A stretch of 64,000 nt of DNA from Bacteroidota bacterium (GCA_037128705.1 JBAXVX010000012.1:38122-102121); one strand, 5' to 3'; shown: positions 1 through 64,000, counted from the first letter of the stretch. The notes: a model not told the origin generated them from the sequence alone. Program-made: numbers and translations.

Positions 1-335
1 GAAAAAATCAGATGATAAAATACAAGGGAACTACCCTTTTCCCGCCCTCACTTTACGATATCCTTGATAATATTGACTATATCTCCAATTATATTGTTGA
101 GGTCTATACGAACCACATCGGCACCGATGAAATCCTGATTCATGTGTGTGGAAAAGGGATCGGCGAAGAAAAAGAGAAGGATATCAAAGACCATTTCAGG
201 GCTAAACTCAGGGTAGCTCCCATCATAACCTTCACCTCAGAAACCAATATTCAGAAAATGCAGTTTCCTGAAATCAGCAGAAAACCGGTGAAGTTTATCG
301 ATAACCGCGAAAAAAACGGAAATTTTTCAGGATAA
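1..335 (+). CDS. Phenylacetate-CoA ligase family (AMP-binding) protein, C-terminal part; 5' end lies outside the window
   Basis: Frame is open from the window edge (KNQMIKYKGTTLFPP...). The MIKYKGTTLFP segment and the C-terminal RKPVKFID resemble PaaK-family C-terminal domains. Confidence 0.7.
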   Translation, partial: KNQMIKYKGTTLFPPSLYDILDNIDYISNYIVEVYTNHIGTDEILIHVCGKGIGEEKEKDIKDHFRAKLRVAPIITFTSETNIQKMQFPEISRKPVKFIDNREKNGNFSG

Positions 336-410
336 ATTTGGAAATTCCCAATCGTTATTTTAATTTAGCCTAAATAATTCTAAATGATATTAACATTAAA
401 ATCAAAGACC

Positions 411-1022
411 ATGAGAAAAATATGCGTTACAACACTCACACTGGCATTCCTGCTTGTTGCCTGCGTTGTGGTTGGGCAGAAACTTAAATCAGGGGATGTT
501 ACGGTTTTAAAAGGTCAGACAACCATCAACCTCGAATATGATTATTCAAATATGGCGGTTGGAAAATATGAGTCGGCCGATGAATACGTGGCTGACAGAA
601 AAGCGGATATGAATAAGAAAAATCCCGGTTCCGGAGATCAGTGGGCCGAATCCTGGACAAATGATCGCAGTACCCGGTTTCATCCTATGTTTGAAAAAAA
701 CTTTAACGGGAAAGTTTCGGATTTTGGAGTTTCCGCAAAGGAGGGGGCGACCGATGCAAAATATACACTCATCATTCATACAACCTTTGTCGAACCTGGA
801 TTCAATGTCGGGATAACCCGTAAAAATGCCTACATTAACATTGAAGTTGTGCTGGTTGAAACCGCTGCAAAGGATAAACCGCTTGCGGTTATTGATATGC
901 CAAAACTGCAAAGTGTGAATATGATGGGATATGATTATGATACGGGAAGCCGCATCCAGAGTTGTTATGACCGGGCTGGTGATGAACTGGGAAAATTTCT
1001 TTGCAAGAACGCTTTCAAATAA
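411..1022 (+). CDS. Secreted hypothetical protein of Bacteroidota type
   Basis: ATG at 411 gives a signal peptide MRKICVTTLTLAFLLVACVVVG-Q followed by a globular 180-aa region; terminator downstream. Confidence 0.7.
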   Translation: MRKICVTTLTLAFLLVACVVVGQKLKSGDVTVLKGQTTINLEYDYSNMAVGKYESADEYVADRKADMNKKNPGSGDQWAESWTNDRSTRFHPMFEKNFNGKVSDFGVSAKEGATDAKYTLIIHTTFVEPGFNVGITRKNAYINIEVVLVETAAKDKPLAVIDMPKLQSVNMMGYDYDTGSRIQSCYDRAGDELGKFLCKNAFK

Positions 1023-1040
1023 ATTTTGATTCAACCCGAT

Positions 1041-1068
1041 AAAAAGGCTGCCCGCAGGCGGCCTTTTT
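1041..1068. terminator. Bidirectional intrinsic terminator
   Basis: AAAAAGGCTGCC-cgca-GGCGGCCTTTTT hairpin with A/T tails between convergent genes. Confidence 0.8.
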
Positions 1069-2702
1069 TATTTGACCTTTGCTCCACGGATAAAGGTTTG
1101 CTCAACTTTCACAACAGGTATTTTTGAAAGAGGAATTTGCATGATGTCCTGGTCGAGAATGACAAAATCAGCATCCTTCCTCGGCTCGAGGCTTCCTTTC
1201 TCCGATTCCATGAAATCAGCCTTTGCGGCCCAGTTAGTGATCGAATGCAATGCCTCCTCACGCGTGAGTGCATTGTTCATCAGGAAACCACCCTCAGGAA
1301 GACCCTGCAGGTCCTTTCTTGAAACAGCAGCGTAAAACGTGAGTATAGGGGAGATCCCTTCTATTGGAAAATCGGTACCATTGGCAATCCAGCCATTCTG
1401 CTTCATCAAGGTACCGTAAGCATAGGCCCCGGCCATTCGCCCTGGACCAAGCCTGTTTCCGGCCCAGTGCATATCCGAAGTGGCATGGGTCGCCTGCACG
1501 GAAGGAATGACTGAATAATCGCCAAAAAGGTGAATATCCTTTGGATCAACTACCTGCGCGTGTTCGATCCTCCACCGGAGATCATTTTTTCCTTTCAGAA
1601 AGCTTGCGTAAATGTTCAGCATCAGAAAATTCGCTGAATCCCCGATACAATGCGTATTCACCTGATAACCATTTTCAAAGGCAAGGCGGCACAGGGTTCT
1701 GATTGAATCCGGCGATGTTACGATAATGCCGGAGGTGGCTTGGTCATCTGCATAGGGTTGCTTTAACCTTGCAGTCCTGCTTCCAAGGCTGCCGTCCGCA
1801 TAAATCTTTATTGACCTGATTACCAGTTTATCCGTTTTGTATGGACCATGTTTTACAAAAGATGAGATATTTTTTTCCGTAGGGGTCAGCATGGCATAAA
1901 CCTGCATCCTGATTCTTCCGCTTTTCTGAAGGGTGTCCAGGAAAAGAACCTGGGGATATTCCAGACCTGCATCACTTACCATTGTGAGACCAACTGAAAA
2001 ACATGATTTTTCCGCCTGCTCAAGTAACTCAGTCAACTCCTCACCGGCAGGTTGCGGAACCTTCTCACGGATCAGGTCGGCTGCGGTTTCACTTAAAATT
2101 CCTGTAAGACGCCCGTTTTTTAACTCAACCTGTCCGTCCGCAAAATGATGATCCATGCCTATTCCAGCTCTTTTTAATGCCTCCTGGTTTGCCAGCACGA
2201 CATGCCCGTCCACGCGGATTAGCATGACAGGAATATCCGGAAATATTTTATTTAACAGGGTGTTGTCAGGGAACTTCTTGGCTGACCATAAATTATGATC
2301 CCACCCCCGGCCAACGATCCATCTTCCGTTCCCGGGCCGTGGAGCCCGTTTCAAACGATCCAATACGGCATCAAAAGAGGTTAATCCGCTGAGATCAACG
2401 TATTGCAACCCAAGTGCAAAGCCCATGAAATGACAATGTGCATCAATGAAACCTGGAAAAACAGGTTTTCCTTGTAAATCAACAACTTCGGGCGCATGAA
2501 AACCATCTTCAATAACCTGCCTGGTTCCTGTGGCCACGATCTTTCCATTGCTTATGGCCATCGCTTCTGCCCGTGTATTCAGGGAATCCGCAGTGTAAAT
2601 CACTCCGTTCGTGACAATTAAATCAACTTTCTTCTTCATTTGTACGCAGGAATTAAAAAAACAAATTGAGAAGGTCAGATAAAAAATACCCCGGTAATTC
2701 AT
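1068..2702 (-). CDS. Amidohydrolase_3 / YtcJ-like metal-dependent amidohydrolase, probable lipoprotein
   Basis: PGFIDAHCH, RVDGH, KIYADGSLGSRTA, THCIGD, RIEHAQ and GTDFP motifs; FNSC lipobox-like N-terminus. Confidence 0.9.
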   Translation of the reverse strand: MNYRGIFYLTFSICFFNSCVQMKKKVDLIVTNGVIYTADSLNTRAEAMAISNGKIVATGTRQVIEDGFHAPEVVDLQGKPVFPGFIDAHCHFMGFALGLQYVDLSGLTSFDAVLDRLKRAPRPGNGRWIVGRGWDHNLWSAKKFPDNTLLNKIFPDIPVMLIRVDGHVVLANQEALKRAGIGMDHHFADGQVELKNGRLTGILSETAADLIREKVPQPAGEELTELLEQAEKSCFSVGLTMVSDAGLEYPQVLFLDTLQKSGRIRMQVYAMLTPTEKNISSFVKHGPYKTDKLVIRSIKIYADGSLGSRTARLKQPYADDQATSGIIVTSPDSIRTLCRLAFENGYQVNTHCIGDSANFLMLNIYASFLKGKNDLRWRIEHAQVVDPKDIHLFGDYSVIPSVQATHATSDMHWAGNRLGPGRMAGAYAYGTLMKQNGWIANGTDFPIEGISPILTFYAAVSRKDLQGLPEGGFLMNNALTREEALHSITNWAAKADFMESEKGSLEPRKDADFVILDQDIMQIPLSKIPVVKVEQTFIRGAKVK

Positions 2703-2731
2703 TTTAAAATATTGGTTTATTGATTGTTCGC

Positions 2732-2791
2732 CAAAAATAGAAACTATTTTTAACCCGGTATGAAATTTATTGAAATGATTTATTATTTTTG
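2732..2791. promoter_or_regulatory. Divergent Bacteroidota -7 promoter elements
   Basis: CAAAAATA at 2732-2739 (TATTTTTG on minus strand, amidohydrolase) and TATTTTTG at 2784-2791 (plus strand); both fit TAnnTTTG. Confidence 0.55.
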
Positions 2792-2815
2792 TATCATTCT
2801 AAATCTAATATATTC

Positions 2816-3376
2816 ATGAAATATAAATCTATCAATCCTAGATTTATTGTCATTTTCTCAGTTATTCTTGTTGCAGCCCTTTTAAGGCTGCTGCCGCATT
2901 GGCCAAACTTTACGCCGATCGCAGCCATGGCTCTTTTTGCTGGTACCTATTTCGACAGAAAGCAATACGCTTTCGCCATTCCGATCGCCGCGATGTTCAT
3001 CAGCGATCTCGTGTTAGGTCTGCATGCCAATATGCCTGCTGTCTATTTTAGTTTTGCCATCACGGTTCTTATTGGTATGACGATCCGAAACAAAGTGAAT
3101 GTGGGATCAGTAGTACTGGCAGCTTTTTCATCATCGGTTATCTTTTTCGTGATTACCAATTTTTCATCCTGGGTTGCCAGCCCATATTATCCACAAACAT
3201 TTGCAGGCCTGACAGAATGCTACATTGCAGGCCTGATGTTTTTCCGTGATGCCACCAACGGTCTTTCATTCTTTTTGAATGATCTCCTTGGAACCACCTT
3301 CTTTTCTGCGGTATTCTACGGGTCCTTCTATCTTGTTCAGATGAGGTTCCCTGTTCTGGATCGATCCAGATTTTAA
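2816..3376 (+). CDS. DUF6580-like putative transport protein (S-component-like membrane protein)
   Basis: RLLPHWPNFTPIAAMALFAG and FFVITNF motifs, about 6 hydrophobic segments; ATG at 2816 chosen over TTG at 2789. Confidence 0.75.
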   Translation: MKYKSINPRFIVIFSVILVAALLRLLPHWPNFTPIAAMALFAGTYFDRKQYAFAIPIAAMFISDLVLGLHANMPAVYFSFAITVLIGMTIRNKVNVGSVVLAAFSSSVIFFVITNFSSWVASPYYPQTFAGLTECYIAGLMFFRDATNGLSFFLNDLLGTTFFSAVFYGSFYLVQMRFPVLDRSRF

Positions 3377-3439
3377 CGGGTAACTCTTTATTCCTCTTAA
3401 GGATAGGAATTGAGTTCTGAGAAACAATAAAAATTCGGC

Positions 3440-3476
3440 GCGTCATTGAAAATTATTTCGATGGCGCTTCGTTTTA
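3440..3476 (+). terminator. Probable intrinsic terminator after the DUF6580-like gene
   Basis: GCGTCATTGAAA-atta-TTTCGATGGCGC 12-bp stem (2 G-U pairs) followed by TTCGTTTT; a second hairpin lies at about 3382-3417. Confidence 0.5.
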
Positions 3477-3547
3477 TCTGCATCTTCCATTGTTGGACGA
3501 TATCCTCGAAAATTTTTGATTTTGAAAATTAGGTACTTAAACTGATC

Positions 3548-5398
3548 ATGACCGACATCATACGCCTCTTACCGGATTCAGTCGCGAACCAAATCGCAGC
3601 GGGAGAAGTTGTTCAACGGCCGGCCTCCGCAGTAAAAGAATTAATGGAAAACACCATTGATGCCGGTGCTACCGATATTAAACTGATTATTAAAGAATCC
3701 GGCAAATTACTCATCCAGGTTATTGACAACGGGTGCGGTATGTCAGAACGCGATGCCCGCATGTGTTTTGAGCGTCATGCAACATCCAAAATTTCAAAAG
3801 CCGACGACCTTCTGGCTATCCGAACCCTGGGATTTCGCGGAGAAGCGCTCGCATCCATCGCCTCAGTCGCACAGGTAGAACTTAAATCAAAAAGGCATGA
3901 AGATGAAATCGGAACCTGCATCCTGATTGAAGGCACCGAGTTCAAAAGCCAGGTACCCGTGAATTGTCAGAACGGCACCTCCGTGAGTGTGAAGAACCTG
4001 TTTTTCAACGTTCCTGCACGCCGGAATTTTTTAAAATCAAATACGCTTGAATTAAAATATATCATTGAGGAATTTTTCCGCATATCCCTTGTCAATCCTG
4101 ACATTGCGTTTACTTTTTATAACCAGGACAAGGTCCTGTTCCAACTCCCCGCGGGAAACCTCAAACAGAGAATAATAAATTTATATGGCCCGGCATACGC
4201 TCAACGGCTGATACCCGTCGAACAACAAACCGAACTTGTCAATATTTCAGGTTTTTTAGGTAAACCCGAATTTGCAAAAAAGACAAGGGGTGAACAGTAT
4301 TTCTTCACCAACGGAAGATTTATGAAAAGTCCGTACCTCCATCATGCTGTCGAAAGTGCCTTTAAGGAATTAATCCCGGATGACTCTGTCCCCTCCTATT
4401 TTATTTACATGGAGGTGGACCCGCAAACCATCGATGTCAATATTCATCCGACAAAAACTGAAATTAATTTCCAGGACATTAAAAGCATTTACGCCATCCT
4501 GCACGCGGCAGTTAAGCAATCCATTGGTAAATTCAATGTCTCCCCCACCCTGGATTTCGATGTTGAACAGAGTATTAACATACCATTTTTTCCTGAAAAC
4601 CGGCCAATAAAACAACCCACCATCACGATCAACCCCAATTACAACCCGTTTGAAAAAAGAACAGAACCTCAAACAAAGTTCCCATTTTCACCACGACAAA
4701 CTCAATCTGTGCAGGGATGGCAGGATTTTTATTCACCGGCGCCCCCGCCTGCAGAAAAATTTGAGTTTCCTTCTGCCGGCCAGGAGTCAAAGGTTGATTC
4801 ACCAAAACATCTGACGGATGAAAATTTTTCAGAACGGAAGAGGAGTTTCCAGGTAGCCAACGCCTACATCATAACCCATACGCAATCAGGAGTCGTTATC
4901 CTTGATCAGCAAAATGCCCACGAACGAATTCTATACGAACGCATCCTGGATCAGAAACGAACCAACGATGTCTCGGTGCAACGCCAATTGATTCCTCAAA
5001 CCATCACCCTGAGCCCTGATAATGCTCAACTTTTCCTGGAATGGAAGGATTATTTTACAGAACTTGGATTTGAAATCAATGATTTTGGAAAGGGATCTTT
5101 TGTCATCCATGCAATTCCGGTGAAAGTGGAAGTTGCAGACATCGGGTTATTTATAGAATCTTTGCTTGAATCACTGAAAACACCCGGAAAAGAGAACAAA
5201 ATGAACCAAAGTCAGATCCTGGCAAAGACACTGGCTAAAAAACTTGCAGTAAAACGGGGTAAAAGACTCCAGCAACAGGAAATAGACTCTATTATTGAAA
5301 ATCTTTTTGCCTGCAGGATTCCCGATGCATCTCCGGATGGGAAACCCACCATGATCATGCTTGCATTTGAGGAGCTTAACAGGAAATTTAAAATTTAA
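3548..5398 (+). CDS. mutL: DNA mismatch repair protein MutL
   Basis: NQIAAGEVVQRPASAVKEL, RHATSKI, GFRGEALASI, DVNIHPTK; C-terminal DQQNAHERILYE endonuclease motif. Confidence 0.98.
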   Translation: MTDIIRLLPDSVANQIAAGEVVQRPASAVKELMENTIDAGATDIKLIIKESGKLLIQVIDNGCGMSERDARMCFERHATSKISKADDLLAIRTLGFRGEALASIASVAQVELKSKRHEDEIGTCILIEGTEFKSQVPVNCQNGTSVSVKNLFFNVPARRNFLKSNTLELKYIIEEFFRISLVNPDIAFTFYNQDKVLFQLPAGNLKQRIINLYGPAYAQRLIPVEQQTELVNISGFLGKPEFAKKTRGEQYFFTNGRFMKSPYLHHAVESAFKELIPDDSVPSYFIYMEVDPQTIDVNIHPTKTEINFQDIKSIYAILHAAVKQSIGKFNVSPTLDFDVEQSINIPFFPENRPIKQPTITINPNYNPFEKRTEPQTKFPFSPRQTQSVQGWQDFYSPAPPPAEKFEFPSAGQESKVDSPKHLTDENFSERKRSFQVANAYIITHTQSGVVILDQQNAHERILYERILDQKRTNDVSVQRQLIPQTITLSPDNAQLFLEWKDYFTELGFEINDFGKGSFVIHAIPVKVEVADIGLFIESLLESLKTPGKENKMNQSQILAKTLAKKLAVKRGKRLQQQEIDSIIENLFACRIPDASPDGKPTMIMLAFEELNRKFKI

Positions 5399-5413
5399 TG
5401 ATCATAATCAATT

Positions 5414-6250
5414 ATGTCTCAGCAATATAGCCCGGCAGGATTCAGCCTGCTTCCTCCAGTTGTAAAAAATCTGCTGATTATCAACGGATTATTTTTCCTT
5501 GCAACCGTATCCCTGAACTCTGCCTATGGTATTGAGCTGGACAGCATACTGGGATTACACTATTTCCAGTCAGATCTATTCAGTCCATACCAGTTTGTCA
5601 CCTACATGTTTGTGCATGCGAATTTCTCACACGTACTTTTTAACATGTTTGCCCTCTGGATGTTCGGTTACCTCCTCGAGAATGTATGGGGATCCAAGCG
5701 TTTCCTGACCTACTACCTGATTACCGGGATCGGCGCCGCCATGGTTCAGACTTTCGTGAGCTGGCTCGACATCTCCTCCATCCAGGCCGCTGCACAAACC
5801 TATGCTTCAAACCCAACCCTGGATAGCTTTGTGGCCTTTGTCAGGCATTATTACCCCCGTCATTATGATGCTGAAGGGACCATCAGGAATTTTATCAGTG
5901 AGTGGTCGCTTTCCAGGAACAGCCCTGGCTACATACCACAATCACTGGAATATATCAGCCAGTTAATGAAATTAAGGATGGACATCCCGACCGTTGGCGC
6001 TTCAGGAGCTGTTTATGGGATACTCCTTGCATTTGGCATGATGTTCCCGAACATGTTGGTTTATGTATATTTTCTTTTTCCCATAAAGGCCAAATGGATT
6101 GTGATCGCCTATGGCGCAATTGAACTTTTCGCCGGAATTTCAAACAATCCCAGTGACAATGTTGCACATTTTGCCCATTTGGGAGGTATGATCTTTGGTT
6201 TCTTTTTAATTTTATACTACCGTAAACGTCAAGACCATTTTTCAACATGA
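5414..6250 (+). CDS. Rhomboid family intramembrane serine protease
   Basis: TYMFVH...HVLFNM, GASG catalytic Ser, AHFAHLGG catalytic His. Confidence 0.93.
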   Translation: MSQQYSPAGFSLLPPVVKNLLIINGLFFLATVSLNSAYGIELDSILGLHYFQSDLFSPYQFVTYMFVHANFSHVLFNMFALWMFGYLLENVWGSKRFLTYYLITGIGAAMVQTFVSWLDISSIQAAAQTYASNPTLDSFVAFVRHYYPRHYDAEGTIRNFISEWSLSRNSPGYIPQSLEYISQLMKLRMDIPTVGASGAVYGILLAFGMMFPNMLVYVYFLFPIKAKWIVIAYGAIELFAGISNNPSDNVAHFAHLGGMIFGFFLILYYRKRQDHFST

Positions 6251-7182
6251 TGAACTACAATTACCGGCAACCATCAAACCCGCTTGAGGAATTCAGGAAA
6301 TTCTTCAGGCAGGGATCAAGTTTGTCCGTGTTGATACTGATCAATGTTGTTGTGTGGGTCTTTATCCAGGCGCTCAGGGTCATCTTATTCATTTATAATA
6401 ACCCCGACAGTGAGGCAGCCGGCACGCTTGTACTTCATGCACTGGCGATTCCTGCAAATGTTCCAGCAATAATGGCCAGGCCGTGGACAGTCCTGACCTA
6501 TATGTTTTTGCATATTGATATCTGGCACCTTCTTTTTAACATGATCTGGCTCTACTGGTTCGGAAAAATTTTCCTTGAGTTTTTACCCTCCAGGCATTTG
6601 ATTTTCGTTTATCTGACGGGTGGGTTTGCAGGTGCGCTCGTTTATGTTGCTGCTTTTAACACCTTCCCGGTTTTTGGGGCCATACTTCCTGTTTCCTTTG
6701 CACTGGGGGCCTCCGCCTCTGTGATGGCTATCGTAACAGCAATCTCCTTCTATGTGCCCGATTATACCATCCAGCTTTTCCTGGTAGGGAAGATCAGGAT
6801 TCTCTACCTCGCGATCATTTTGTTTGTTTTTGATTTCTTTATGATCCCGTCAGGCAATGCAGGAGGTCACCTTGCCCATATTGGCGGTGCCTTGTTCGGG
6901 GTGATTTTCAGCCAGGTGGTCCATCTTTCGAAAAATTCATTTAAGACCGGTGATTCATCATCATTTCTAAACAGTTTCTTTGACAAATTTCGGAGAAAAA
7001 ATAAGCCATTTCAAAGCCGGCCAGATTATTCCAGGCCTGTCTCCGATGATGACTACAACCGGAATAAAAAGGCTAGTCAGGATAAAGTCGATGACATTCT
7101 TGAGAAAATTTCAAAAGGAGGTTATGACAGCCTGACCAAGGAAGAAAAGGAGTTTTTATTCAGGACATCCAACAAGCGATGA
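6247..7182 (+). CDS. Rhomboid family protease with C-terminal DUF6576-like tail
   Basis: YMFLH...HLLFNM, GASA, HLAHIGG; C-terminal VDDILEKISKGGYDSLTKEEKEFL. Confidence 0.92.
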   Translation: MMNYNYRQPSNPLEEFRKFFRQGSSLSVLILINVVVWVFIQALRVILFIYNNPDSEAAGTLVLHALAIPANVPAIMARPWTVLTYMFLHIDIWHLLFNMIWLYWFGKIFLEFLPSRHLIFVYLTGGFAGALVYVAAFNTFPVFGAILPVSFALGASASVMAIVTAISFYVPDYTIQLFLVGKIRILYLAIILFVFDFFMIPSGNAGGHLAHIGGALFGVIFSQVVHLSKNSFKTGDSSSFLNSFFDKFRRKNKPFQSRPDYSRPVSDDDYNRNKKASQDKVDDILEKISKGGYDSLTKEEKEFLFRTSNKR

Positions 7183-7198
7183 TCTAACATGGGGTTTA

Positions 7199-8314
7199 AT
7201 GAAAGTGGGTCGATCTTTTTTAGCTAAGTTCCTGTTATCGATAAATATTTTGGCAGTGATAGGCTTATTTGCCTCCTACGGTGCCAGCTATATCAGTCCT
7301 GATAAATTTTGGGTGTTTGGTTTGTTCGGACTGGCCTATCCCCTTTTTCTGATTATCAATGCCATATTTGTACTGGTTTGGCTGATGCTTTGGAAACGAT
7401 TTGCCTTTATTTCCCTTATTGCAATCCTGCTCGGATGGAACAGCCTTCTCTCCCTATTTCCCGTTCGTATTACTCAACCGGTAATCCCTGCCGGACTGGC
7501 GCTTAAAGTGGTTAGTTTTAACGTTCATCACTTTTATGGAAACCAGCGTGCCGAAAGCATACCAGAAACAAGAGGTAAAATCACCAATTTTCTTGCAGAA
7601 GAAGGGGCAGACATCATTTGTATCCAGGAATTCTTTGCCATTGGGGATACCTTTTCCAAAACCTTCGACAGATTTGCGAAATCGATCCGGATGGATCATT
7701 ATGCCTTTAAAAATTATAAGACCTTTTATAATAAACGAAAGATTGTTGCCATTGCCTCGTTTTCAAAATATCCAATTGTAAATACCGGCTGTTTTCAGCT
7801 TCAGGACCGGCTGTTATTTTCAATTTATTCTGATATAGTCATTAAAGGAGATACAATCCGGGTATTCAACCTCCACCTGGAATCGATCCGGTTTGGGAAT
7901 GATGACTATTCGTTCTATGCCCAGTTTACCGAGCCGGCCAAAGAGACAGCACCACTCAGTGAAGGATCCAAACGCATGTTGTCAAAACTCCGGAGATCGT
8001 TTATCCTGAGGTCGAAACAGGTTCAGATGATTGCATCCCATATTGCAGATTGTCCATATCCGGTAATACTTGCAGGAGATTTCAATGATACACCTTCATC
8101 CTACACCTACCATCAATTGACCTCAGGTCTGTTTGATACCTACAGAGAGGTTGGCAAAGTGTTTTTTGAAGGAACCTATTCCGGAAAGCTGCCCTCTTTC
8201 AGAATTGATTATATACTTCATTCAAAGGAATTTAAACCATTGGTATATAAGAAAATAGAGGTTGACCTCTCTGATCATTATCCGATTACCACAACGTTGA
8301 TTTTAAACCCCTAA
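7199..8314 (+). CDS. Membrane-anchored endonuclease/exonuclease/phosphatase (EEP) family protein
   Basis: Three N-terminal TM segments; SFNV, DIICIQE, NLHLES, AGDFND, RIDYI and SDHYP motifs. Confidence 0.9.
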   Translation: MKVGRSFLAKFLLSINILAVIGLFASYGASYISPDKFWVFGLFGLAYPLFLIINAIFVLVWLMLWKRFAFISLIAILLGWNSLLSLFPVRITQPVIPAGLALKVVSFNVHHFYGNQRAESIPETRGKITNFLAEEGADIICIQEFFAIGDTFSKTFDRFAKSIRMDHYAFKNYKTFYNKRKIVAIASFSKYPIVNTGCFQLQDRLLFSIYSDIVIKGDTIRVFNLHLESIRFGNDDYSFYAQFTEPAKETAPLSEGSKRMLSKLRRSFILRSKQVQMIASHIADCPYPVILAGDFNDTPSSYTYHQLTSGLFDTYREVGKVFFEGTYSGKLPSFRIDYILHSKEFKPLVYKKIEVDLSDHYPITTTLILNP

Positions 8315-8325
8315 AACTTCCGCCG

Positions 8326-10365
8326 GTGGATTTTAAACTCACATCCGAATTTATTCCTACCGGAGATCAGCCGGAGGCCATAAAACAACTCGTTGAAGGC
8401 ATTCAGCGCGGTGATCCGTCTCAGGTTCTGCATGGTGTGACTGGTTCAGGGAAGACCTTTACAATTGCCAACGTGATCCAGCAGGTTCAGAAACCCACCC
8501 TTGTTTTCAGCCACAACAAAACACTGGCAGCCCAGTTGTACGGTGAGTTTAAGCAGTTTTTTCCTGAAAACGCGGTTGAATTTTTTGTTTCGTATTATGA
8601 TTATTACCAGCCCGAGGCCTTTATCCCGGTAACCAATACCTATATTGAAAAAGATCTTTCAATCAATGAAGAGATTGAAAAACTCAGATTGAGCGCCTCT
8701 TCAGCCCTTTTATCAGGCAGACGCGATATCATCGTCGTCTCCTCGGTCTCCTGTATCTATGGGATTGGGAACCCTGATGATTTCAACCAGAATGTAATTC
8801 GTCTGAAAACCGGAGACCAGGTTGGCCGGAAAAAACTGCTGCAGTCCCTGGTCAATAGTCTCTACGCAAGAACAGAAGGAGATTTTACACGCGGGCGGTT
8901 TAGGGTAAAGGGAGATTCAGTCGATATCTTCCCTGCTTATCTTGACATCGCCTACCGGGTCATTTTCATAGGGAACGAGGTGGAGGTTATGGAATCATTC
9001 GATCCTTTAACCGGACGAAAAATTGAGTCCATGGAATTAATGACCCTTTACCCGGCCAATATTTTCGTCACTTCCCAGGATAAAATGAGGGAAGCCCTGG
9101 TTGAAATCCAGGATGACATGATTAAGCAGTGTGCCTATTTCAGGGAAAACGGGAAGGAAATGGAAGCAAAGCGGCTCGAGGACAGGGTAAGTTATGACAT
9201 CGAAATGATGCGTGAACTTGGCTACTGCTCAGGCATTGAAAACTATTCCAGGTATTTTGACGGCAGAACCTCAGGTTCGCGCCCATTCTGCCTGCTTGAT
9301 TTTTTTCCTGATGATTTCCTGATGGTAATCGATGAAAGCCATGTTACCGTTCCCCAGGTCAGGGCCATGTATGGAGGGGATCGTTCACGCAAGCAAACCC
9401 TGGTAGAATACGGGTTCAGGCTTCCATCGGCGATGGATAACCGGCCTTTGAAATTCGAGGAATTCTGGACCATAGTCAGCCAGACAATCTATGTCAGCGC
9501 AACTCCTGCCGATTTTGAACTCCAGGAATGCGAAGGGGTGATGGTTGAGCAGGTAATTCGTCCGACAGGTTTGCTTGATCCCTACACTGAAGTCAGGCCA
9601 AGTTTAAGGCAGATTGATGATCTCCAGGAGGAGATTGACCAGCGCATAAAAAAGAATGAACGGACCCTGGTGACTACCCTTACGAAACGAATGGCGGAAG
9701 AACTTACAAACTATTTTACCAGGGTTGGCATCCGGTGCAGGTATATCCACGCGGATGTAGATACGCTTGAACGGGTAGAAATATTAAGGGATCTTCGGCT
9801 TGGGACATTTGACGTTCTGGTCGGGGTAAACCTGTTACGCGAAGGTCTCGACCTCCCTGAAGTTTCACTGGTAGCCATCCTTGATGCCGATAAGGAAGGT
9901 TTTCTGCGCTCTGAAAGGTCCCTGACCCAGACTGCGGGGCGGGCTGCCCGGAATATTAACAGCAGGGTAATCATGTATGCCGATAAAGTCACCGAGTCGA
10001 TGAAACGGATGATGAACGAAACAAACCGCCGGAGAGAAAAGCAGATCGCCTACAATTCATTGAATAATATAACCCCGACACAGATCACCAAAAGCAACCG
10101 TGAAATTCTGGGTCAGACGACAGTCGCTGACGGTAAATCAAAAATACCTTCTGCCTATATTGAAAAAGAGTATTCAGATATCGCAGCCGACCCGATAATT
10201 CAGTACCTTTCGAAGGAAAAACTGCAGAAATTAGTTGGCAAAAACAGGAAAGCGATGGAGGATGCCGTAAAAAGCCTGGATTTTCTGGAAGCAGCCCGGC
10301 TTCGGGATGAACTTAAATCATTGACTAAAATGCTTGAAGGACTGTCAATTAAGGATAATCAGTGA
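8326..10365 (+). CDS. uvrB: Excinuclease ABC subunit B
   Basis: PTGDQPEAI, GVTGSGKT, HNKTLAAQLY, YYDYYQPEA, DESH; C-terminal UVR motif LDFLEAARLRD. Confidence 0.99.
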   Translation: MDFKLTSEFIPTGDQPEAIKQLVEGIQRGDPSQVLHGVTGSGKTFTIANVIQQVQKPTLVFSHNKTLAAQLYGEFKQFFPENAVEFFVSYYDYYQPEAFIPVTNTYIEKDLSINEEIEKLRLSASSALLSGRRDIIVVSSVSCIYGIGNPDDFNQNVIRLKTGDQVGRKKLLQSLVNSLYARTEGDFTRGRFRVKGDSVDIFPAYLDIAYRVIFIGNEVEVMESFDPLTGRKIESMELMTLYPANIFVTSQDKMREALVEIQDDMIKQCAYFRENGKEMEAKRLEDRVSYDIEMMRELGYCSGIENYSRYFDGRTSGSRPFCLLDFFPDDFLMVIDESHVTVPQVRAMYGGDRSRKQTLVEYGFRLPSAMDNRPLKFEEFWTIVSQTIYVSATPADFELQECEGVMVEQVIRPTGLLDPYTEVRPSLRQIDDLQEEIDQRIKKNERTLVTTLTKRMAEELTNYFTRVGIRCRYIHADVDTLERVEILRDLRLGTFDVLVGVNLLREGLDLPEVSLVAILDADKEGFLRSERSLTQTAGRAARNINSRVIMYADKVTESMKRMMNETNRRREKQIAYNSLNNITPTQITKSNREILGQTTVADGKSKIPSAYIEKEYSDIAADPIIQYLSKEKLQKLVGKNRKAMEDAVKSLDFLEAARLRDELKSLTKMLEGLSIKDNQ

Positions 10366-10423
10366 TGTTCCTTACGTAAATAACTTTTATCCTTTGTTAA
10401 TATCTTCTTTCTGCATTTCATAC

Positions 10424-10440
10424 ATATTTGAATATATTTG
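10424..10440 (+). promoter_or_regulatory. Putative -7 promoter element of the polysaccharide locus
   Basis: TATATTTG at 10433-10440 fits TAnnTTTG, 18 nt before the ATG at 10459; ATATTTG is repeated 10 bp upstream. Confidence 0.55.
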
Positions 10441-10458
10441 CTTACCAAAATAAGATTC

Positions 10459-10857
10459 ATGAAGAAAAAGATACTCGCAATTGATGATGAAAAGAGTATC
10501 CGGTTTATCATCGAAAATACGTTTAATAAGGATTTCGAAGTTACTTCGATCAGTAACGGCATGGATGCCTTATTTTATTTGCAGACCGGAAATCTGCCGG
10601 ATGTAATTATTTGTGATGTTGAAATGCCTGTTTTAAATGGCTTTGAATTTATCAGAAGGATTCGTGAAAGTGGCTTCTTTGATGAGATTCCATTGATTAT
10701 GCTTTCCGGGAAAGAAGAAAGTGCCGACAAGATCAAATGCTTTGAAATGGGGGCCGATGATTATGTTCTTAAACCATTTAACCCCAAAGAACTCATAGCA
10801 AGAATCAAACGCCGGCTGGAATTTAAGGAATTATACTCGCAACGCAGAGGGAACTAG
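10459..10857 (+). CDS. Single-domain response regulator (receiver only)
   Basis: AIDDE acidic pocket, DVIICD phospho-acceptor Asp, LSG and KPF motifs; no output domain. Confidence 0.93.
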   Translation: MKKKILAIDDEKSIRFIIENTFNKDFEVTSISNGMDALFYLQTGNLPDVIICDVEMPVLNGFEFIRRIRESGFFDEIPLIMLSGKEESADKIKCFEMGADDYVLKPFNPKELIARIKRRLEFKELYSQRRGN

Positions 10858-10863
10858 TGTTTT

Positions 10864-12096
10864 ATGGATGAAGCTTCAGTCACACCTTTGAAAATTCTTT
10901 ATATTGGCAATGATCAGAAAACCATTGATCTATTCCAGAAAAGCGATTTATTTGACGTTACTCAGCTCCCGAACGGGCTTGCCTCACTTTATTTTTTAAC
11001 AAACAGTAATTTCAATCTTTTTGACCTGGATCAGGATACCCGGTTTGAAAAGGTGTATCAGCAAACGCATGCGATTGATGCAATCCTATGCGAATTTATC
11101 CTGCCGGGAATAAATGGCTTATCCTTCTATCGCAAGCTTAAACTGAACAAGGTCTATCAGAAAACTCCATTTATCATCATTTCCCTGGTCCGGGATGAAG
11201 GGATCAAAATGGAGTCATTTAATATGGGCATCGATGATTTTTATCATAAAGAATTAAATCTCTTCAATATCCATAGCCGTATTCTTTTTCTGAAAAAGTT
11301 TAAGACCGAATATGTCCCCAAGCCCATGTCGCTTCAGGATGAAAACATGACGCCGTATAAGACTCCATTGCCAAAACGCATTTTCGATGTAACCCTTGCT
11401 TTATTGGCTCTGTTGATTTTATCCCCAATTATGCTACTGACTGTTATTGCCATTTTAACTGAGTCCCGTGGCAAGGTCTATTATATAGCCAAACGGGTAG
11501 GTGCCAATTATAGAATATTCGATTTCTACAAGTTCAGATCCATGTATCCTGATGCAGATGCCCGCATTAAAGATGTGGCTCACCTGAACCAATATATTGG
11601 CGAATCGGTTGAGGCTACCTGTTCGGAATGTGATAAACTAGCTGCAGGTCAAACCTGTTCACCCATCGTATATTATGATGGTGAAGAAATCTGCGAGCGC
11701 CTTGCAAATAGAAAACGCAGCGCAAAAAAAGCATTTCTGAAAATCAAGGATGATCCAAGAATAACCCGGGTCGGCAGATTTATAAGGATGGCCAGTATTG
11801 ATGAATTGCCGCAACTCTTTAACATCATTAAAGGAGATATGTCGATTGTGGGGAACCGCCCGTTGCCAATGAATGAAGCAGAAGCACTGACGAAAAAAAA
11901 ATGGAGCCGACGCTTCAGGGCTGCATCAGGTTTAACCGGCCTGTGGCAAGTTGAAAAACGTGGCAAAAAGGGAACCATGTCTGAAGAAGAAAGATTTGCC
12001 CTGGATAATTATTATGCTGAACACAATTCTTTCTGGGGTGATATAAAATTGATCATCCGAACCTTTGCAGTATTCATTCAAAAAGAAAATGTCTAA
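10864..12096 (+). CDS. Priming phosphoglycosyl transferase (Bac_transf sugar transferase) with N-terminal atypical receiver domain
   Basis: KRIFD-membrane helix, YKFRSM, DDPRITRVGRFIR, SIDELPQL, GDMSIVGNRP and GLTGLWQV; N-terminal ~140 aa receiver-like (DAILCEFILPGING). Confidence 0.92.
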   Translation: MDEASVTPLKILYIGNDQKTIDLFQKSDLFDVTQLPNGLASLYFLTNSNFNLFDLDQDTRFEKVYQQTHAIDAILCEFILPGINGLSFYRKLKLNKVYQKTPFIIISLVRDEGIKMESFNMGIDDFYHKELNLFNIHSRILFLKKFKTEYVPKPMSLQDENMTPYKTPLPKRIFDVTLALLALLILSPIMLLTVIAILTESRGKVYYIAKRVGANYRIFDFYKFRSMYPDADARIKDVAHLNQYIGESVEATCSECDKLAAGQTCSPIVYYDGEEICERLANRKRSAKKAFLKIKDDPRITRVGRFIRMASIDELPQLFNIIKGDMSIVGNRPLPMNEAEALTKKKWSRRFRAASGLTGLWQVEKRGKKGTMSEEERFALDNYYAEHNSFWGDIKLIIRTFAVFIQKENV

Positions 12097-12117
12097 GAAC
12101 CCGATAAACAGCAATAA

Positions 12118-12906
12118 GTGGATATGAGAGCAAGATATATTATTTTAATGATTATTTTTCTTTTGAACTTTCCACTCTATTTTTTTGGACAGGGATCATC
12201 AAAACCTGGGGGTTCACCGGATTCAACCGCAACATTCAACCCCTTTGTGGATGATATCACCCTGCGCATTCCACCACTCGAAGACCTGATTGACTCTGCC
12301 ATCATGAACTCCCCGGCTTTGAGATCGCAGGATGCGGATATTGCCATCTGGAAATATAAAATTAAAACTGCCAGAAGAGATTGGATGTCAAACTTGTATA
12401 TTGACGCTCTTCTGCAAAATGACACATGGGATGCCTTGACCAACAATCAGACAAACTATGGGGATAACAATTCTGTACTTTCCACTCAGAACAACAACCG
12501 GGCATTGGCGGCCCTGAGCCTTCGCTTGCCGCTGGATGATTTATGGGATCGCAGGAACAGAGTTAAAACTGCAACAAAAGAGGTTGAGAAATCGATGGCC
12601 ATTAAGGATAACCAAATAATTGAATTGCGAAAGTTAATCATTGTACAATACAATCAGTTAATTGTAAATCAACGTATTCTTAAAATAGCCAATGATAATA
12701 TATATGCCCAGGCTTTGCAGAAAGAGATGGGCGATAAAGAATATATCAACGGGCAGATAACGCTGTATGAGTTGGCCTTTATCAATGAAATGTACAGGAA
12801 AGCAGTAACGGACTTTGAAGAATCACGGTTTGCATTCTACAATGCCTATATGCTCCTTCAGGAGATTGCTGGCATTAAGTTCAACGTAATAAATAAAATA
12901 GATTAA
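12118..12906 (+). CDS. TolC/OEP-like outer membrane protein containing a single repeat (half length)
   Basis: Signal peptide; LEDLIDSAIMNSPAL helix; LSLRLPL strand; long helices ending YINGQITLYEL...LLQEIAG, as in OEP repeats. Confidence 0.72.
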   Translation: MDMRARYIILMIIFLLNFPLYFFGQGSSKPGGSPDSTATFNPFVDDITLRIPPLEDLIDSAIMNSPALRSQDADIAIWKYKIKTARRDWMSNLYIDALLQNDTWDALTNNQTNYGDNNSVLSTQNNNRALAALSLRLPLDDLWDRRNRVKTATKEVEKSMAIKDNQIIELRKLIIVQYNQLIVNQRILKIANDNIYAQALQKEMGDKEYINGQITLYELAFINEMYRKAVTDFEESRFAFYNAYMLLQEIAGIKFNVINKID

Positions 12907-15581
12907 TGAAAATTATTTATTTCATACGATTACTTCAGAGACATATTTTACTATTAATACTCGTACCACTGATTATTGCATTGGTTGTTTTTTTACTTAC
13001 CAGGAAAAGCCAATGGTCCTATAGTTCAGAAACAACAATCTATACTGGCGTTACTTCCGGATATTCTGTTCAGCAGCAGGCCAACATCGATTTTATGGCG
13101 ACGGCTGCCTCTTTCGACAACCTGATCAACCTTATCAAAGCCAGGCAGACGCTTGAAGAAGTTTCTGTCAGCTTGCTTGCCCAGCATCTGTTACTTGATC
13201 ATTATGATCCGCGGTTTATCTCCAAAGAAAATTATGAAGATTTGCTGTTAAAAGTCCCTGCAGATGTCATCGATATCGTAAAAAAAGCCAAACGGAACGA
13301 TAAACGGTATTATCGTCCACCCTCAAAAAGAACCTCCAGTCTGGACACCGCACTCTACCAGAACGATTTGCAGGAAGAAATAGCAAGTTATTCCCAGGGC
13401 CATTCCAGCCTGAATAACTCGAAGAAATTCCATGTGGTCAGGCGGGGAGAAACCATGTACTCCATCGCTAAAACCAATGGACTGCGTGTTGATGAGTTAA
13501 TGACATACAACAATTTACAAGAAAATGACCTGACTGTCGGGCAGAAACTTATTTTAAACAACAACGAAAATTTACCTGAGGCCTCTCCTACTCCCGACGA
13601 AGGTTATGAACCGGAGCCCTCCCCTGCAAGCCAGAATTCTGGTTCAGACTCAGCTACCCGGGTTACTGATTTTTTTTACAGCAGCGACACACTCATTTCT
13701 GCTTCCCGCGGGATACAGGATTCATCCGCATTTGACAGGATTGTAAGGCGATTACTCGCCTATGGGCATCAAAACAACTACAACTTCATTTATAAACTGT
13801 GGAGTTCCGAAGATGACCGTTTTTACAGTATCAAGGTCCTTTCAACCATCGGGATTTACCGGGTCCAGAGCAGCGACCTTATTAAATTGACCTATACAAA
13901 TCCGGATCCGGGTATCTGCCAGCAAACATTGATCTTTCTGACACGTGTTTTTATCGCCAACTATAAACTTCTGAAGCAAAATCAAACGGATGCAGTGATC
14001 CAGTATTTCAAGCGTCAACTTGAAGATGCGGCCCGCCGTTTAAAGAAGGCCGAAAATGATCTGCTCATCTTTAACGAACGAAACAACATCATCAACTATT
14101 ACGAGCAAACTAAAATTATTGCTATCACCAAGGAAGAACTTGACGTGTCGCTGCAGAACAAGCAGATCTCTTTTGCCTCTTCCGATGCAGCCATTAAAAT
14201 CATTGAAAAGAAACTGGAGGCGCATGCCAAAATTTCTTTAAATACGAGCGCAATACTTCGCCTTCGGAATGAATTATCCGAAACCACGATGCAAATCGCC
14301 AATATCGAGATCGATCTGGGAAACGATTCGGCGACAATACAGCAACTCGCCGGACTTAAGTCCAGGGTTGAAAATATCAAGCTGGCAATTAAAAACAACA
14401 TCGACCGCCTGTATTTGATAACAAATACAGTTGAAGGATTGCCTACCAAGGAACTGCTGGACGCCTGGCTTAAAAATGTGATTGCCTACGAAGAAAGCAG
14501 GGCTGCCTTCAGGGTTCTGGCCGAAAGAAAAAAGTATTTCCAGCATGTATATGAAGTTTTCGCTCCTCTTGGAGCAGAAATGAAAAGGATAGAGCGATTG
14601 ATTGGCGTTACTGAAAGTGAGTTTTTACAACTTCTTCATGATTTAAGTCTGGCTAAACTCCGTCAACAGGACGATGAATTGAGAACCAACATTAAAGTGG
14701 TCGACCCGCCTTATTATCCTTTGAATCCCATCCGTTCAAGAGCGCTGTTGCTTGTTCTTGCGGCAGCAGTTGTCGGCTTTATCCTGATCGTGGCCATTCT
14801 CCTTGCGATGGAATTTTTTGATACAACCATTAAAACACCCGAAAGGGCCGAACGGTTTATTAAGCTAAAAGTCGCCGGGGTTTACCCTCAAATAGCCAAA
14901 CAAATCTATGATGTGGATATTGGGTTCATCATTCCCAGGCTTGTTGAAATCCTCGCCCAGAACATCAAATTGACTTTGGTTAGAGCAAACCTGGCTCAAG
15001 ATAAAAAACCAATCATGATCCTGCTTTTCAGCACACGCGATGCCGAAGGTAAAACCAGTATTGGGCGTGAACTCAGCAGAAAACTAAAGTCATTTGGTGA
15101 AAATGTGCTCTTTCTGAACTACGTCAAAGAAACCGGAGGAGGAACCGCCTATATGATGGGCGGAGACCTGATCCCCCCCAATGACGATGAGATACAATAT
15201 TCGATCAGAGAGAATTTCTTTGAAACAAAAGATCTGGCTTCCCTGATGGTTGGATATGAACATATTGACCTGGAAAGCATTGATTATCTTATTGTTGAAA
15301 TTCCTTCCCTGATTAACAACCCATATCCTCTGGAATTCATCCAGCAATTTGACCTGTCGTTAATCGTTACCAGGGCAAACCGCTCATGGACCATGGCTGA
15401 TAATACAGCCTTGAATGCATTCCTCCCCCTTTGTAAACAAAACACCCAAATCGTACTCAACGGGGTTGAATTGCTTTATCTGGATGATATCTTTGGAGAG
15501 CTTCCTCGTCCGAGATCAAAATTCAGAAGAAAGGCAAAACAGATTTTGACTTTCCGGTTTCGTGAAAAGAATATAATTTAG
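12906..15581 (+). CDS. Wzc/GumC-like polysaccharide co-polymerase with an inserted LysM domain and degenerate ATPase domain
   Basis: N-terminal TM, YSSETTIYTG, coiled coils, IKVVDPP, second TM, EFFDTTIK, STRDAEGKTS P-loop remnant; LysM HVVRRGETMYSIAKTNGLRVDELMTYNNL. TAATG overlap with the upstream gene. Confidence 0.85.
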   Translation: MKIIYFIRLLQRHILLLILVPLIIALVVFLLTRKSQWSYSSETTIYTGVTSGYSVQQQANIDFMATAASFDNLINLIKARQTLEEVSVSLLAQHLLLDHYDPRFISKENYEDLLLKVPADVIDIVKKAKRNDKRYYRPPSKRTSSLDTALYQNDLQEEIASYSQGHSSLNNSKKFHVVRRGETMYSIAKTNGLRVDELMTYNNLQENDLTVGQKLILNNNENLPEASPTPDEGYEPEPSPASQNSGSDSATRVTDFFYSSDTLISASRGIQDSSAFDRIVRRLLAYGHQNNYNFIYKLWSSEDDRFYSIKVLSTIGIYRVQSSDLIKLTYTNPDPGICQQTLIFLTRVFIANYKLLKQNQTDAVIQYFKRQLEDAARRLKKAENDLLIFNERNNIINYYEQTKIIAITKEELDVSLQNKQISFASSDAAIKIIEKKLEAHAKISLNTSAILRLRNELSETTMQIANIEIDLGNDSATIQQLAGLKSRVENIKLAIKNNIDRLYLITNTVEGLPTKELLDAWLKNVIAYEESRAAFRVLAERKKYFQHVYEVFAPLGAEMKRIERLIGVTESEFLQLLHDLSLAKLRQQDDELRTNIKVVDPPYYPLNPIRSRALLLVLAAAVVGFILIVAILLAMEFFDTTIKTPERAERFIKLKVAGVYPQIAKQIYDVDIGFIIPRLVEILAQNIKLTLVRANLAQDKKPIMILLFSTRDAEGKTSIGRELSRKLKSFGENVLFLNYVKETGGGTAYMMGGDLIPPNDDEIQYSIRENFFETKDLASLMVGYEHIDLESIDYLIVEIPSLINNPYPLEFIQQFDLSLIVTRANRSWTMADNTALNAFLPLCKQNTQIVLNGVELLYLDDIFGELPRPRSKFRRKAKQILTFRFREKNII

Positions 15582-15582
15582 G

Positions 15583-16980
15583 TTGAAAAAGCTACTGACA
15601 AAATTAGTCAATGATCTGAATTTCCTATCCTTAGCGGCTAATTTTTCAACCGCGATCATGGGTCTTTTATCCTTTATGATCCTGATGCGAATGCTCTCAA
15701 TCCCGGATTTCGGAAAATGGGTCCTCTTTACCGCACCTGCATCCCTGATAGACATGATGCGTTTCGGACTTAGCAAAGAAGCCCTGGTCAGGTTTCTGTC
15801 ATCTCCAACCGAAACCAATCGTAAATACTATCTGGGATCAAGCTGGGCCATCGGTTTTTTAATTCTGATCCCCATTGCGATAATCCTGTGGGGACTGACA
15901 TTCCTCATTCCAAAAGCACTGAATACAAGCGGATATGATGTTTTTTGTTATTGGTACCCCATTCTCGCCCTGATTAATCTGCCATGGAATTATGCCTGGA
16001 CTATTTTTCAGGCTGAACTGAATTTTAAAAGAATTTTCTGGATCAGATTTTTCAACCTCTGTTCATTTCTTATCATTATATCGATTGCGTACTTTGTGAT
16101 TAAAATTGATATTACAGTGGTTGTGATCATCTACCTGCTCACGAATTTTGCGACATCGGCATTCTGCCTGGTTAAAAAGTGGACCGGGCTTGAATTTATC
16201 AGATATATTTCGTTCGCTAAAATGAAGGAAGTGCTCAGATACGGGCAGTTTTCCATGGGAACCAAAGTCGGAAGCAGCCTGCTGAAAGGAGCTGATAGTT
16301 TTATCATCTCCTTCAGTGCATATTGCGGACCAATTGGGGTGGCTCTGTATGCCATTCCACTGAAATATGTAGAACTTATCGAAATTCCCCTGATCAGCTT
16401 TGCTACAACAGCTTTCCCGAAATTATCTAAGGCAAGCATGGACAATGACCCGAACCGGTTCCGGAATATTTTTTATTCCTATACCGGTATTGTTGTGTTT
16501 ATGTTCATAGGAATAGCCATACTCAGCCTTTTCCTGAACAAATTTTTCATTTTATTTATCGGGGGCAGTAAATATGTAGATTCACTAACTCCCCTTTCAT
16601 ACATCATGATGATGTTTATAGTATATTGTACCCTTTTGCCACTTGACCGCTTTACGGGAGTTGCTCTTGACAGTTTGAATAAACCGCAACGGAATTTTCA
16701 AAAGGTACTATACATGACCACTGCCAACATCCTTGGTGATATTTTTGCTGTATTCGGGATGCATTATTTGTTTCCGGCTTTACCGGTAACCACCTTGCTG
16801 TTTTTTGTCGCCATTGCATCCATTGTGTTTTCCCTCATCGGAATTTTTGTCGGGTACAGGTTTCTCCGGCAGGAAATCGACATCTCTTTTTGGGAAATTT
16901 TCAGGAAAGGATATGTTTTTTACAAGGAAAATGCCATCCGTCTGCTTTGGAAAAAACCTGTGAGAAATGAATCCAACTAA
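15583..16980 (+). CDS. Wzx-like oligosaccharide flippase (MOP superfamily)
   Basis: About 12 TM segments, RMLSIPDFGKW and GVALYAIPLK patterns; lies in a polysaccharide locus. Confidence 0.82.
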   Translation: MKKLLTKLVNDLNFLSLAANFSTAIMGLLSFMILMRMLSIPDFGKWVLFTAPASLIDMMRFGLSKEALVRFLSSPTETNRKYYLGSSWAIGFLILIPIAIILWGLTFLIPKALNTSGYDVFCYWYPILALINLPWNYAWTIFQAELNFKRIFWIRFFNLCSFLIIISIAYFVIKIDITVVVIIYLLTNFATSAFCLVKKWTGLEFIRYISFAKMKEVLRYGQFSMGTKVGSSLLKGADSFIISFSAYCGPIGVALYAIPLKYVELIEIPLISFATTAFPKLSKASMDNDPNRFRNIFYSYTGIVVFMFIGIAILSLFLNKFFILFIGGSKYVDSLTPLSYIMMMFIVYCTLLPLDRFTGVALDSLNKPQRNFQKVLYMTTANILGDIFAVFGMHYLFPALPVTTLLFFVAIASIVFSLIGIFVGYRFLRQEIDISFWEIFRKGYVFYKENAIRLLWKKPVRNESN

Positions 16981-18448
16981 TCCATTTCTTTCCAAGACCG
17001 GCGCCGACCGCCTTAAGGATCCCTTCCTCATCGGGTCATTACTCATCATGTCGGTTGGCATCGGATATATCATTGCCAAAGGTGGAATGACCATCGCCTC
17101 GGTTTTAATGGTTTTACCATTCCTGGTTTATGCCCTGAACAGGCTGATCGCAAAACCTGAAATCGGACTGACCTTTGCCTTTATCATCAACTTTATCCTG
17201 ATGGGGCTTACAAGATACCTGCCCGTCAAATTAGGGTATGTAATGGACATTACGCTCATCGTAATTTATATTGCCATTTTTTTCCATTATTTTGATAAAA
17301 AGTTCCCATTTGGTTCTGTAAAGATGGATCTGGTCCTTCTGACAATCATTTGGTTTGCTTACATCAGCCTTGAATTTTTCAACCCTGAAGCAATCAGCCG
17401 GGCAGCGTGGTTCGCAGCTTTTCGTGGGATCGCACTCTATATGCTGCTGACGATCCCCCTCGTCTTCATGCTGTTCAATACCCCACGACATTTGGAAAAA
17501 TTTCTTATGATATGGGGAGTCTTCTCCATCCTGGCTTCGGTGAAAGCCTGGATGCAGTTAAATCTCGGCCCCGACCCATGGGAACAACAATGGCTGGATA
17601 CAATTGGCGGAATTACCCATCTCATTCAGGGAAACCTCAGGGCCTTCTCTTTTTATACGGACGCCGGCCAGTTTGGCGCCGCCCAATCGCAGATCGGATT
17701 AATTGCCACCATCCTGATGCTGAATGAAAAAAACACAAAAAAACGGATTTTCTGGATTGCCGTGATGATCGCTGGCTTTTATGGTATGTCCAGTTCGGGT
17801 ACACGCGGCGCTATTGCTGTTCCCATGGCAGGCTTACTTTTATACATGATCCTGCGTAAGAATGTCAAAGTAATTGTCATCGGGGGCATCGTGTTTATGA
17901 TGATTTATTCATTTTTCCGGTATACCTATATTGGCAATTCCAACTATCAGATTTTTCGTATGCGGACTGCATTCGTCCCTGAAGATGATGCCTCCTACCA
18001 GGTCCGTTTAGCCAACCAGAGAATTCTTTCAGAGTACCTGAAGACCAGACCATTCGGAAGTGGGGTCGGCCAGTCAGGCGACAAAGCAAAACAATATTCA
18101 CCCGACTCCTACCTTGCATCTATTGCCACAGACAGCTGGTTTGTGCTGATTTGGGTTGAAAACGGGATTATTGGCTTGTACCTTCACCTGTTTATTCTTG
18201 GATTTATACTAGGAAAGGGAACGTTTATCTGCATGTTTGAAATTAAAGATCCTGATCTGTTCGTAAAGATCGGGGCACTCCTGAGTGGCGTTTTCGGAAT
18301 TATCATTGCCAGTTATGGGAATGCCGTGCTCGGACAGTTCCCGACAGGTATCCTGATATATGCCAGTATGGCTTATGTTTTTATAGCCCCTGACCTGGAT
18401 AAACAATTGCAGGAAAATGAAACGATTGTTCAACCTAAAACATTGTAA
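16967..18448 (+). CDS. O-antigen ligase / Wzy polymerase family protein
   Basis: Multiple TM segments, SSSGTRGA motif, periplasmic loop with RPFGSGVG and DSWFVLIWVENGIIG. Confidence 0.82.
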   Translation: MNPTNPFLSKTGADRLKDPFLIGSLLIMSVGIGYIIAKGGMTIASVLMVLPFLVYALNRLIAKPEIGLTFAFIINFILMGLTRYLPVKLGYVMDITLIVIYIAIFFHYFDKKFPFGSVKMDLVLLTIIWFAYISLEFFNPEAISRAAWFAAFRGIALYMLLTIPLVFMLFNTPRHLEKFLMIWGVFSILASVKAWMQLNLGPDPWEQQWLDTIGGITHLIQGNLRAFSFYTDAGQFGAAQSQIGLIATILMLNEKNTKKRIFWIAVMIAGFYGMSSSGTRGAIAVPMAGLLLYMILRKNVKVIVIGGIVFMMIYSFFRYTYIGNSNYQIFRMRTAFVPEDDASYQVRLANQRILSEYLKTRPFGSGVGQSGDKAKQYSPDSYLASIATDSWFVLIWVENGIIGLYLHLFILGFILGKGTFICMFEIKDPDLFVKIGALLSGVFGIIIASYGNAVLGQFPTGILIYASMAYVFIAPDLDKQLQENETIVQPKTL

Positions 18449-18453
18449 TATAA

Positions 18454-18594
18454 ATGGAAGGCGTTGCTGTTCACATGCTTATTGGTCTTCTCCTTTTTGT
18501 TCCGGTTGGATTTCTAACCGCAATGTATCAATATAGAAAAGCGATAGACAAAGCCAAAGAGGAGGAGCATCGTCGTGAGATGATGAATAAATGA
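18454..18594 (+). CDS. Small 46-aa single-pass membrane protein (not in the ORF track)
   Basis: Translated by hand: MEGVAVHMLIGLLLFVPVGFLTAMYQYRKAIDKAKEEEHRREMMNK*. Starts 5 nt after the upstream stop, has an AT-rich start context and fills most of the intergenic gap. Confidence 0.65.
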   Translation: MEGVAVHMLIGLLLFVPVGFLTAMYQYRKAIDKAKEEEHRREMMNK

Positions 18595-18636
18595 TCTATT
18601 CCATCCATGGATTTTAAACCCTGATCACCTGATTAA

Positions 18637-19584
18637 ATGCAAAACATGCTGACCGAAAAACCCCTTTCAAGTTACCCGCTTGTCTCCGTGATTACGGTCA
18701 ATTACAATCAGCCGGAGATTACCTGTGATTTTCTTGAATCGATGACCCATATTACCTACCCGTCGATCGAGATCATTGTTGTTGATAATGCTTCTCCAAC
18801 CAAAAATCCTGATATTATTCTGGAAAAGTATCCCAACATTACTTTGATTAAAAGTGATCAAAACCTGGGTTTTGCCGGGGGGAACAATCTTGGCATCCGG
18901 GTGGCAAAAGGGAAACACATGTTACTGATAAACAATGATACGGAAGTTGACCCGGGATTTCTTGAACCGCTCATTGCCAAATTAGAGAACAATCCTGATA
19001 TAGGTGTCGTCAGTCCTAAAATCAGATATTTTTTTCATCAGGACACCATTCAATATGCCGGGTTTACCCCCATTAACCCTATCACCATCCGGAACAACAG
19101 CATTGGATTTAACGAGATCGACCATGGGCAATATGACGCAGATGCCCGGACGAATTACGCATTTGGGGCAGCCATGGTCATTCCGTTAAAGGTGATGAGG
19201 GAGGTGGGCCTGATGGCCGACATCTTTTTCCTGTATTACGAAGAGATGGATTGGATGCAACGCATAAAGGACGCTGACTATAAGATATTTTATGTGCATA
19301 ATTCCCTGGTTTTTCATAAAGATTCGATCACAACCGGGACCATGAGCGCTCTTAAAATATTTTACCTTAACCGGAACAGATTGCTTTACATGCGGCGGAA
19401 TGTTCATGGATGGAAAGCCATCTTATCCGTAATTTATCAGATGAGCATTGCCATCCCGAAAAACATCACAACATTCCTGTTAAAAGGACAGTTCAAGCTA
19501 TGTTCCGCATATATCAATGCCGTGTTCTGGCATCTGAAAAATTTGAACAACAAAGAATTGCACGAAAGTCCGCATCTGAATTAA
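18637..19584 (+). CDS. Glycosyltransferase family 2 (soluble, WbbL/rhamnosyltransferase-like fold)
   Basis: VSVITVNYN, VVDNAS, NLGFAGGNNLG, LINND, FFLYYEEMDW. Confidence 0.92.
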   Translation: MQNMLTEKPLSSYPLVSVITVNYNQPEITCDFLESMTHITYPSIEIIVVDNASPTKNPDIILEKYPNITLIKSDQNLGFAGGNNLGIRVAKGKHMLLINNDTEVDPGFLEPLIAKLENNPDIGVVSPKIRYFFHQDTIQYAGFTPINPITIRNNSIGFNEIDHGQYDADARTNYAFGAAMVIPLKVMREVGLMADIFFLYYEEMDWMQRIKDADYKIFYVHNSLVFHKDSITTGTMSALKIFYLNRNRLLYMRRNVHGWKAILSVIYQMSIAIPKNITTFLLKGQFKLCSAYINAVFWHLKNLNNKELHESPHLN

Positions 19585-19615
19585 ACTTCATTCTGAATCA
19601 TACTGAAACTGTCCA

Positions 19616-20539
19616 ATGATCCGAAAAAACTATCCGCTTGTGTCTATTGTCTCTGTAAATTACAATGGATCCGAGGATACTTGCGAATTTATCGAATCAC
19701 TCACAAAAATTACCTATCCCAATATTGAAATTATCATCATTGATAATGCTTCCCCCGCCGACGATCCAAAAATCATTAAGCAACGGTTCCCATCCGTAAT
19801 CCTTTATGAGAGTATCATCAATTATGGATTTGCTGGTGGCAACAACCAGGGCATTATGCGTGCCCGGGGCGAATATGTGCTTTTACTGAATAACGATACG
19901 ATCGTTGACAAAGGGTTTCTTGAACCCCTGGTCGACAAACTGGAATCTGATAAAACCATAGGCGCCGTGAGTTCTAAACTGCGCTATTATTACGATCGGA
20001 ATATGATCCAGTATGCAGGCTATACGCCGATAAATCACAGGACCATGCGAAATTTTGCCATTGGTCATCAGGAAAAAGATAAGGGTCAGTACGATCGCGA
20101 TTCAGAAACTTCATACGCCCATGGCGCCGCCATGATGGTCCCCATGAGGGTAATCAAGGAAATCGGGCTGATGTCCTACATCTTTTTTCTTTATTATGAA
20201 GAGGCCGACTGGAGTTACCGCATTAAAAGGGCAGGGTACAAAATCTTTTACGTACACAACTCATTGGTTTATCATAAGGAATCAATCTCTGTGGGGAAAC
20301 TCAGCCCCATGAAAATTTATTACCTTAACCGCAACCGGCTTGTGTTCATGCGAAGGAACGTGTTTGGAATGGATTTCGTGATCGGGATACTGTACCAGCT
20401 GACAATTGCAATTCCAAGAAATGCCCTGACTTTCCTTGCCAAAGGGAAGGTGGCGTTGTTTTACGCTTACGTCAGAGCAATCGGCTGGCATTTAAAAAGA
20501 TCAGTCAGTCGTGAAATACATGACAATCCCTATTTATAA
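19616..20539 (+). CDS. Glycosyltransferase family 2, paralog of the upstream gene
   Basis: VSIVSVNYN, IIDNAS, NYGFAGGNNQG, LLNND, FFLYYEEADW. Confidence 0.92.
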   Translation: MIRKNYPLVSIVSVNYNGSEDTCEFIESLTKITYPNIEIIIIDNASPADDPKIIKQRFPSVILYESIINYGFAGGNNQGIMRARGEYVLLLNNDTIVDKGFLEPLVDKLESDKTIGAVSSKLRYYYDRNMIQYAGYTPINHRTMRNFAIGHQEKDKGQYDRDSETSYAHGAAMMVPMRVIKEIGLMSYIFFLYYEEADWSYRIKRAGYKIFYVHNSLVYHKESISVGKLSPMKIYYLNRNRLVFMRRNVFGMDFVIGILYQLTIAIPRNALTFLAKGKVALFYAYVRAIGWHLKRSVSREIHDNPYL

Positions 20540-20571
20540 TCGTTTCGCTTGTATTCGGACTGATTTATATT

Positions 20572-20579
20572 TAACTTTG
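20572..20579 (+). promoter_or_regulatory. Putative internal -7 promoter element
   Basis: TAACTTTG in the 81-bp gap before the GT at 20621. Confidence 0.5.
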
Positions 20580-20620
20580 CTTCAGGGGGACTGCCTGAAT
20601 TCTTTTTATATCGTATAGTT

Positions 20621-21820
20621 ATGGTACACAATTATATCTTATACTTTCTGCAGGGTATTGAGGCATTGCTGTTTTTGTATTTCCTTGTTGCAGCATTGTA
20701 TTTTTCAATCTTCTCAATTGCCGGACTTTTCCGCTACCGTCTCCGACCAAAAAAGGATAGCCGAATACGCAAGTTTGCTGTGCTTATTCCAGGATATAAG
20801 GAAGATGCAGTTATTATTGATGTTGCCAGGCAAGCGCTTGATCAGGACTATCCCGCCGGCCAGTTTGAAGTGATCATCATTGCAGATTCCTTTCAGCAAA
20901 GTACCCTGGATGAATTGCGCAAATTGCCAATACGGGTTGTGGAAGTCTCTTTTGAAAAAAGTTCGAAGTCACGGGCTCTGAATAAAACGATGAGTATTCT
21001 TCCCGATATATTTGATGCGGCAATCATCCTGGATGCTGATAATATTATGGCCAGGGACTTTATCTCCAGAATGAACAACGCCCTATCCAGTGGTTTTGTT
21101 GCAGTGCAGGGGCACCGGAAAGCAAAAAACCGGAACACCTCTTTTGCTGTTCTGGATTCAGTAAGCGAAGAGATCAATAACCAGATTTTCAGAAAAGGAC
21201 ATCGCGTTCTGGGGCTTTCTTCAGCACTGATTGGAAGCGGAATGGCCTTCGAATATGCGATGTTTAAAGAATATATGTCAACCATCGACTCCTTTGGCGA
21301 AGATAAGGAACTGGAAATAAAACTTTTAAAAGATAAAAAACGCATTGAATATTGTGAGGATGCTTATGTGTATGATGAGAAAGTTCAGAAATCTCATGTG
21401 TTTATGGTTCAAAGAACCAGGTGGTTGGCCAACCAGTTTATCTATGCAAAGCAATATTTTTTGTCAAGTTTAAAGGAGCTTTTTATCAACGGGAACATCG
21501 ATTATTTCGACAAAGTCTTTCAACAGTTTTTACCTCCCAGGATCTTCCTGATGGGATTTCTCGTGATCATCTCACTCCTTTCCATTTTTGTGAATCCACT
21601 GGGGATTACCACTTCATGGATAGCATTGACAGCACTTTGCACCATCACGCTGCTCATTTCTGTTCCCCTGCCCTATTTCAACCTGGATACATTAAAGGCA
21701 GTCATGTATTTGCCACAGGGTTTCTTTTTCATGCTGGGATCCCTCTTCCGGATCTTTAAAGCAAAAAGGAGCTTTGGTCATACCACGCATACGGTGCAAA
21801 ATGAGACACCCAAACAATAA
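20621..21820 (+). CDS. Membrane GT2, cellulose-synthase-like (D,D,D,QxxRW)
   Basis: N-terminal TM, IPGYKED, LDADN, GEDKE, QRTRW; C-terminal TM segments. Confidence 0.9.
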   Translation: MVHNYILYFLQGIEALLFLYFLVAALYFSIFSIAGLFRYRLRPKKDSRIRKFAVLIPGYKEDAVIIDVARQALDQDYPAGQFEVIIIADSFQQSTLDELRKLPIRVVEVSFEKSSKSRALNKTMSILPDIFDAAIILDADNIMARDFISRMNNALSSGFVAVQGHRKAKNRNTSFAVLDSVSEEINNQIFRKGHRVLGLSSALIGSGMAFEYAMFKEYMSTIDSFGEDKELEIKLLKDKKRIEYCEDAYVYDEKVQKSHVFMVQRTRWLANQFIYAKQYFLSSLKELFINGNIDYFDKVFQQFLPPRIFLMGFLVIISLLSIFVNPLGITTSWIALTALCTITLLISVPLPYFNLDTLKAVMYLPQGFFFMLGSLFRIFKAKRSFGHTTHTVQNETPKQ

Positions 21821-21832
21821 AAATAGCAAGAA

Positions 21833-23038
21833 ATGGATACAGTCCTGGCAATCCTGCATGTTCTTCAAATAATCATTTTAACCTATTTTAGCGGTGCATC
21901 CCTCTATTTAATGGTCTTTGCCATTGCAGGGATCTTTAAAAGGAGAGATAGGGTATTTCCTGTTACCAGGAAAAGACATATCAGCATTGTTGTACCGGCA
22001 TTCATGGAAGATCCGGTGATCATAGAAGGCATCAGGTCAGCACTGAATCAGGATTATCCATTATCCTCTTTCACCGTGATTTTGGTAGCGGATTCATTCA
22101 GGGAGGAAACGCTCAGGGAATTGCGATTGTTACCCATAACGCTCATTGAGGCTCATTTTGATTTCAGTACGAAAGCTAAATCTTTGCAGGTTGCCCTCGG
22201 GTACCTCCCCCCCCAAACCGACCTGGTGGTTGTTCTTGATGCTGACAATATCATGGAAGATCATTTCCTTGAAAAAATCAACATGGGTTGTGAGTCGGGT
22301 TTTAAAGTGATCCAGTGCCACAGGATTGCAAAAAACACCAACACCTCTTTTGCCCTTTTGGATGCCATCAGTGAAGAGATCAATAACAACATCTTCAGAG
22401 CCGGTCACCGGGTCCTTGGAATATCATCAGCACTGATTGGCTCAGCCATGGTCTTTGATGCAAATCTGTTCCGCCATTATATACCTCAGCTGAGTGCCAT
22501 CGGAGGATTTGATAAGGAACTTGAACTGATGATTTTGCGTGAAAAAGTAAAAATTGAATACTTGCAGGATGCTTATGTCCTCGACGAAAAAGTTCAGAAT
22601 GCCCATGTTTTTTATAAACAACGCAAGCGATGGATTTATGCGCAATTCTACTTCTTTGGGAGAGATTTTATCGTTTCCGTCTGGCATCTGTTTGCACACG
22701 GCAATGTTGATTACCTTGACAAAACGCTGCAGTTTTCATTGCCACCCCGCGTGATGCTTCTCGGCATTATTATTCTCATGAACCTGCTCAACCTTGTCGT
22801 TCCAAATCCTCAACTCCAGTATTACTGGCTGGCTAATCTGATCATGATTTTTACCACCATGATTATCTCGGTTCCGAAAAAATACTTTTCCATTAAAACC
22901 ATGAAAGCATTCTTTTCCCTGCCTAAGATATTTTTTCTGATGTTTATGATTATCCTGAAAATCAGGGGCACCAACAAGGAATTTCACCATACATCCCATA
23001 CCTATAATGCCGATTCGGAAAAAAAACCAGAATCATGA
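21833..23038 (+). CDS. Membrane GT2, paralog of the upstream gene
   Basis: VPAFMED, LDADN, GFDKE, QRKRW; same TM layout. Confidence 0.9.
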   Translation: MDTVLAILHVLQIIILTYFSGASLYLMVFAIAGIFKRRDRVFPVTRKRHISIVVPAFMEDPVIIEGIRSALNQDYPLSSFTVILVADSFREETLRELRLLPITLIEAHFDFSTKAKSLQVALGYLPPQTDLVVVLDADNIMEDHFLEKINMGCESGFKVIQCHRIAKNTNTSFALLDAISEEINNNIFRAGHRVLGISSALIGSAMVFDANLFRHYIPQLSAIGGFDKELELMILREKVKIEYLQDAYVLDEKVQNAHVFYKQRKRWIYAQFYFFGRDFIVSVWHLFAHGNVDYLDKTLQFSLPPRVMLLGIIILMNLLNLVVPNPQLQYYWLANLIMIFTTMIISVPKKYFSIKTMKAFFSLPKIFFLMFMIILKIRGTNKEFHHTSHTYNADSEKKPES

Positions 23039-24171
23039 AAATTGGAATTGAAGGCCAGCGACTTTTCCGTCAGAAAAAACATGGAATGGATATGGTTGCA
23101 CTCGAGCTGATCAGAAATCTTCAGCAACTGGACAAACAAAATGAATATTTCATTTTTGTAAAAAATGATGTAGACCGCTGCCTGTCCGACACTCCGAATT
23201 TCAGAATCATCGACGTTCCTTCAGCACCCTACCCGATCTGGGAGCAGGTGAACCTGCCGGCTGCTGCCAGGAAATATCATTGCGATATTCTCCATTGTAC
23301 GAGCAATACAGCCCCGGTGGTAACCTCTGTTCCACTGGTCGTTACACTGCACGACATTATTTATATGGAAAGCATGAGTGTTCTGAAAAAGGGATTTACG
23401 CCCTACCAGAAATTCGGCAACATGTACCGGAGATATGTCGTTCCCCAGGTTGTACGGAAAAGCGCAAAAATCATTACTGTTTCAGAATTTGAAAAGAAGC
23501 GGATCGGGGATTTTTTCAAGGTGAATGATCATAAACTGAAAGCCATCTATAATGGAGTGAGCGATCATTTCAAGCCGATCTCTGATACGGAATACCTGGG
23601 CAGGATCAAAGCAAAATACAATTTACCCGATAAATATTTCTTCTTCTTCGGAAATACCGATCCAAAGAAAAACACCCCCGGGGTTTTAAAGGCCTTTTCT
23701 CTTTTTCTGAATTCCTCTGAAGAAAAAATACCCTTGGTCATGCTGGATTTTGACCTGAATGAATTAACAAAAATCATCAATAATATAGGAGATCCTTCCC
23801 TTCACAACTTTATTAAACTTACCGGTTACGTTCCCAACAGTGAGCTGCCTGCCTTGTATGCCTTAAGTACCATTTTTCTCTATCCCTCACTGCGCGAGAG
23901 CTTTGGAATTCCAATGCTGGAAGCCATGGCATGTGGAATTCCGGTCATTACTTCCAACACAAGTTCAATGCCCGAAGTGGGTGGAAACGCCGCTCTCTAT
24001 GTCGATCCCTATAAACCGGAAGAGATAACAACAGCCATCAAAAAGCTTTTGGCAGAACCCTTATTGCGTGAATCCCTTATCAGGAACGGATTTGAAAATG
24101 CACGGAAATTCTCGTGGGCAGCCATGGCGAAAAACGTACTGAACCTTTACCAGGAAGTTGAATTCAAATGA
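23035..24171 (+). CDS. Glycosyltransferase family 4 (GT-B)
   Basis: VTLHD, YPSLRESFGIPMLEAMACG (EX7E), FSW near the C-terminus. Confidence 0.93.
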   Translation: MKIGIEGQRLFRQKKHGMDMVALELIRNLQQLDKQNEYFIFVKNDVDRCLSDTPNFRIIDVPSAPYPIWEQVNLPAAARKYHCDILHCTSNTAPVVTSVPLVVTLHDIIYMESMSVLKKGFTPYQKFGNMYRRYVVPQVVRKSAKIITVSEFEKKRIGDFFKVNDHKLKAIYNGVSDHFKPISDTEYLGRIKAKYNLPDKYFFFFGNTDPKKNTPGVLKAFSLFLNSSEEKIPLVMLDFDLNELTKIINNIGDPSLHNFIKLTGYVPNSELPALYALSTIFLYPSLRESFGIPMLEAMACGIPVITSNTSSMPEVGGNAALYVDPYKPEEITTAIKKLLAEPLLRESLIRNGFENARKFSWAAMAKNVLNLYQEVEFK

Positions 24172-24191
24172 GAAATTAAAATATTGAAGCC

Positions 24192-26015
24192 ATGGATTTT
24201 ATAATAACCGGTTTACAGCCTTTTGATAGTGATATCGGATGCAATTGCATTAACCTGGCTATTGAATTCGCAAAACACCATCGTGTACTTTATGTGAACT
24301 ATCCTTTGGACCGGTTAACAATTCTTCGTGAAAAAAATAATCCGAAGATTCAAAAACGGATAAGGATGCGTAAGGGAGAGCTTGAAAACCTCGTTCAAAT
24401 CAATGAGAACCTGTGGAGTTTTTACCCCCGGACTATCCTCGAATCAATAAGTCAGATGCCAAACAATACCCTGTTCGATTTCTTTAACAGGATCAACAAT
24501 AAACGATTTGCCAGGGAAATTTCATGGGCTGCTGAAAAACTTGGGTTTAAGAACTACATCATTTTCAATGACAGTGACATGTTCAGAAGTTTTTACCTGA
24601 AAGAATACCTAAAACCTCTGCTGTACATATATTATTCGCGGGATAATATGATTGCTGTTGACTGGTGGAAAAGGCAGGGAATCCGCATTGAAGCTGCATT
24701 GATCCAAAAATCGGACATTGCGGTGGCCAATTCGGTTTATCTGGCACGGTATCTGAAAAAATTCAATCCACACTCCTATTATGTAGGCCAGGGATGTGAT
24801 GTGAGTGCTTTTGATATCAACCTGATCAATACAGTTCCTGAAGATATCAGGAACATCCATAAACCAATAATCGGCTACATAGGTGTATTGTATACGCTCC
24901 GTTTGGATATTGAGATTATCACCTACCTTGCCAAATCGCGTCCCGACTGGTCCATCGTACTCATTGGGCCCGAGGATGAAGGTTTCAAGAACAGTGAACT
25001 GCACCATGTCCCCAATGTTCATTTTTTGGGAAGCAAAAAACCGGATGATCTGCCTATGTATCTTGCCCAATGTGATGTCGCAATCAATCCACAGATTTTG
25101 AATGAGGTCACAATCGGTAATTATCCGCGAAAAATTGATGAGTACCTTTCCATGGGAAAGCCTGTTGTAGCTACTAAAACAGAGGCTATGCAGGTTTTTG
25201 AAGATTTCACGTACCTTGCAACCACCAAGGAAGAGTACTTAATTCTGGTCGATCGCGCCTTGAAAGAGAATAGTCCCGAATTGGCAAAAGCGCGTGAAGA
25301 GTTTGCCCGCAGCCATACCTGGGAAGCCAATGCCAATGAAATATACCGTGCCATCGATCTTGTTCAAAGGAATCCATCGCCCCGGATTGATTCTTTTAAA
25401 AGTTCATTTATCTCAAGACTCAAATCAAAACCAAGGATAAAAAAATTAATGCTCTTTCTGCTAATTCCAAAAAACCAGGCGCGGCCCCGGCTTTGGGTAC
25501 AATTGTTTGTCAATCCATTCAAACATAAAAGAGGAAAACGCTCTACAATACGCCGTCGTACAAGACTTGATGTTTTCCCATGGAATAAGTTCATCCTGGG
25601 AGATGATTCAACAATTGAAGACTATTCAACTATAAATAACGGAGTCGGCCCTGTAATTATTGGGAATCGTACAAGGATCGGGATGAGTAACGTTGTGATT
25701 GGACCCGTGACCATAGGCAATGATGTCATGTTTGCTCAAAACATTGTTCTTTCAGGGTTAAATCATGGATATGAAATTATTGATATCCCTCCAACGAAAC
25801 AAAAAACCACAAAAGCTGAAATCGTGGTGGAAGATGAGGTATGGATTGGAGCGAATGCGGTGGTTGTCGCCGGCGTCAGGATAGGTAAACATTCAGTAAT
25901 TGCTGCCGGCAGTGTTGTTACTAAAAATGTCCCTCCCTACTCCATTGTTGGAGGTAACCCTGCCAGACTTTTAAAGCAATACAATGAAGAAACTAAAATG
26001 TGGGAAAGGAAATAA
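24192..26015 (+). CDS. GT-B glycosyltransferase fused to a hexapeptide-repeat (left-handed beta-helix) acyltransferase
   Basis: N-terminal ~390 aa has GYIG and [16 protein letters not shown]; C-terminal has [50 protein letters not shown]. Confidence 0.88.
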
Positions 26016-26017
26016 CC

Positions 26018-27199
26018 ATGCTCATACTGAAAATCATTTTCTGGACTTTTGTGTTTCTGGTTTTTTATGCTTACTTAGGTTACGGCATCCTGCTTTATTT
26101 TCTTGTTAAGATTAAGCAGGTTTTAACAAAAAATAAAGTGACAGAGGAGCCGGAGGTATTCGAACCTGAGGTAACCTTGTTTGTTACAGCGTACAATGAG
26201 AAGGATTTTGTTGATCTGAAACTTCAAAATTCTTTTTCGCTGGATTATCCCAAAGATAAGGTCAGGCATGTGTGGATCACCGATGGATCTGACGACGGAA
26301 CTCCTGAGTTGCTGCGCAAATACCCGGGTGTTGAAGTTTTTCATCTGCCTGAGCGGACCGGGAAAATCGCAGCCATGAATCGCGGAATGCAATTCGTTAA
26401 AACACCGATCGTGATTTTTTCAGATGGGAATACATTGCTGGGAACAGAGTCCATCCGAAGGATCATCAGGCTTTTTAACAATCCTAAAGTTGGATGTGTT
26501 TCAGGTGAAAAACGCATTTTCTCTAAAGATACGACTGCTGCGACTGAGGGTATTTACTGGAAGTACGAGTCAAAATTAAAGAAGCTGGATGCTGAGCTCT
26601 ACACCGTGGTTGGTGCAGCAGGTGAATTATTTGCATTGCGGACGGAACTTTTCCAACCGGTTGAAAAGGATACGCTCCTTGATGACTTTATCATCTCGCT
26701 CCGCATTGCCGCTAAGGGATATACCATTCAATATGATCCCGATGCCTATGCCATTGAAAATCCATCAGCCAATGTGCGGGAGGAATTAAAGCGCAAAATC
26801 AGGATCTCAGCCGGGGGCATCCAATCCATTGTCAGGCTTAAAGAGTTGCTGAATCCGTTCAGGTTTGGCGTACTTTCATTTCAGTATATCTCCCACCGGG
26901 TTCTGAGATGGACCCTTGCTCCTTTAGGTTTACCGATCATTCTTTTGTGCAACCTGGCCATCGCCCTGATGCTCGGCATTTTTGATTTTTCAAATATCTA
27001 TACCTGGCTTTTCTGGGCACAGCTTCTATTTTATTCAATTGCACTTCTTGGGTGGTACCTTGAAGAAAAGAACATCAAGGTAAAACTGTTTTATATTCCT
27101 TATTATTTCTTTATCATGAACCTTGCTGTCTATCTTGGTTTTAACCGGTATATAAAAAAAAGGCAATCAGTTAACTGGGAACGTGCAAAACGAGGCTAA
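26018..27199 (+). CDS. Membrane GT2 (IcaA/PgaC-like family)
   Basis: VTAYNE, TDGSDDGT, GKIAAMN, SDGN, GELFALR, LDDF; TM segments at both ends. ATG at 26018 chosen as start. Confidence 0.9.
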   Translation: MLILKIIFWTFVFLVFYAYLGYGILLYFLVKIKQVLTKNKVTEEPEVFEPEVTLFVTAYNEKDFVDLKLQNSFSLDYPKDKVRHVWITDGSDDGTPELLRKYPGVEVFHLPERTGKIAAMNRGMQFVKTPIVIFSDGNTLLGTESIRRIIRLFNNPKVGCVSGEKRIFSKDTTAATEGIYWKYESKLKKLDAELYTVVGAAGELFALRTELFQPVEKDTLLDDFIISLRIAAKGYTIQYDPDAYAIENPSANVREELKRKIRISAGGIQSIVRLKELLNPFRFGVLSFQYISHRVLRWTLAPLGLPIILLCNLAIALMLGIFDFSNIYTWLFWAQLLFYSIALLGWYLEEKNIKVKLFYIPYYFFIMNLAVYLGFNRYIKKRQSVNWERAKRG

Positions 27200-27208
27200 A
27201 CTTAAACA

Positions 27209-28903
27209 ATGTTACGCATAATTCCCTTTCTGGTATTAAGATCATTCCTGCTGACCTTTGTCTTGGTTGGTTTATCGTTTTCAGGATTGACCCAGGTTAG
27301 GAGATGCAAACTTACCATTGATGCATCCGTAACCATGATCACCGGGCACGGCAATGCGGCCGGCATTCTTCCGGGAGATACCATATGCCTGCAGCCCGGA
27401 CAAAAATCATTCCTGCTCTTTTCATACCTGCATGGATCAAAAAACAATCCCATTGTCATTCAGAACACTGACGGGTTGGTTTTCATTAATAACACTTCAA
27501 ATTATGGAGTTAAATTCGATTCCTGCTCCTATCTGAAATTTTCGGGGGCAGGTTTTTCTCCCTTAAAATATGGTATCAAAGTTGACCGCACGGTTGGAGC
27601 AGGACTTTCTGTAGATGGATTAAGTACGGATATTGAAATTGAGCATGTTGAGATCAGCAATACCGGCCTGGCAGGAATTTTTGCAAAAACAGATCCAAAC
27701 TGCCAGTTCAATTCAACCAGGGAAAAATTCACCTTGAGAAATCTCATTATCCATGATAACTACATTCGCATTACCGGCATGGAGGGGATGTACCTTGGAA
27801 GTTCAAAATTCATGGGACAGACGATCACCTGCGGAGGAAAAGATACGACTGTTTTACCCCATCTTCTGAAGGGAGTCAAAGTGTATCGTAACATTGTAGA
27901 AGAGTCGGGCTGGGATGCCATCCAGGTGAGCTCAGCTGATTCAGGATGCACTGTATATGACAATGTGATTGTCAGGGACAGTAAACTGGCTGTCACCTAT
28001 CAAATGTCAGGAATCCTCATCGGGGGTGGCACGAATGCCAAAGTTTTCAACAACCAGATAAAAGATGGATTTGGAGATGGCATTGATGTGATTTCAATGG
28101 GCTCGCAATACATTTATAACAACCTGATCCTGAATCCGGGCAGCGCATATAAACCTGACAGTAACTTTTCTCCATGGTTAAAACATGGCATTTATATAGG
28201 AAGTGACTATTCTGCCCAGTCAAATTCGTATCTGATCATTTTCAATACGATTATCTCTCCAAAAAGTGATGGGGTAAAGTTCACGGATAATAAAAGCACG
28301 AGGAACTTTGTGGCAGACAATATTATCATAGACCCTGGTTCATTTCCCGCCGAGGGAGAAAACGCCTATATAAACCTGGGGTCATCTTCAACAGATGTCA
28401 CTGTTTTAAATAACCTTACCACCCTCGATATTAATTCTGTGAAGTTTATAAACCCGGATCAGGAAAATTATGATTTAAAACCCAACTCCCCTGCGGTTAA
28501 CAGCGGGGCTCCGGTTAGTGCCATGGAACTCCATATTGATTTGCTTAACCGGATCCGGCCCTTTGCAAAATATTATGATGTCGGTGCATTTGAATGCCAG
28601 GATTCATCTCTGCTCGATACCCCTGAGTATGAAACCGGAGCAGATCTTCAATTAAAAGTTTCACCCAACCCTTCATCTGGAAGATTTAATGTTGAATATC
28701 AGCTATTTTATCCAACTGACATCACCATTTCATTACTGGACAACCAGGGAAGAATTTTAATGCGAAGAAACTGGAATGGTCAGCTTCCCGGGAAATATCA
28801 GTTCGTTTATGACGGGGATTCCATGAAACCTGGGTTCTATTCACTGATTTTTAAAAGCAATAGCTTGTTTATAACAAAGAAATTAATAATATTGACCAAC
28901 TAA
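27209..28903 (+). CDS. Right-handed parallel beta-helix protein with T9SS type A C-terminal domain
   Basis: Signal peptide, repeated xNNxI beta-helix turns, DLKPNSPAVNSG...DVGAFE motif, CTD VSPNPSSG...GFYSL...KKLII. Confidence 0.82.
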   Translation: MLRIIPFLVLRSFLLTFVLVGLSFSGLTQVRRCKLTIDASVTMITGHGNAAGILPGDTICLQPGQKSFLLFSYLHGSKNNPIVIQNTDGLVFINNTSNYGVKFDSCSYLKFSGAGFSPLKYGIKVDRTVGAGLSVDGLSTDIEIEHVEISNTGLAGIFAKTDPNCQFNSTREKFTLRNLIIHDNYIRITGMEGMYLGSSKFMGQTITCGGKDTTVLPHLLKGVKVYRNIVEESGWDAIQVSSADSGCTVYDNVIVRDSKLAVTYQMSGILIGGGTNAKVFNNQIKDGFGDGIDVISMGSQYIYNNLILNPGSAYKPDSNFSPWLKHGIYIGSDYSAQSNSYLIIFNTIISPKSDGVKFTDNKSTRNFVADNIIIDPGSFPAEGENAYINLGSSSTDVTVLNNLTTLDINSVKFINPDQENYDLKPNSPAVNSGAPVSAMELHIDLLNRIRPFAKYYDVGAFECQDSSLLDTPEYETGADLQLKVSPNPSSGRFNVEYQLFYPTDITISLLDNQGRILMRRNWNGQLPGKYQFVYDGDSMKPGFYSLIFKSNSLFITKKLIILTN

Positions 28904-28913
28904 ACTTATCACC

Positions 28914-29720
28914 ATGAAAAGTGCACTAAAAAAAATAATTCCGTTCTGGCTGGGCAGGAAACTCAGGGGAGGTTATCAAAAGATAAGCGGTTTACTCTAT
29001 TCTGGTGGTTCATATTATTGTCCCTACTGCAAAAAATCATTTCGCAAGTTTCTACCGGGGGGATCCGATATTCCCGTGATCTATGAAAAACAAATTGTAG
29101 GTGCAGGTTACAGACAAAACAATGTATGCCCTCGCTGTTACTCCTTAGACAGGGACCGGCTTATCTATTTGTTTCTTCATGAAAAGTCCACAATCTTCAC
29201 CTCACCTCTCACCTTGTTCCATGTTGCTCCCGAAGGTTGCCTGCGAGCCATGTTGTCCTCTATGTCAAATATCACCTATGTCGCAGGGGTCAAATATCTC
29301 GAAGGATATTATTATGCACGTTTAACCGATCTCCTGGATATTACGAGCATTCCTTATGATGACGAAGCATTCGACGTGGTAATCTGCAATCATGTGCTCG
29401 AACATATCCAGGACGACGCACTTGCGATCAGGGAATTATACAGGATTTTGAAACCCGGAGGTTGGGCAATTTTACAAGTCCCCCTTTCTAAAATTCTGGA
29501 AAAAACATTTGAAGATCCTACAGCTATTGATCCGGAAACAAGGGAACGCTTTTTTGGTCAGTTTGATCATGTTCGAATCTACGGTCAGGATTATAAGAGC
29601 AGACTAGAAAAGGCAGGATTCGTGGTAAAAACATATAATCCAACCAGGGAAAAATGGGCAATGAACATTCAGCAATTTGCGATTAATCCTGATGAAGATC
29701 TATATGTTGCCTATAAATAA
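28914..29720 (+). CDS. Class I SAM-dependent methyltransferase-like protein with N-terminal CxxC...CxxC
   Basis: CPYC and CPRC, HVAPE, LDITSIPYDDEAFDVVICNHVLEHI, RILKPGG. Confidence 0.85.
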   Translation: MKSALKKIIPFWLGRKLRGGYQKISGLLYSGGSYYCPYCKKSFRKFLPGGSDIPVIYEKQIVGAGYRQNNVCPRCYSLDRDRLIYLFLHEKSTIFTSPLTLFHVAPEGCLRAMLSSMSNITYVAGVKYLEGYYYARLTDLLDITSIPYDDEAFDVVICNHVLEHIQDDALAIRELYRILKPGGWAILQVPLSKILEKTFEDPTAIDPETRERFFGQFDHVRIYGQDYKSRLEKAGFVVKTYNPTREKWAMNIQQFAINPDEDLYVAYK

Positions 29721-29728
29721 CTGACCAG

Positions 29729-31141
29729 ATGCAAAGTATCTACCTCCAATTATTCATCCTGTTGGTCACGATCATTATATTCATCGTGATTATTTATATC
29801 CTCTGGAAGAGAAACAGGCAACTGGCTGAAGCAGTTTCCAGCAAATCCACTGAACTCGACAAGGCATTTGTCCATAATGAAGAACTGAAAGACTCCATTG
29901 AAACGACCGTACAGGAAAGGATCCAGGGCATCAAAGATGAATTTGAAGAGGGTGAAAAATCCGATTTTACCCTGAAACGGGCCTTGAAAAGGTCGGAAGA
30001 ATCCAATTTCATGAAGAATGCCTTTCTCTCCAATATCAGCCATGAAATCAGGACCCCTTTAAATAATATCATCGGTTTCTCAAGCCTTTTGGAGGCAGAA
30101 ATATCCCTGCTTGAAAATAAGGAATTGTTCGATTATGCACGCGCTATTTCAGACAGTGGCGACCGGCTGCTGCATCTTTTGAACAACATCATAGATATCA
30201 GCAAACTGGAGGCGAACGACATGCATATTGTGTTGAAATCATGTGATTTAAACACAATCGTGGCCAATGCGACCCAGCTGTATATTTTCAAAGCAAATGA
30301 ACAAAAACTGAAATTGAATTTAAAAACCAATGAGGTTCCGGCAGCATGCGTTGATGAGAAAGGGCTGACTAAGGTCATCAGTGCTGTTGTTGAAAATGCA
30401 ATAAAATTTACCCAAAACGGCTTCATTAACGTTTCAACCGAATTTATCAGTGAGAAGGATGAGATCTGCATCCGGGTAAAGGATACCGGTGTGGGAATCG
30501 ACCCGTCATACCTGCCATTGATATTCGACCCTTTCAGGCAGGACAGCCTGGGTTATTCAAAAGATTCACAAGGTGCCGGTCTTGGATTACCTCTGTCAAA
30601 AAGCCTCGTTGAACTGATGCGCGGACGCATTGAAATTGAATCTGCGAAAGGGGTAGGAACAACCGTTACCATCTATTTTCCTCCTGAAAAGTCAACCAGG
30701 GAGGATCCTAATAAAAAGGAGACAACACGGAAACAAAAATTCAAATCATTGCAAGGTCTGGAAATTTTCATTGTTGAAGATGACCTGATGAATAAAATTG
30801 TTTTATATGAGATGACGAAAGCCCTTGGAAACGTGGTTACTGCAGTCAATGGAGATGAAACAATGAAGATTATGACGGAAACCTACAATAGCGGAAAGAT
30901 CTTTGATATCATGTTGTTTGATATCAATCTTCCTCCGCCCTGGGACGGAACGCGGCTCATGCAGGAAATTCGAAAAAAATGGAAAGAGTATAAAACTATT
31001 CCGTTCGTGGCACAAACAGCCTATGCCATGGCCGGGGATAAAGAAAAACTTTTGGAATCTGGTTTTGATGATTATATTTCCAAACCGATCAACCAGCAGG
31101 AACTATACTCTATTATAAAAAATCAACTGAATAAATTTTAA
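29729..31141 (+). CDS. Hybrid histidine kinase (single TM, HisKA, HATPase, receiver)
   Basis: [13 protein letters not shown]-box, NAIKFT, DTGVGI, GAGLGL, receiver [10 protein letters not shown]. Confidence 0.93.
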
Positions 31142-31142
31142 A

Positions 31143-32435
31143 ATGGAAGAATCACAAGGGAATAAAGAAGGGTTTGTTTCGAAAGAAGAGCATGAAAAGG
31201 TGCGCAATGCCCTTCTGAAAGCTAAACAGGAAGCGGAGAATGCCAATAAATCAAAAACCATGTTCCTGGCGAATATGAGTCACGAAATTCGGACTCCTAT
31301 GAACAGCATCATCGGGATTTACAATGTACTGAGCCAGACCGAGCTTTCAAGCGAGCAACGTGAATTTCTGGAGATCATAAACATTTCAAGTGTTAACTTA
31401 CTCACGATAATAAACGATATTCTGGATTTATCGAAGATTGAAGCTGGTCAGCTGAAACTGGATAAAAAGCCCTTCTTTCTTCAGGAAGAGATCCACCAGG
31501 TGATCAAACTATTATCCATCAAAGCCAAAGGAAAAGGAATTGATCTGTATTCCAAGATCCAGTCAACAGTACCCAACTGTGTTATTGGTGATCCCGTAAG
31601 ATTAAAGCAGATCCTGATCAATCTCACCAACAATGCAATAAAATTTACAAATGAAGGACAGGTGGTCGTCTCTGTTGAAACCATGCCAATAAAGGGGATC
31701 AACCTCAGCGACTTTATCGAATTTGCTCCGGAAAACCTGAAAACCGGTGCCGATTTGGGGCCAGAGGAGGTATTGTTAAAATTCGAAGTGGTTGATACCG
31801 GAATTGGTATTTCTGATGAAGATCAACAGACTTTGTTTAATGATTTTGCTCAGCTTGAGAATTCGGTTGTCAAGCAATTCGAAGGGACAGGTTTAGGTTT
31901 GTCCATTTCCAAGAATCTCACCAGGATGATGAATGGGAGAATCGGGTTACACAGTGAAAAGGGGAAAGGATCGACTTTTTGGTTTACCATTGTTTTTGAA
32001 AAGGGAGATGAAGAGCAGCTTACCCGTGAGCGTATTGGCATTACCGCTCAGAAAAAAATCCTCCCCCCTCTTTCTATTCTGCTCGTTGAAGACAACCTGT
32101 TAAATCAAAAATTTGCGATGACCAGTCTTCAACGGGCCGGTCACCATGTTGAACTCGCAGAAAACGGAAAATTAGCCGTTGAAAAATTTAAGAATGCCTC
32201 GTATGACCTGATCCTGATGGATATTGCCATGCCAATTATGGACGGTATTGAAGCAACCCGCGTGATTCGTGATCTGGAAAAAGGGGACAGGCGAATAAAA
32301 ATTGTTGCTGTAACGGCCCATGTGATGGTTACCGACCGTGAAAAGTGTTTAGCAGCAGGGATGGACGAATATATTTCAAAACCTTATCGTCCCCATGAAT
32401 TGATCTCAATAATCGAAAGCCTTGACTGGGACTAA
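31143..32435 (+). CDS. Cytoplasmic hybrid histidine kinase with no sensor domain
   Basis: [12 protein letters not shown] about 45 aa from the N-terminus, NAIKFT, DTGIGI, GTGLGL, receiver [10 protein letters not shown]. Confidence 0.94.
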
Positions 32436-32459
32436 TGAAATCTTAAAATACTGAGATCA

Positions 32460-35400
32460 TCATATTTTAATGAATTTATAATCAACCTGCTTCTCCCCTT
32501 TTGATATTCTGAGAAAGTAGGTACCTCTTGGAAGTCCGGATAAAGGAATATGGTTTGATATATTCTCAAGGATCATTTGCCTTAAAGCCATCCCATTCAT
32601 ATTCAGAATCTGGATCATCAGCCAATCTGCTTTGTTTGACTTCTGCTTAACTATTATTTCATCAGAGGCAGGGTTCGGATAGATTGAAAACTGTTTGATT
32701 AATTCTTTATCCTGAATTCCGGAACAGGTTATAAAATCTATGTATGCGGTATCCCTGTCCACACAACCATTCTTGGTCACGTAAACCCAAATTTCATAAA
32801 CCCCCAGACCATGTCCGACAGAATCAACCGTTGTGGTGGGTTCAACGGAACCATTTGACCATTGATAGTTGTCAAAACCGGTTCCTGCGTTCAGGGTAAT
32901 GGAATTTCCGGCGCACAACAGTGAATCAGGAAGCTTTTTGATAACAGGTAGAGGATGAACAATGACCTTGACCGTATCAGTACTGCCACATCCGGTTGAA
33001 TTGATATAGGTGTACCAAACCACATTGAGACCGGTATCGGCTTTATCCGGAAAAAATTGCTCACCAACCAACCCTGGTGAAGTTGAGCCCAAAGTTCCGC
33101 CGGCCGGAGTACCATTCAAGGTTGCAACCCAGTCATTGGTGCAGTAAGACGGCAATAAACCATACAGGTGGGCGACCGGGAACTGAATGACAGTGATCAG
33201 GGTACTGTCGCTGGCAGTGCATCCATACGTATTGGTCACAGCGACCGTATAATATCGGGTCGCAGTGGGTGCAACGGTAATCGAGGCCAGTGTATCGCCC
33301 GGGTTTCCGGTATTCCATTTAAAATGAGGGCCGTCTTTTGCGGTCAGTTTTACACTTTTGCCGGCGCAAATGGAAGTATCAGGGGGTAACCCCGGGATCG
33401 GAAAAGGATGCCGTACAAGAATGATACTGTCCCTGTTCACGTTTCCAAGCGGATTAATGCAGGTGATAATATATTTGGTCGTGGTATCGGGTGCAACAAT
33501 CGGATTAAAAATTGTGGAATCTGAAATAGACGAATCGTATGGTATTGATTTCCAAATTATTATATCATTATCAAGGGTATCGAGTAACGAAAGCATGATG
33601 GGAACCCCGCTGCAGGCAGAAGGAATGGGTGCTGAGGTAAACTTCATAAAGCAACTGTCCCTGAGTCCATCGGGTGCATGGGCCACCAGATAAGCACTAT
33701 CCTTTCCGCTCCAGAATGAAACAGGTTTCATGACCTTCAGGATCATTCCGGGCAATATGGTTAAATTAACAGAATGGTTCCCTTGAATGGTCCAGTTTAT
33801 CGACGAAGGGGAATAAAGAGAACTGATGACCAGGGTATTTAAATCGACAGAGGCAAATGGTTCATTGGCAACTATTTTTTGCTCAGGATACTGGTTTTGT
33901 TTCAGGAAACCTGCTGAGCGAAGGGCCATTCCACTAATCATCACAGTATCCGGATTTTGGCCCTCATTTTTTATCAGAATATTAACCAGGGATGCGGATT
34001 CAGGGACCTGAACGATAAGTTGTTTGTAAACCCAGTTGTTTGTATCAACCTGAATTTCAAGTATTTGCTTTATCCCTGATTCGGGAAAGGTGAAGTCAAT
34101 CAGAACCTTGCTTGTATCATGGGCTGTTCTCCTGACCCAGATGGAAAATTTATTGGAGCCTTTTTCCAGTCCTCCAAGTCCACTAATCTGACAGATATCA
34201 CCAGCTCCGGGGATAATGAAGCATCGTCCTCCGCTTTCATCAACACCGCCGTATGTCTGAAATATCCCGCCAAAGGTTGTATCCTGATCAAAACCGTCGG
34301 GGAACGCATCATTATCAAGATCAACATTGAGTTTCGGAAATATGTTAACAACCCTTGATGGAATGCTGTCATACACCAGGCTGCTCCATTCACCATACGT
34401 TTTTACCGGGATGTTGCTTGCATCACACCAGGTCAGAAGGCTGTCGACCCGTTGGAGGTAAGAGGTCCAATTGCCCTGAACCTGTGATAAATAGGACACA
34501 TCTACTTTTACAAAATGTTTAGCGAAGGAATTTGCAATTCTCGACAAATTCCATTTAAAATCATGATTTTCAATGGAAATATCTCCGGATTGTAACGAAA
34601 ATTGTTTTATTTTACTGGTATTCACTTCATTATAACAAAAATATGCGGAGTTAATGAAATTAGATCCGGTCGTAAAATGCAATGAATCACCCATTTTCGA
34701 TTTAATGTCGTAGGCATTAAGCCATGGCATCTGTCCTACCGGGTGAATCCAGGTAACCGGGCGCGGAATGGTCAGGTCATCAAATAATTTCAATGAGCGC
34801 ACACCCAGTAACTGGATGGAGTAGGGATTCATTTTAACATCCCTCGGCGTCAGTTTGTGATAACTTGCCCACCATAAGGTACCGAGGTCCTTCGGTTCAC
34901 CCCAAAAGGATTTCAATTTCAGTGTATCCGGATCATTGGGATTTTTATTCTGCAAATCATACCAGAGATAGACCTTCTTTTTTGAACTTATATAAAATGC
35001 AAAGTAATACGGATCGCCGTTCAGGTTGGCAAATTCACCAGGGTTTACACTGATAACCTGATTCCCTGAAATATTCAACTGTCCCTCGCCGTGACCATAG
35101 GTAGTATCAACCGAGGTGTACTTCAAGCAAACCTGTGGGCCATTGAAATGATCGACACCCCAGTTGTTTGAATAAAGGGAGGTATCCTGAACATTGAGCA
35201 AAGTAAAATATTGTGTTTGATGTGTCGGTGTATTATCCATCACCTCATGCCCCATGGCAATGAACTCTTTGAGTCGTGTGACATAGGGAGGTGACGCTGG
35301 AAGGGTCCAGGAGGTAATGGCAAGGCAGAAATTTTTGTTGTGCCGGTTGAATACGGAATCAAACTGATTCAATTTTGTTAACGATGGATTATCATCAACC

Positions 35401-35546
35401 CTGAAACACAATCCTCCTGTTTTTGTGCTGTTCTGGCTTAGGGCCGAAAGGTGGCAAATGATCAGGAGAAGGATAATCAGCCCGGGCCTCTTACCTGCCT
35501 GATCTTTATGCAGACCACAGAAATTGCTTATCAGATTATCTGGCAT
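32460..35546 (-). CDS. Large secreted protein with an N-terminal NodB/CE4-like region, Ig-like repeats and T9SS type A CTD
   Basis: Signal peptide ending LSQ, GLCFRVDDN and GHEVMDNTPTH, C-x-G beta-sandwich repeats, IYPNPASD...GTYFLRI...KFIKI. Start uncertain (ATG at 35546 used). Confidence 0.7.
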   Translation of the reverse strand: MPDNLISNFCGLHKDQAGKRPGLIILLLIICHLSALSQNSTKTGGLCFRVDDNPSLTKLNQFDSVFNRHNKNFCLAITSWTLPASPPYVTRLKEFIAMGHEVMDNTPTHQTQYFTLLNVQDTSLYSNNWGVDHFNGPQVCLKYTSVDTTYGHGEGQLNISGNQVISVNPGEFANLNGDPYYFAFYISSKKKVYLWYDLQNKNPNDPDTLKLKSFWGEPKDLGTLWWASYHKLTPRDVKMNPYSIQLLGVRSLKLFDDLTIPRPVTWIHPVGQMPWLNAYDIKSKMGDSLHFTTGSNFINSAYFCYNEVNTSKIKQFSLQSGDISIENHDFKWNLSRIANSFAKHFVKVDVSYLSQVQGNWTSYLQRVDSLLTWCDASNIPVKTYGEWSSLVYDSIPSRVVNIFPKLNVDLDNDAFPDGFDQDTTFGGIFQTYGGVDESGGRCFIIPGAGDICQISGLGGLEKGSNKFSIWVRRTAHDTSKVLIDFTFPESGIKQILEIQVDTNNWVYKQLIVQVPESASLVNILIKNEGQNPDTVMISGMALRSAGFLKQNQYPEQKIVANEPFASVDLNTLVISSLYSPSSINWTIQGNHSVNLTILPGMILKVMKPVSFWSGKDSAYLVAHAPDGLRDSCFMKFTSAPIPSACSGVPIMLSLLDTLDNDIIIWKSIPYDSSISDSTIFNPIVAPDTTTKYIITCINPLGNVNRDSIILVRHPFPIPGLPPDTSICAGKSVKLTAKDGPHFKWNTGNPGDTLASITVAPTATRYYTVAVTNTYGCTASDSTLITVIQFPVAHLYGLLPSYCTNDWVATLNGTPAGGTLGSTSPGLVGEQFFPDKADTGLNVVWYTYINSTGCGSTDTVKVIVHPLPVIKKLPDSLLCAGNSITLNAGTGFDNYQWSNGSVEPTTTVDSVGHGLGVYEIWVYVTKNGCVDRDTAYIDFITCSGIQDKELIKQFSIYPNPASDEIIVKQKSNKADWLMIQILNMNGMALRQMILENISNHIPLSGLPRGTYFLRISKGEKQVDYKFIKI

Positions 35547-36471
35547 AGTCTTTAATTTGTAAGACCTTTTTAGGCTTTGCTGTTCCTCCAAGGCGATATC
35601 CCAATGTCACTTCATGATTCCCGCCACTCGCTCCCACCATTGAAGAACCCAGGAATTCGTAAGTATAATTAATATCTACACAGTTTATTATTTCCAATCC
35701 GGCATTCACCCCAATCACACTGGGTTTCCTGTATAACATACCAAGCCAGTAACTGTCTTTGAATTTTACAACTGCGCTCACCTCAATGGTCCAAGGAACT
35801 TGCTGGACATACCTGTACAGGAGATCAAATTTCAATTTCCAGTCCTCATTCAACACAAGGGTATAGTTTGAGTATATCAGGAAATTCCTGCTCATGGTAA
35901 GAACATTCTGATAAGGCGATTCCACGTAAAATGAACGGTTATTAAAAAGCATTGGAAAGGCAATGCTAAAATTAAAATCCCGGAAAGTATATAAAAGACT
36001 GGCGCCAACATTAAAATAGGATTCGGTTCTGTTGGTTTGGTTGATCAGCATGGGGTCGGTCGGATCTTTGACAATAATAGAGGAGAGATCCATTGAATTC
36101 TGATACATCGCTGCGCTGATGCCAAAACTGAGGAAATGTAATTTGGCAAGTTGCAAATGGTAGGCATAATGGAGGTTGACCGAGAAATTTTTATAAATTC
36201 CCGCTTTATTCATGATCAAACTGCCGCCAACGCCCATTTTTTTTCCGATGGCCCCGTCAATATTAACATTCCCGATTATCGGAGAACCGTCGAGCCTGGG
36301 TTCCTGTGACCGGTGAGTGACATATGCCTGGAAAACATTGTATTTGCCTGAAAATGCAGTGGAAATAGAGGCTGGATTTAAAAGGTAGTTGTCAAGAACA
36401 GGAAGCTGCTGAGCCTGTACTGAAGAGCACAAAGAAAGGAAGAAGAATAACCTGAATATGATTTTTCTCAT
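35536..36471 (-). CDS. PorP/SprF family T9SS outer membrane protein
   Basis: AQQLP...YLLNPA, YAYHLQL and GNHEVTLGY motifs; directly follows a type B CTD protein. Confidence 0.9.
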   Translation of the reverse strand: MRKIIFRLFFFLSLCSSVQAQQLPVLDNYLLNPASISTAFSGKYNVFQAYVTHRSQEPRLDGSPIIGNVNIDGAIGKKMGVGGSLIMNKAGIYKNFSVNLHYAYHLQLAKLHFLSFGISAAMYQNSMDLSSIIVKDPTDPMLINQTNRTESYFNVGASLLYTFRDFNFSIAFPMLFNNRSFYVESPYQNVLTMSRNFLIYSNYTLVLNEDWKLKFDLLYRYVQQVPWTIEVSAVVKFKDSYWLGMLYRKPSVIGVNAGLEIINCVDINYTYEFLGSSMVGASGGNHEVTLGYRLGGTAKPKKVLQIKDYAR

Positions 36472-37529
36472 TTCAGAATATTTACAGTGCCTTGCAACAG
36501 GATATCATCGAAACACCTTACAAAATAATAATAGGTGTCATTTGCCAGTGCTTGACCTTTATAGGTACCGTCCCATTCATTCCCATAAACAGAATTTGAG
36601 AAAATCTTCTCCCCCGACCGGCTGTAAACGGTTGCATCACAGGGGCCAACAGAGAGCAGGTTCAGAATCTCCCATCGGTCGTTCATGCCATCCCCATTTG
36701 GAGTGAACAGGGTCATGATCATGGGAGCTTTTCCATACTTATTTACCTGGATTGTGAAATTTTTCATTGCGGAACACCCGCCTGAATAGGCTTTCACCCA
36801 ATAACTGCCTTTGGTTTTGATTACAATGGAACTTGCAGTTGAACCTGTTGACCAGCGGATGCTGTCATACGTTCCCTGAACATAGGCAATGACGCTGTCG
36901 CCTACGAGGAAGATGGTGTCTCCACTGAATCTTAAGTCAATGGTTACCGCTGCCCCAATGGTTACATAGTGGGTTAGCGAATCAATGCAACCATATTGAG
37001 TATAATTCCGGAGTTTAACGTTATAAGCTCTTGCCGAGTCGAATACATGAACAGGATTCTGTTCGTACGACGGATCAGTGCCATCACCAAATTCCCAAAT
37101 GTGCGCAATGATATAATCGCCGGTAACTTTTGACTTATCAACAAATTGTAATTGCTGACCAATGCAGCCATTTGGAGCAGTAAAATCCACCACCAGTTCC
37201 CCAACAGATACAAGCTTATAAATGGCTTTGGATTCTCCCCCCGATGTCAATACCTTCAGCCCTACATCGTGTGATCCCGGAGTAAACAGGTGGTTTACAA
37301 CTTCACCCGTGGCATCATCAAATTTTCCGTCTCCATTCAGATCCCACAATTGTAAAATAATGCTGTCGCCTGATACAACTGCCAAACTCGTAAGGGTTGT
37401 CACATTACCGGAACAAACAGAGGGTGCATTAAAATCGACAATCAACGTACCCCCGGAGTCTGGCAATGCAACAACCCGTACTGTAACAAAAAGAAAAGAA
37501 ATGAAAACAAATGAAAGCAGGCTTTTCAA
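36468..37529 (-). CDS. PKD-domain protein with gliding-motility-associated (T9SS type B) CTD
   Basis: WDLNGDG and WEFGDG PKD motifs; FTPNGDGMNDRW...YSRSGE...WDGT...TYYY. Confidence 0.9.
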   Translation of the reverse strand: MKSLLSFVFISFLFVTVRVVALPDSGGTLIVDFNAPSVCSGNVTTLTSLAVVSGDSIILQLWDLNGDGKFDDATGEVVNHLFTPGSHDVGLKVLTSGGESKAIYKLVSVGELVVDFTAPNGCIGQQLQFVDKSKVTGDYIIAHIWEFGDGTDPSYEQNPVHVFDSARAYNVKLRNYTQYGCIDSLTHYVTIGAAVTIDLRFSGDTIFLVGDSVIAYVQGTYDSIRWSTGSTASSIVIKTKGSYWVKAYSGGCSAMKNFTIQVNKYGKAPMIMTLFTPNGDGMNDRWEILNLLSVGPCDATVYSRSGEKIFSNSVYGNEWDGTYKGQALANDTYYYFVRCFDDILLQGTVNILK

Positions 37530-37548
37530 TTGTCAGTGTTTAAATTTA

Positions 37549-38856
37549 TTATTTAACATCAAGTAATTCGACATCGAACACAAGGGTGGAAAAGGGAGGA
37601 ATTGTTCCCATATCACGATCGCCATAGGCAATGTTTGAAGGGATAACCATGATGGCTTTACCACCAACATTCATTAAAGCAATTCCTTCATCCCAGCCTT
37701 TGATCACCTGTCCCTTGCCCAGTGTAAATTCGAAGGGTTCATTGCGGTCGCGCGATGAATCAAATTTAGTTCCATTCAGCAGGGTTCCGGTATAATGAAC
37801 TTTCACCTTTTTGCCTGCAACTGCTTTCGCTCCGGTTCCTTTAACTTTTTCAACATAGATTAAACCACTGGGTGTTGGCTGTGCAGTGATATTTTTATCC
37901 TTCAGGTATTTTTTCATTAGGGTTCCCTCCTGCTGTTTATTAGTTTCGCTTTTTAGTTCCGTCTTTTTTTTTTCAGTTGCCTGCTGCTTATCATGATCGG
38001 CCTTTGACTGAACATCAATGATCTCCAGATCATAAACGATTGTGGAATAAGGCGGTACCATAGCACCCCGGCCCATTTCGCCAAATGCGATTTTTGAAGG
38101 AACAACGAGTGTAGCCTTGCCGCCTTTCAGCATTTTGCTAACACCTTCTTCGAACCCGGGGGTGTCAAAGCGCTTGCCGTATTCAAACTGCATGGGTTCG
38201 CCGCGATCGTATGAGGAGAAAATTTGTTTTCCATCAATGAGCGACACTTTGAATTGAGCTTTTATCCAGCAACCTGAATCAACTTTCATTCCTTTACCCT
38301 GCACGGATTCAATGAAGTACAATCCCGAAGGTGCAGGTGTAACGGTAATTTTTTTCTCCTCGATATACTTCTTCAACGCATCTTCTTCTTTCTTCATCAT
38401 TGAAGCCGGAGAATCGACTGAAAGTAAAGAAATGTAAAAATGAATTACACTGTTACTGTCGATAAACGGAGGACGTTTGGGCTGACGAAAAGTCTTCGTA
38501 AAAAGTGAATCAGCATTTACAATGAAATCGGCACTGTCGCCTGGCGATAACATACGAATTCCTTCATAAATATCCCCTTTAAACTCTGATGCCGGCAATT
38601 GAAAGCGGATGGGATTTCCCATGGCAGCTTTGCTGTTAAATAAAATCGAATCTTTATAAGCATAACGCATGGTCAGCGATACCCAATCTCCAACTTTGGC
38701 CTTGACGGTATCCTTACTAACCTTAAACAACTTGTAATATAACCCAGTATCCGTTTTGTCATAACCGGCATACTTAGATGAACAAGCCAACATAGTCAAT
38801 GCAACCAACATCACAATGACCAACGGATTCACAACCACTTTTTTCATACTTTGCAT
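37549..38856 (-). CDS. FKBP-type peptidyl-prolyl isomerase lipoprotein with three FKBP-like domains
   Basis: LAC lipobox; three (S/T)GLxY-initiated repeats; last domain canonical (VHYTGTLLNGTKFDSS...VIKGWDEG...AYG). Start is 38856 or 38847. Confidence 0.9.
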   Translation of the reverse strand: MQSMKKVVVNPLVIVMLVALTMLACSSKYAGYDKTDTGLYYKLFKVSKDTVKAKVGDWVSLTMRYAYKDSILFNSKAAMGNPIRFQLPASEFKGDIYEGIRMLSPGDSADFIVNADSLFTKTFRQPKRPPFIDSNSVIHFYISLLSVDSPASMMKKEEDALKKYIEEKKITVTPAPSGLYFIESVQGKGMKVDSGCWIKAQFKVSLIDGKQIFSSYDRGEPMQFEYGKRFDTPGFEEGVSKMLKGGKATLVVPSKIAFGEMGRGAMVPPYSTIVYDLEIIDVQSKADHDKQQATEKKKTELKSETNKQQEGTLMKKYLKDKNITAQPTPSGLIYVEKVKGTGAKAVAGKKVKVHYTGTLLNGTKFDSSRDRNEPFEFTLGKGQVIKGWDEGIALMNVGGKAIMVIPSNIAYGDRDMGTIPPFSTLVFDVELLDVK

Positions 38857-39019
38857 TTTAAACTTTAGGTTAATATTTGATTGATTAAATGATAATAATG
38901 ATGCAATACCCATCGATTCAAGGCATTGCATCAAATAAAATACTAAAGATGTGCAATCATCGGCACATCTCTTTGACCACCTCAAGATAGTAAAGTCCTG
39001 CCTTGGTGTTCATCCTGAA

Positions 39020-39027
39020 CAAATTTA
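39020..39027 (-). promoter_or_regulatory. Putative -7 promoter element for the triple-FKBP gene
   Basis: CAAATTTA on plus strand = TAAATTTG on minus strand. Confidence 0.45.
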
Positions 39028-39069
39028 TTTTTTCAACATTTTTTGAACTGATACATTGATCTGATTCCT

Positions 39070-39633
39070 TCATTTATTTGCCCGTTTTACACCCAGCAAT
39101 TCTATGTCATAAACCAGGATTGCCCTTGGGGGAACCCTGTCCTGGTCTCCAGCCAGTCCGAAAGCAAGATAAGACGGAACAACGAGTTTAGCACGCTCCC
39201 CCGGCTTCATCAAGATTACGCCTTCCTCGAGTCCATTGGGAACTCTTCTTTTCCCAATTTCAAATTCAAAAGGGGCCAATGAGTCAGATTTATAAACCAG
39301 ATCACCATTTAAAAGTCGAACGCTGTAATTGATCCTGGCCAATTCTCCTTTTTTTGCACTGGCACCCTTCCCTGTTGTATATATCATGTATCGCAACCCG
39401 GTTGTGGTTGTGCTCATCTTCCATTGATACCGGTCTATAAAATCCTCTATTTCCCGGCTCTCCTCCTGAACGATCCGTTGGTTATATTGAATTAATGAAT
39501 CATTCATCATACCTATGGTTTGTTTGGTTTCCGGCCGCTCTTTTGATTCATTGCACGAGAGAAATACAAATAGAATCAGGGAAAAAATCACCAGGAACCG
39601 GATCCGTAAAAAGATGTGATTCTTTGCTTCCAA
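39070..39633 (-). CDS. FKBP-type PPIase lipoprotein (GldI-like)
   Basis: FLSC lipobox, TTGLRY, GLEEGV, LAFGLAGD...PP; position downstream of a DHH gene. Confidence 0.82.
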   Translation of the reverse strand: MEAKNHIFLRIRFLVIFSLILFVFLSCNESKERPETKQTIGMMNDSLIQYNQRIVQEESREIEDFIDRYQWKMSTTTTGLRYMIYTTGKGASAKKGELARINYSVRLLNGDLVYKSDSLAPFEFEIGKRRVPNGLEEGVILMKPGERAKLVVPSYLAFGLAGDQDRVPPRAILVYDIELLGVKRANK

Positions 39634-39634
39634 A

Positions 39635-40654
39635 TCAATAAACGGATTTTAAATTTTCCTGAAATAATGAAAGGAGTTCTTTGAATTTTAAAACAGTGTC
39701 TTCCAGTGTCGTGGTGCAATTTGCCCCTGCAGCATTTTTATGCCCCCCGCCACCGAAAAATTCCCGTGCCAGTTTATCGACAGAAAAGTTTCCTTTTGAA
39801 CGAAACGAAACCTTAACAATTCCATCTCGCTCCATAAATAAAGCAGCAAGATTAATATCTTTAATTGACAGGGCATAGTTAACAACCCCTTCGGTATCGC
39901 CTATCTGATGATTAAACCGATCCAGATCCTCCTTGGCAAGGGTAATATAGGCTGTATGGAATTCGGGAAGAACAACCAACTGATCACTGATCGAATAGCC
40001 CAGCAGCCTCAACCTGCTTTCGGAATAGGTATCATAGATAAGCCTGTGCAGATGCTCCCCATCAATCCCAAGTCGAAAAAGCTGTGCAATAATCAGGTAG
40101 GTATCCACATAGTTGCAGGCGTAACTCAGAGAGCCTGTGTCTGTAATGATTCCTGTATAAATGCAGGCAGCAATGTCCTTATCGAGTAAATGAACATCCC
40201 CATTCTTCTCGATAAAATTATATACCAGTTCAGAGGTGGAGGAAATTCGGGGTGTTGAGATTTTGTAATCAAATTCATCCGATGGGTTCAGGTGATGGTC
40301 AATCAGCAGTTTAACGGCTTTTGACTGCCGAACAAATAATCCGGCTTCGTTCAAACGGGCCAGGCTGTTGTAATCAGCAGAAATGATGATATCGGCACGG
40401 TCAATGGCCTGAATACAGGCATCCTGATTGGATGAATAAATTAATATTTCATTAATTCCGGGCATCCATGACAGGAATTCAGGATAAGGATCGGGTACCA
40501 TCAGTTGCACAACATGGTTCTTTTTTTTAAGGTAAAATGAAAGTGCAAGGCTTGATCCTATGGCATCCCCATCGGGATTGGTATGCGTGGTTATCAATAT
40601 CTGTGACGGAACCGAGAGCTTTTCAGATAAGACAGAAAAATCGATGTTTTCCAA
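39635..40654 (-). CDS. nrnA: DHH family phosphoesterase (NrnA oligoribonuclease/PAP phosphatase)
   Basis: HTNPDGDAIGS, IDHH, TDTG, SFRS, GGGGHKNAAG. Confidence 0.9.
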   Translation of the reverse strand: MENIDFSVLSEKLSVPSQILITTHTNPDGDAIGSSLALSFYLKKKNHVVQLMVPDPYPEFLSWMPGINEILIYSSNQDACIQAIDRADIIISADYNSLARLNEAGLFVRQSKAVKLLIDHHLNPSDEFDYKISTPRISSTSELVYNFIEKNGDVHLLDKDIAACIYTGIITDTGSLSYACNYVDTYLIIAQLFRLGIDGEHLHRLIYDTYSESRLRLLGYSISDQLVVLPEFHTAYITLAKEDLDRFNHQIGDTEGVVNYALSIKDINLAALFMERDGIVKVSFRSKGNFSVDKLAREFFGGGGHKNAAGANCTTTLEDTVLKFKELLSLFQENLKSVY

Positions 40655-40677
40655 ATAGCGTGCTGTTTAAGAGAATG

Positions 40678-40714
40678 CAAAATTAACGATATTTAAAATA
40701 TAATCGTAATTTTG
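40678..40714. promoter_or_regulatory. Divergent -7 promoter elements for nrnA and ndk
   Basis: CAAAATTA at 40678-40685 (minus) and TAATTTTG at 40707-40714 (plus). Confidence 0.6.
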
Positions 40715-40737
40715 TTGCTCAATAAAACTGAAGACGA

Positions 40738-41157
40738 ATGACAGGCAACATTACCTTTACAATGATAAAGCCATCAGCTTTTGAAGCAGGCTATACAGGA
40801 AAAATCCTGGCGATGATAGAAGAGGGCGGGTACAAGATTAAAGCCATGAAGAAGATTTGGTTAAGTAAGTCCCAGTCCGGTCATTTTTACGAGATGCATT
40901 TAGGAAAGCCCTTTTATGAAGAATTAACCACCTTTATGGCTTCAGGCCCCATTGTAGCGGCGATTCTTGAAAAAGATAATGCAGTGGAAGCGTTCAGAAA
41001 ATTTATTGGTGCTACAGATCCTGCCAGGGCAGAAAAAGGAACAATCCGTAATTTATACGGTAAGAGCCTTGGTGAAAACGCCATTCATGGGTCAGACAGT
41101 GATGAAAGTGCTGAACGTGAAGCATCTTTCTTTTTCTCATTTACTGAACGTTCCTGA
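40738..41157 (+). CDS. ndk: Nucleoside diphosphate kinase
   Basis: TFTMIKP, GATDP, GTIR, NAIHGSDS. Confidence 0.97.
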   Translation: MTGNITFTMIKPSAFEAGYTGKILAMIEEGGYKIKAMKKIWLSKSQSGHFYEMHLGKPFYEELTTFMASGPIVAAILEKDNAVEAFRKFIGATDPARAEKGTIRNLYGKSLGENAIHGSDSDESAEREASFFFSFTERS

Positions 41158-41562
41158 TTCGTATTTCTCAGGCTCATATTCCCTGAAAGTCCGATCGTCG
41201 TAGAATATGACTATTTTCTCGATACGTCCTTCTGATTTTTCCTTCCTCACCAATCGCGGCTGTTTAACCGCCGGTTTACTTTCTTTCAGCAAATGATCAT
41301 CAAACAGGGTCCCTGGTTCAGAGAGCAGATCGCCTGACTCTTTTTGTGTTTCAGGTTTTGAATCCTCTGTGCCGTTCAGCAACCAACCAGGACTGACATC
41401 AGGGAAACGTTTCAATAACTTAATCACGAATTCCAAACTAGGTTTGTTCCGTCCAGAGATTAAGTGTGACATCCCTGATCGTTGAATTCCTATCTCATCA
41501 GCAAACTGGGAAGGAGACAGTTTTTTTTCCTTCAGTAATTCCAAAATCCGATCAATCATCAT
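41137..41562 (-). CDS. XRE-family helix-turn-helix protein
   Basis: LSPSQFADEIGIQRSGMSHLISGRNKPSL HTH; conserved-looking C-terminal IEKIVIFYDDRTF. Confidence 0.9.
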   Translation of the reverse strand: MMIDRILELLKEKKLSPSQFADEIGIQRSGMSHLISGRNKPSLEFVIKLLKRFPDVSPGWLLNGTEDSKPETQKESGDLLSEPGTLFDDHLLKESKPAVKQPRLVRKEKSEGRIEKIVIFYDDRTFREYEPEKYESGTFSK

Positions 41563-41574
41563 TTCAGCTTTTCA

Positions 41575-41860
41575 CAAAATTAACAAAAACAGGTGAAACG
41601 TCTTGACCAATTGTAAAATTTATAATTATTGAATGTATTACTTTATATATAAGTATTATATAACTGGTTTTAAATATATTATATAATAAATATTAAGACA
41701 TTATTGTTTGTTTAACTTTGTAATTTACATTTGTATATTATTGATTTATATTGTTAGTATTATTAATATTGTTCATTGACAAGTCTGAATTATAACTATA
41801 TTTCAATTAGTTATAAATGATTAATCGTAGTTTACAATTGTAATTACAACTGTGAATCAC
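41575..41860. promoter_or_regulatory. AT-rich intergenic region with the XRE promoter and palindromic TTACAnnTGTAA boxes
   Basis: -7 element CAAAATTA at 41575-41582; TTACAATTGTAA at 41832-41843, TTACAACTGTGA at 41844-41855, TTACATTTGTAT at 41725-41736; weaker copies at 41712 and 41605. Confidence 0.6.
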
Positions 41861-41870
41861 TCACCGCATC

Positions 41871-43568
41871 TCAATTGTCTATTTTGATCACTTTTGTAAT
41901 TATATTTAAACTATTACCTGTAATATTTAAAAGATAGACCCCATTTCTCAGCCAGGAAAGATCAGATAAATTAACCTCATTCTGCCCTACCCTGACTCCA
42001 TGTGTCTGAGATAATCGGATCGACCCTGCTTTGAGGTCATAGAAAGTGAATAGAACCTGTTGTTCCTTGTTAGAAAAAACAGATAAGGTTAAATCTGTGG
42101 TGAAAGGGTTTGGAGAAATTACACATTCTCCTCTCTCCTGAGATTTCTCGATGGCCAGTATTTTCAGCGCTTTAGCGAAGTCAGGAATACCATATCCCAA
42201 CAATGAATCAGGATTTAATATCTTATTGCAACTCAATTCTATAGAACGTCCAATTAAATAATTACTCCAATCTGGTGCTGCCTGCCATAAACATGCTGCC
42301 ATCCCGGCTATCAGGGGTGAAGAAAAGGAGGTTCCGCTGGCATGCATGATGGTCCCGATGGAGGATGATACGACTGTTCTGGATCCCATGGCTGCAAAAT
42401 TGGGCTTGATACGGTGTGTGGCTTCTCCCACCGAGCTAAAAGGCGCACGTACTCCATTGGAATCCACCGCTGCCACGGCCAGAACGTAGTACCCATCTGA
42501 CGGGGCACCAACACACTTCCAGGAGGTTCCTCCTGAGTTACCGGCACTGTTTACGACAATCATGCCCTTTTCAAACGCCATGTTCGCCCCTTTTGTCACA
42601 GGGGTCGTATTCCCGTTCATATCAGCGCATGTGTGGTTTTTCGTGGTATCATCAAACTTCGTATACCCCAATGAAGAATTGATGATATCAGCCCCGGCGC
42701 TGTCAGCCAACTCAGCTCCTGAAACCCAGTTGTATTCTTCAATAAGGTTCTCAGTATTAACATCTTCGGTTCGCAGTAACCAGAAATGGGCTTTGGGGGC
42801 CGTACCTATCAGTTGTCCGGGGATGTTCCCTCCAATACATGACAGGACCTCCATCCCATGAGAATTCCCGGTATAAACACTCGCTCCGGGAGTTACAAAG
42901 TCTTTGGTCCCAATTATTTGATTATTAGCCCATAAGCTGTCAAAAGCGACGAGTTTGTCTGCTCCGTTAAACCCTCCGTCAAGGATGGCGATGACCATCC
43001 CCTGCCCCCTGTACCCCATTTTGTGCATACTGTCGCCATTCAACATTTGAATCTGTCTTAAGGAGGGCCCATAATCATACCCGGTGTTACCCTTGTAACA
43101 TTTGTTTACTGATGAATATGGGATGAAATTATATTCAAGTAATGATTCTTCTAACATGAACTTATAATCTGAATTACAATAAGATATATTTAATGTTTTT
43201 GGATTTTTAATTATCCTTTTTACAAATGGAAGTCTGTTGATTGAGTCAATGAATGAAGGATTCAGACAGTAAATGGTAATGCCATTCAACCATTTTGACC
43301 TCGTCAGAATGTCATTGGTGAATGGTCTTACCCTGTTCACATAGGATGAATTTACCGGCAGATCATTTTGTTCAACAGCTATCCCCTGTTTTCTTCTGCG
43401 TTCAATTGACCTGGGGGAAAGAAATTCCTGGGGACGATCGACGGAGAATGGAGAATCCGCCTTGTCGGTAAATTCGACAAAGTATTTCTGGGGTGCAACC
43501 TGGCCTTTGGATTGCTGAGGGACCCAGACTGAAAGTGCAAAAACAAGAATAATCGCTAAATTTTTCAT
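41871..43568 (-). CDS. S8 family serine peptidase with T9SS type A CTD
   Basis: IAILDGG (Asp), HGMEV (His), NSAGN, GTSFSSP (Ser); CTD ISPNPF...GVYLL...KVIK. Confidence 0.93.
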   Translation of the reverse strand: MKNLAIILVFALSVWVPQQSKGQVAPQKYFVEFTDKADSPFSVDRPQEFLSPRSIERRRKQGIAVEQNDLPVNSSYVNRVRPFTNDILTRSKWLNGITIYCLNPSFIDSINRLPFVKRIIKNPKTLNISYCNSDYKFMLEESLLEYNFIPYSSVNKCYKGNTGYDYGPSLRQIQMLNGDSMHKMGYRGQGMVIAILDGGFNGADKLVAFDSLWANNQIIGTKDFVTPGASVYTGNSHGMEVLSCIGGNIPGQLIGTAPKAHFWLLRTEDVNTENLIEEYNWVSGAELADSAGADIINSSLGYTKFDDTTKNHTCADMNGNTTPVTKGANMAFEKGMIVVNSAGNSGGTSWKCVGAPSDGYYVLAVAAVDSNGVRAPFSSVGEATHRIKPNFAAMGSRTVVSSSIGTIMHASGTSFSSPLIAGMAACLWQAAPDWSNYLIGRSIELSCNKILNPDSLLGYGIPDFAKALKILAIEKSQERGECVISPNPFTTDLTLSVFSNKEQQVLFTFYDLKAGSIRLSQTHGVRVGQNEVNLSDLSWLRNGVYLLNITGNSLNIITKVIKIDN

Positions 43569-43577
43569 TTTTAACAG

Positions 43578-43603
43578 TAAATTTGTCTAAAATTACAAAT
43601 TTA
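43578..43603. promoter_or_regulatory. Face-to-face -7 elements forming a 9-bp inverted repeat
   Basis: TAAATTTGT-8 nt-ACAAATTTA between the divergent S8 and DUF4301 start codons. Confidence 0.55.
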
Positions 43604-43609
43604 GATTCT

Positions 43610-45169
43610 ATGTTTAACGCCACCGATTCTGAACAATTTCAGAATAAGGGAATTCAACTTTCCACCATCCGCCGGCAAATCGACCATTTTATTGAAGGAT
43701 TTCCGTTCATACGCCTGATCCGCCCGGCTATACCGGGAGATGGGATGATTGTATTCAATGACCAGGAACAAGCCTTTTATATCTCACATTTTGACCATGC
43801 TGCTCCTAAGATCAATGTCATCAAATTTGTTCCTGCCTCAGGAGCAGCCAGCCGGATGTTCAAACATATTTTTGAATTCAGGGACAAATATTCTTCCGGT
43901 GTTGAGGGAGATACTCAGCTGAACAGCGAGACAGACTTTAATTCCGTACATTATTTGCTTTCTCATTTGAATCAGATGGCCTTTTACCTGGATCTCTCTG
44001 ATCAAATTGCCAGATCAGGGACATCAGTTGAGCAAATCCTTGAAAATAAAGACTATGCGACGCTTTTCGATTTTCTTTTAACTGATCGCGGACTGGATTA
44101 TGCCAATCTGCCAAAAGCTTTACTGAAATTTCATTTGTATGCCGATGGTGCGAGAACTGCTGCAGAGGAGCATATGGTTGAAGCAGGCAGATACACAACA
44201 GATCAGTTCCATAAAGCCAGAATTCATTTTACAATCTCTCCGGAACATAAGGAAAAATTCCTGAGAATGATATCAGTGGTCAGGAGCAAATATGAGGACT
44301 GGCTTAAGGTTCATTTTGAAATCACATTCTCAATTCAAAAACCTTCGACCGATACCATTGCTGTTGATGAGAACAATCGACCCTTTCGAAACCCTGATGG
44401 TTCCCTCCTTTTCCGCCCGGGCGGGCATGGTGCCTTATTGGAAAATCTCAATGAACTGGATGCAGATTTGATTTTTATCAAAAATATTGACAACATTGTT
44501 CCGGACAGGTTAAAAGAGACAACCATTCAGTATAAAAAGCTCCTGGGAGGATACCTGCTGTACATGAAGGAGACCATTGCCGGCTACCTTTTCAGAATCA
44601 GGCAGAAACAGGTTACTTTTACAGAATTGGAAGATATGGCCTCTTTTGCCAGGAAAAAGCTTTTACTGGATATTCCCGGTCATTTTAATACGATGAAGGT
44701 TGAGGATCAGGTGAATTTCCTGTTTGCACAGATGAACAGGCCTATCCGTGTTTGCGGGATGGTGAAAAATGAAGGGGAACCGGGCGGCGGACCATTCTGG
44801 GTCATGGGAGATGACAACAGGCAATCCTTGCAGATTGTGGAAGCCTCTCAGATTAACATGCATAATCCCGAACAAAAAGCCATTGTCGGGGCATCCACAC
44901 ACTTTAATCCTGTCGATCTTGTTTGTACTACCAAAGATTTTGAAGGGAACCTGTTTGATTTAACTGAATTTGTTGATGAAAGCACAGGATTCATCTCATT
45001 GAAATCAAGCGGAGGTAAAATACTGAAAGCCCAGGAATTACCAGGGCTTTGGAATGGTGCAATGGCAAAATGGATCACCATTTTCGTCGAAGTTCCCATC
45101 ATTACTTTTAATCCCGTGAAAACAATCAACGATCTTTTGCGTAAAGAGCATCTTCCAGGCCAGCCATGA
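43610..45169 (+). CDS. DUF4301 family protein
   Basis: KFVPASGAASRMFK, FRPGGHGAL, KNIDN, RVCGMVKNEGEPGGGPF, THFNPVDLVC, ELPGLWNG, TFNPVK. Confidence 0.88.
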   Translation: MFNATDSEQFQNKGIQLSTIRRQIDHFIEGFPFIRLIRPAIPGDGMIVFNDQEQAFYISHFDHAAPKINVIKFVPASGAASRMFKHIFEFRDKYSSGVEGDTQLNSETDFNSVHYLLSHLNQMAFYLDLSDQIARSGTSVEQILENKDYATLFDFLLTDRGLDYANLPKALLKFHLYADGARTAAEEHMVEAGRYTTDQFHKARIHFTISPEHKEKFLRMISVVRSKYEDWLKVHFEITFSIQKPSTDTIAVDENNRPFRNPDGSLLFRPGGHGALLENLNELDADLIFIKNIDNIVPDRLKETTIQYKKLLGGYLLYMKETIAGYLFRIRQKQVTFTELEDMASFARKKLLLDIPGHFNTMKVEDQVNFLFAQMNRPIRVCGMVKNEGEPGGGPFWVMGDDNRQSLQIVEASQINMHNPEQKAIVGASTHFNPVDLVCTTKDFEGNLFDLTEFVDESTGFISLKSSGGKILKAQELPGLWNGAMAKWITIFVEVPIITFNPVKTINDLLRKEHLPGQP

Positions 45170-45861
45170 AAAACCAACCAATAAAAAATTATTTCCTTAT
45201 CAATTATAAGGTCCGGTGGGGATTATCTGTCTATGGATGGATATTTCTGGCTTTAATGATCCTGGCTCCGCTCTACTACGGATTCAGAAACTTTTACTCG
45301 GTCCTTGCTCCTGTTCAGCGTGAAAAAACTGACATACTGGTACTTGAAGGTTTTGTCAGCGATTATGTATTGTATGAGGCCATCAAGGAGTTCAAAAACA
45401 ATCATTACAAGCTCCTGATCACCACAGGGACGCCGCTTGAATATGGTGGATTTCTTGCCCCTTACAGGAACACTGCCAGGATTGCCGGCATGTCATTGCT
45501 CAAGCTTGGTTTTGATTCCACAAAACTCGTTATCATTGGGACTGATGAAATCAGAAATGACCGCACGTATAATTCTGCGGTTGTACTAAAGAATTGGATC
45601 AGGAGCCACCGGCCCGACATCAAGGCCATCAACCTGATGACCATGAGCGTACACAGTGGGCGCAGCAGGCTGCTTTTCGAGGCAGCACTGGGGGATTCAA
45701 TCAAGGTTGGCATCATTTCCACCACGAACTTTTACTACGGCGCAAATTCATGGTGGAGGTCAAGCAAAGGTTTCAGGGAGACTATGAATGAGGCTATTGG
45801 CTACTTTTATGTACGCTACTTCTTTCGTCCTTACGAGTCGGAACTATTGAAAAAACACTGA
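45166..45861 (+). CDS. YdcF/ElyC/SanA (DUF218)-like membrane-anchored protein
   Basis: N-terminal TM, LVLEG, RTYNSA, HSGRSRLLF, WWRSSKGFR. Confidence 0.75.
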   Translation: MKNQPIKNYFLINYKVRWGLSVYGWIFLALMILAPLYYGFRNFYSVLAPVQREKTDILVLEGFVSDYVLYEAIKEFKNNHYKLLITTGTPLEYGGFLAPYRNTARIAGMSLLKLGFDSTKLVIIGTDEIRNDRTYNSAVVLKNWIRSHRPDIKAINLMTMSVHSGRSRLLFEAALGDSIKVGIISTTNFYYGANSWWRSSKGFRETMNEAIGYFYVRYFFRPYESELLKKH

Positions 45862-45896
45862 TACGCAATTGGAAACGCATATTTAACACCATCTCT

Positions 45897-47315
45897 ATGA
45901 ATATCAGGATTGCCCTGTTTTTTTTGGGTTGGATTTATTTTGTATCGTCCTCTTACGGACAGCAGGATTATGTGATCAAGTTTAAGATAAAGGGTTGCAA
46001 AGACACCACCTGCCTGATTGGCAATTATTACAGCAACGGCACCTATGTAAAGGACACCCTGAAGGTTGACGCACAAGGCCGATGTACATTCAAAGCACCG
46101 GCCAACCTACCCCGTGGCCTGTATCTGTTTATTATTACGGAAAAAAACTATTTTGATTTTGTCATTAACAACGACCACAAATTCAGTATTGAAACCGACC
46201 GGAGCGATCCGATCCAAAAGATGGTCATTAAAGATTCTCCTGACAATGATCTGTTTTACCAGTACCTGCGCTTTAACGGTGAAAAATACGGTAAAATACA
46301 GGGTTGGCAGGAAAAAATGAAAAAAGCCGGGGACAATAGGGACTCAACCGATTATTATTCAAAAAAAATAGAGGAGATCAACAGGGAGATGATCAAATAT
46401 AAGCTTGACCTTGCCAAAACTAAACCATCCTCCTTCACTGCCCTGCTGATCAATACCATGAAGGAACCCGATGTTCCCGAGGCGCCTGTTCTTTCAAACG
46501 GCCGTAAGGATTCCACCTTCGCCTATACATATTATAAAGCCCATTACTGGGATGATGTCGATTTTACTGATGACCGGTTAATCAGGACGCCCGTATTCTA
46601 TAATAAATTAAAAAAGTACTTCGATAATGTTCTGATTCAGATTCCCGACAGCGTGATACGGGAAGTTGATGCCATGGCTGAAAAATGCCGGCCAAATCCT
46701 GAAATGTTCAAATATATCATCTGGTTTACGACATACCATTATGAGACCTCTGAAATCATGGGATTTGATAAAATATTTGTCCACATCGTCGACAAATACT
46801 ACGTAACAGGCCAGGCAACCTGGGTGGATAAAACCGTGAATGAGAACATCATTAAGCGGGCCAACAAAATTCGCCCTTTGCTGATCGGGTGTAAAGCGCC
46901 CAATATGATCATGCTGGATACGAATCTCCAACTGGTTTCAATGCACGGCATAAAAGCCAATTATCTGATGCTGCTTTTCTGGGATCCCGATTGCGGGCAC
47001 TGTGAACAGGAGATGCCGAAAATCAAGGAGTTCTATGATAAAAACAAAGAGAATCCCGGTTTAGAGATTTTTGCCATATGTTCTGATACTTCGATGGTTA
47101 AAATGAAAAACAGCATTAAAAAGAAAAAGATGAACTGGATCAATGTGAACGGGCCCCGAACATTGACCGGTGATTACCATGAACAATATGATATCATATC
47201 AACTCCCGTTATCTACCTGCTGAATGAGCAGAAGGAGATCATTGCCAAGCGTATTCCTTCTGATAAGGTTGGTCTGTTCCTGGAGAATTACATCAAGCAC
47301 CCCGCCAAACCATAA
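45897..47315 (+). CDS. Secreted redoxin (TlpA-like) protein with a DUF5106-like domain
   Basis: Signal peptide; HYWDDVDF..DRLIRTP; C-terminal thioredoxin fold FWDPDCGHC. Confidence 0.85.
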   Translation: MNIRIALFFLGWIYFVSSSYGQQDYVIKFKIKGCKDTTCLIGNYYSNGTYVKDTLKVDAQGRCTFKAPANLPRGLYLFIITEKNYFDFVINNDHKFSIETDRSDPIQKMVIKDSPDNDLFYQYLRFNGEKYGKIQGWQEKMKKAGDNRDSTDYYSKKIEEINREMIKYKLDLAKTKPSSFTALLINTMKEPDVPEAPVLSNGRKDSTFAYTYYKAHYWDDVDFTDDRLIRTPVFYNKLKKYFDNVLIQIPDSVIREVDAMAEKCRPNPEMFKYIIWFTTYHYETSEIMGFDKIFVHIVDKYYVTGQATWVDKTVNENIIKRANKIRPLLIGCKAPNMIMLDTNLQLVSMHGIKANYLMLLFWDPDCGHCEQEMPKIKEFYDKNKENPGLEIFAICSDTSMVKMKNSIKKKKMNWINVNGPRTLTGDYHEQYDIISTPVIYLLNEQKEIIAKRIPSDKVGLFLENYIKHPAKP

Positions 47316-47352
47316 AAAAAATAGCCGCCCTTAAAAAGAACGGCTACATTTT
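47314..47352 (-). terminator. Intrinsic terminator of the thrS-infC-rpmI-rplT operon (probably bidirectional)
   Basis: Minus strand reads TAGCCGTTC-loop-GGGCGGCTA-TTTTTTT. Confidence 0.75.
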
Positions 47353-47369
47353 ATTGTTAAGTCCTGAAT

Positions 47370-47717
47370 TTAGCTGTTGAGTTCGTCAACAACGGCTTTA
47401 AAGGCTTCCGGATGGTTCATGGCTAAATCGGCGAGGGTTTTCCTGTTGAGCGTTATATTCTTCTCAGCAAGTTTTCCAATAAATACGGAATAGGACATTC
47501 CATACTGGCGAACGCCGGCATTGATACGGGTGATCCAAAGTCCACGGAAATTCCGTTTCTTGGTGCGACGATCGCGGTAGGCATAGCCTAACCCTTTTTC
47601 AACTGAATTTTTCGCAACGGTAAGGACATTCTTTCTTCTTCCGAACTGTCCTTTCGCCCGTTTCAGGATTTTTTTCCTTCTCTCTCGCGAGGCGACTGCA
47701 TTAACTGATCTTGGCAT
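47370..47717 (-). CDS. rplT: 50S ribosomal protein L20
   Basis: [11 protein letters not shown]...YAYRDRR...LWITRINA...[10 protein letters not shown]. Confidence 0.99.
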
Positions 47718-47792
47718 AGTTTCTGATTTTTTTGCGTTAGCGCCCCATTAACGGGATCTTTTGAAGCTAATCACAAGTTAGACAATGAATAA

Positions 47793-47987
47793 TTAACCCT
47801 GGAGCATCTCCCTTACATTGGCTTCATCCGACTTATGAACCGTCGTGGAATACGTAAGATTACGTTTACGCTTGATGGTTTTTTTGGTCAGGATGTGGCT
47901 TTTGTAAGCATGCTTCCTTTTGATTTTACCGGTGCCCGTAAGAGCGAATCGTTTTTTAGCGCCGGATTTGGTCTTCATTTTTGGCAT
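47793..47987 (-). CDS. rpmI: 50S ribosomal protein L35
   Basis: [14 protein letters not shown]...HILTKK. Confidence 0.99.
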
Positions 47988-47999
47988 GTTACCTTTTTG

Positions 48000-48031
48000 T
48001 TGAATTATTGAATTATTGAATTATTGAATTG
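48000..48031. repeat. 8-bp tandem repeat (TTGAATTA)x4, last copy imperfect
   Basis: Direct reading of the infC-rpmI spacer. Confidence 0.85.
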
Positions 48032-48036
48032 TAATC

Positions 48037-48591
48037 TTATTTTTTGGGTGTGATGATCATGATCATGCGTTTGCCTTCGAGCCTGGGCATCTGTTCGATC
48101 TTCCCGATTTCCACCAAAGCCTGCGCAAATTTCAACAGGATCAGCTCTCCTTGTTCTTTATAAATGATTGAACGTCCTTTGAAGAATACATCAACTTTCA
48201 CCTTTGCGCCATCCTTTAAAAATTTGATCGAATGGTTCAGTTTGAAATTGAAGTCATGTTCGTCGGTATTCGGTCCAAGTCTAATTTCCTTAACAACAAT
48301 TTTTGCTGTTTTGGCCTTCATTTCTTTCTGCTTTTTCTTAAGCTCGTAAAGAAACTTTTTATAGTCGATCACCTTGCAAACAGGAGGATTGGCAGTAGGT
48401 GAAATTTCAACCAGGTCAAGGCCTTTGGCTTCAGCAATATTCAAAGCTTCACGAATATTATAGATGCCAGGTTCAATGTTTTCTCCAACCACGCGTACAA
48501 CTGGAGCTTTAATCCATTGGTTGATGTTATATGGTTCTTCTTTTTTCCCCGGTTTCGGATATCGTCTCGGGCCGCTGAATTGTGTTACTAT
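48037..48591 (-). CDS. infC: Translation initiation factor IF-3, non-canonical ATA start
   Basis: [23 protein letters not shown]. The frame extends upstream of the GTG at 48492 through [12 protein letters not shown] to an in-frame stop with no ATG/GTG/TTG. ATA at 48591 lies 7 nt after GGAGG. Confidence 0.93.
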
Positions 48592-48631
48592 TGTGATTCC
48601 TCCAATGATTAGTGAATACTCATTTTATTTA

Positions 48632-50575
48632 TTAAGCGATTTCTCCCAGTTCGTTCTTTATCTCTTCCTGAACGAGCCTGATGAAATCTTCAATTTTCTG
48701 CGGACCTAAATCTCCCTGTCCATGTTTACGAACCGATACTGTTCCTTCAAGCTCTTCACGTTCTCCAACAACCAGCATAAAGGGAACTTTCATCAATTCA
48801 GCATCGCGGATCTTCTTACCGGCCTTTTCATTACGGTCGTCAATCTTGGCGCGAATTTCGGAATTATTTAGCAAATGTAAAACTTTTTTTGCATAATCCT
48901 GATATTTCTCGCTGATTGGCAATACAATAGCCTGATCAGGCGTAAGCCACAGCGGAAAATTACCGGCCGTATGTTCCAATAAGACTGCAACAAACCGTTC
49001 CATTGACCCGAATGGGGCCCGATGGATCATGACCGGACGATGTTTCTGGTTATCATTTCCGATGTATTCAAGTTCGAACCGATCAGGCAGGTTATAATCA
49101 ACCTGAATGGTCCCCAGTTGCCATTTCCTTCCAAGGGCATCCTTTACCATGAAGTCCATCTTGGGGCCATAAAATGCAGCCTCGCCCAGCTCAATCACAG
49201 TATTCAGCCCGCGTTCCTCAGCCACCTCCATGATGGCTTTTTCCGCCTTTTCCCAGTTTTCGTCAGAGCCTATGTATTTTTCTTTATTTTCAGGATCACG
49301 CAATGAAATCTGAACAATGAAATCTTTAAAGTTCAGGGCCTTAAAAATCAACATCACGATATCCATCACCCCTTTGAACTCATCTTTCACCTGTTCGGGC
49401 GTACAGAAAATATGGGCATCATCCTGGGTAAACCCGCGAACCCTGGTCAAGCCATGCAACTCGCCGCTTTGTTCATAGCGGTAAACGGTGCCAAATTCAG
49501 CAAGCCTGACCGGTAAATCGCGGTACGACCGGGGTTTTACTTTGTATATTTCGCAATGGTGAGGGCAATTCATCGGCTTCAGGAAGAATTCTTCGCCTTC
49601 GACAGGGGTCGTAATCGGGCGGAAAGAACTTTCGCCATATTTCTGGTAGTGACCCGAGGTTTTATATAATTCGACATTGCCAATGTGGGGGCACATGACC
49701 TGTTCGTAGCCCGCTTTTTTCTGAACTTTTTTCAGGAACATTTCCAAACGCTCACGCAAAGCGGCTCCACGCGGCAACCATAATGGAAGCCCAAGTCCGA
49801 CCTTCTGTGAAAAGGCAAATAATTCAAGTTCCTTGCCTAATTTCCGGTGATCACGTTTTTTCGCCTCTTCAAGAAAAACCAAAAATTCGTCGAGTTCCTT
49901 CTGTTTCGGAAAGGTAATCCCATAAACGCGCGTCAGCTGTTTGCGTTTTTCATCGCCACGCCAGTAAGCGCCGGCAATGTTGAGCAATTTGATGGCTTTG
50001 ATAAAACTGGTATCAGGGATGTGCGGACCGCGGCACAGATCGGTAAATTTGCCGGATTCATACAGGGTGATCTGCCCGTCTTCAAGGCCCTGGATCAACT
50101 CCAGTTTATATTCATCTCCTTTTGTGGTAAAATATTCTGTGGCATGGGATTTTGAAACTTCCTTCCGGATAAAATTTTGTTTCTCCCTTGCCAGTTCAAG
50201 GATCTTCTTTTCAATCTTAGTAAAATCATCCGATGAAATCGAATAATTTCCAAAATCAATATCATAGTAAAACCCATTGTCGATATCGGGACCAATGCCA
50301 AATTTCACTCCCGGGTACAGCAATTCAATCGCTTCAGCCATCAGATGTGCAGAAGAATGCCAGAGTGTGGCTTTACCTTCCGGATCACTCCAGGTGAACA
50401 ACCGGATTGTAGCATCAGCTGAAATTGAGCGTGTTGCATCCCATATATCACCGTTAACCTGGATTGAAAGAACATTGCGTGCCAATCCTTCGCTGATGCT
50501 TTTGGCAATCTCTATTCCTGTAACTCCTTCAGGATATTGACGAACCGAATTATCGGGTAAAGTAATATTAATCAT
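48632..50575 (-). CDS. thrS: Threonine-tRNA ligase
   Basis: TGS domain, [42 protein letters not shown]; -7 element CAAAGGTA at 50601-50608. Confidence 0.99.
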
Positions 50576-50618
50576 GGACAAAGGGTGATTTTAAGGGGTG
50601 CAAAGGTAAGAATTTTAT

Positions 50619-52565
50619 TTAATTACCCAGCACTTTAAATTCAGTGCGGCGGTTATTTGCACGACCCTCTTCTGTTGAATTGAGATCAATGGGCTGACTG
50701 AATCCATACCCGGCAAAGGACAGCCGTGAGCCTGCGATTCCATGCTGAATCAGGTAATTGTATACAGCTCCTGCGCGGTTTCGTGATAATTCAAGGTTGT
50801 GTTCTTCGGTACCAATGTTATCGGTATGACCCCGGATTTCAATCTTCAGGTTCGGATTTTTCTGCAAAAGTTCCAGCAATTTCTGAAGTTCGGCAATGGA
50901 TTCATCTTTCAGAATGAATTTGTCGGTATCGAAAAAAATATTCTTTAACACCACCGCCTCCCCGATCTTGATCGGTTTGAGCGGAATATTCTTTATGAAT
51001 GGCCGGGAAAGTTCTGTTGTCGCCTTCAGTGAAAAATTTTCCGAAAAAAAGAGATAGCCCTCTTTTGACACGTTCAGTGCGTAGTTTTTCTCCGTGGGCA
51101 AAACCAGTAAAAACTCCCCGGTGATCCGGTCCGATCGCGACTCGGCCACAATCTTTGAAGTCTGAAGGTCGATGAGTTCAAACCTTGCCTCTAATCTGGC
51201 CTTGGTCACTTCATCATATACAATGCCTTTGAAATAGGTAGTCAGCAAGGGACGTGCTTCGCGGTAAAGAGCAAATTTATAAATATCCTGGCGGCCCTTC
51301 CCTCCCAGTTTATCAGAAGATATATAGGCTACGGAACCTTTCGCATTGACAACCAGCGTGATTTCATCGGCAAAGGTGTTGATCGGGAAGCCCATGTTTA
51401 CCGGCCGGTTCCATTCGCCATTCCATGTTTTCCGGGCATAAAAAAGATCCAGCTTTCCCATGCCGGGATGTCCTTTTGAGGAAAAATAGAGTGTTTGATC
51501 ATCGGGATGGATGAATGGCGCCATTTCTTCGTACCGGGTATTGATCGAATCTCCAAGGTTAACCGGTTTACTCCATTGTCCATCCGGTTGCAATTCCGTT
51601 TTCCAGATGTCAGAACTGCCTTTACCTCCGGTCCGGGTACTTGCAAAATACAGGGTTTTCCCATCGGAAGAGAAGGAGGGCTGTGAATCCCACTGGGGTG
51701 AATTAACCTCTGTCCCCAGGTTTTCGGGCACCGACCAATGATCACCCAGGCGATGAGCCCAGTAGATGTCGCACCGGCCATATCCCTCTGGCCTGTTACA
51801 GGCTGCAAAAAAAAGGTATTTCCCGTCAGGTGAAATACATAAAGCCCCTTCATTTCCATGGGTGTTGATGGGAGGCCCAAGATTCACTGCCTTCGACCAG
51901 GATGAATCGGTCCGGCGGGAAATATAGAAATCCTCCTCCCCGTTCTGGTTCTGGTCAATGGTTTGCTCATCAACGGGATTCAACCTTGTGAAGTAGATAA
52001 ACTCCTCATCAGCCGTGATCGCGTTAATGTATTCATCATACTTCGTGTTCAAACTGTCACCCATATTTACAGGTTCATACGGAACCGGGCGGGCCACACA
52101 CTGAATTGCGAAATCGCACGACCTGATCCCCTTTTCAGCCTGCTGTCTTTTTTGTTCAGGCAGCTGGCCGTTTTCAAGGAAACGCCGGTAATTCAGCCGG
52201 GCATCGGCATACCTGCCAACACTCAACTGCGTGTTTGCAAGGATATTATACAGTTCAGGGGCGAATGGACGATTGGTTCCGATTGCAGCAATATAGGAAT
52301 CGATCGCTTTTTCGGGCCGCTGGCTATCGGCATAAATATCACCCTGCAGGATATAGGCCTCTGTAAATGATGGCTCCTGTTCGATTGCTTTTTTCAATTC
52401 ACCCAGCGCCTTATCATAGTTCTTTGCCTGGTAGGAGTCAATTGCGGTGTAAAATAGTTTTTCAGCCCTTTTGTTCTGGGTGGAAAGTGGCTGCCCCTGA
52501 CCCAATCCAATGACCAATGACCAATGACCAATGACCAATATGAGGAGAAATCGCCGGGGGATCAT
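50619..52565 (-). CDS. OmpA-family protein with TPR, PD40 propeller and OmpA C-terminal domains (PorE-like architecture, no lipobox)
   Basis: TPR helices; repeated NLG..INT....P..S.DGK.LYF; NIFFDTDK, GHTDNIG...N.ELSRNRA, GRANNRRTEF. Confidence 0.9.
   Translation of the reverse strand: MIPRRFLLILVIGHWSLVIGLGQGQPLSTQNKRAEKLFYTAIDSYQAKNYDKALGELKKAIEQEPSFTEAYILQGDIYADSQRPEKAIDSYIAAIGTNRPFAPELYNILANTQLSVGRYADARLNYRRFLENGQLPEQKRQQAEKGIRSCDFAIQCVARPVPYEPVNMGDSLNTKYDEYINAITADEEFIYFTRLNPVDEQTIDQNQNGEEDFYISRRTDSSWSKAVNLGPPINTHGNEGALCISPDGKYLFFAACNRPEGYGRCDIYWAHRLGDHWSVPENLGTEVNSPQWDSQPSFSSDGKTLYFASTRTGGKGSSDIWKTELQPDGQWSKPVNLGDSINTRYEEMAPFIHPDDQTLYFSSKGHPGMGKLDLFYARKTWNGEWNRPVNMGFPINTFADEITLVVNAKGSVAYISSDKLGGKGRQDIYKFALYREARPLLTTYFKGIVYDEVTKARLEARFELIDLQTSKIVAESRSDRITGEFLLVLPTEKNYALNVSKEGYLFFSENFSLKATTELSRPFIKNIPLKPIKIGEAVVLKNIFFDTDKFILKDESIAELQKLLELLQKNPNLKIEIRGHTDNIGTEEHNLELSRNRAGAVYNYLIQHGIAGSRLSFAGYGFSQPIDLNSTEEGRANNRRTEFKVLGN
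52507..52539. repeat. Heptamer tandem repeat (CCAATGA)x4 plus CCAAT inside the signal-peptide coding region
   Basis: Direct reading; encodes LVIGHWSLVIG on the minus strand. Confidence 0.9.
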
Positions 52566-53194
52566 GGGATGTGCATGTATTTATGGCTTTGCAAGGATAT
52601 TCTCCACTTTGGATTTTCCTGGATATAACGGATTATTTCGGGCATCATCTGTTCATGCCTGCTCCATTCAGGCTGGAGATACAGGAGGCAGGCTGCGGGG
52701 ACGCGGCGGGCATTCTCCTCCCCCCATTGAAAATCAGTATGATCGTGGATGATTACTTTAATCTCACTGGCCTGACGGGCAACCTCATCCAGAGGAGGGG
52801 CATCTTTTTTCGGGGAAATGCAGATCCAATCCCACGTTCCGCTCAGGGGCTGTGAACCCGATGTTTCAAGATACCGGCTTATTCCATTTTTATGCAATTC
52901 ACTGCAGAGGTAATCCATATTGTACAAAAGCGGCTCGCCTCCGGTAACAACAATGGCTTTGGCAGGATAGGATGCCGCATGCGCCACAATTATGTCGGTT
53001 GAAACCGGCGGGAAATCATTCGCATTCCAGGATTCCTTAACATCGCACCATGTACACCCGACGTCGCAACCGCCCACGCGGATAAAATAGGCTGCCTGGC
53101 CGGTGTTAAATCCTTCTCCCTGCAAGGAATAAAACTCTTCCATCACCGGAAGTAGTTTCCCCTCCTGCAATAAAATATCCTGGAATTGATTCAA
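52562..53194 (-). CDS. queE: 7-carboxy-7-deazaguanine synthase (radical SAM)
   Basis: EEFYSLQGEG, CDVGCTWCD, TGGEP, ETSG, ISPK, LQPEW, SLQSHK. Start uncertain (TTG at 53194, just after the folD stop). Confidence 0.92.
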   Translation of the reverse strand: MNQFQDILLQEGKLLPVMEEFYSLQGEGFNTGQAAYFIRVGGCDVGCTWCDVKESWNANDFPPVSTDIIVAHAASYPAKAIVVTGGEPLLYNMDYLCSELHKNGISRYLETSGSQPLSGTWDWICISPKKDAPPLDEVARQASEIKVIIHDHTDFQWGEENARRVPAACLLYLQPEWSRHEQMMPEIIRYIQENPKWRISLQSHKYMHIP

Positions 53195-53199
53195 GGCAT

Positions 53200-54081
53200 T
53201 CAGATTATTTCTTTTTTTGCCGCCTTCAGTGTATTCTGGAGTAAAGATACAATGGTCATCGGACCTACTCCGCCCGGGACCGGTGTGATATAGCTGCACT
53301 TTCGTGAAACGCGGTCAAAATCCACATCTCCCTTCAGCCTGAATCCCGATTTGGTTTCAGTTGATGGAACCCGGTGAACCCCTACATCTATTACGACAGC
53401 ATCTTTTTTAACCATGTCGGCTGTAACAAATCCCATTTTGCCCATGGCCACGATGAGAATATCAGCCTGTGCAGCAACGGCAGGAATATCCCGCGAAAAA
53501 CTGTGGCACAACGTGACCGTGGCGTTCCCGACGGCCGACTTTCGTGAAAGAAGGATGCTGACCGGCGTTCCGACAATATGGCTGCGGCCAAGGACCACTA
53601 CGTTCTTTCCGGCAGTTTCAATGTTATACCTTTCCAGCAACGTGATAATGCCAAAGGGGGTCGCGGGTAAGAAACAGGGCTGGTTCAGCACCATTTTTCC
53701 GATGTTGACCGGATGGAAGCCATCCACATCTTTTTTAGGGTCAATCCTTTCGATGATGCGTTGCTCATCAATGTGGGCAGGGAGCGGCAGCTGGACAATA
53801 AATCCATGGACTTCCCTGTCGTCATTGAGAAAATCAACAACTTCAAGCAGTTTTTCCTGCGTAATATTTGACGGGTAGCGATACACCGAAGATATGAATC
53901 CCACTTCACGACAAGCTTTCTCCTTTGCAGCAACGTAGGTCATGCTGGCAGGATCTTCACCAACCAGGACGGCTGCGATGTGGGGAGCTTCAATCCCCTT
54001 GTCAAAAAAATCAGTCTTTACCTCCGTGGCGATCTCGGTTTTGATCTGATCGGCGATCAATTTACCATCAAGCAGTTTCAT
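53200..54081 (-). CDS. folD: Bifunctional methylene-THF dehydrogenase/cyclohydrolase
   Basis: LDGK, YVAAK, VQLPLP, KDVDG, PATP, GRSHIVG, TPVPGGVGPMT. Confidence 0.98.
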   Translation of the reverse strand: MKLLDGKLIADQIKTEIATEVKTDFFDKGIEAPHIAAVLVGEDPASMTYVAAKEKACREVGFISSVYRYPSNITQEKLLEVVDFLNDDREVHGFIVQLPLPAHIDEQRIIERIDPKKDVDGFHPVNIGKMVLNQPCFLPATPFGIITLLERYNIETAGKNVVVLGRSHIVGTPVSILLSRKSAVGNATVTLCHSFSRDIPAVAAQADILIVAMGKMGFVTADMVKKDAVVIDVGVHRVPSTETKSGFRLKGDVDFDRVSRKCSYITPVPGGVGPMTIVSLLQNTLKAAKKEII

Positions 54082-54091
54082 GGATGAGGAA

Positions 54092-55429
54092 TTAATTCAT
54101 GTTTTTCATGTTCCGCATAACGTTGGCCATATTTTTTCCTTTGTTGGCCGTAACCATTTTCATCATTTTCCGGGTATCGTCAAACTGCTTGATCAGCCTG
54201 TTCACATCCTGGATGGTGGTTCCCGATCCGGTTGCAATCCTTTTCCGGCGGCTGCCGTTCAGAACTGCAGGATTAACGCGTTCATCCGGAGTCATGGAGT
54301 GTATGATCGCCTCGATGCCCTTGAACGCATTGTCATCAATCTCAAGGTTGCGGATGGCTTTTCCCATCCCGGGGATCATCCCCAGCAAGTCCTTCACGTT
54401 GCCCATCTTTTTGATCTGCTTGATCTGGGCAAGAAAATCGTTGAAGTCAAATTGGTTCCGGGCAATTTTTTTCTGGAGTTTCTGCGACTCCTCTTCATCA
54501 AACTGCTCCTGTGCTTTTTCAACCAACGAAACGATGTCGCCCATCCCAAGGATGCGGTCGGCCATACGCTCAGGATAAAAAATGTCGATGGCATCCATTT
54601 TTTCACCGAGACCCACGAATTTGATGGGTTTATTTACGATAGACTTGATACTCAGCGCTGCCCCGCCCCGTGTATCCCCATCCAGTTTGGTAAGGACCAC
54701 TCCCTCAAAATCCAGGCGTTCGTTAAATGCTTTCGCGGTATTCACGGCATCCTGACCCGTCATTGAATCGACAACAAACAGTGTTTCCTGCGGGCGAATG
54801 GCCTCTTTGATGTTGGCAATTTCATCCATCATGATCTCATCGATGGCCAGACGACCTGCCGTATCAACAATTAATACATGATACCCATTCTCCCTGGCAA
54901 AAGTCAATGCCCGTTTGGCAATTTTTACCGGGTCGTTGGCTGCATCCTCAGTATAGACTTCCACCTCAATCTGACCTCCCAATACTTTCAACTGTTCGAT
55001 GGCTGCAGGACGGTAAACATCACACGCAACCAGCAGGACACGTTTCCCCTTCTTTGTCTTCAGGTAATTGGCCAGTTTAGCCGAAAAGGTAGTTTTCCCG
55101 GATCCCTGTAACCCCGCAATGAGGATGATCGCCGGTTCTCCCTTGAGGTTCAGCTCTGTTTTCTGGCCTCCCATAAGTTCGGCCAGCTCGTCATGAACGA
55201 TTTTTACCATGAGCTGGCCGGGAGAGACAGCCGTTAACACGTTCTGACCTATGGCTTTGTCCTTAACCTGATCGGTAAACTGCTTGGCAATTTTAAAGCT
55301 TACATCTGCGTCGAGTAAGGCTTTCCTGACATCTTTCAGCGTCTCGGCGACATTTATTTCCGAAATATGGCCATGTCCCTTAAGAACCTTAAAGGCCCTG
55401 TCTAATTTATCACTTAATCCTTCAAACAT
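54092..55429 (-). CDS. ffh: Signal recognition particle protein
   Basis: GLQGSGKTT, DTAGR, TKLDG, RILGMGD; M-domain SMTPDER...SRRKRIA.GSG. Confidence 0.99.
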   Translation of the reverse strand: MFEGLSDKLDRAFKVLKGHGHISEINVAETLKDVRKALLDADVSFKIAKQFTDQVKDKAIGQNVLTAVSPGQLMVKIVHDELAELMGGQKTELNLKGEPAIILIAGLQGSGKTTFSAKLANYLKTKKGKRVLLVACDVYRPAAIEQLKVLGGQIEVEVYTEDAANDPVKIAKRALTFARENGYHVLIVDTAGRLAIDEIMMDEIANIKEAIRPQETLFVVDSMTGQDAVNTAKAFNERLDFEGVVLTKLDGDTRGGAALSIKSIVNKPIKFVGLGEKMDAIDIFYPERMADRILGMGDIVSLVEKAQEQFDEEESQKLQKKIARNQFDFNDFLAQIKQIKKMGNVKDLLGMIPGMGKAIRNLEIDDNAFKGIEAIIHSMTPDERVNPAVLNGSRRKRIATGSGTTIQDVNRLIKQFDDTRKMMKMVTANKGKNMANVMRNMKNMN

Positions 55430-55505
55430 TGTATTCTACATTTTTTATACAACCTGCATCCCGGGGGCAAGCAGGAAAAACAATTTATTTCAGCTGGTTT
55501 TCCAA

Positions 55506-55521
55506 TAATTTTGCAAAATTA
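55506..55521. promoter_or_regulatory. 16-bp perfect palindrome made of two -7 elements; probable ffh promoter
   Basis: TAATTTTGCAAAATTA. Confidence 0.55.
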
Positions 55522-55694
55522 ACAATTTAAATTTACACTGGCTGCGAAGGATTGAATATGGTCGTCCTACCCTTCTGGATAACAAAACAGCCAACCTCCT
55601 GGCAGTTAAGAAATATTTCTGATATTTTTTAAAGTAATCTGTTTTTCTTTGTACGTTTGCATTTAACTATGGTATTAACGAAAAATCAAGGTCT

Positions 55695-57269
55695 ATGAAA
55701 AATTTACTTATTTTAACAATTTCGATGTTTTTAAGCATTTGGTCTATTGCCCAGACGGGCTGGATAGGGGCCAATTCTAACTTTCTCGCTGGCGAGGGAG
55801 TTGGCCAGCTCGCCATCGGCATGAACAATGCGGATGCCATATGGGCTCATGCAATCGATGCCTCAGGAGGAATTCTTGACAAATTTTCCAAATCGACCGA
55901 TGGCGGGGCAACCTGGACAGCCGGTACATTCAATGCAGGTTCAGGACTTTCACAAATTTTCGCCATTGATGAAAATGTATGCTGGGCCCTTTTCAACACC
56001 GGTGCAACACAGGGTATTTACAAAACCATTAATGGTGGAACAACATGGGTAAAAAAGGGTGGTGTTTTCAATAATTCATCCTTTGCCGATGCCATGCACT
56101 TTTTTAACGAAAGTGACGGATTTGCAATGGGAGATCCCGTTGGCGGCTATTTTGAAATATACACTACCAGCGATGGCGGTGAAACATGGACCCGCGTCCC
56201 CTCTGCCAATATTCCGGCCCCTACCTCGGGTGAATATGGCATAACCGGCAACTATTGTGCAGCTGGTACCAACTGCATATGGTTTGGCACAAACAAAGGC
56301 AGGGTTTTCCGTTCAATCGACAAGGGACTTCACTGGGCAGTTTCACTGACAGCATTCGGGAATACCGAAACGATTGCACCTGTGTTTGCTGACACATTGA
56401 ATGGCATTGTTTACCGTTCGTACCTGGATCTTGGTTTGGGAACTGAATTAAATGTAACAGATGATGGCGGAGCCACCTGGACCAGCCTTAGCATCAACGG
56501 AAATATGTATTCACGTTATTTCTCTTTCATTCCCGGAACTACCAATACCTATGTTGGTTCTTCCGCACTGGCCGGAGAAAATGGAATTTCCGTCAGTTAC
56601 GATGGTGGCGTTAACTGGAGTGTCATTACTTCAGATTACGATTTTTGCGCCACTGCATTCCTGAATGATTCGGTGGGTTGGTCGGGATCGATCGCTGCAG
56701 CAAAGAAAAACGTCAATACGACTGGTGGGATGTATGTTTATGACGGACCTCCCCTTGCACCGATGATTCCTGTTGCAAACTTCAGCGCCGATGTTACTGC
56801 GGTTGCGATCGGTGGTGTGGTGCATTTTACCGACCTTTCAACTGGCAGCCCAACCTCAAGGTACTGGAGTTTCCAGGGAGGAACCCCCAGCATCTCTACC
56901 CTTCAATTCCCTATTATAACCTATAACGTTTCCGGCACCTATGATGTAACCCTCACAGCGACAAATGCAAATGGAAGCAACACCATTACGAAAGCAGGTT
57001 ATATCTATGTTGGTGGTGTTGGCGTAAACGAGCAGTCTCTCGCTACCATCTCGATATTCCCGAATCCTGTTCAGGATGTGCTGAACATCCAGGCTTCAGC
57101 AAATATCAAAGAGGTTACCCTGATGAATATGGTCGGACAGGTTGTTCTCAGCGTGAAAGCTGATGGCACCAGTGTAACCATCCATACATCTGATCTTAAA
57201 TCAGGAATTTATAACCTGAAAATCAGCATGGCAGATGGTTCCATTAACAAAAAAATCGTAGTGAACTAA
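55695..57269 (+). CDS. BNR/Asp-box beta-propeller protein with PKD domain and T9SS type A CTD
   Basis: Repeated S/T-x-D-G-G-x-T-W boxes, FTDLSTGSPTSRYWSF PKD, IFPNPVQD...GIYNL...KKIVVN; -7 element TACGTTTG at 55652-55659. Confidence 0.88.
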   Translation: MKNLLILTISMFLSIWSIAQTGWIGANSNFLAGEGVGQLAIGMNNADAIWAHAIDASGGILDKFSKSTDGGATWTAGTFNAGSGLSQIFAIDENVCWALFNTGATQGIYKTINGGTTWVKKGGVFNNSSFADAMHFFNESDGFAMGDPVGGYFEIYTTSDGGETWTRVPSANIPAPTSGEYGITGNYCAAGTNCIWFGTNKGRVFRSIDKGLHWAVSLTAFGNTETIAPVFADTLNGIVYRSYLDLGLGTELNVTDDGGATWTSLSINGNMYSRYFSFIPGTTNTYVGSSALAGENGISVSYDGGVNWSVITSDYDFCATAFLNDSVGWSGSIAAAKKNVNTTGGMYVYDGPPLAPMIPVANFSADVTAVAIGGVVHFTDLSTGSPTSRYWSFQGGTPSISTLQFPIITYNVSGTYDVTLTATNANGSNTITKAGYIYVGGVGVNEQSLATISIFPNPVQDVLNIQASANIKEVTLMNMVGQVVLSVKADGTSVTIHTSDLKSGIYNLKISMADGSINKKIVVN

Positions 57270-57289
57270 GCAATTGGTTCCCTTATCAG

Positions 57290-57330
57290 AACGGCTGTCT
57301 CAAAATATGAGGCGGCCGTTTTTTTTATTT
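57290..57330 (+). terminator. Intrinsic terminator between convergent genes
   Basis: AACGGCTGTCTCA-aaata-TGAGGCGGCCGTT followed by a T tract. Confidence 0.8.
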
Positions 57331-59120
57331 TACATCCGTTCGGGCACCTCAATTCCAAGAAGGGTCATTGACTTTTTAATGATATTTCCGGCAAATTCAG
57401 AGATCAAAATCCGCAATAAGACCTTTTCTTCATTCGTCTCCTTTAACACAGGCAATTCCTGATATAACTGGTTGAATCCCTTTGCCAGATCATAAACATA
57501 GTTGGCAATCACTGCAGGACTCATTTCATCGCCAGCCTGTATGACGGCCGGCTGAAACTGGTACAGCCGCACAATCGTCTCCTTTTCCAGTGGCAACAGC
57601 GGCTGATGCAGGGAAACACCTGTATTCTCCCATTGAATTCCAGCCATCCGCGCTTTTCCAAGCAACGACTGTATACGGGCATAGGTATACTGGATAAACG
57701 GACCTGTATTCCCGTTGAAATCGATCGATTCCCCGGGGTCAAACAACATATTTTTACGTGGATCGACTTTCAGAATAAAGTATTTCAAAGCGCCGGAACC
57801 AATTTTATTGAACAGATTGGCTGCATCCTCATCTGAAAGTTCACTGGCTTTTCCAAGTTCACGGGTAGTCTCCTCGGCTGTCCTGAACATTTCATCCATC
57901 AGATCATCGGCATCAACAACGGTTCCTTCCCGTGATTTCATCTTGCCCTGGGGAAGTTCCACCATCCCGTATGAAAGGTGATGGATATGGCTGGCATATT
58001 CTTTTCCAAGTTTTATGAGTACTTTTTTCAGCACATCAAAATGATAGTTTTGTTCATTTCCGACCACATAAATCATGGATGACGGATGGTAATCATTAAA
58101 TCGCAACTCAGCCGTACCCAGGTCCTGGGTCATGTATACCGAGGTGCCGTCGGAACGGAGCAATAATTTCTCATCAAGTCCCTCTTCCCTCAGATCGGCC
58201 CAGATGCTTCCATCATCCTGCTGAACCAGTGCACCGGAACGAAGACCTTCCATGACAAGGCTTTTGCCAAGAAGGTAGGTTTCGCTCTCGTAATATATTT
58301 TGTCGAAATCAACTCCCAGGCGGCGATAGGTTTGATCGAAACCCTCATAGGCCCATCCGTTCATGGTCTTCCACAGATCAACAGTTTCAGGATCCTTTGC
58401 TTCCCATTTTCTCAGGATTTCCTGTGCTTCGACGATCAGCGGCGCTTGCTTTTCAGCCTCTTCCCCGGTGAGCCCTTTTTCAATCAGGTCAAGAATTTCT
58501 GCTTTGTAGTAGTCATTAAACAGCACATAATATTTTCCGATCAGGTGGTCGCCCTTTATACCGGTTGAAGCGGGAGTTTCATGATTTCCCCATTTCATGT
58601 ATGCAAGCATCGATTTGCAGATATGGATGCCCCGATCGTTTACCAGGTTTACTTTAACAACTTGATGGCCATTGGCCTTCAGGATTTCGGCCAGCGAAAA
58701 TCCCAGCAGGTTGTTGCGGATATGACCGAGATGAAGCGGTTTATTGGTATTTGGTGAAGAATATTCGAGAACTACCGGGTGGGTATCCCTGGTTTTGCGA
58801 AACCCGAATTCGGTATGATCTGCCTGGCTTACCAGAAAATTCATCCAGAAATGATCGCTCAGGACCAGGTTAAGAAAGCCCTTAATAACATTAAATTCAA
58901 CTATTTCCTTCAAATGATCGGATAAAAAACCACCTATTTCTCTGGCAGTTTCTTCAGGTGATTTCCTTGAGATTTTAAGAAGTGGAAATACAACAATGGT
59001 GTAATCTCCGATAATTTCCTTTTTGGTTTTTTCAAGCCCGATGGATTCGGGTTTGATTTCATGACCATATAATTGTTTTACAGCTTCGCAGGTTTGTTCC
59101 AGTAATTTAGTCTCTATCAT
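57330..59120 (-). CDS. argS: Arginine-tRNA ligase
   Basis: EYSSPNTNKPLHLGHIRN (HIGH), RSDGTSVYMTQD, KMKSREG, QYTYAR, IEVPERM; -7 element at 59139-59146. Confidence 0.98.
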   Translation of the reverse strand: MIETKLLEQTCEAVKQLYGHEIKPESIGLEKTKKEIIGDYTIVVFPLLKISRKSPEETAREIGGFLSDHLKEIVEFNVIKGFLNLVLSDHFWMNFLVSQADHTEFGFRKTRDTHPVVLEYSSPNTNKPLHLGHIRNNLLGFSLAEILKANGHQVVKVNLVNDRGIHICKSMLAYMKWGNHETPASTGIKGDHLIGKYYVLFNDYYKAEILDLIEKGLTGEEAEKQAPLIVEAQEILRKWEAKDPETVDLWKTMNGWAYEGFDQTYRRLGVDFDKIYYESETYLLGKSLVMEGLRSGALVQQDDGSIWADLREEGLDEKLLLRSDGTSVYMTQDLGTAELRFNDYHPSSMIYVVGNEQNYHFDVLKKVLIKLGKEYASHIHHLSYGMVELPQGKMKSREGTVVDADDLMDEMFRTAEETTRELGKASELSDEDAANLFNKIGSGALKYFILKVDPRKNMLFDPGESIDFNGNTGPFIQYTYARIQSLLGKARMAGIQWENTGVSLHQPLLPLEKETIVRLYQFQPAVIQAGDEMSPAVIANYVYDLAKGFNQLYQELPVLKETNEEKVLLRILISEFAGNIIKKSMTLLGIEVPERM

Positions 59121-59223
59121 CTCGCTAATGTTTCCCGGCAAATTTACGCTAAATTCATGAATTCAGACAACTTATGCGGCTCCGGAAGGATCAGGAAACG
59201 GATGTTTTTTTTTTAATTTTGCC

Positions 59224-59254
59224 TTTGTTTGTTCCTGAAAAAGGAGTAGGTTTG
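59224..59254 (+). promoter_or_regulatory. Bacteroidota sigma-A-type promoter (-33/-7)
   Basis: TTTG at 59224-59227, 19-nt spacer, TAGGTTTG at 59247-59254. Confidence 0.65.
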
Positions 59255-59319
59255 CAGATAATCTCCAGAAAGATATAATTTCAAAAACAATATTAACAAT
59301 CCCAAAAATCGAGGTTAGC

Positions 59320-60657
59320 ATGAAAAAAAATGTAATTATTATTGGTGCTGCCGGAAGAGATTTTCACAATTTCAACACGTATTATCGCGATAACGCAGAT
59401 TTTAACGTGGTAGCCTTTACGGCTGCTCAAATTCCGGACATAGATGGAAGAAAATATCCTGCCGCACTGGCTGGAAAATTGTATCCCAAAGGCATTCCCA
59501 TCTATGCTGAATCAGAACTGGTCGCCCTGATCAAAAAACACAATGTTGAGATCTGCAACTTTGCATACAGCGATGTTCCCTATCAAAGGGTTATGAACGT
59601 CAGTTCCGTTGTAAATGCGGCAGGTGCCAATTTCCTGTTGATCGGTCCGAAGGACACCATGATCAAAAGCACCAAGCCTGTTATTGCAGTTGGTGCCACC
59701 CGCACCGGTTGTGGAAAAAGCCAGACCTCCCGCAGGATCATCGAGATCCTGATGGCGAAAGGTTTAAAAGTTGTTGCGGTTCGTCACCCGATGCCTTATG
59801 GAGACCTTGTTGCACAGAAGGTTCAGCGCTTTGCCACGGTTAAAGACCTTGCCAAGCATAAATGCACCATCGAAGAGATGGAAGAATATGAACCCCATGT
59901 TGACCGCGGAAATGTAATCTATGCCGGGGTTGATTATGAGGCCATCCTGCGTGCTGCCGAGAAAGATCCATCCGGTTGTGACATCATCCTCTGGGATGGC
60001 GGCAACAACGACTTCCCCTTCTACAAGCCCGATCTGATGGTCACCGTTGCCGATCCACATCGCCCGGGTGCAGAAATGAGCTACTATCCCGGTGAAGTCA
60101 ATATCCGCATTGCAGATGTTGTCGTACTCAACAAAATCGACACTGCCTCCTCGGAAAACATCACGACCGTTCGCAATAACATCCAGAAGATCAATCCGAA
60201 GGCTATCGTTGTGGATGGTGCATCCCCGATCCGCGTGGATGATGAATCCCTCATCCGCGGAAAGCGGGTTCTGGTCATTGAAGACGGCCCCACCCTCACC
60301 CATGGTGAAATGAAGATCGGAGCCGGTACTGTTGCTGCACAGAAATACGGTGCTGCCGAAATGGTTGATCCGCGTCAGTATGCTGTGGGTAAATTGGCTG
60401 AAACGTTCAGAATCTACCCCAACATTGGCCAGTTGCTGCCCGCCATGGGTTACGGTGATCAGCAGGTGAAGGATCTCGAAGCGACCATCAACAAGGTGCC
60501 TTGCGATTCTGTCATCATTGCCACCCCGATCGATCTAAACCGCCTGGTGAAAATCAAAAAACCGAACACCCGGGTTTATTATGATCTCCAGGAAATCGGG
60601 AAACCCGACCTGACTGATATCCTGAATGGTTTTCTGAAAAAACACAAAATAAAATAG
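59320..60657 (+). CDS. P-loop protein of the family annotated GTPase / cyclic 2,3-diphosphoglycerate synthetase-like; probable arginine synthetase (ArcE-like)
   Basis: IIGAAGRDFHNFN, FTAAQIPDI, TRTGCGKSQT Walker A, RHPMPYGDL, TIEEMEEYEPH, WDGGNNDFPF, EDGPTLTHG, LPAMGY. Confidence 0.75.
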   Translation: MKKNVIIIGAAGRDFHNFNTYYRDNADFNVVAFTAAQIPDIDGRKYPAALAGKLYPKGIPIYAESELVALIKKHNVEICNFAYSDVPYQRVMNVSSVVNAAGANFLLIGPKDTMIKSTKPVIAVGATRTGCGKSQTSRRIIEILMAKGLKVVAVRHPMPYGDLVAQKVQRFATVKDLAKHKCTIEEMEEYEPHVDRGNVIYAGVDYEAILRAAEKDPSGCDIILWDGGNNDFPFYKPDLMVTVADPHRPGAEMSYYPGEVNIRIADVVVLNKIDTASSENITTVRNNIQKINPKAIVVDGASPIRVDDESLIRGKRVLVIEDGPTLTHGEMKIGAGTVAAQKYGAAEMVDPRQYAVGKLAETFRIYPNIGQLLPAMGYGDQQVKDLEATINKVPCDSVIIATPIDLNRLVKIKKPNTRVYYDLQEIGKPDLTDILNGFLKKHKIK

Positions 60658-60663
60658 TTATTC

Positions 60664-60693
60664 AAATCCCGGTCGTTGCCGGGATTTTTTTTT
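60664..60693 (+). terminator. Intrinsic terminator overlapping the putative pyrB -7 element
   Basis: AAATCCCGG-tcgttg-CCGGGATTT plus T tract; TAATTTTG at 60693-60700. Confidence 0.75.
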
Positions 60694-60733
60694 AATTTTG
60701 GCAGGATCAATATCAACCGTTAACATCCAGATA

Positions 60734-61645
60734 ATGAAAAACAAAAGCTTAATTTCCATCAATGATTTTACCCGGGAGGAGCACATCCGCATCCTCGAAC
60801 TTGCCGGTGCTTTTGAGAAGCGTCCAAAGCAGCGGATTCTTCAGGATTTCGTTGTTGCCACGCTGTTTTTCGAACCCTCCACCCGCACCAGGCTGAGTTT
60901 TGAAAGTGCCGCAACCCAACTGGGAGCCAAGGTTATCGGTTTCAGCGACGCATCCAGTTCAAGTGTGCAAAAGGGAGAATCATTGCGCGATACCATCCTC
61001 ACGGTTTCAAACTACTGTGATATCATCGTGATGCGCCATCCCCGTGAAGGAAGTGCACGGTTTGCCAGTGAGGTGTCGAAAGTCCCGGTGATCAATGCCG
61101 GTGACGGTGCAAATCAGCATCCGACTCAAACTTTACTGGATATGTATTCTATCAGGAAAACCCAGGGGACGCTCGACAACCTGAACATCGCCTTTGTCGG
61201 CGACCTCAAGTATGGAAGAACGGTACATTCACTGGTCCAGGCGCTTTGTCATTACAATACCACATTCCACCTAGTCTCCCCGATTGAGCTGAAATTACCC
61301 AGCGCTGTAAAAATAGACATCAAGAAAAGCAACCTCGTCTACCATCAGTCGACCGATCTTCACGACGTCATTCCCAAAGTGGATATTCTCTACATGACGC
61401 GAATTCAGAAAGAACGGTTTTCTGACCCGCTCGATTATGAAAAGGTGAAAAACGCCTATGTACTCCACAACAATATGCTTGAGGGAACCAAGCCAAACCT
61501 GAAGATATTGCATCCACTGCCCCGGGTCAATGAAATCACCCCCGATGTGGATAACAATCCGAAGGCATACTATTTTACCCAAGCCCTTAACGGTGTTTTT
61601 GTAAGACAGGCTTTGCTTGCATCTATTCTGGGAGTTGCTGATTAA
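60734..61645 (+). CDS. pyrB: Aspartate carbamoyltransferase catalytic subunit
   Basis: FFEPSTRTRLSFE, KGESL, NAGDG, HPTQ, GDLKYGRT, RIQKER, HPLP. Confidence 0.98.
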   Translation: MKNKSLISINDFTREEHIRILELAGAFEKRPKQRILQDFVVATLFFEPSTRTRLSFESAATQLGAKVIGFSDASSSSVQKGESLRDTILTVSNYCDIIVMRHPREGSARFASEVSKVPVINAGDGANQHPTQTLLDMYSIRKTQGTLDNLNIAFVGDLKYGRTVHSLVQALCHYNTTFHLVSPIELKLPSAVKIDIKKSNLVYHQSTDLHDVIPKVDILYMTRIQKERFSDPLDYEKVKNAYVLHNNMLEGTKPNLKILHPLPRVNEITPDVDNNPKAYYFTQALNGVFVRQALLASILGVAD

Positions 61646-61662
61646 TCGATAAAACAAGAATC

Positions 61663-62130
61663 ATGGAAAAAGAAGATTTGAGAAAAGAACTGAAGGTATC
61701 GGCCATCGAAAATGGCACGGTTATCGACCATATCCCATCGAAAAGTGTGTTCCAGGTCATTAAAATCCTGAACCTGACCGAATACCAGAACCAGCTGCTG
61801 ATAGCCACCAACCTCGACAGTCAGAAAATGGGAAAAAAGGGCATCATCAAAGTCAGCAACAAATTTTTCAAAAGCGATGAAATCAATAAAATTGCGCTCG
61901 TTGCTCCTACCGCTACCCTGATCATCATTAAAAATTTCGAGGTCATTGAAAAGAAAAAAGTTGAAGTCCCCGGCTATGCCGAAAACATCGTAAAATGTTT
62001 TAATCCCAATTGCATCACCAACAATGAGGACATCGCCACCAAATTCACTGTGATCGATAAAAAGGATCTAAAGCTTCGTTGTCATTATTGTGAGAAGATC
62101 ACAGCCCGTGACAATATTTCTTTCCGTTGA
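61663..62130 (+). CDS. pyrI: Aspartate carbamoyltransferase regulatory subunit
   Basis: VSAIENGTVIDHI, CFNPNCIT and CHYCE zinc ligands. Confidence 0.97.
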   Translation: MEKEDLRKELKVSAIENGTVIDHIPSKSVFQVIKILNLTEYQNQLLIATNLDSQKMGKKGIIKVSNKFFKSDEINKIALVAPTATLIIIKNFEVIEKKKVEVPGYAENIVKCFNPNCITNNEDIATKFTVIDKKDLKLRCHYCEKITARDNISFR

Positions 62131-62783
62131 TGTTGCATCACATTACAAAACTGATTGCCGAAGGAGAACACCAGCGGCTTGATTTCAAATTTGAGATTGC
62201 TGATGCCCATAAAATTGCCCGCACGCTGGTGGCTTTTGCCAATACCGATGGCGGGCGATTGCTGGTTGGGGTGAAAGACAATGGGAACCTGGCTGGGGTG
62301 CGATCGGAAGAGGAGTTTTACATGGTCGAAGCAGCGGCAAAAATGTATTGCAAGCTGCCTGTCGGATTCAGTGTGAAAGAGTGGAACCTGAACAAAAAGA
62401 CCATTCTCGAGGTTATCATCCCGAAAAGCACAAACCGCCCCCACTATGCGCAGCAGCAGGACGGCACCTGGATAGCGTATCACCGTGTCAAGGATCAGAA
62501 TTTCGTCGTCAACAGAATCCTTATGCGGGTTTGGAAAAATGAAAATGCACCGCGTGGGGTTCTTTTGAAATTTACAGATGCCGAGCGGTTCCTGCTGGAT
62601 GACCTTGAAAAAAATGATTCCATTACTTTGTCAAAATTCACCCGATATGCGGGTATTTCCCGCAATAAAGCGGAAAGTATCCTCGTTAGGTTTTTATTAC
62701 TTAAGATGCTGGAAATGCACTTTACAGAGAATCAGACTTTTTTTACTTTGAGTCAGTCTGCGAAGCAACCGGAGATTACTTAA
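62127..62783 (+). CDS. Schlafen/AlbA_2 domain protein with C-terminal winged helix
   Basis: GEHQRLDFK, AFANTDGGRLLVGVKDNG; C-terminal ITLSKFTRYAGISRNKA. Confidence 0.85.
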   Translation: MMLHHITKLIAEGEHQRLDFKFEIADAHKIARTLVAFANTDGGRLLVGVKDNGNLAGVRSEEEFYMVEAAAKMYCKLPVGFSVKEWNLNKKTILEVIIPKSTNRPHYAQQQDGTWIAYHRVKDQNFVVNRILMRVWKNENAPRGVLLKFTDAERFLLDDLEKNDSITLSKFTRYAGISRNKAESILVRFLLLKMLEMHFTENQTFFTLSQSAKQPEIT

Positions 62784-62794
62784 CTTTGCATTTC

Positions 62795-63424
62795 ATGATG
62801 AAACAGATCATCCTATCGGCCATCATCCTAATTATTGCAGTTCCGCTGTTCTCCCAGACAAAACAGGCAGATACACTGGCAACTGATTCACCTCATTTAT
62901 TTCAACCCCGCAAATTCGATTACGGACTGACTCTTGGCTCGGAATTCACCTCCATTTCAGGATTCGGATCGGGACTGAGCACCTATGTAACGCCGCGAAT
63001 TTCATATAACGTGAGCAAACGGTTCAGCATTGGCGGCGGATTTAGCATCATACAGACAAATTATTTCGGAGCAAAATCCTATTTCCAGAATGAGCAAAAT
63101 TCCTTCAGCAATGGGAATTATACGAGCGCCGTACTCTTTGTAAGCGGACAATATCTTGTCAATGACCGGCTTACCATTTATGGTTCAGCTTTCAAACAAT
63201 TTCTGATCACCCAGGATCCTTTACCCTATAATCCGTTCAACCCCGTGTCGAAAAACGGAGCCCAGGGAATTGATTTCAATGTGAGCTACAGAGTTGGCAA
63301 GAATGTTATAATCCAGGGCAGTTTCCGGTATTCAGAAGGCATGAATCCCTACAATTGCAATCACAATTACATTGATCCTTTTCATTCAGGGTCCTTTATA
63401 CCGGGCGGCGGATTCGGAAGGTGA
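62795..63424 (+). CDS. Secreted hypothetical protein, possibly a small beta-barrel
   Basis: Signal peptide ending FS-Q, alternating beta-strand patterns; -7 element TAACTTTG at 62781-62788. Confidence 0.65.
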   Translation: MMKQIILSAIILIIAVPLFSQTKQADTLATDSPHLFQPRKFDYGLTLGSEFTSISGFGSGLSTYVTPRISYNVSKRFSIGGGFSIIQTNYFGAKSYFQNEQNSFSNGNYTSAVLFVSGQYLVNDRLTIYGSAFKQFLITQDPLPYNPFNPVSKNGAQGIDFNVSYRVGKNVIIQGSFRYSEGMNPYNCNHNYIDPFHSGSFIPGGGFGR

Positions 63425-63431
63425 AAACCCA

Positions 63432-64000
63432 TCACCTGCCCGGAAAATGATCAGCAATATATTTTAATGCTTCACTGATATCCATGGCATTGCTTGATGG
63501 TCCCACCCGGATGAAAAATTCCTCATTGAATCCGGGTTGTCTCAGAAACACCGGCCTGCTGCTCTGAAGGCATTGAACAACGCATACCATTTTTTCTTCC
63601 ATTTTTTCAAGGTGGGTTCTAAGGTAACGGCTCACCTCCCTTCCGAGGCAGGTACGGATCAAGGTCCACAGGTGCAGGAGGAATTTGTCCTCATTCACAA
63701 ACTTATCACTTTCAATCCCTTCGATGGATCCGTCATCACGAACGCCGATCAGCAGGGTTCCTCCCTTTGAATTAAGAAATGCTGAAATCGTTTTCAGACA
63801 GGCTCTTTCAACAGCCTGATTCGTTTTTCCTGCCCTGATATCCCAGCGAAGCGTTGATTTGAACTCGATGGCATCTGTTTCCCCCTGGTGGATCATGAGG
63901 TTCAACTGTTGTCCCACCTCGGATTTAAGCCTTGAACACTGAAGGAAATCCATTGCACAGGTCACATCCCGTACAATGGAATCATAGTACGATTCAGGCT
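63432..64000 (-). CDS. Protein with C-terminal Schlafen/AlbA_2 domain; 5' end lies outside the window
   Basis: GETDAIEFKSTLRWD, ISAFLNSKGGTLLIGVRDDG, FFIRVGPSS; frame stays open to the window edge. Confidence 0.85.
   Translation of the reverse strand, partial: PESYYDSIVRDVTCAMDFLQCSRLKSEVGQQLNLMIHQGETDAIEFKSTLRWDIRAGKTNQAVERACLKTISAFLNSKGGTLLIGVRDDGSIEGIESDKFVNEDKFLLHLWTLIRTCLGREVSRYLRTHLEKMEEKMVCVVQCLQSSRPVFLRQPGFNEEFFIRVGPSSNAMDISEALKYIADHFPGR

Follow-up and report, generated by a model that had tools for sequence, protein, structure and literature searches.

How undecaprenyl phosphate is rationed among competing glycan pathways is an open question in the field, and it is raised in a specific form by a polysaccharide locus of a Bacteroidota bacterium in which the gene of a stand-alone response regulator lies next to that of the enzyme that begins synthesis: is this first enzyme itself controlled by a phosphorelay? 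The locus occupies positions 10459-32435 of the window, by which we mean the whole stretch of 64,000 nucleotides that was analysed (GCA_037128705.1, JBAXVX010000012.1:38122-102121). To our knowledge, the one priming enzyme for which control by a response regulator has been shown is a large monoPGT of Myxococcus. We propose, with a probability of roughly 60%, that the region is a conserved Bacteroidota Wzx/Wzy-type surface polysaccharide (EPS) pathway whose priming enzyme is switched post-translationally by a docked receiver (REC). If this is true, the cassette extends regulator-controlled priming to small monoPGTs and to another phylum. The cassette is found in cultured Parabacteroides, Bacteroides and Pedobacter species and is thus genetically testable.

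The cassette and its conservation

ORFs together with Pfam and NCBIfam scans define a cassette of 17 co-oriented genes on the + strand, separated by gaps of -16 to +188 nt; the tight packing and common orientation described in an earlier note on this DNA are therefore confirmed, but its count of about 18 genes is not. The features, including one gene further upstream, are as follows.

7199..8314, +, endonuclease/exonuclease/phosphatase-family protein (PF03372 3.3e-16)
10459..10857, +, REC, stand-alone single-domain response regulator (PF00072 2.3e-28, no other domain)
10864..12096, +, priming PGT, N-terminal pseudo-receiver (about residues 1-160) and small monotopic Bac_transf (PF02397, PF00072)
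12118..12906, +, half-TolC, single-repeat outer-membrane-factor protein, 262 aa (PF02321 2e-15, one stretch)
12906..15581, +, Wzc-like co-polymerase (PCP-2a architecture), 891 aa, LysM insert and BY-kinase-fold P-loop domain (LysM, TIGR03007, fold)
15583..16980, +, Wzx/MOP-type flippase (weak WZX_like 2e-3, NCBIfam)
16967..18448, +, Wzy-type polymerase (PF04932 Wzy_C 4.9e-12)
18637..27199, +, seven glycosyltransferase (GT) genes (Pfam), namely:
18637-19584, +, GT2 (Pfam)
19616-20539, +, GT2 (Pfam)
20621-21820, +, GT2 (Pfam)
21833-23038, +, GT2 (Pfam)
23035-24171, +, GT4 (Pfam)
24192-26015, +, GT4 fused to hexapeptide acyltransferase (Pfam)
26000-27199, +, GT2 (Pfam)
27209..28903, +, right-handed beta-helix protein with T9SS C-terminal sorting domain (Beta_helix 2.8e-13, Por_Secre_tail 5.9e-06)
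28914..29720, +, SAM-dependent methyltransferase (Methyltransf_11 2.9e-14)
29729..31141, +, HK1, membrane-anchored hybrid kinase with one TM helix, coiled coil and HisKA-HATPase-REC (Pfam, sequence)
31143..32435, +, HK2, soluble hybrid kinase, HisKA-HATPase-REC (Pfam, sequence)

All the parts of a Wzx/Wzy pathway are present: the priming PGT and Wzy (PF02397, PF04932), Wzx (by Atlas features and a weak NCBIfam match) and the PCP (by fold). The flippase has no Pfam match, and its ESM Atlas feature matches (0.99 to Polysacc_synt clusters) serve as a lead only; the Wzy gene comes after the co-polymerase/flippase genes in related loci too. The beta-helix protein is probably a secreted enzyme that modifies or cleaves the polymer, and its orthologues lie within the cassette in six loci (G011, G057, G077, L016, L019, L024), while methyltransferase orthologues precede kinases in G011, G057 and G074.

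Comparison of cassette neighbourhoods, which the earlier note had suggested, reveals a gene order shared by dozens of genomes, and chance is thus far from explaining the arrangement. The core (REC, priming transferase, half-TolC and co-polymerase) is kept across Bacteroidota, its order and the REC-transferase pair recurring from locus to locus; in a subset of Bacteroides loci (e.g. L035, L036, L046, L049, L054, L058) REC and transferase are present, with half-TolC and co-polymerase absent within 10 kb. The same GT set is common to cassettes of different families, implying a conserved repeat unit, and judged from these genes this suggests a common, still uncharacterised Bacteroidota exopolysaccharide. 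The view that this is a distinct EPS cassette, conserved unlike a variable UpxY-type capsule locus, is thereby upheld.

A receiver paired with a priming transferase

The stand-alone receiver is 132 aa long from its ATG (139 aa from TTG 10438) and canonical: the acidic pair, the phospho-acceptor Asp, the Ser and the Lys-Pro can all be seen in its sequence, and 64 orthologues all keep D10, D53, S83, K105, P106, F107, N108, P109 and E111. The priming transferase (410 aa) matches PF00072 at residues 56-140 (1.2e-08) and PF02397 at residues 171-405 (1.9e-57), and also TIGR03025 (2.4e-68, below the model cut-off). Neither Pfam nor the sequence reveals a TM bundle in it, and it does not have the large-monoPGT architecture; the NCBIfam EpsZ and EpsF models were both matched far below their cut-offs (EpsZ at 145.8 bits for this transferase, cut-off 800). 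Its pseudo-receiver carries Glu at the acceptor Asp position, a column that is non-Asp in 60 of 65 orthologues (E in 18, Y in 14, F in 11, D in 5, other in 17). An insert of ~40 aa contains four Cys that are invariant in 14 close relatives, and not across the 65 orthologues. The stand-alone receiver with intact Asp and the receiver-fused priming transferase of the earlier note are thus both real, the latter with its acceptor Asp replaced.

The two genes are closely linked. Our sample comprised 80 loci (64 of which passed strict complete-ORF filters), six being cut at a contig end and 74 evaluable for REC adjacency; in 71 of the 74 the transferase has REC as its immediate upstream neighbour, L027, L033 and L078 being the exceptions. 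For the order, 18 family representatives were compared: 15 have an intact REC adjacent upstream, G041 has an interrupted one, G026 has one downstream, and G085 has none. In a sample of the phylum, REC immediately precedes 8/8 long-form and 5/12 short-form transferases, and at L063 it adjoins a short transferase without pseudo-receiver. Even in G035 and G091, with the remaining cassette genes inverted or displaced, the two are not separated, as expected from the coupling that had been claimed for it.

Modelling of the complex between REC and the pseudo-receiver transferase, another suggestion of the earlier note, gave an ipSAE of 0.72 (three runs, 0.71-0.73) versus 0.00 for the best of three controls, among which there was no non-cognate receiver; the partners have a pLDDT of 83 or more, and the runs agree on at least 81% of contacts. 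In calibration, 58 of 80 solved complexes and 2 of 110 mismatched pairs attained the mark set for such models, counts that apply only roughly here, our own alignments having been used. In the model, REC lies against the alpha4-beta5-alpha5 side of the pseudo-receiver and a portion of the catalytic domain, and its own side of the interface takes in the family-invariant K105-P109 loop. The model supports binding of REC to the priming transferase, with the reservation that memory of solved receiver complexes may add to the score. The pseudo-receiver had been put forward as the target of REC: the modelled contact agrees with this, but short-form pairing and contact with the catalytic domain indicate that it is not the only target. 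Since REC also pairs with transferases that lack the pseudo-receiver, this domain is not required for the link and perhaps not necessary as a target.

The two hybrid kinases reported at the 3' end, HK1 and HK2, were recovered with Pfam. Neither has a sensor domain, and no Hpt domain was found by Pfam in the window, the two kinases included; the only small stand-alone Hpt ORF of the genome (G000) is on contig C10, unlinked to the cassette. In the order sample, 7 of 19 cassette-bearing family representatives encode a full-length HK1 orthologue (43-55% identity), versus 0 of 81 other genomes, with HK1-like matches at 39-42% identity in three cassette-less genomes; in G057 and G011, HK2 is found beside the HK1 orthologue. 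The kinases linked to the cassette differ in other lineages, some of which have none close by: a HisKA-HATPase-REC-Hpt kinase is immediately upstream of REC in three distant loci (L119, L121, L129), and five genomes (G001, G019, G025, G080, G081) have no kinase near the cassette in the region examined. Linkage of kinases to the cassette accordingly holds in some lineages, but not in general, HK1 and HK2 being confined to one sub-lineage; and as kinase cores are dense in the genome (91 per 3.94 Mb, or ~one per 43 kb), proximity alone is weak evidence. Pfam detects no DNA-binding domain in any of the four receiver-bearing proteins, in agreement with the earlier note.

We hypothesize that the sensor-less HK1 and HK2 would phosphorylate Asp53 of REC, with or without the unlinked Hpt protein as intermediary, and that REC, in one phosphorylation state, may then dock on the cytoplasmic face of the priming enzyme. 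The predicted site there takes in a portion of the catalytic domain and, in the pseudo-receiver, which cannot be phosphorylated, the alpha4-beta5-alpha5 side. Docking would switch the first, Und-P-consuming step post-translationally, on or off, much as EpsW~P acts on EpsZ in Myxococcus. Wzx would flip the repeat units made by the seven GTs and Wzy would polymerise them, under the Wzc-like protein, and the polymer would exit via an oligomer of the single-repeat TolC, not an OPX protein. By analogy with Myxococcus, then, direct switching of the first enzyme by a small phospho-signalling protein is probable.

Single-domain receivers are known as phosphate sinks, and a contending, though unlikely, explanation is that REC is such a sink or a relay intermediate. 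The true output would then lie elsewhere, in an unlinked DNA-binding regulator or the Wzc-like P-loop domain; adjacency to the transferase would reflect co-expression alone, and the pseudo-receiver would serve for structure or dimerisation. The lack of Hpt in the hybrid kinases and the presence of an unlinked one do suggest a branched relay, short transferases without pseudo-receiver are also accompanied by REC, and the Wzc-like protein, its Tyr tail lost, would need other control. However, in rearranged cassettes (G035, G091, L034, L055) REC goes with the transferase and not with the co-polymerase or the kinases, and the score of the complex model over its controls, the location of a family-specific invariant REC loop within the modelled interface, and the direct precedent in Myxococcus (PMC12802240) all argue against this explanation.

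Export and the type of control

The half-TolC has a signal-peptide-like N-terminus, and its AF2 model (pLDDT 83) consists of two long strands and long helices, for which Foldseek returns OprM/TolC/VceC (E about 1e-5, TMq 0.57-0.60, TMt about 0.35, probability 1.00). A second TolC repeat, which would give a protomer of ~430-490 aa, was not found by Pfam (one stretch), in the model (two strands) or in the alignment (TMt as above), and the protein is structurally one TolC repeat, as the name half-TolC had implied. A profile search of a representative library yielded 441 cluster representatives at E<=1e-30, and nearly all of the best 150 of these are 240-270 aa long. The gene lies between those of the transferase and the co-polymerase in 58/80 loci.

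The co-polymerase matches LysM (1e-11) and, weakly, Wzz in Pfam, and TIGR03007 (2e-14); phmmer finds E. coli Wzc at 1e-3, and the best Foldseek match of its AF2 model (pLDDT 77.5) is full-length Wzc (6e-17), with the 3la6 kinase domain at TMt 0.60. The model displays the PCP-2a layout: two TM helices, a helical domain in the periplasm and, in the cytoplasm, a P-loop domain that contains Walker A. The motif S-x5-GK[ST] is present in 42 of 43 orthologues and E-x-P in about 40, and the Walker B-like motif has Glu for Asp. The C-terminal Tyr cluster is absent: the last 40 aa contain 0-3 Tyr in the 43 orthologues and one in the window protein. The designation LysM-Wzc is therefore apt as regards likeness to Wzc, including the BY-kinase-fold domain (the Tyr cluster apart), but the LysM insert occurs in only 12/43 orthologues.

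No Poly_export/OPX domain was found by Pfam among the cassette ORFs. The sole Poly_export match of the genome is on another contig, C69, where a 397-aa ORF follows it, and this OPX gene could serve the cassette pathway. We infer that the polymer is exported via half-TolC and co-polymerase, without OPX. TolC usually assembles as a trimer; three single-repeat protomers would make up only half a barrel, and a full one would take at least six. In its full form the proposal is OPX-independent Wzx/Wzy export through a single-repeat TolC ring (six or eight copies) on a Tyr-tail-less Wzc-like ATPase, gated at priming by docking of a phosphorelay-fed REC on a Glu-bearing (phospho-mimic-like) pseudo-receiver; as a whole we advance it tentatively, and consider it somewhat doubtful. 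If it holds, the EpsW-EpsZ principle would have evolved a second time, independently, and be present in gut Parabacteroides and Bacteroides. The putative OPX-less half-TolC route is the most original part of the cassette: a half-TolC between transferase and Wzc-like protein, with no OPX gene, is a candidate new outer-membrane route for polysaccharides.

Bacteroides capsular loci are characterized by UpxY/UpxZ and invertible promoters. Pfam scans of the cassette ORFs found no UpxY/NusG-like domain and no nucleotide-sugar synthesis domain, absences that had been noted earlier together with that of Wza/OPX. The gene upstream of the cassette is uvrB, and the 93-nt gap between it and REC contains weak and short inverted repeats (10-13 nt) and leaves no room for a region of invertible-promoter size at the 5' end. 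The sequence TATATTTG, 20 nt 5' of the REC ATG, resembles the promoter consensus of Bacteroidota and is a putative -7-like motif. In rearranged, uvrB-less loci (L031, L040, L059, L067, L069, G062, G081, G091), PF03372 homologues adjoin REC/PGT or sit inside the cassette, and the protein encoded at 7199..8314 is possibly, if uncertainly, an accessory of it.

That this is an ordinary capsule or O-antigen-type locus beside two-component genes by chance, with transcriptional control, export by an unlinked OPX and a short OEP from unrelated efflux, is very improbable, for while frequent kinases, the C69 OPX gene with its following ORF and the putative -7-like motif would fit it, gene order and GT set are kept across many families, unlike those of variable capsule loci, the half-TolC recurs in its place, HK1 orthologues of at least 43% identity are limited to cassette-bearing genomes, there is no UpxY-like gene, and the gap is too small for an invertible promoter.

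Comparison with known systems

Bacteroides UpxY/UpxZ capsule loci resemble the cassette in being Bacteroidota surface-polysaccharide clusters with Wzx and Wzy; unlike them, it has conserved GTs and a receiver and kinases of its own, and it lacks both a UpxY-like gene and a region large enough for an invertible promoter. With the Wza-Wzc system of the E. coli group 1 capsule it shares a Wzx/Wzy pathway and a PCP-2a protein with conserved Walker A, but it has no Wza/OPX gene, and its co-polymerase differs from Wzc in the missing C-terminal Tyr cluster, the Glu in the Walker B-like motif and, in a sub-lineage, the LysM insert. Like TolC/OprM, the half-TolC has a beta-hairpin and long coiled helices (Pfam OEP); unlike them, it has one of two repeats (240-270 aa) and is encoded with a co-polymerase, not an efflux pump.

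The earlier note had called the system undescribed, but in principle it is not, given EpsW~P-EpsZ and the cataloguing of receiver-fused small monoPGTs in 2021 (O'Toole, Imperiali and Allen, PNAS, as cited in the Discussion of PMC12802240). That catalogue shares the Response_reg plus Bac_transf architecture and, as cited there, covers architectures only, with no mention of a partner REC, a degenerate acceptor, a half-TolC or the cassette. The closest parallel is Myxococcus xanthus, where phosphorylated EpsW (EpsW~P) turns on EpsZ, the priming enzyme (Schwabe et al., mBio 2025, PMC12802240). EpsZ belongs to the large monoPGTs and has a TM-helix bundle and a DUF, whereas the cassette enzyme is a small monoPGT with a pseudo-receiver; EpsZ activation is proposed to proceed via dimerisation; and the Myxococcus kinase is the CheA-type DifE, whereas the cassette kinases are HisKA hybrids of a different phylum. 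In both systems a single-domain regulator whose acceptor Asp is intact is encoded alongside a Wzx/Wzy EPS pathway, the regulator acts directly on the initiating PGT in Myxococcus and is modelled to do so in the cassette, and in both the modelled regulator contacts a non-catalytic cytoplasmic domain as well as the catalytic one.

Gene content of the cassette

As annotated from its ORFs and Pfam/NCBIfam matches, the polysaccharide cassette at 10459-32435 consists of 17 genes, all on the plus strand, separated by gaps of -16 to +188 nt. The tightly packed, co-oriented arrangement described in an earlier note on this DNA is thus confirmed, with the gene number corrected from about 18 to 17.

Genes of the cassette (from ORFs and Pfam/NCBIfam matches)
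10459-10857, plus strand, stand-alone single-domain receiver (REC)
10864-12096, plus strand, receiver-like domain and Bac_transf priming transferase in one protein
12118-12906, plus strand, OEP protein, 262 aa (half-TolC)
12906-15581, plus strand, LysM/Wzz-like protein, 891 aa (co-polymerase)
15583-16980, plus strand, multi-pass membrane protein, 465 aa
16967-18448, plus strand, Wzy
18637-27199, plus strand, five GT2 genes, one GT4 gene and one GT4-hexapeptide acyltransferase gene
27209-28903, plus strand, beta-helix protein with a T9SS sorting domain
28914-29720, plus strand, SAM methyltransferase
29729-31141, plus strand, hybrid histidine kinase HK1
31143-32435, plus strand, hybrid histidine kinase HK2

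A Pfam scan of the cassette ORFs found no DNA-binding, OPX (Wza-type exporter), NusG-like or sugar-nucleotide domains, in agreement with the absence of UpxY/NusG, OPX and sugar-nucleotide genes noted previously. The 465-aa protein fits a Wzx flippase: its closest ESM-Atlas clusters have Polysacc_synt (0.99), a match to be taken as a lead only. The gene upstream is uvrB, separated from the cassette by a 93-nt spacer; an invertible promoter was rejected there, because the inverted repeats near the spacer are only weak (10-13 nt).

Two flanking features deserve mention. A gene of the PF03372 endonuclease/exonuclease/phosphatase family (7199-8314, plus strand) recurs beside the REC and transferase genes or within the cassette (L031, L040, L059, L067, L069, G062, G081 and G091), including in rearranged loci that lack uvrB, and may serve the polysaccharide pathway as an accessory that has so far gone unrecognised. 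On the minus strand at 32460-36471, the gene for a 1043-aa protein of T9SS-cargo type (C-terminal sorting domain, Ig-like CHU_C domain) has a gene of the PorP/SprF family (35536-36471) after it; the two look like a pair of cargo and PorP-like protein whose genes converge with the cassette at its 3' end.

The receiver-transferase pair

No feature of the cassette is better conserved than the pairing of REC with the transferase. Scanning species-representative genomes yielded 80 transferase loci, of which 64 pass strict complete-ORF filters; six of the 80 end at a contig edge, leaving 74 evaluable. The neighbourhood comparison proposed in the earlier note revealed that the cassette order recurs and that, by tblastn and ORF analysis, 71 of these 74 loci have a separate REC gene immediately 5' of the transferase ORF; of the other three, L027 is ambiguous, L033 has no such gene, and L078 has a hybrid kinase in the place of REC. 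In a sample of the window's order with one genome per family, the transferase was found in 19 of 100 other genomes, and 40-kb regions were examined for 18 of the 19. Fifteen of these carry an intact REC immediately 5' of the transferase; in G041 the gene is interrupted, in G026 it lies downstream, and in the region of G085 none was found. The upstream REC gene of G041 (L115, about 7417-10085) appears to be in two pieces about 2 kb apart, as though an insertion had broken it.

In 13 of the 18 family regions the half-TolC, co-polymerase and Wzy genes come next, in the same orientation; in G035, G081 and G091 they occupy other positions within the region, and the regions of G051 and G085 end at a contig edge. 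The glycosyltransferase set of the window recurs in the cassettes of other families among these regions, which argues for a single conserved polymer and against a variable capsule. Cassette-bearing genera include Parabacteroides, some Bacteroides, Draconibacterium and Pedobacter. In a variant seen in Bacteroides species, a GT2 gene and an acetyltransferase-like gene come after REC and transferase; no half-TolC or co-polymerase lies within 10 kb of the pair in the ten variant loci (L035, L036, L046, L049, L054, L058, L068, L072, L074 and L077), and there the pair may serve a different pathway.

The pseudo-receiver is not needed for the pairing. In a phylum-wide sample, REC is immediately 5' of all eight long-form transferases; among 12 short forms (about 240-285 aa, without a pseudo-receiver), REC is immediately upstream in five and about 2.2 kb upstream in four, one has a weak divergent match only, and two have none.

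The window REC has the acidic pair, acceptor Asp, Ser and Lys-Pro, and D10, D53, S83, K105, P106, F107, N108, P109 and E111 are invariant across 64 orthologues. Judged by its sequence, the receiver fused to the transferase is degenerate: Glu replaces the acceptor Asp in the window protein and in three distant long-form transferases, and the acceptor column of 65 transferases (E18, Y14, F11, D5, L5, S4, V3, H2, M2, I1) makes the fused domain a pseudo-receiver in the 60 with a residue other than Asp. The family is large, with members of about 410 aa carrying both Pfam domains, mainly from Bacteroidota MAGs. The catalytic domain of the window transferase (10864-12096) also has an insert of about 40 aa (residues about 245-285) with four cysteines (C253, C256, C265 and C277) that all of 14 close relatives share but the family at large does not; the insert may form a zinc-binding knuckle particular to this lineage.

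Modelling of the transferase (65-row alignment) with REC (64-row alignment, 61 rows used) gave ipSAE values of 0.71, 0.72 and 0.73 in three runs, against 0.00 for the best of three controls; partner pLDDT did not fall below 83, and the runs had at least 81% of contacts in common. When the tool was calibrated, 58 of 80 solved complexes and 2 of 110 mismatched pairs came up to the mark, counts that are only approximate here because we supplied our own alignments. The modelled interface comprises transferase residues 115-164 (C-terminal helices and a strand of the pseudo-receiver) and 215-217 and 340-352 (catalytic domain), and REC residues 11-21, 30, 36-46, 67-73 and 105-109, the last being an invariant loop. 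The model supports binding of REC to the transferase, with a score that may owe something to the many solved receiver complexes; the contact with the pseudo-receiver suggested earlier is seen in silico, and extends to the catalytic domain.

Cassette-linked kinases

HK1 lacks a sensor domain but has one transmembrane helix and a coiled coil; HK2 is soluble. Each of the two carries an intact receiver at its C-terminal end, and neither contains Hpt. Since the 3.94-Mb genome carries 91 kinase cores, proximity of a kinase is by itself weak evidence. In the order sample, 7 of 19 cassette-bearing genomes (G011, G024, G041, G051, G057, G074 and G084) have a full-length HK1 orthologue (43-55% identity), versus 0 of 81 cassette-less genomes, three of which have HK1-like matches at 39-42% identity. 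In G057, G011 and G074 the orthologue has the same position as HK1 in the window, towards the cassette's 3' end. The orthologue frames in G011, G024, G084 and G066 span about 880-930 aa, about twice the window's 470 aa, hinting at an additional domain or a fusion there.

Other kinases adjoin REC in other lineages, including G091, L031, L032, L034/L055 and L078. Directly 5' of REC in L119, L121 and L129 is a gene for a HisKA-HATPase-REC-Hpt kinase; the L120 locus looks similar to these three, to which the Pfam scan was confined. No kinase was seen in the examined regions of G001, G019, G025, G080 and G081. The proposed co-occurrence of kinases with the cassette holds in part: the cassette-linked kinases are lineage-specific yet recurrent, some with a built-in Hpt, and were not seen in those five family regions. 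The sole small Hpt found in the window's genome, a stand-alone ORF of about 120 aa on another contig (C10:29955-30317, L081) and unlinked to the cassette, is a candidate for the middle step of a relay.

Putative export route and relation to known systems

In place of OPX, the cassette has a single-repeat TolC beside a Wzc-like protein without a tyrosine tail. The OEP protein had no phmmer match to PDB sequences at E<=1; its model (pLDDT 83.3) has long helical hairpins and two long strands, and its best Foldseek matches are OprM, TolC and VceC (E about 1e-5), with TMq of 0.57-0.60 against TMt of about 0.35, so that it spans half of each target. A profile from 45 orthologues retrieved 441 cluster representatives at E<=1e-30, the best 150 of which are nearly all 240-270 aa with a single matched stretch; half-TolC proteins thus form a genuine family with many members. 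The same profile places a half-TolC ORF in 58 of the 80 loci, each time between transferase and co-polymerase.

The co-polymerase model (pLDDT 77.5) matches the structures of full-length E. coli Wzc (Foldseek E 6e-17) and of BY-kinase domains on their own (3la6, TMt 0.60). Pfam gave no match at E<=1 for the cytoplasmic C-terminal 233 aa, and the BY-kinase fold is assigned from the structure model alone. Of 43 orthologues, 42 have S-x5-GK[ST], about 40 have a hydrophobic-E-x-P motif and only 12 have the LysM insert, and there are just 0-3 Tyr among the final 40 residues; of the LysM-Wzc and half-TolC channel first envisaged, the two folds are upheld and LysM is not general. This putative OPX-less route is the most original part of the system and the least tested, and an unlinked OPX gene on contig C69 remains an alternative exit for the polymer.

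Control of a priming enzyme by a receiver has a direct precedent. In Myxococcus xanthus, the phosphorylated single-domain regulator EpsW acts post-translationally (Schwabe et al., mBio 2025, PMC12802240): proximity labelling pairs it with the large monoPGT EpsZ, EpsW increases EpsZ activity in Salmonella, and EpsW is modelled in contact with the DUF and catalytic domain of EpsZ. The Discussion of that paper cites the catalogue of O'Toole et al. 2021 for small monoPGTs with fused receiver domains, their function untested. A Prevotella intermedia paper (PMC9262359) is, in the part searched, irrelevant to the cassette. In the library searched, we found no account of the Bacteroidota cassette, its paired REC, or a half-TolC in polysaccharide export, and the supplements of PMC12802240 may list non-myxobacterial examples. 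The direct control proposed in the earlier note is therefore not new in kind, the Bacteroidota form being a variant of a known principle; the cassette itself is what the search left undescribed. Whereas action of the regulator on the initiating transferase is shown in Myxococcus, here it is modelled only; to that precedent our analysis adds a conserved REC-transferase pair, a degenerate fused receiver dispensable for pairing, lineage-specific kinases, and an OPX-less cassette with a half-TolC.
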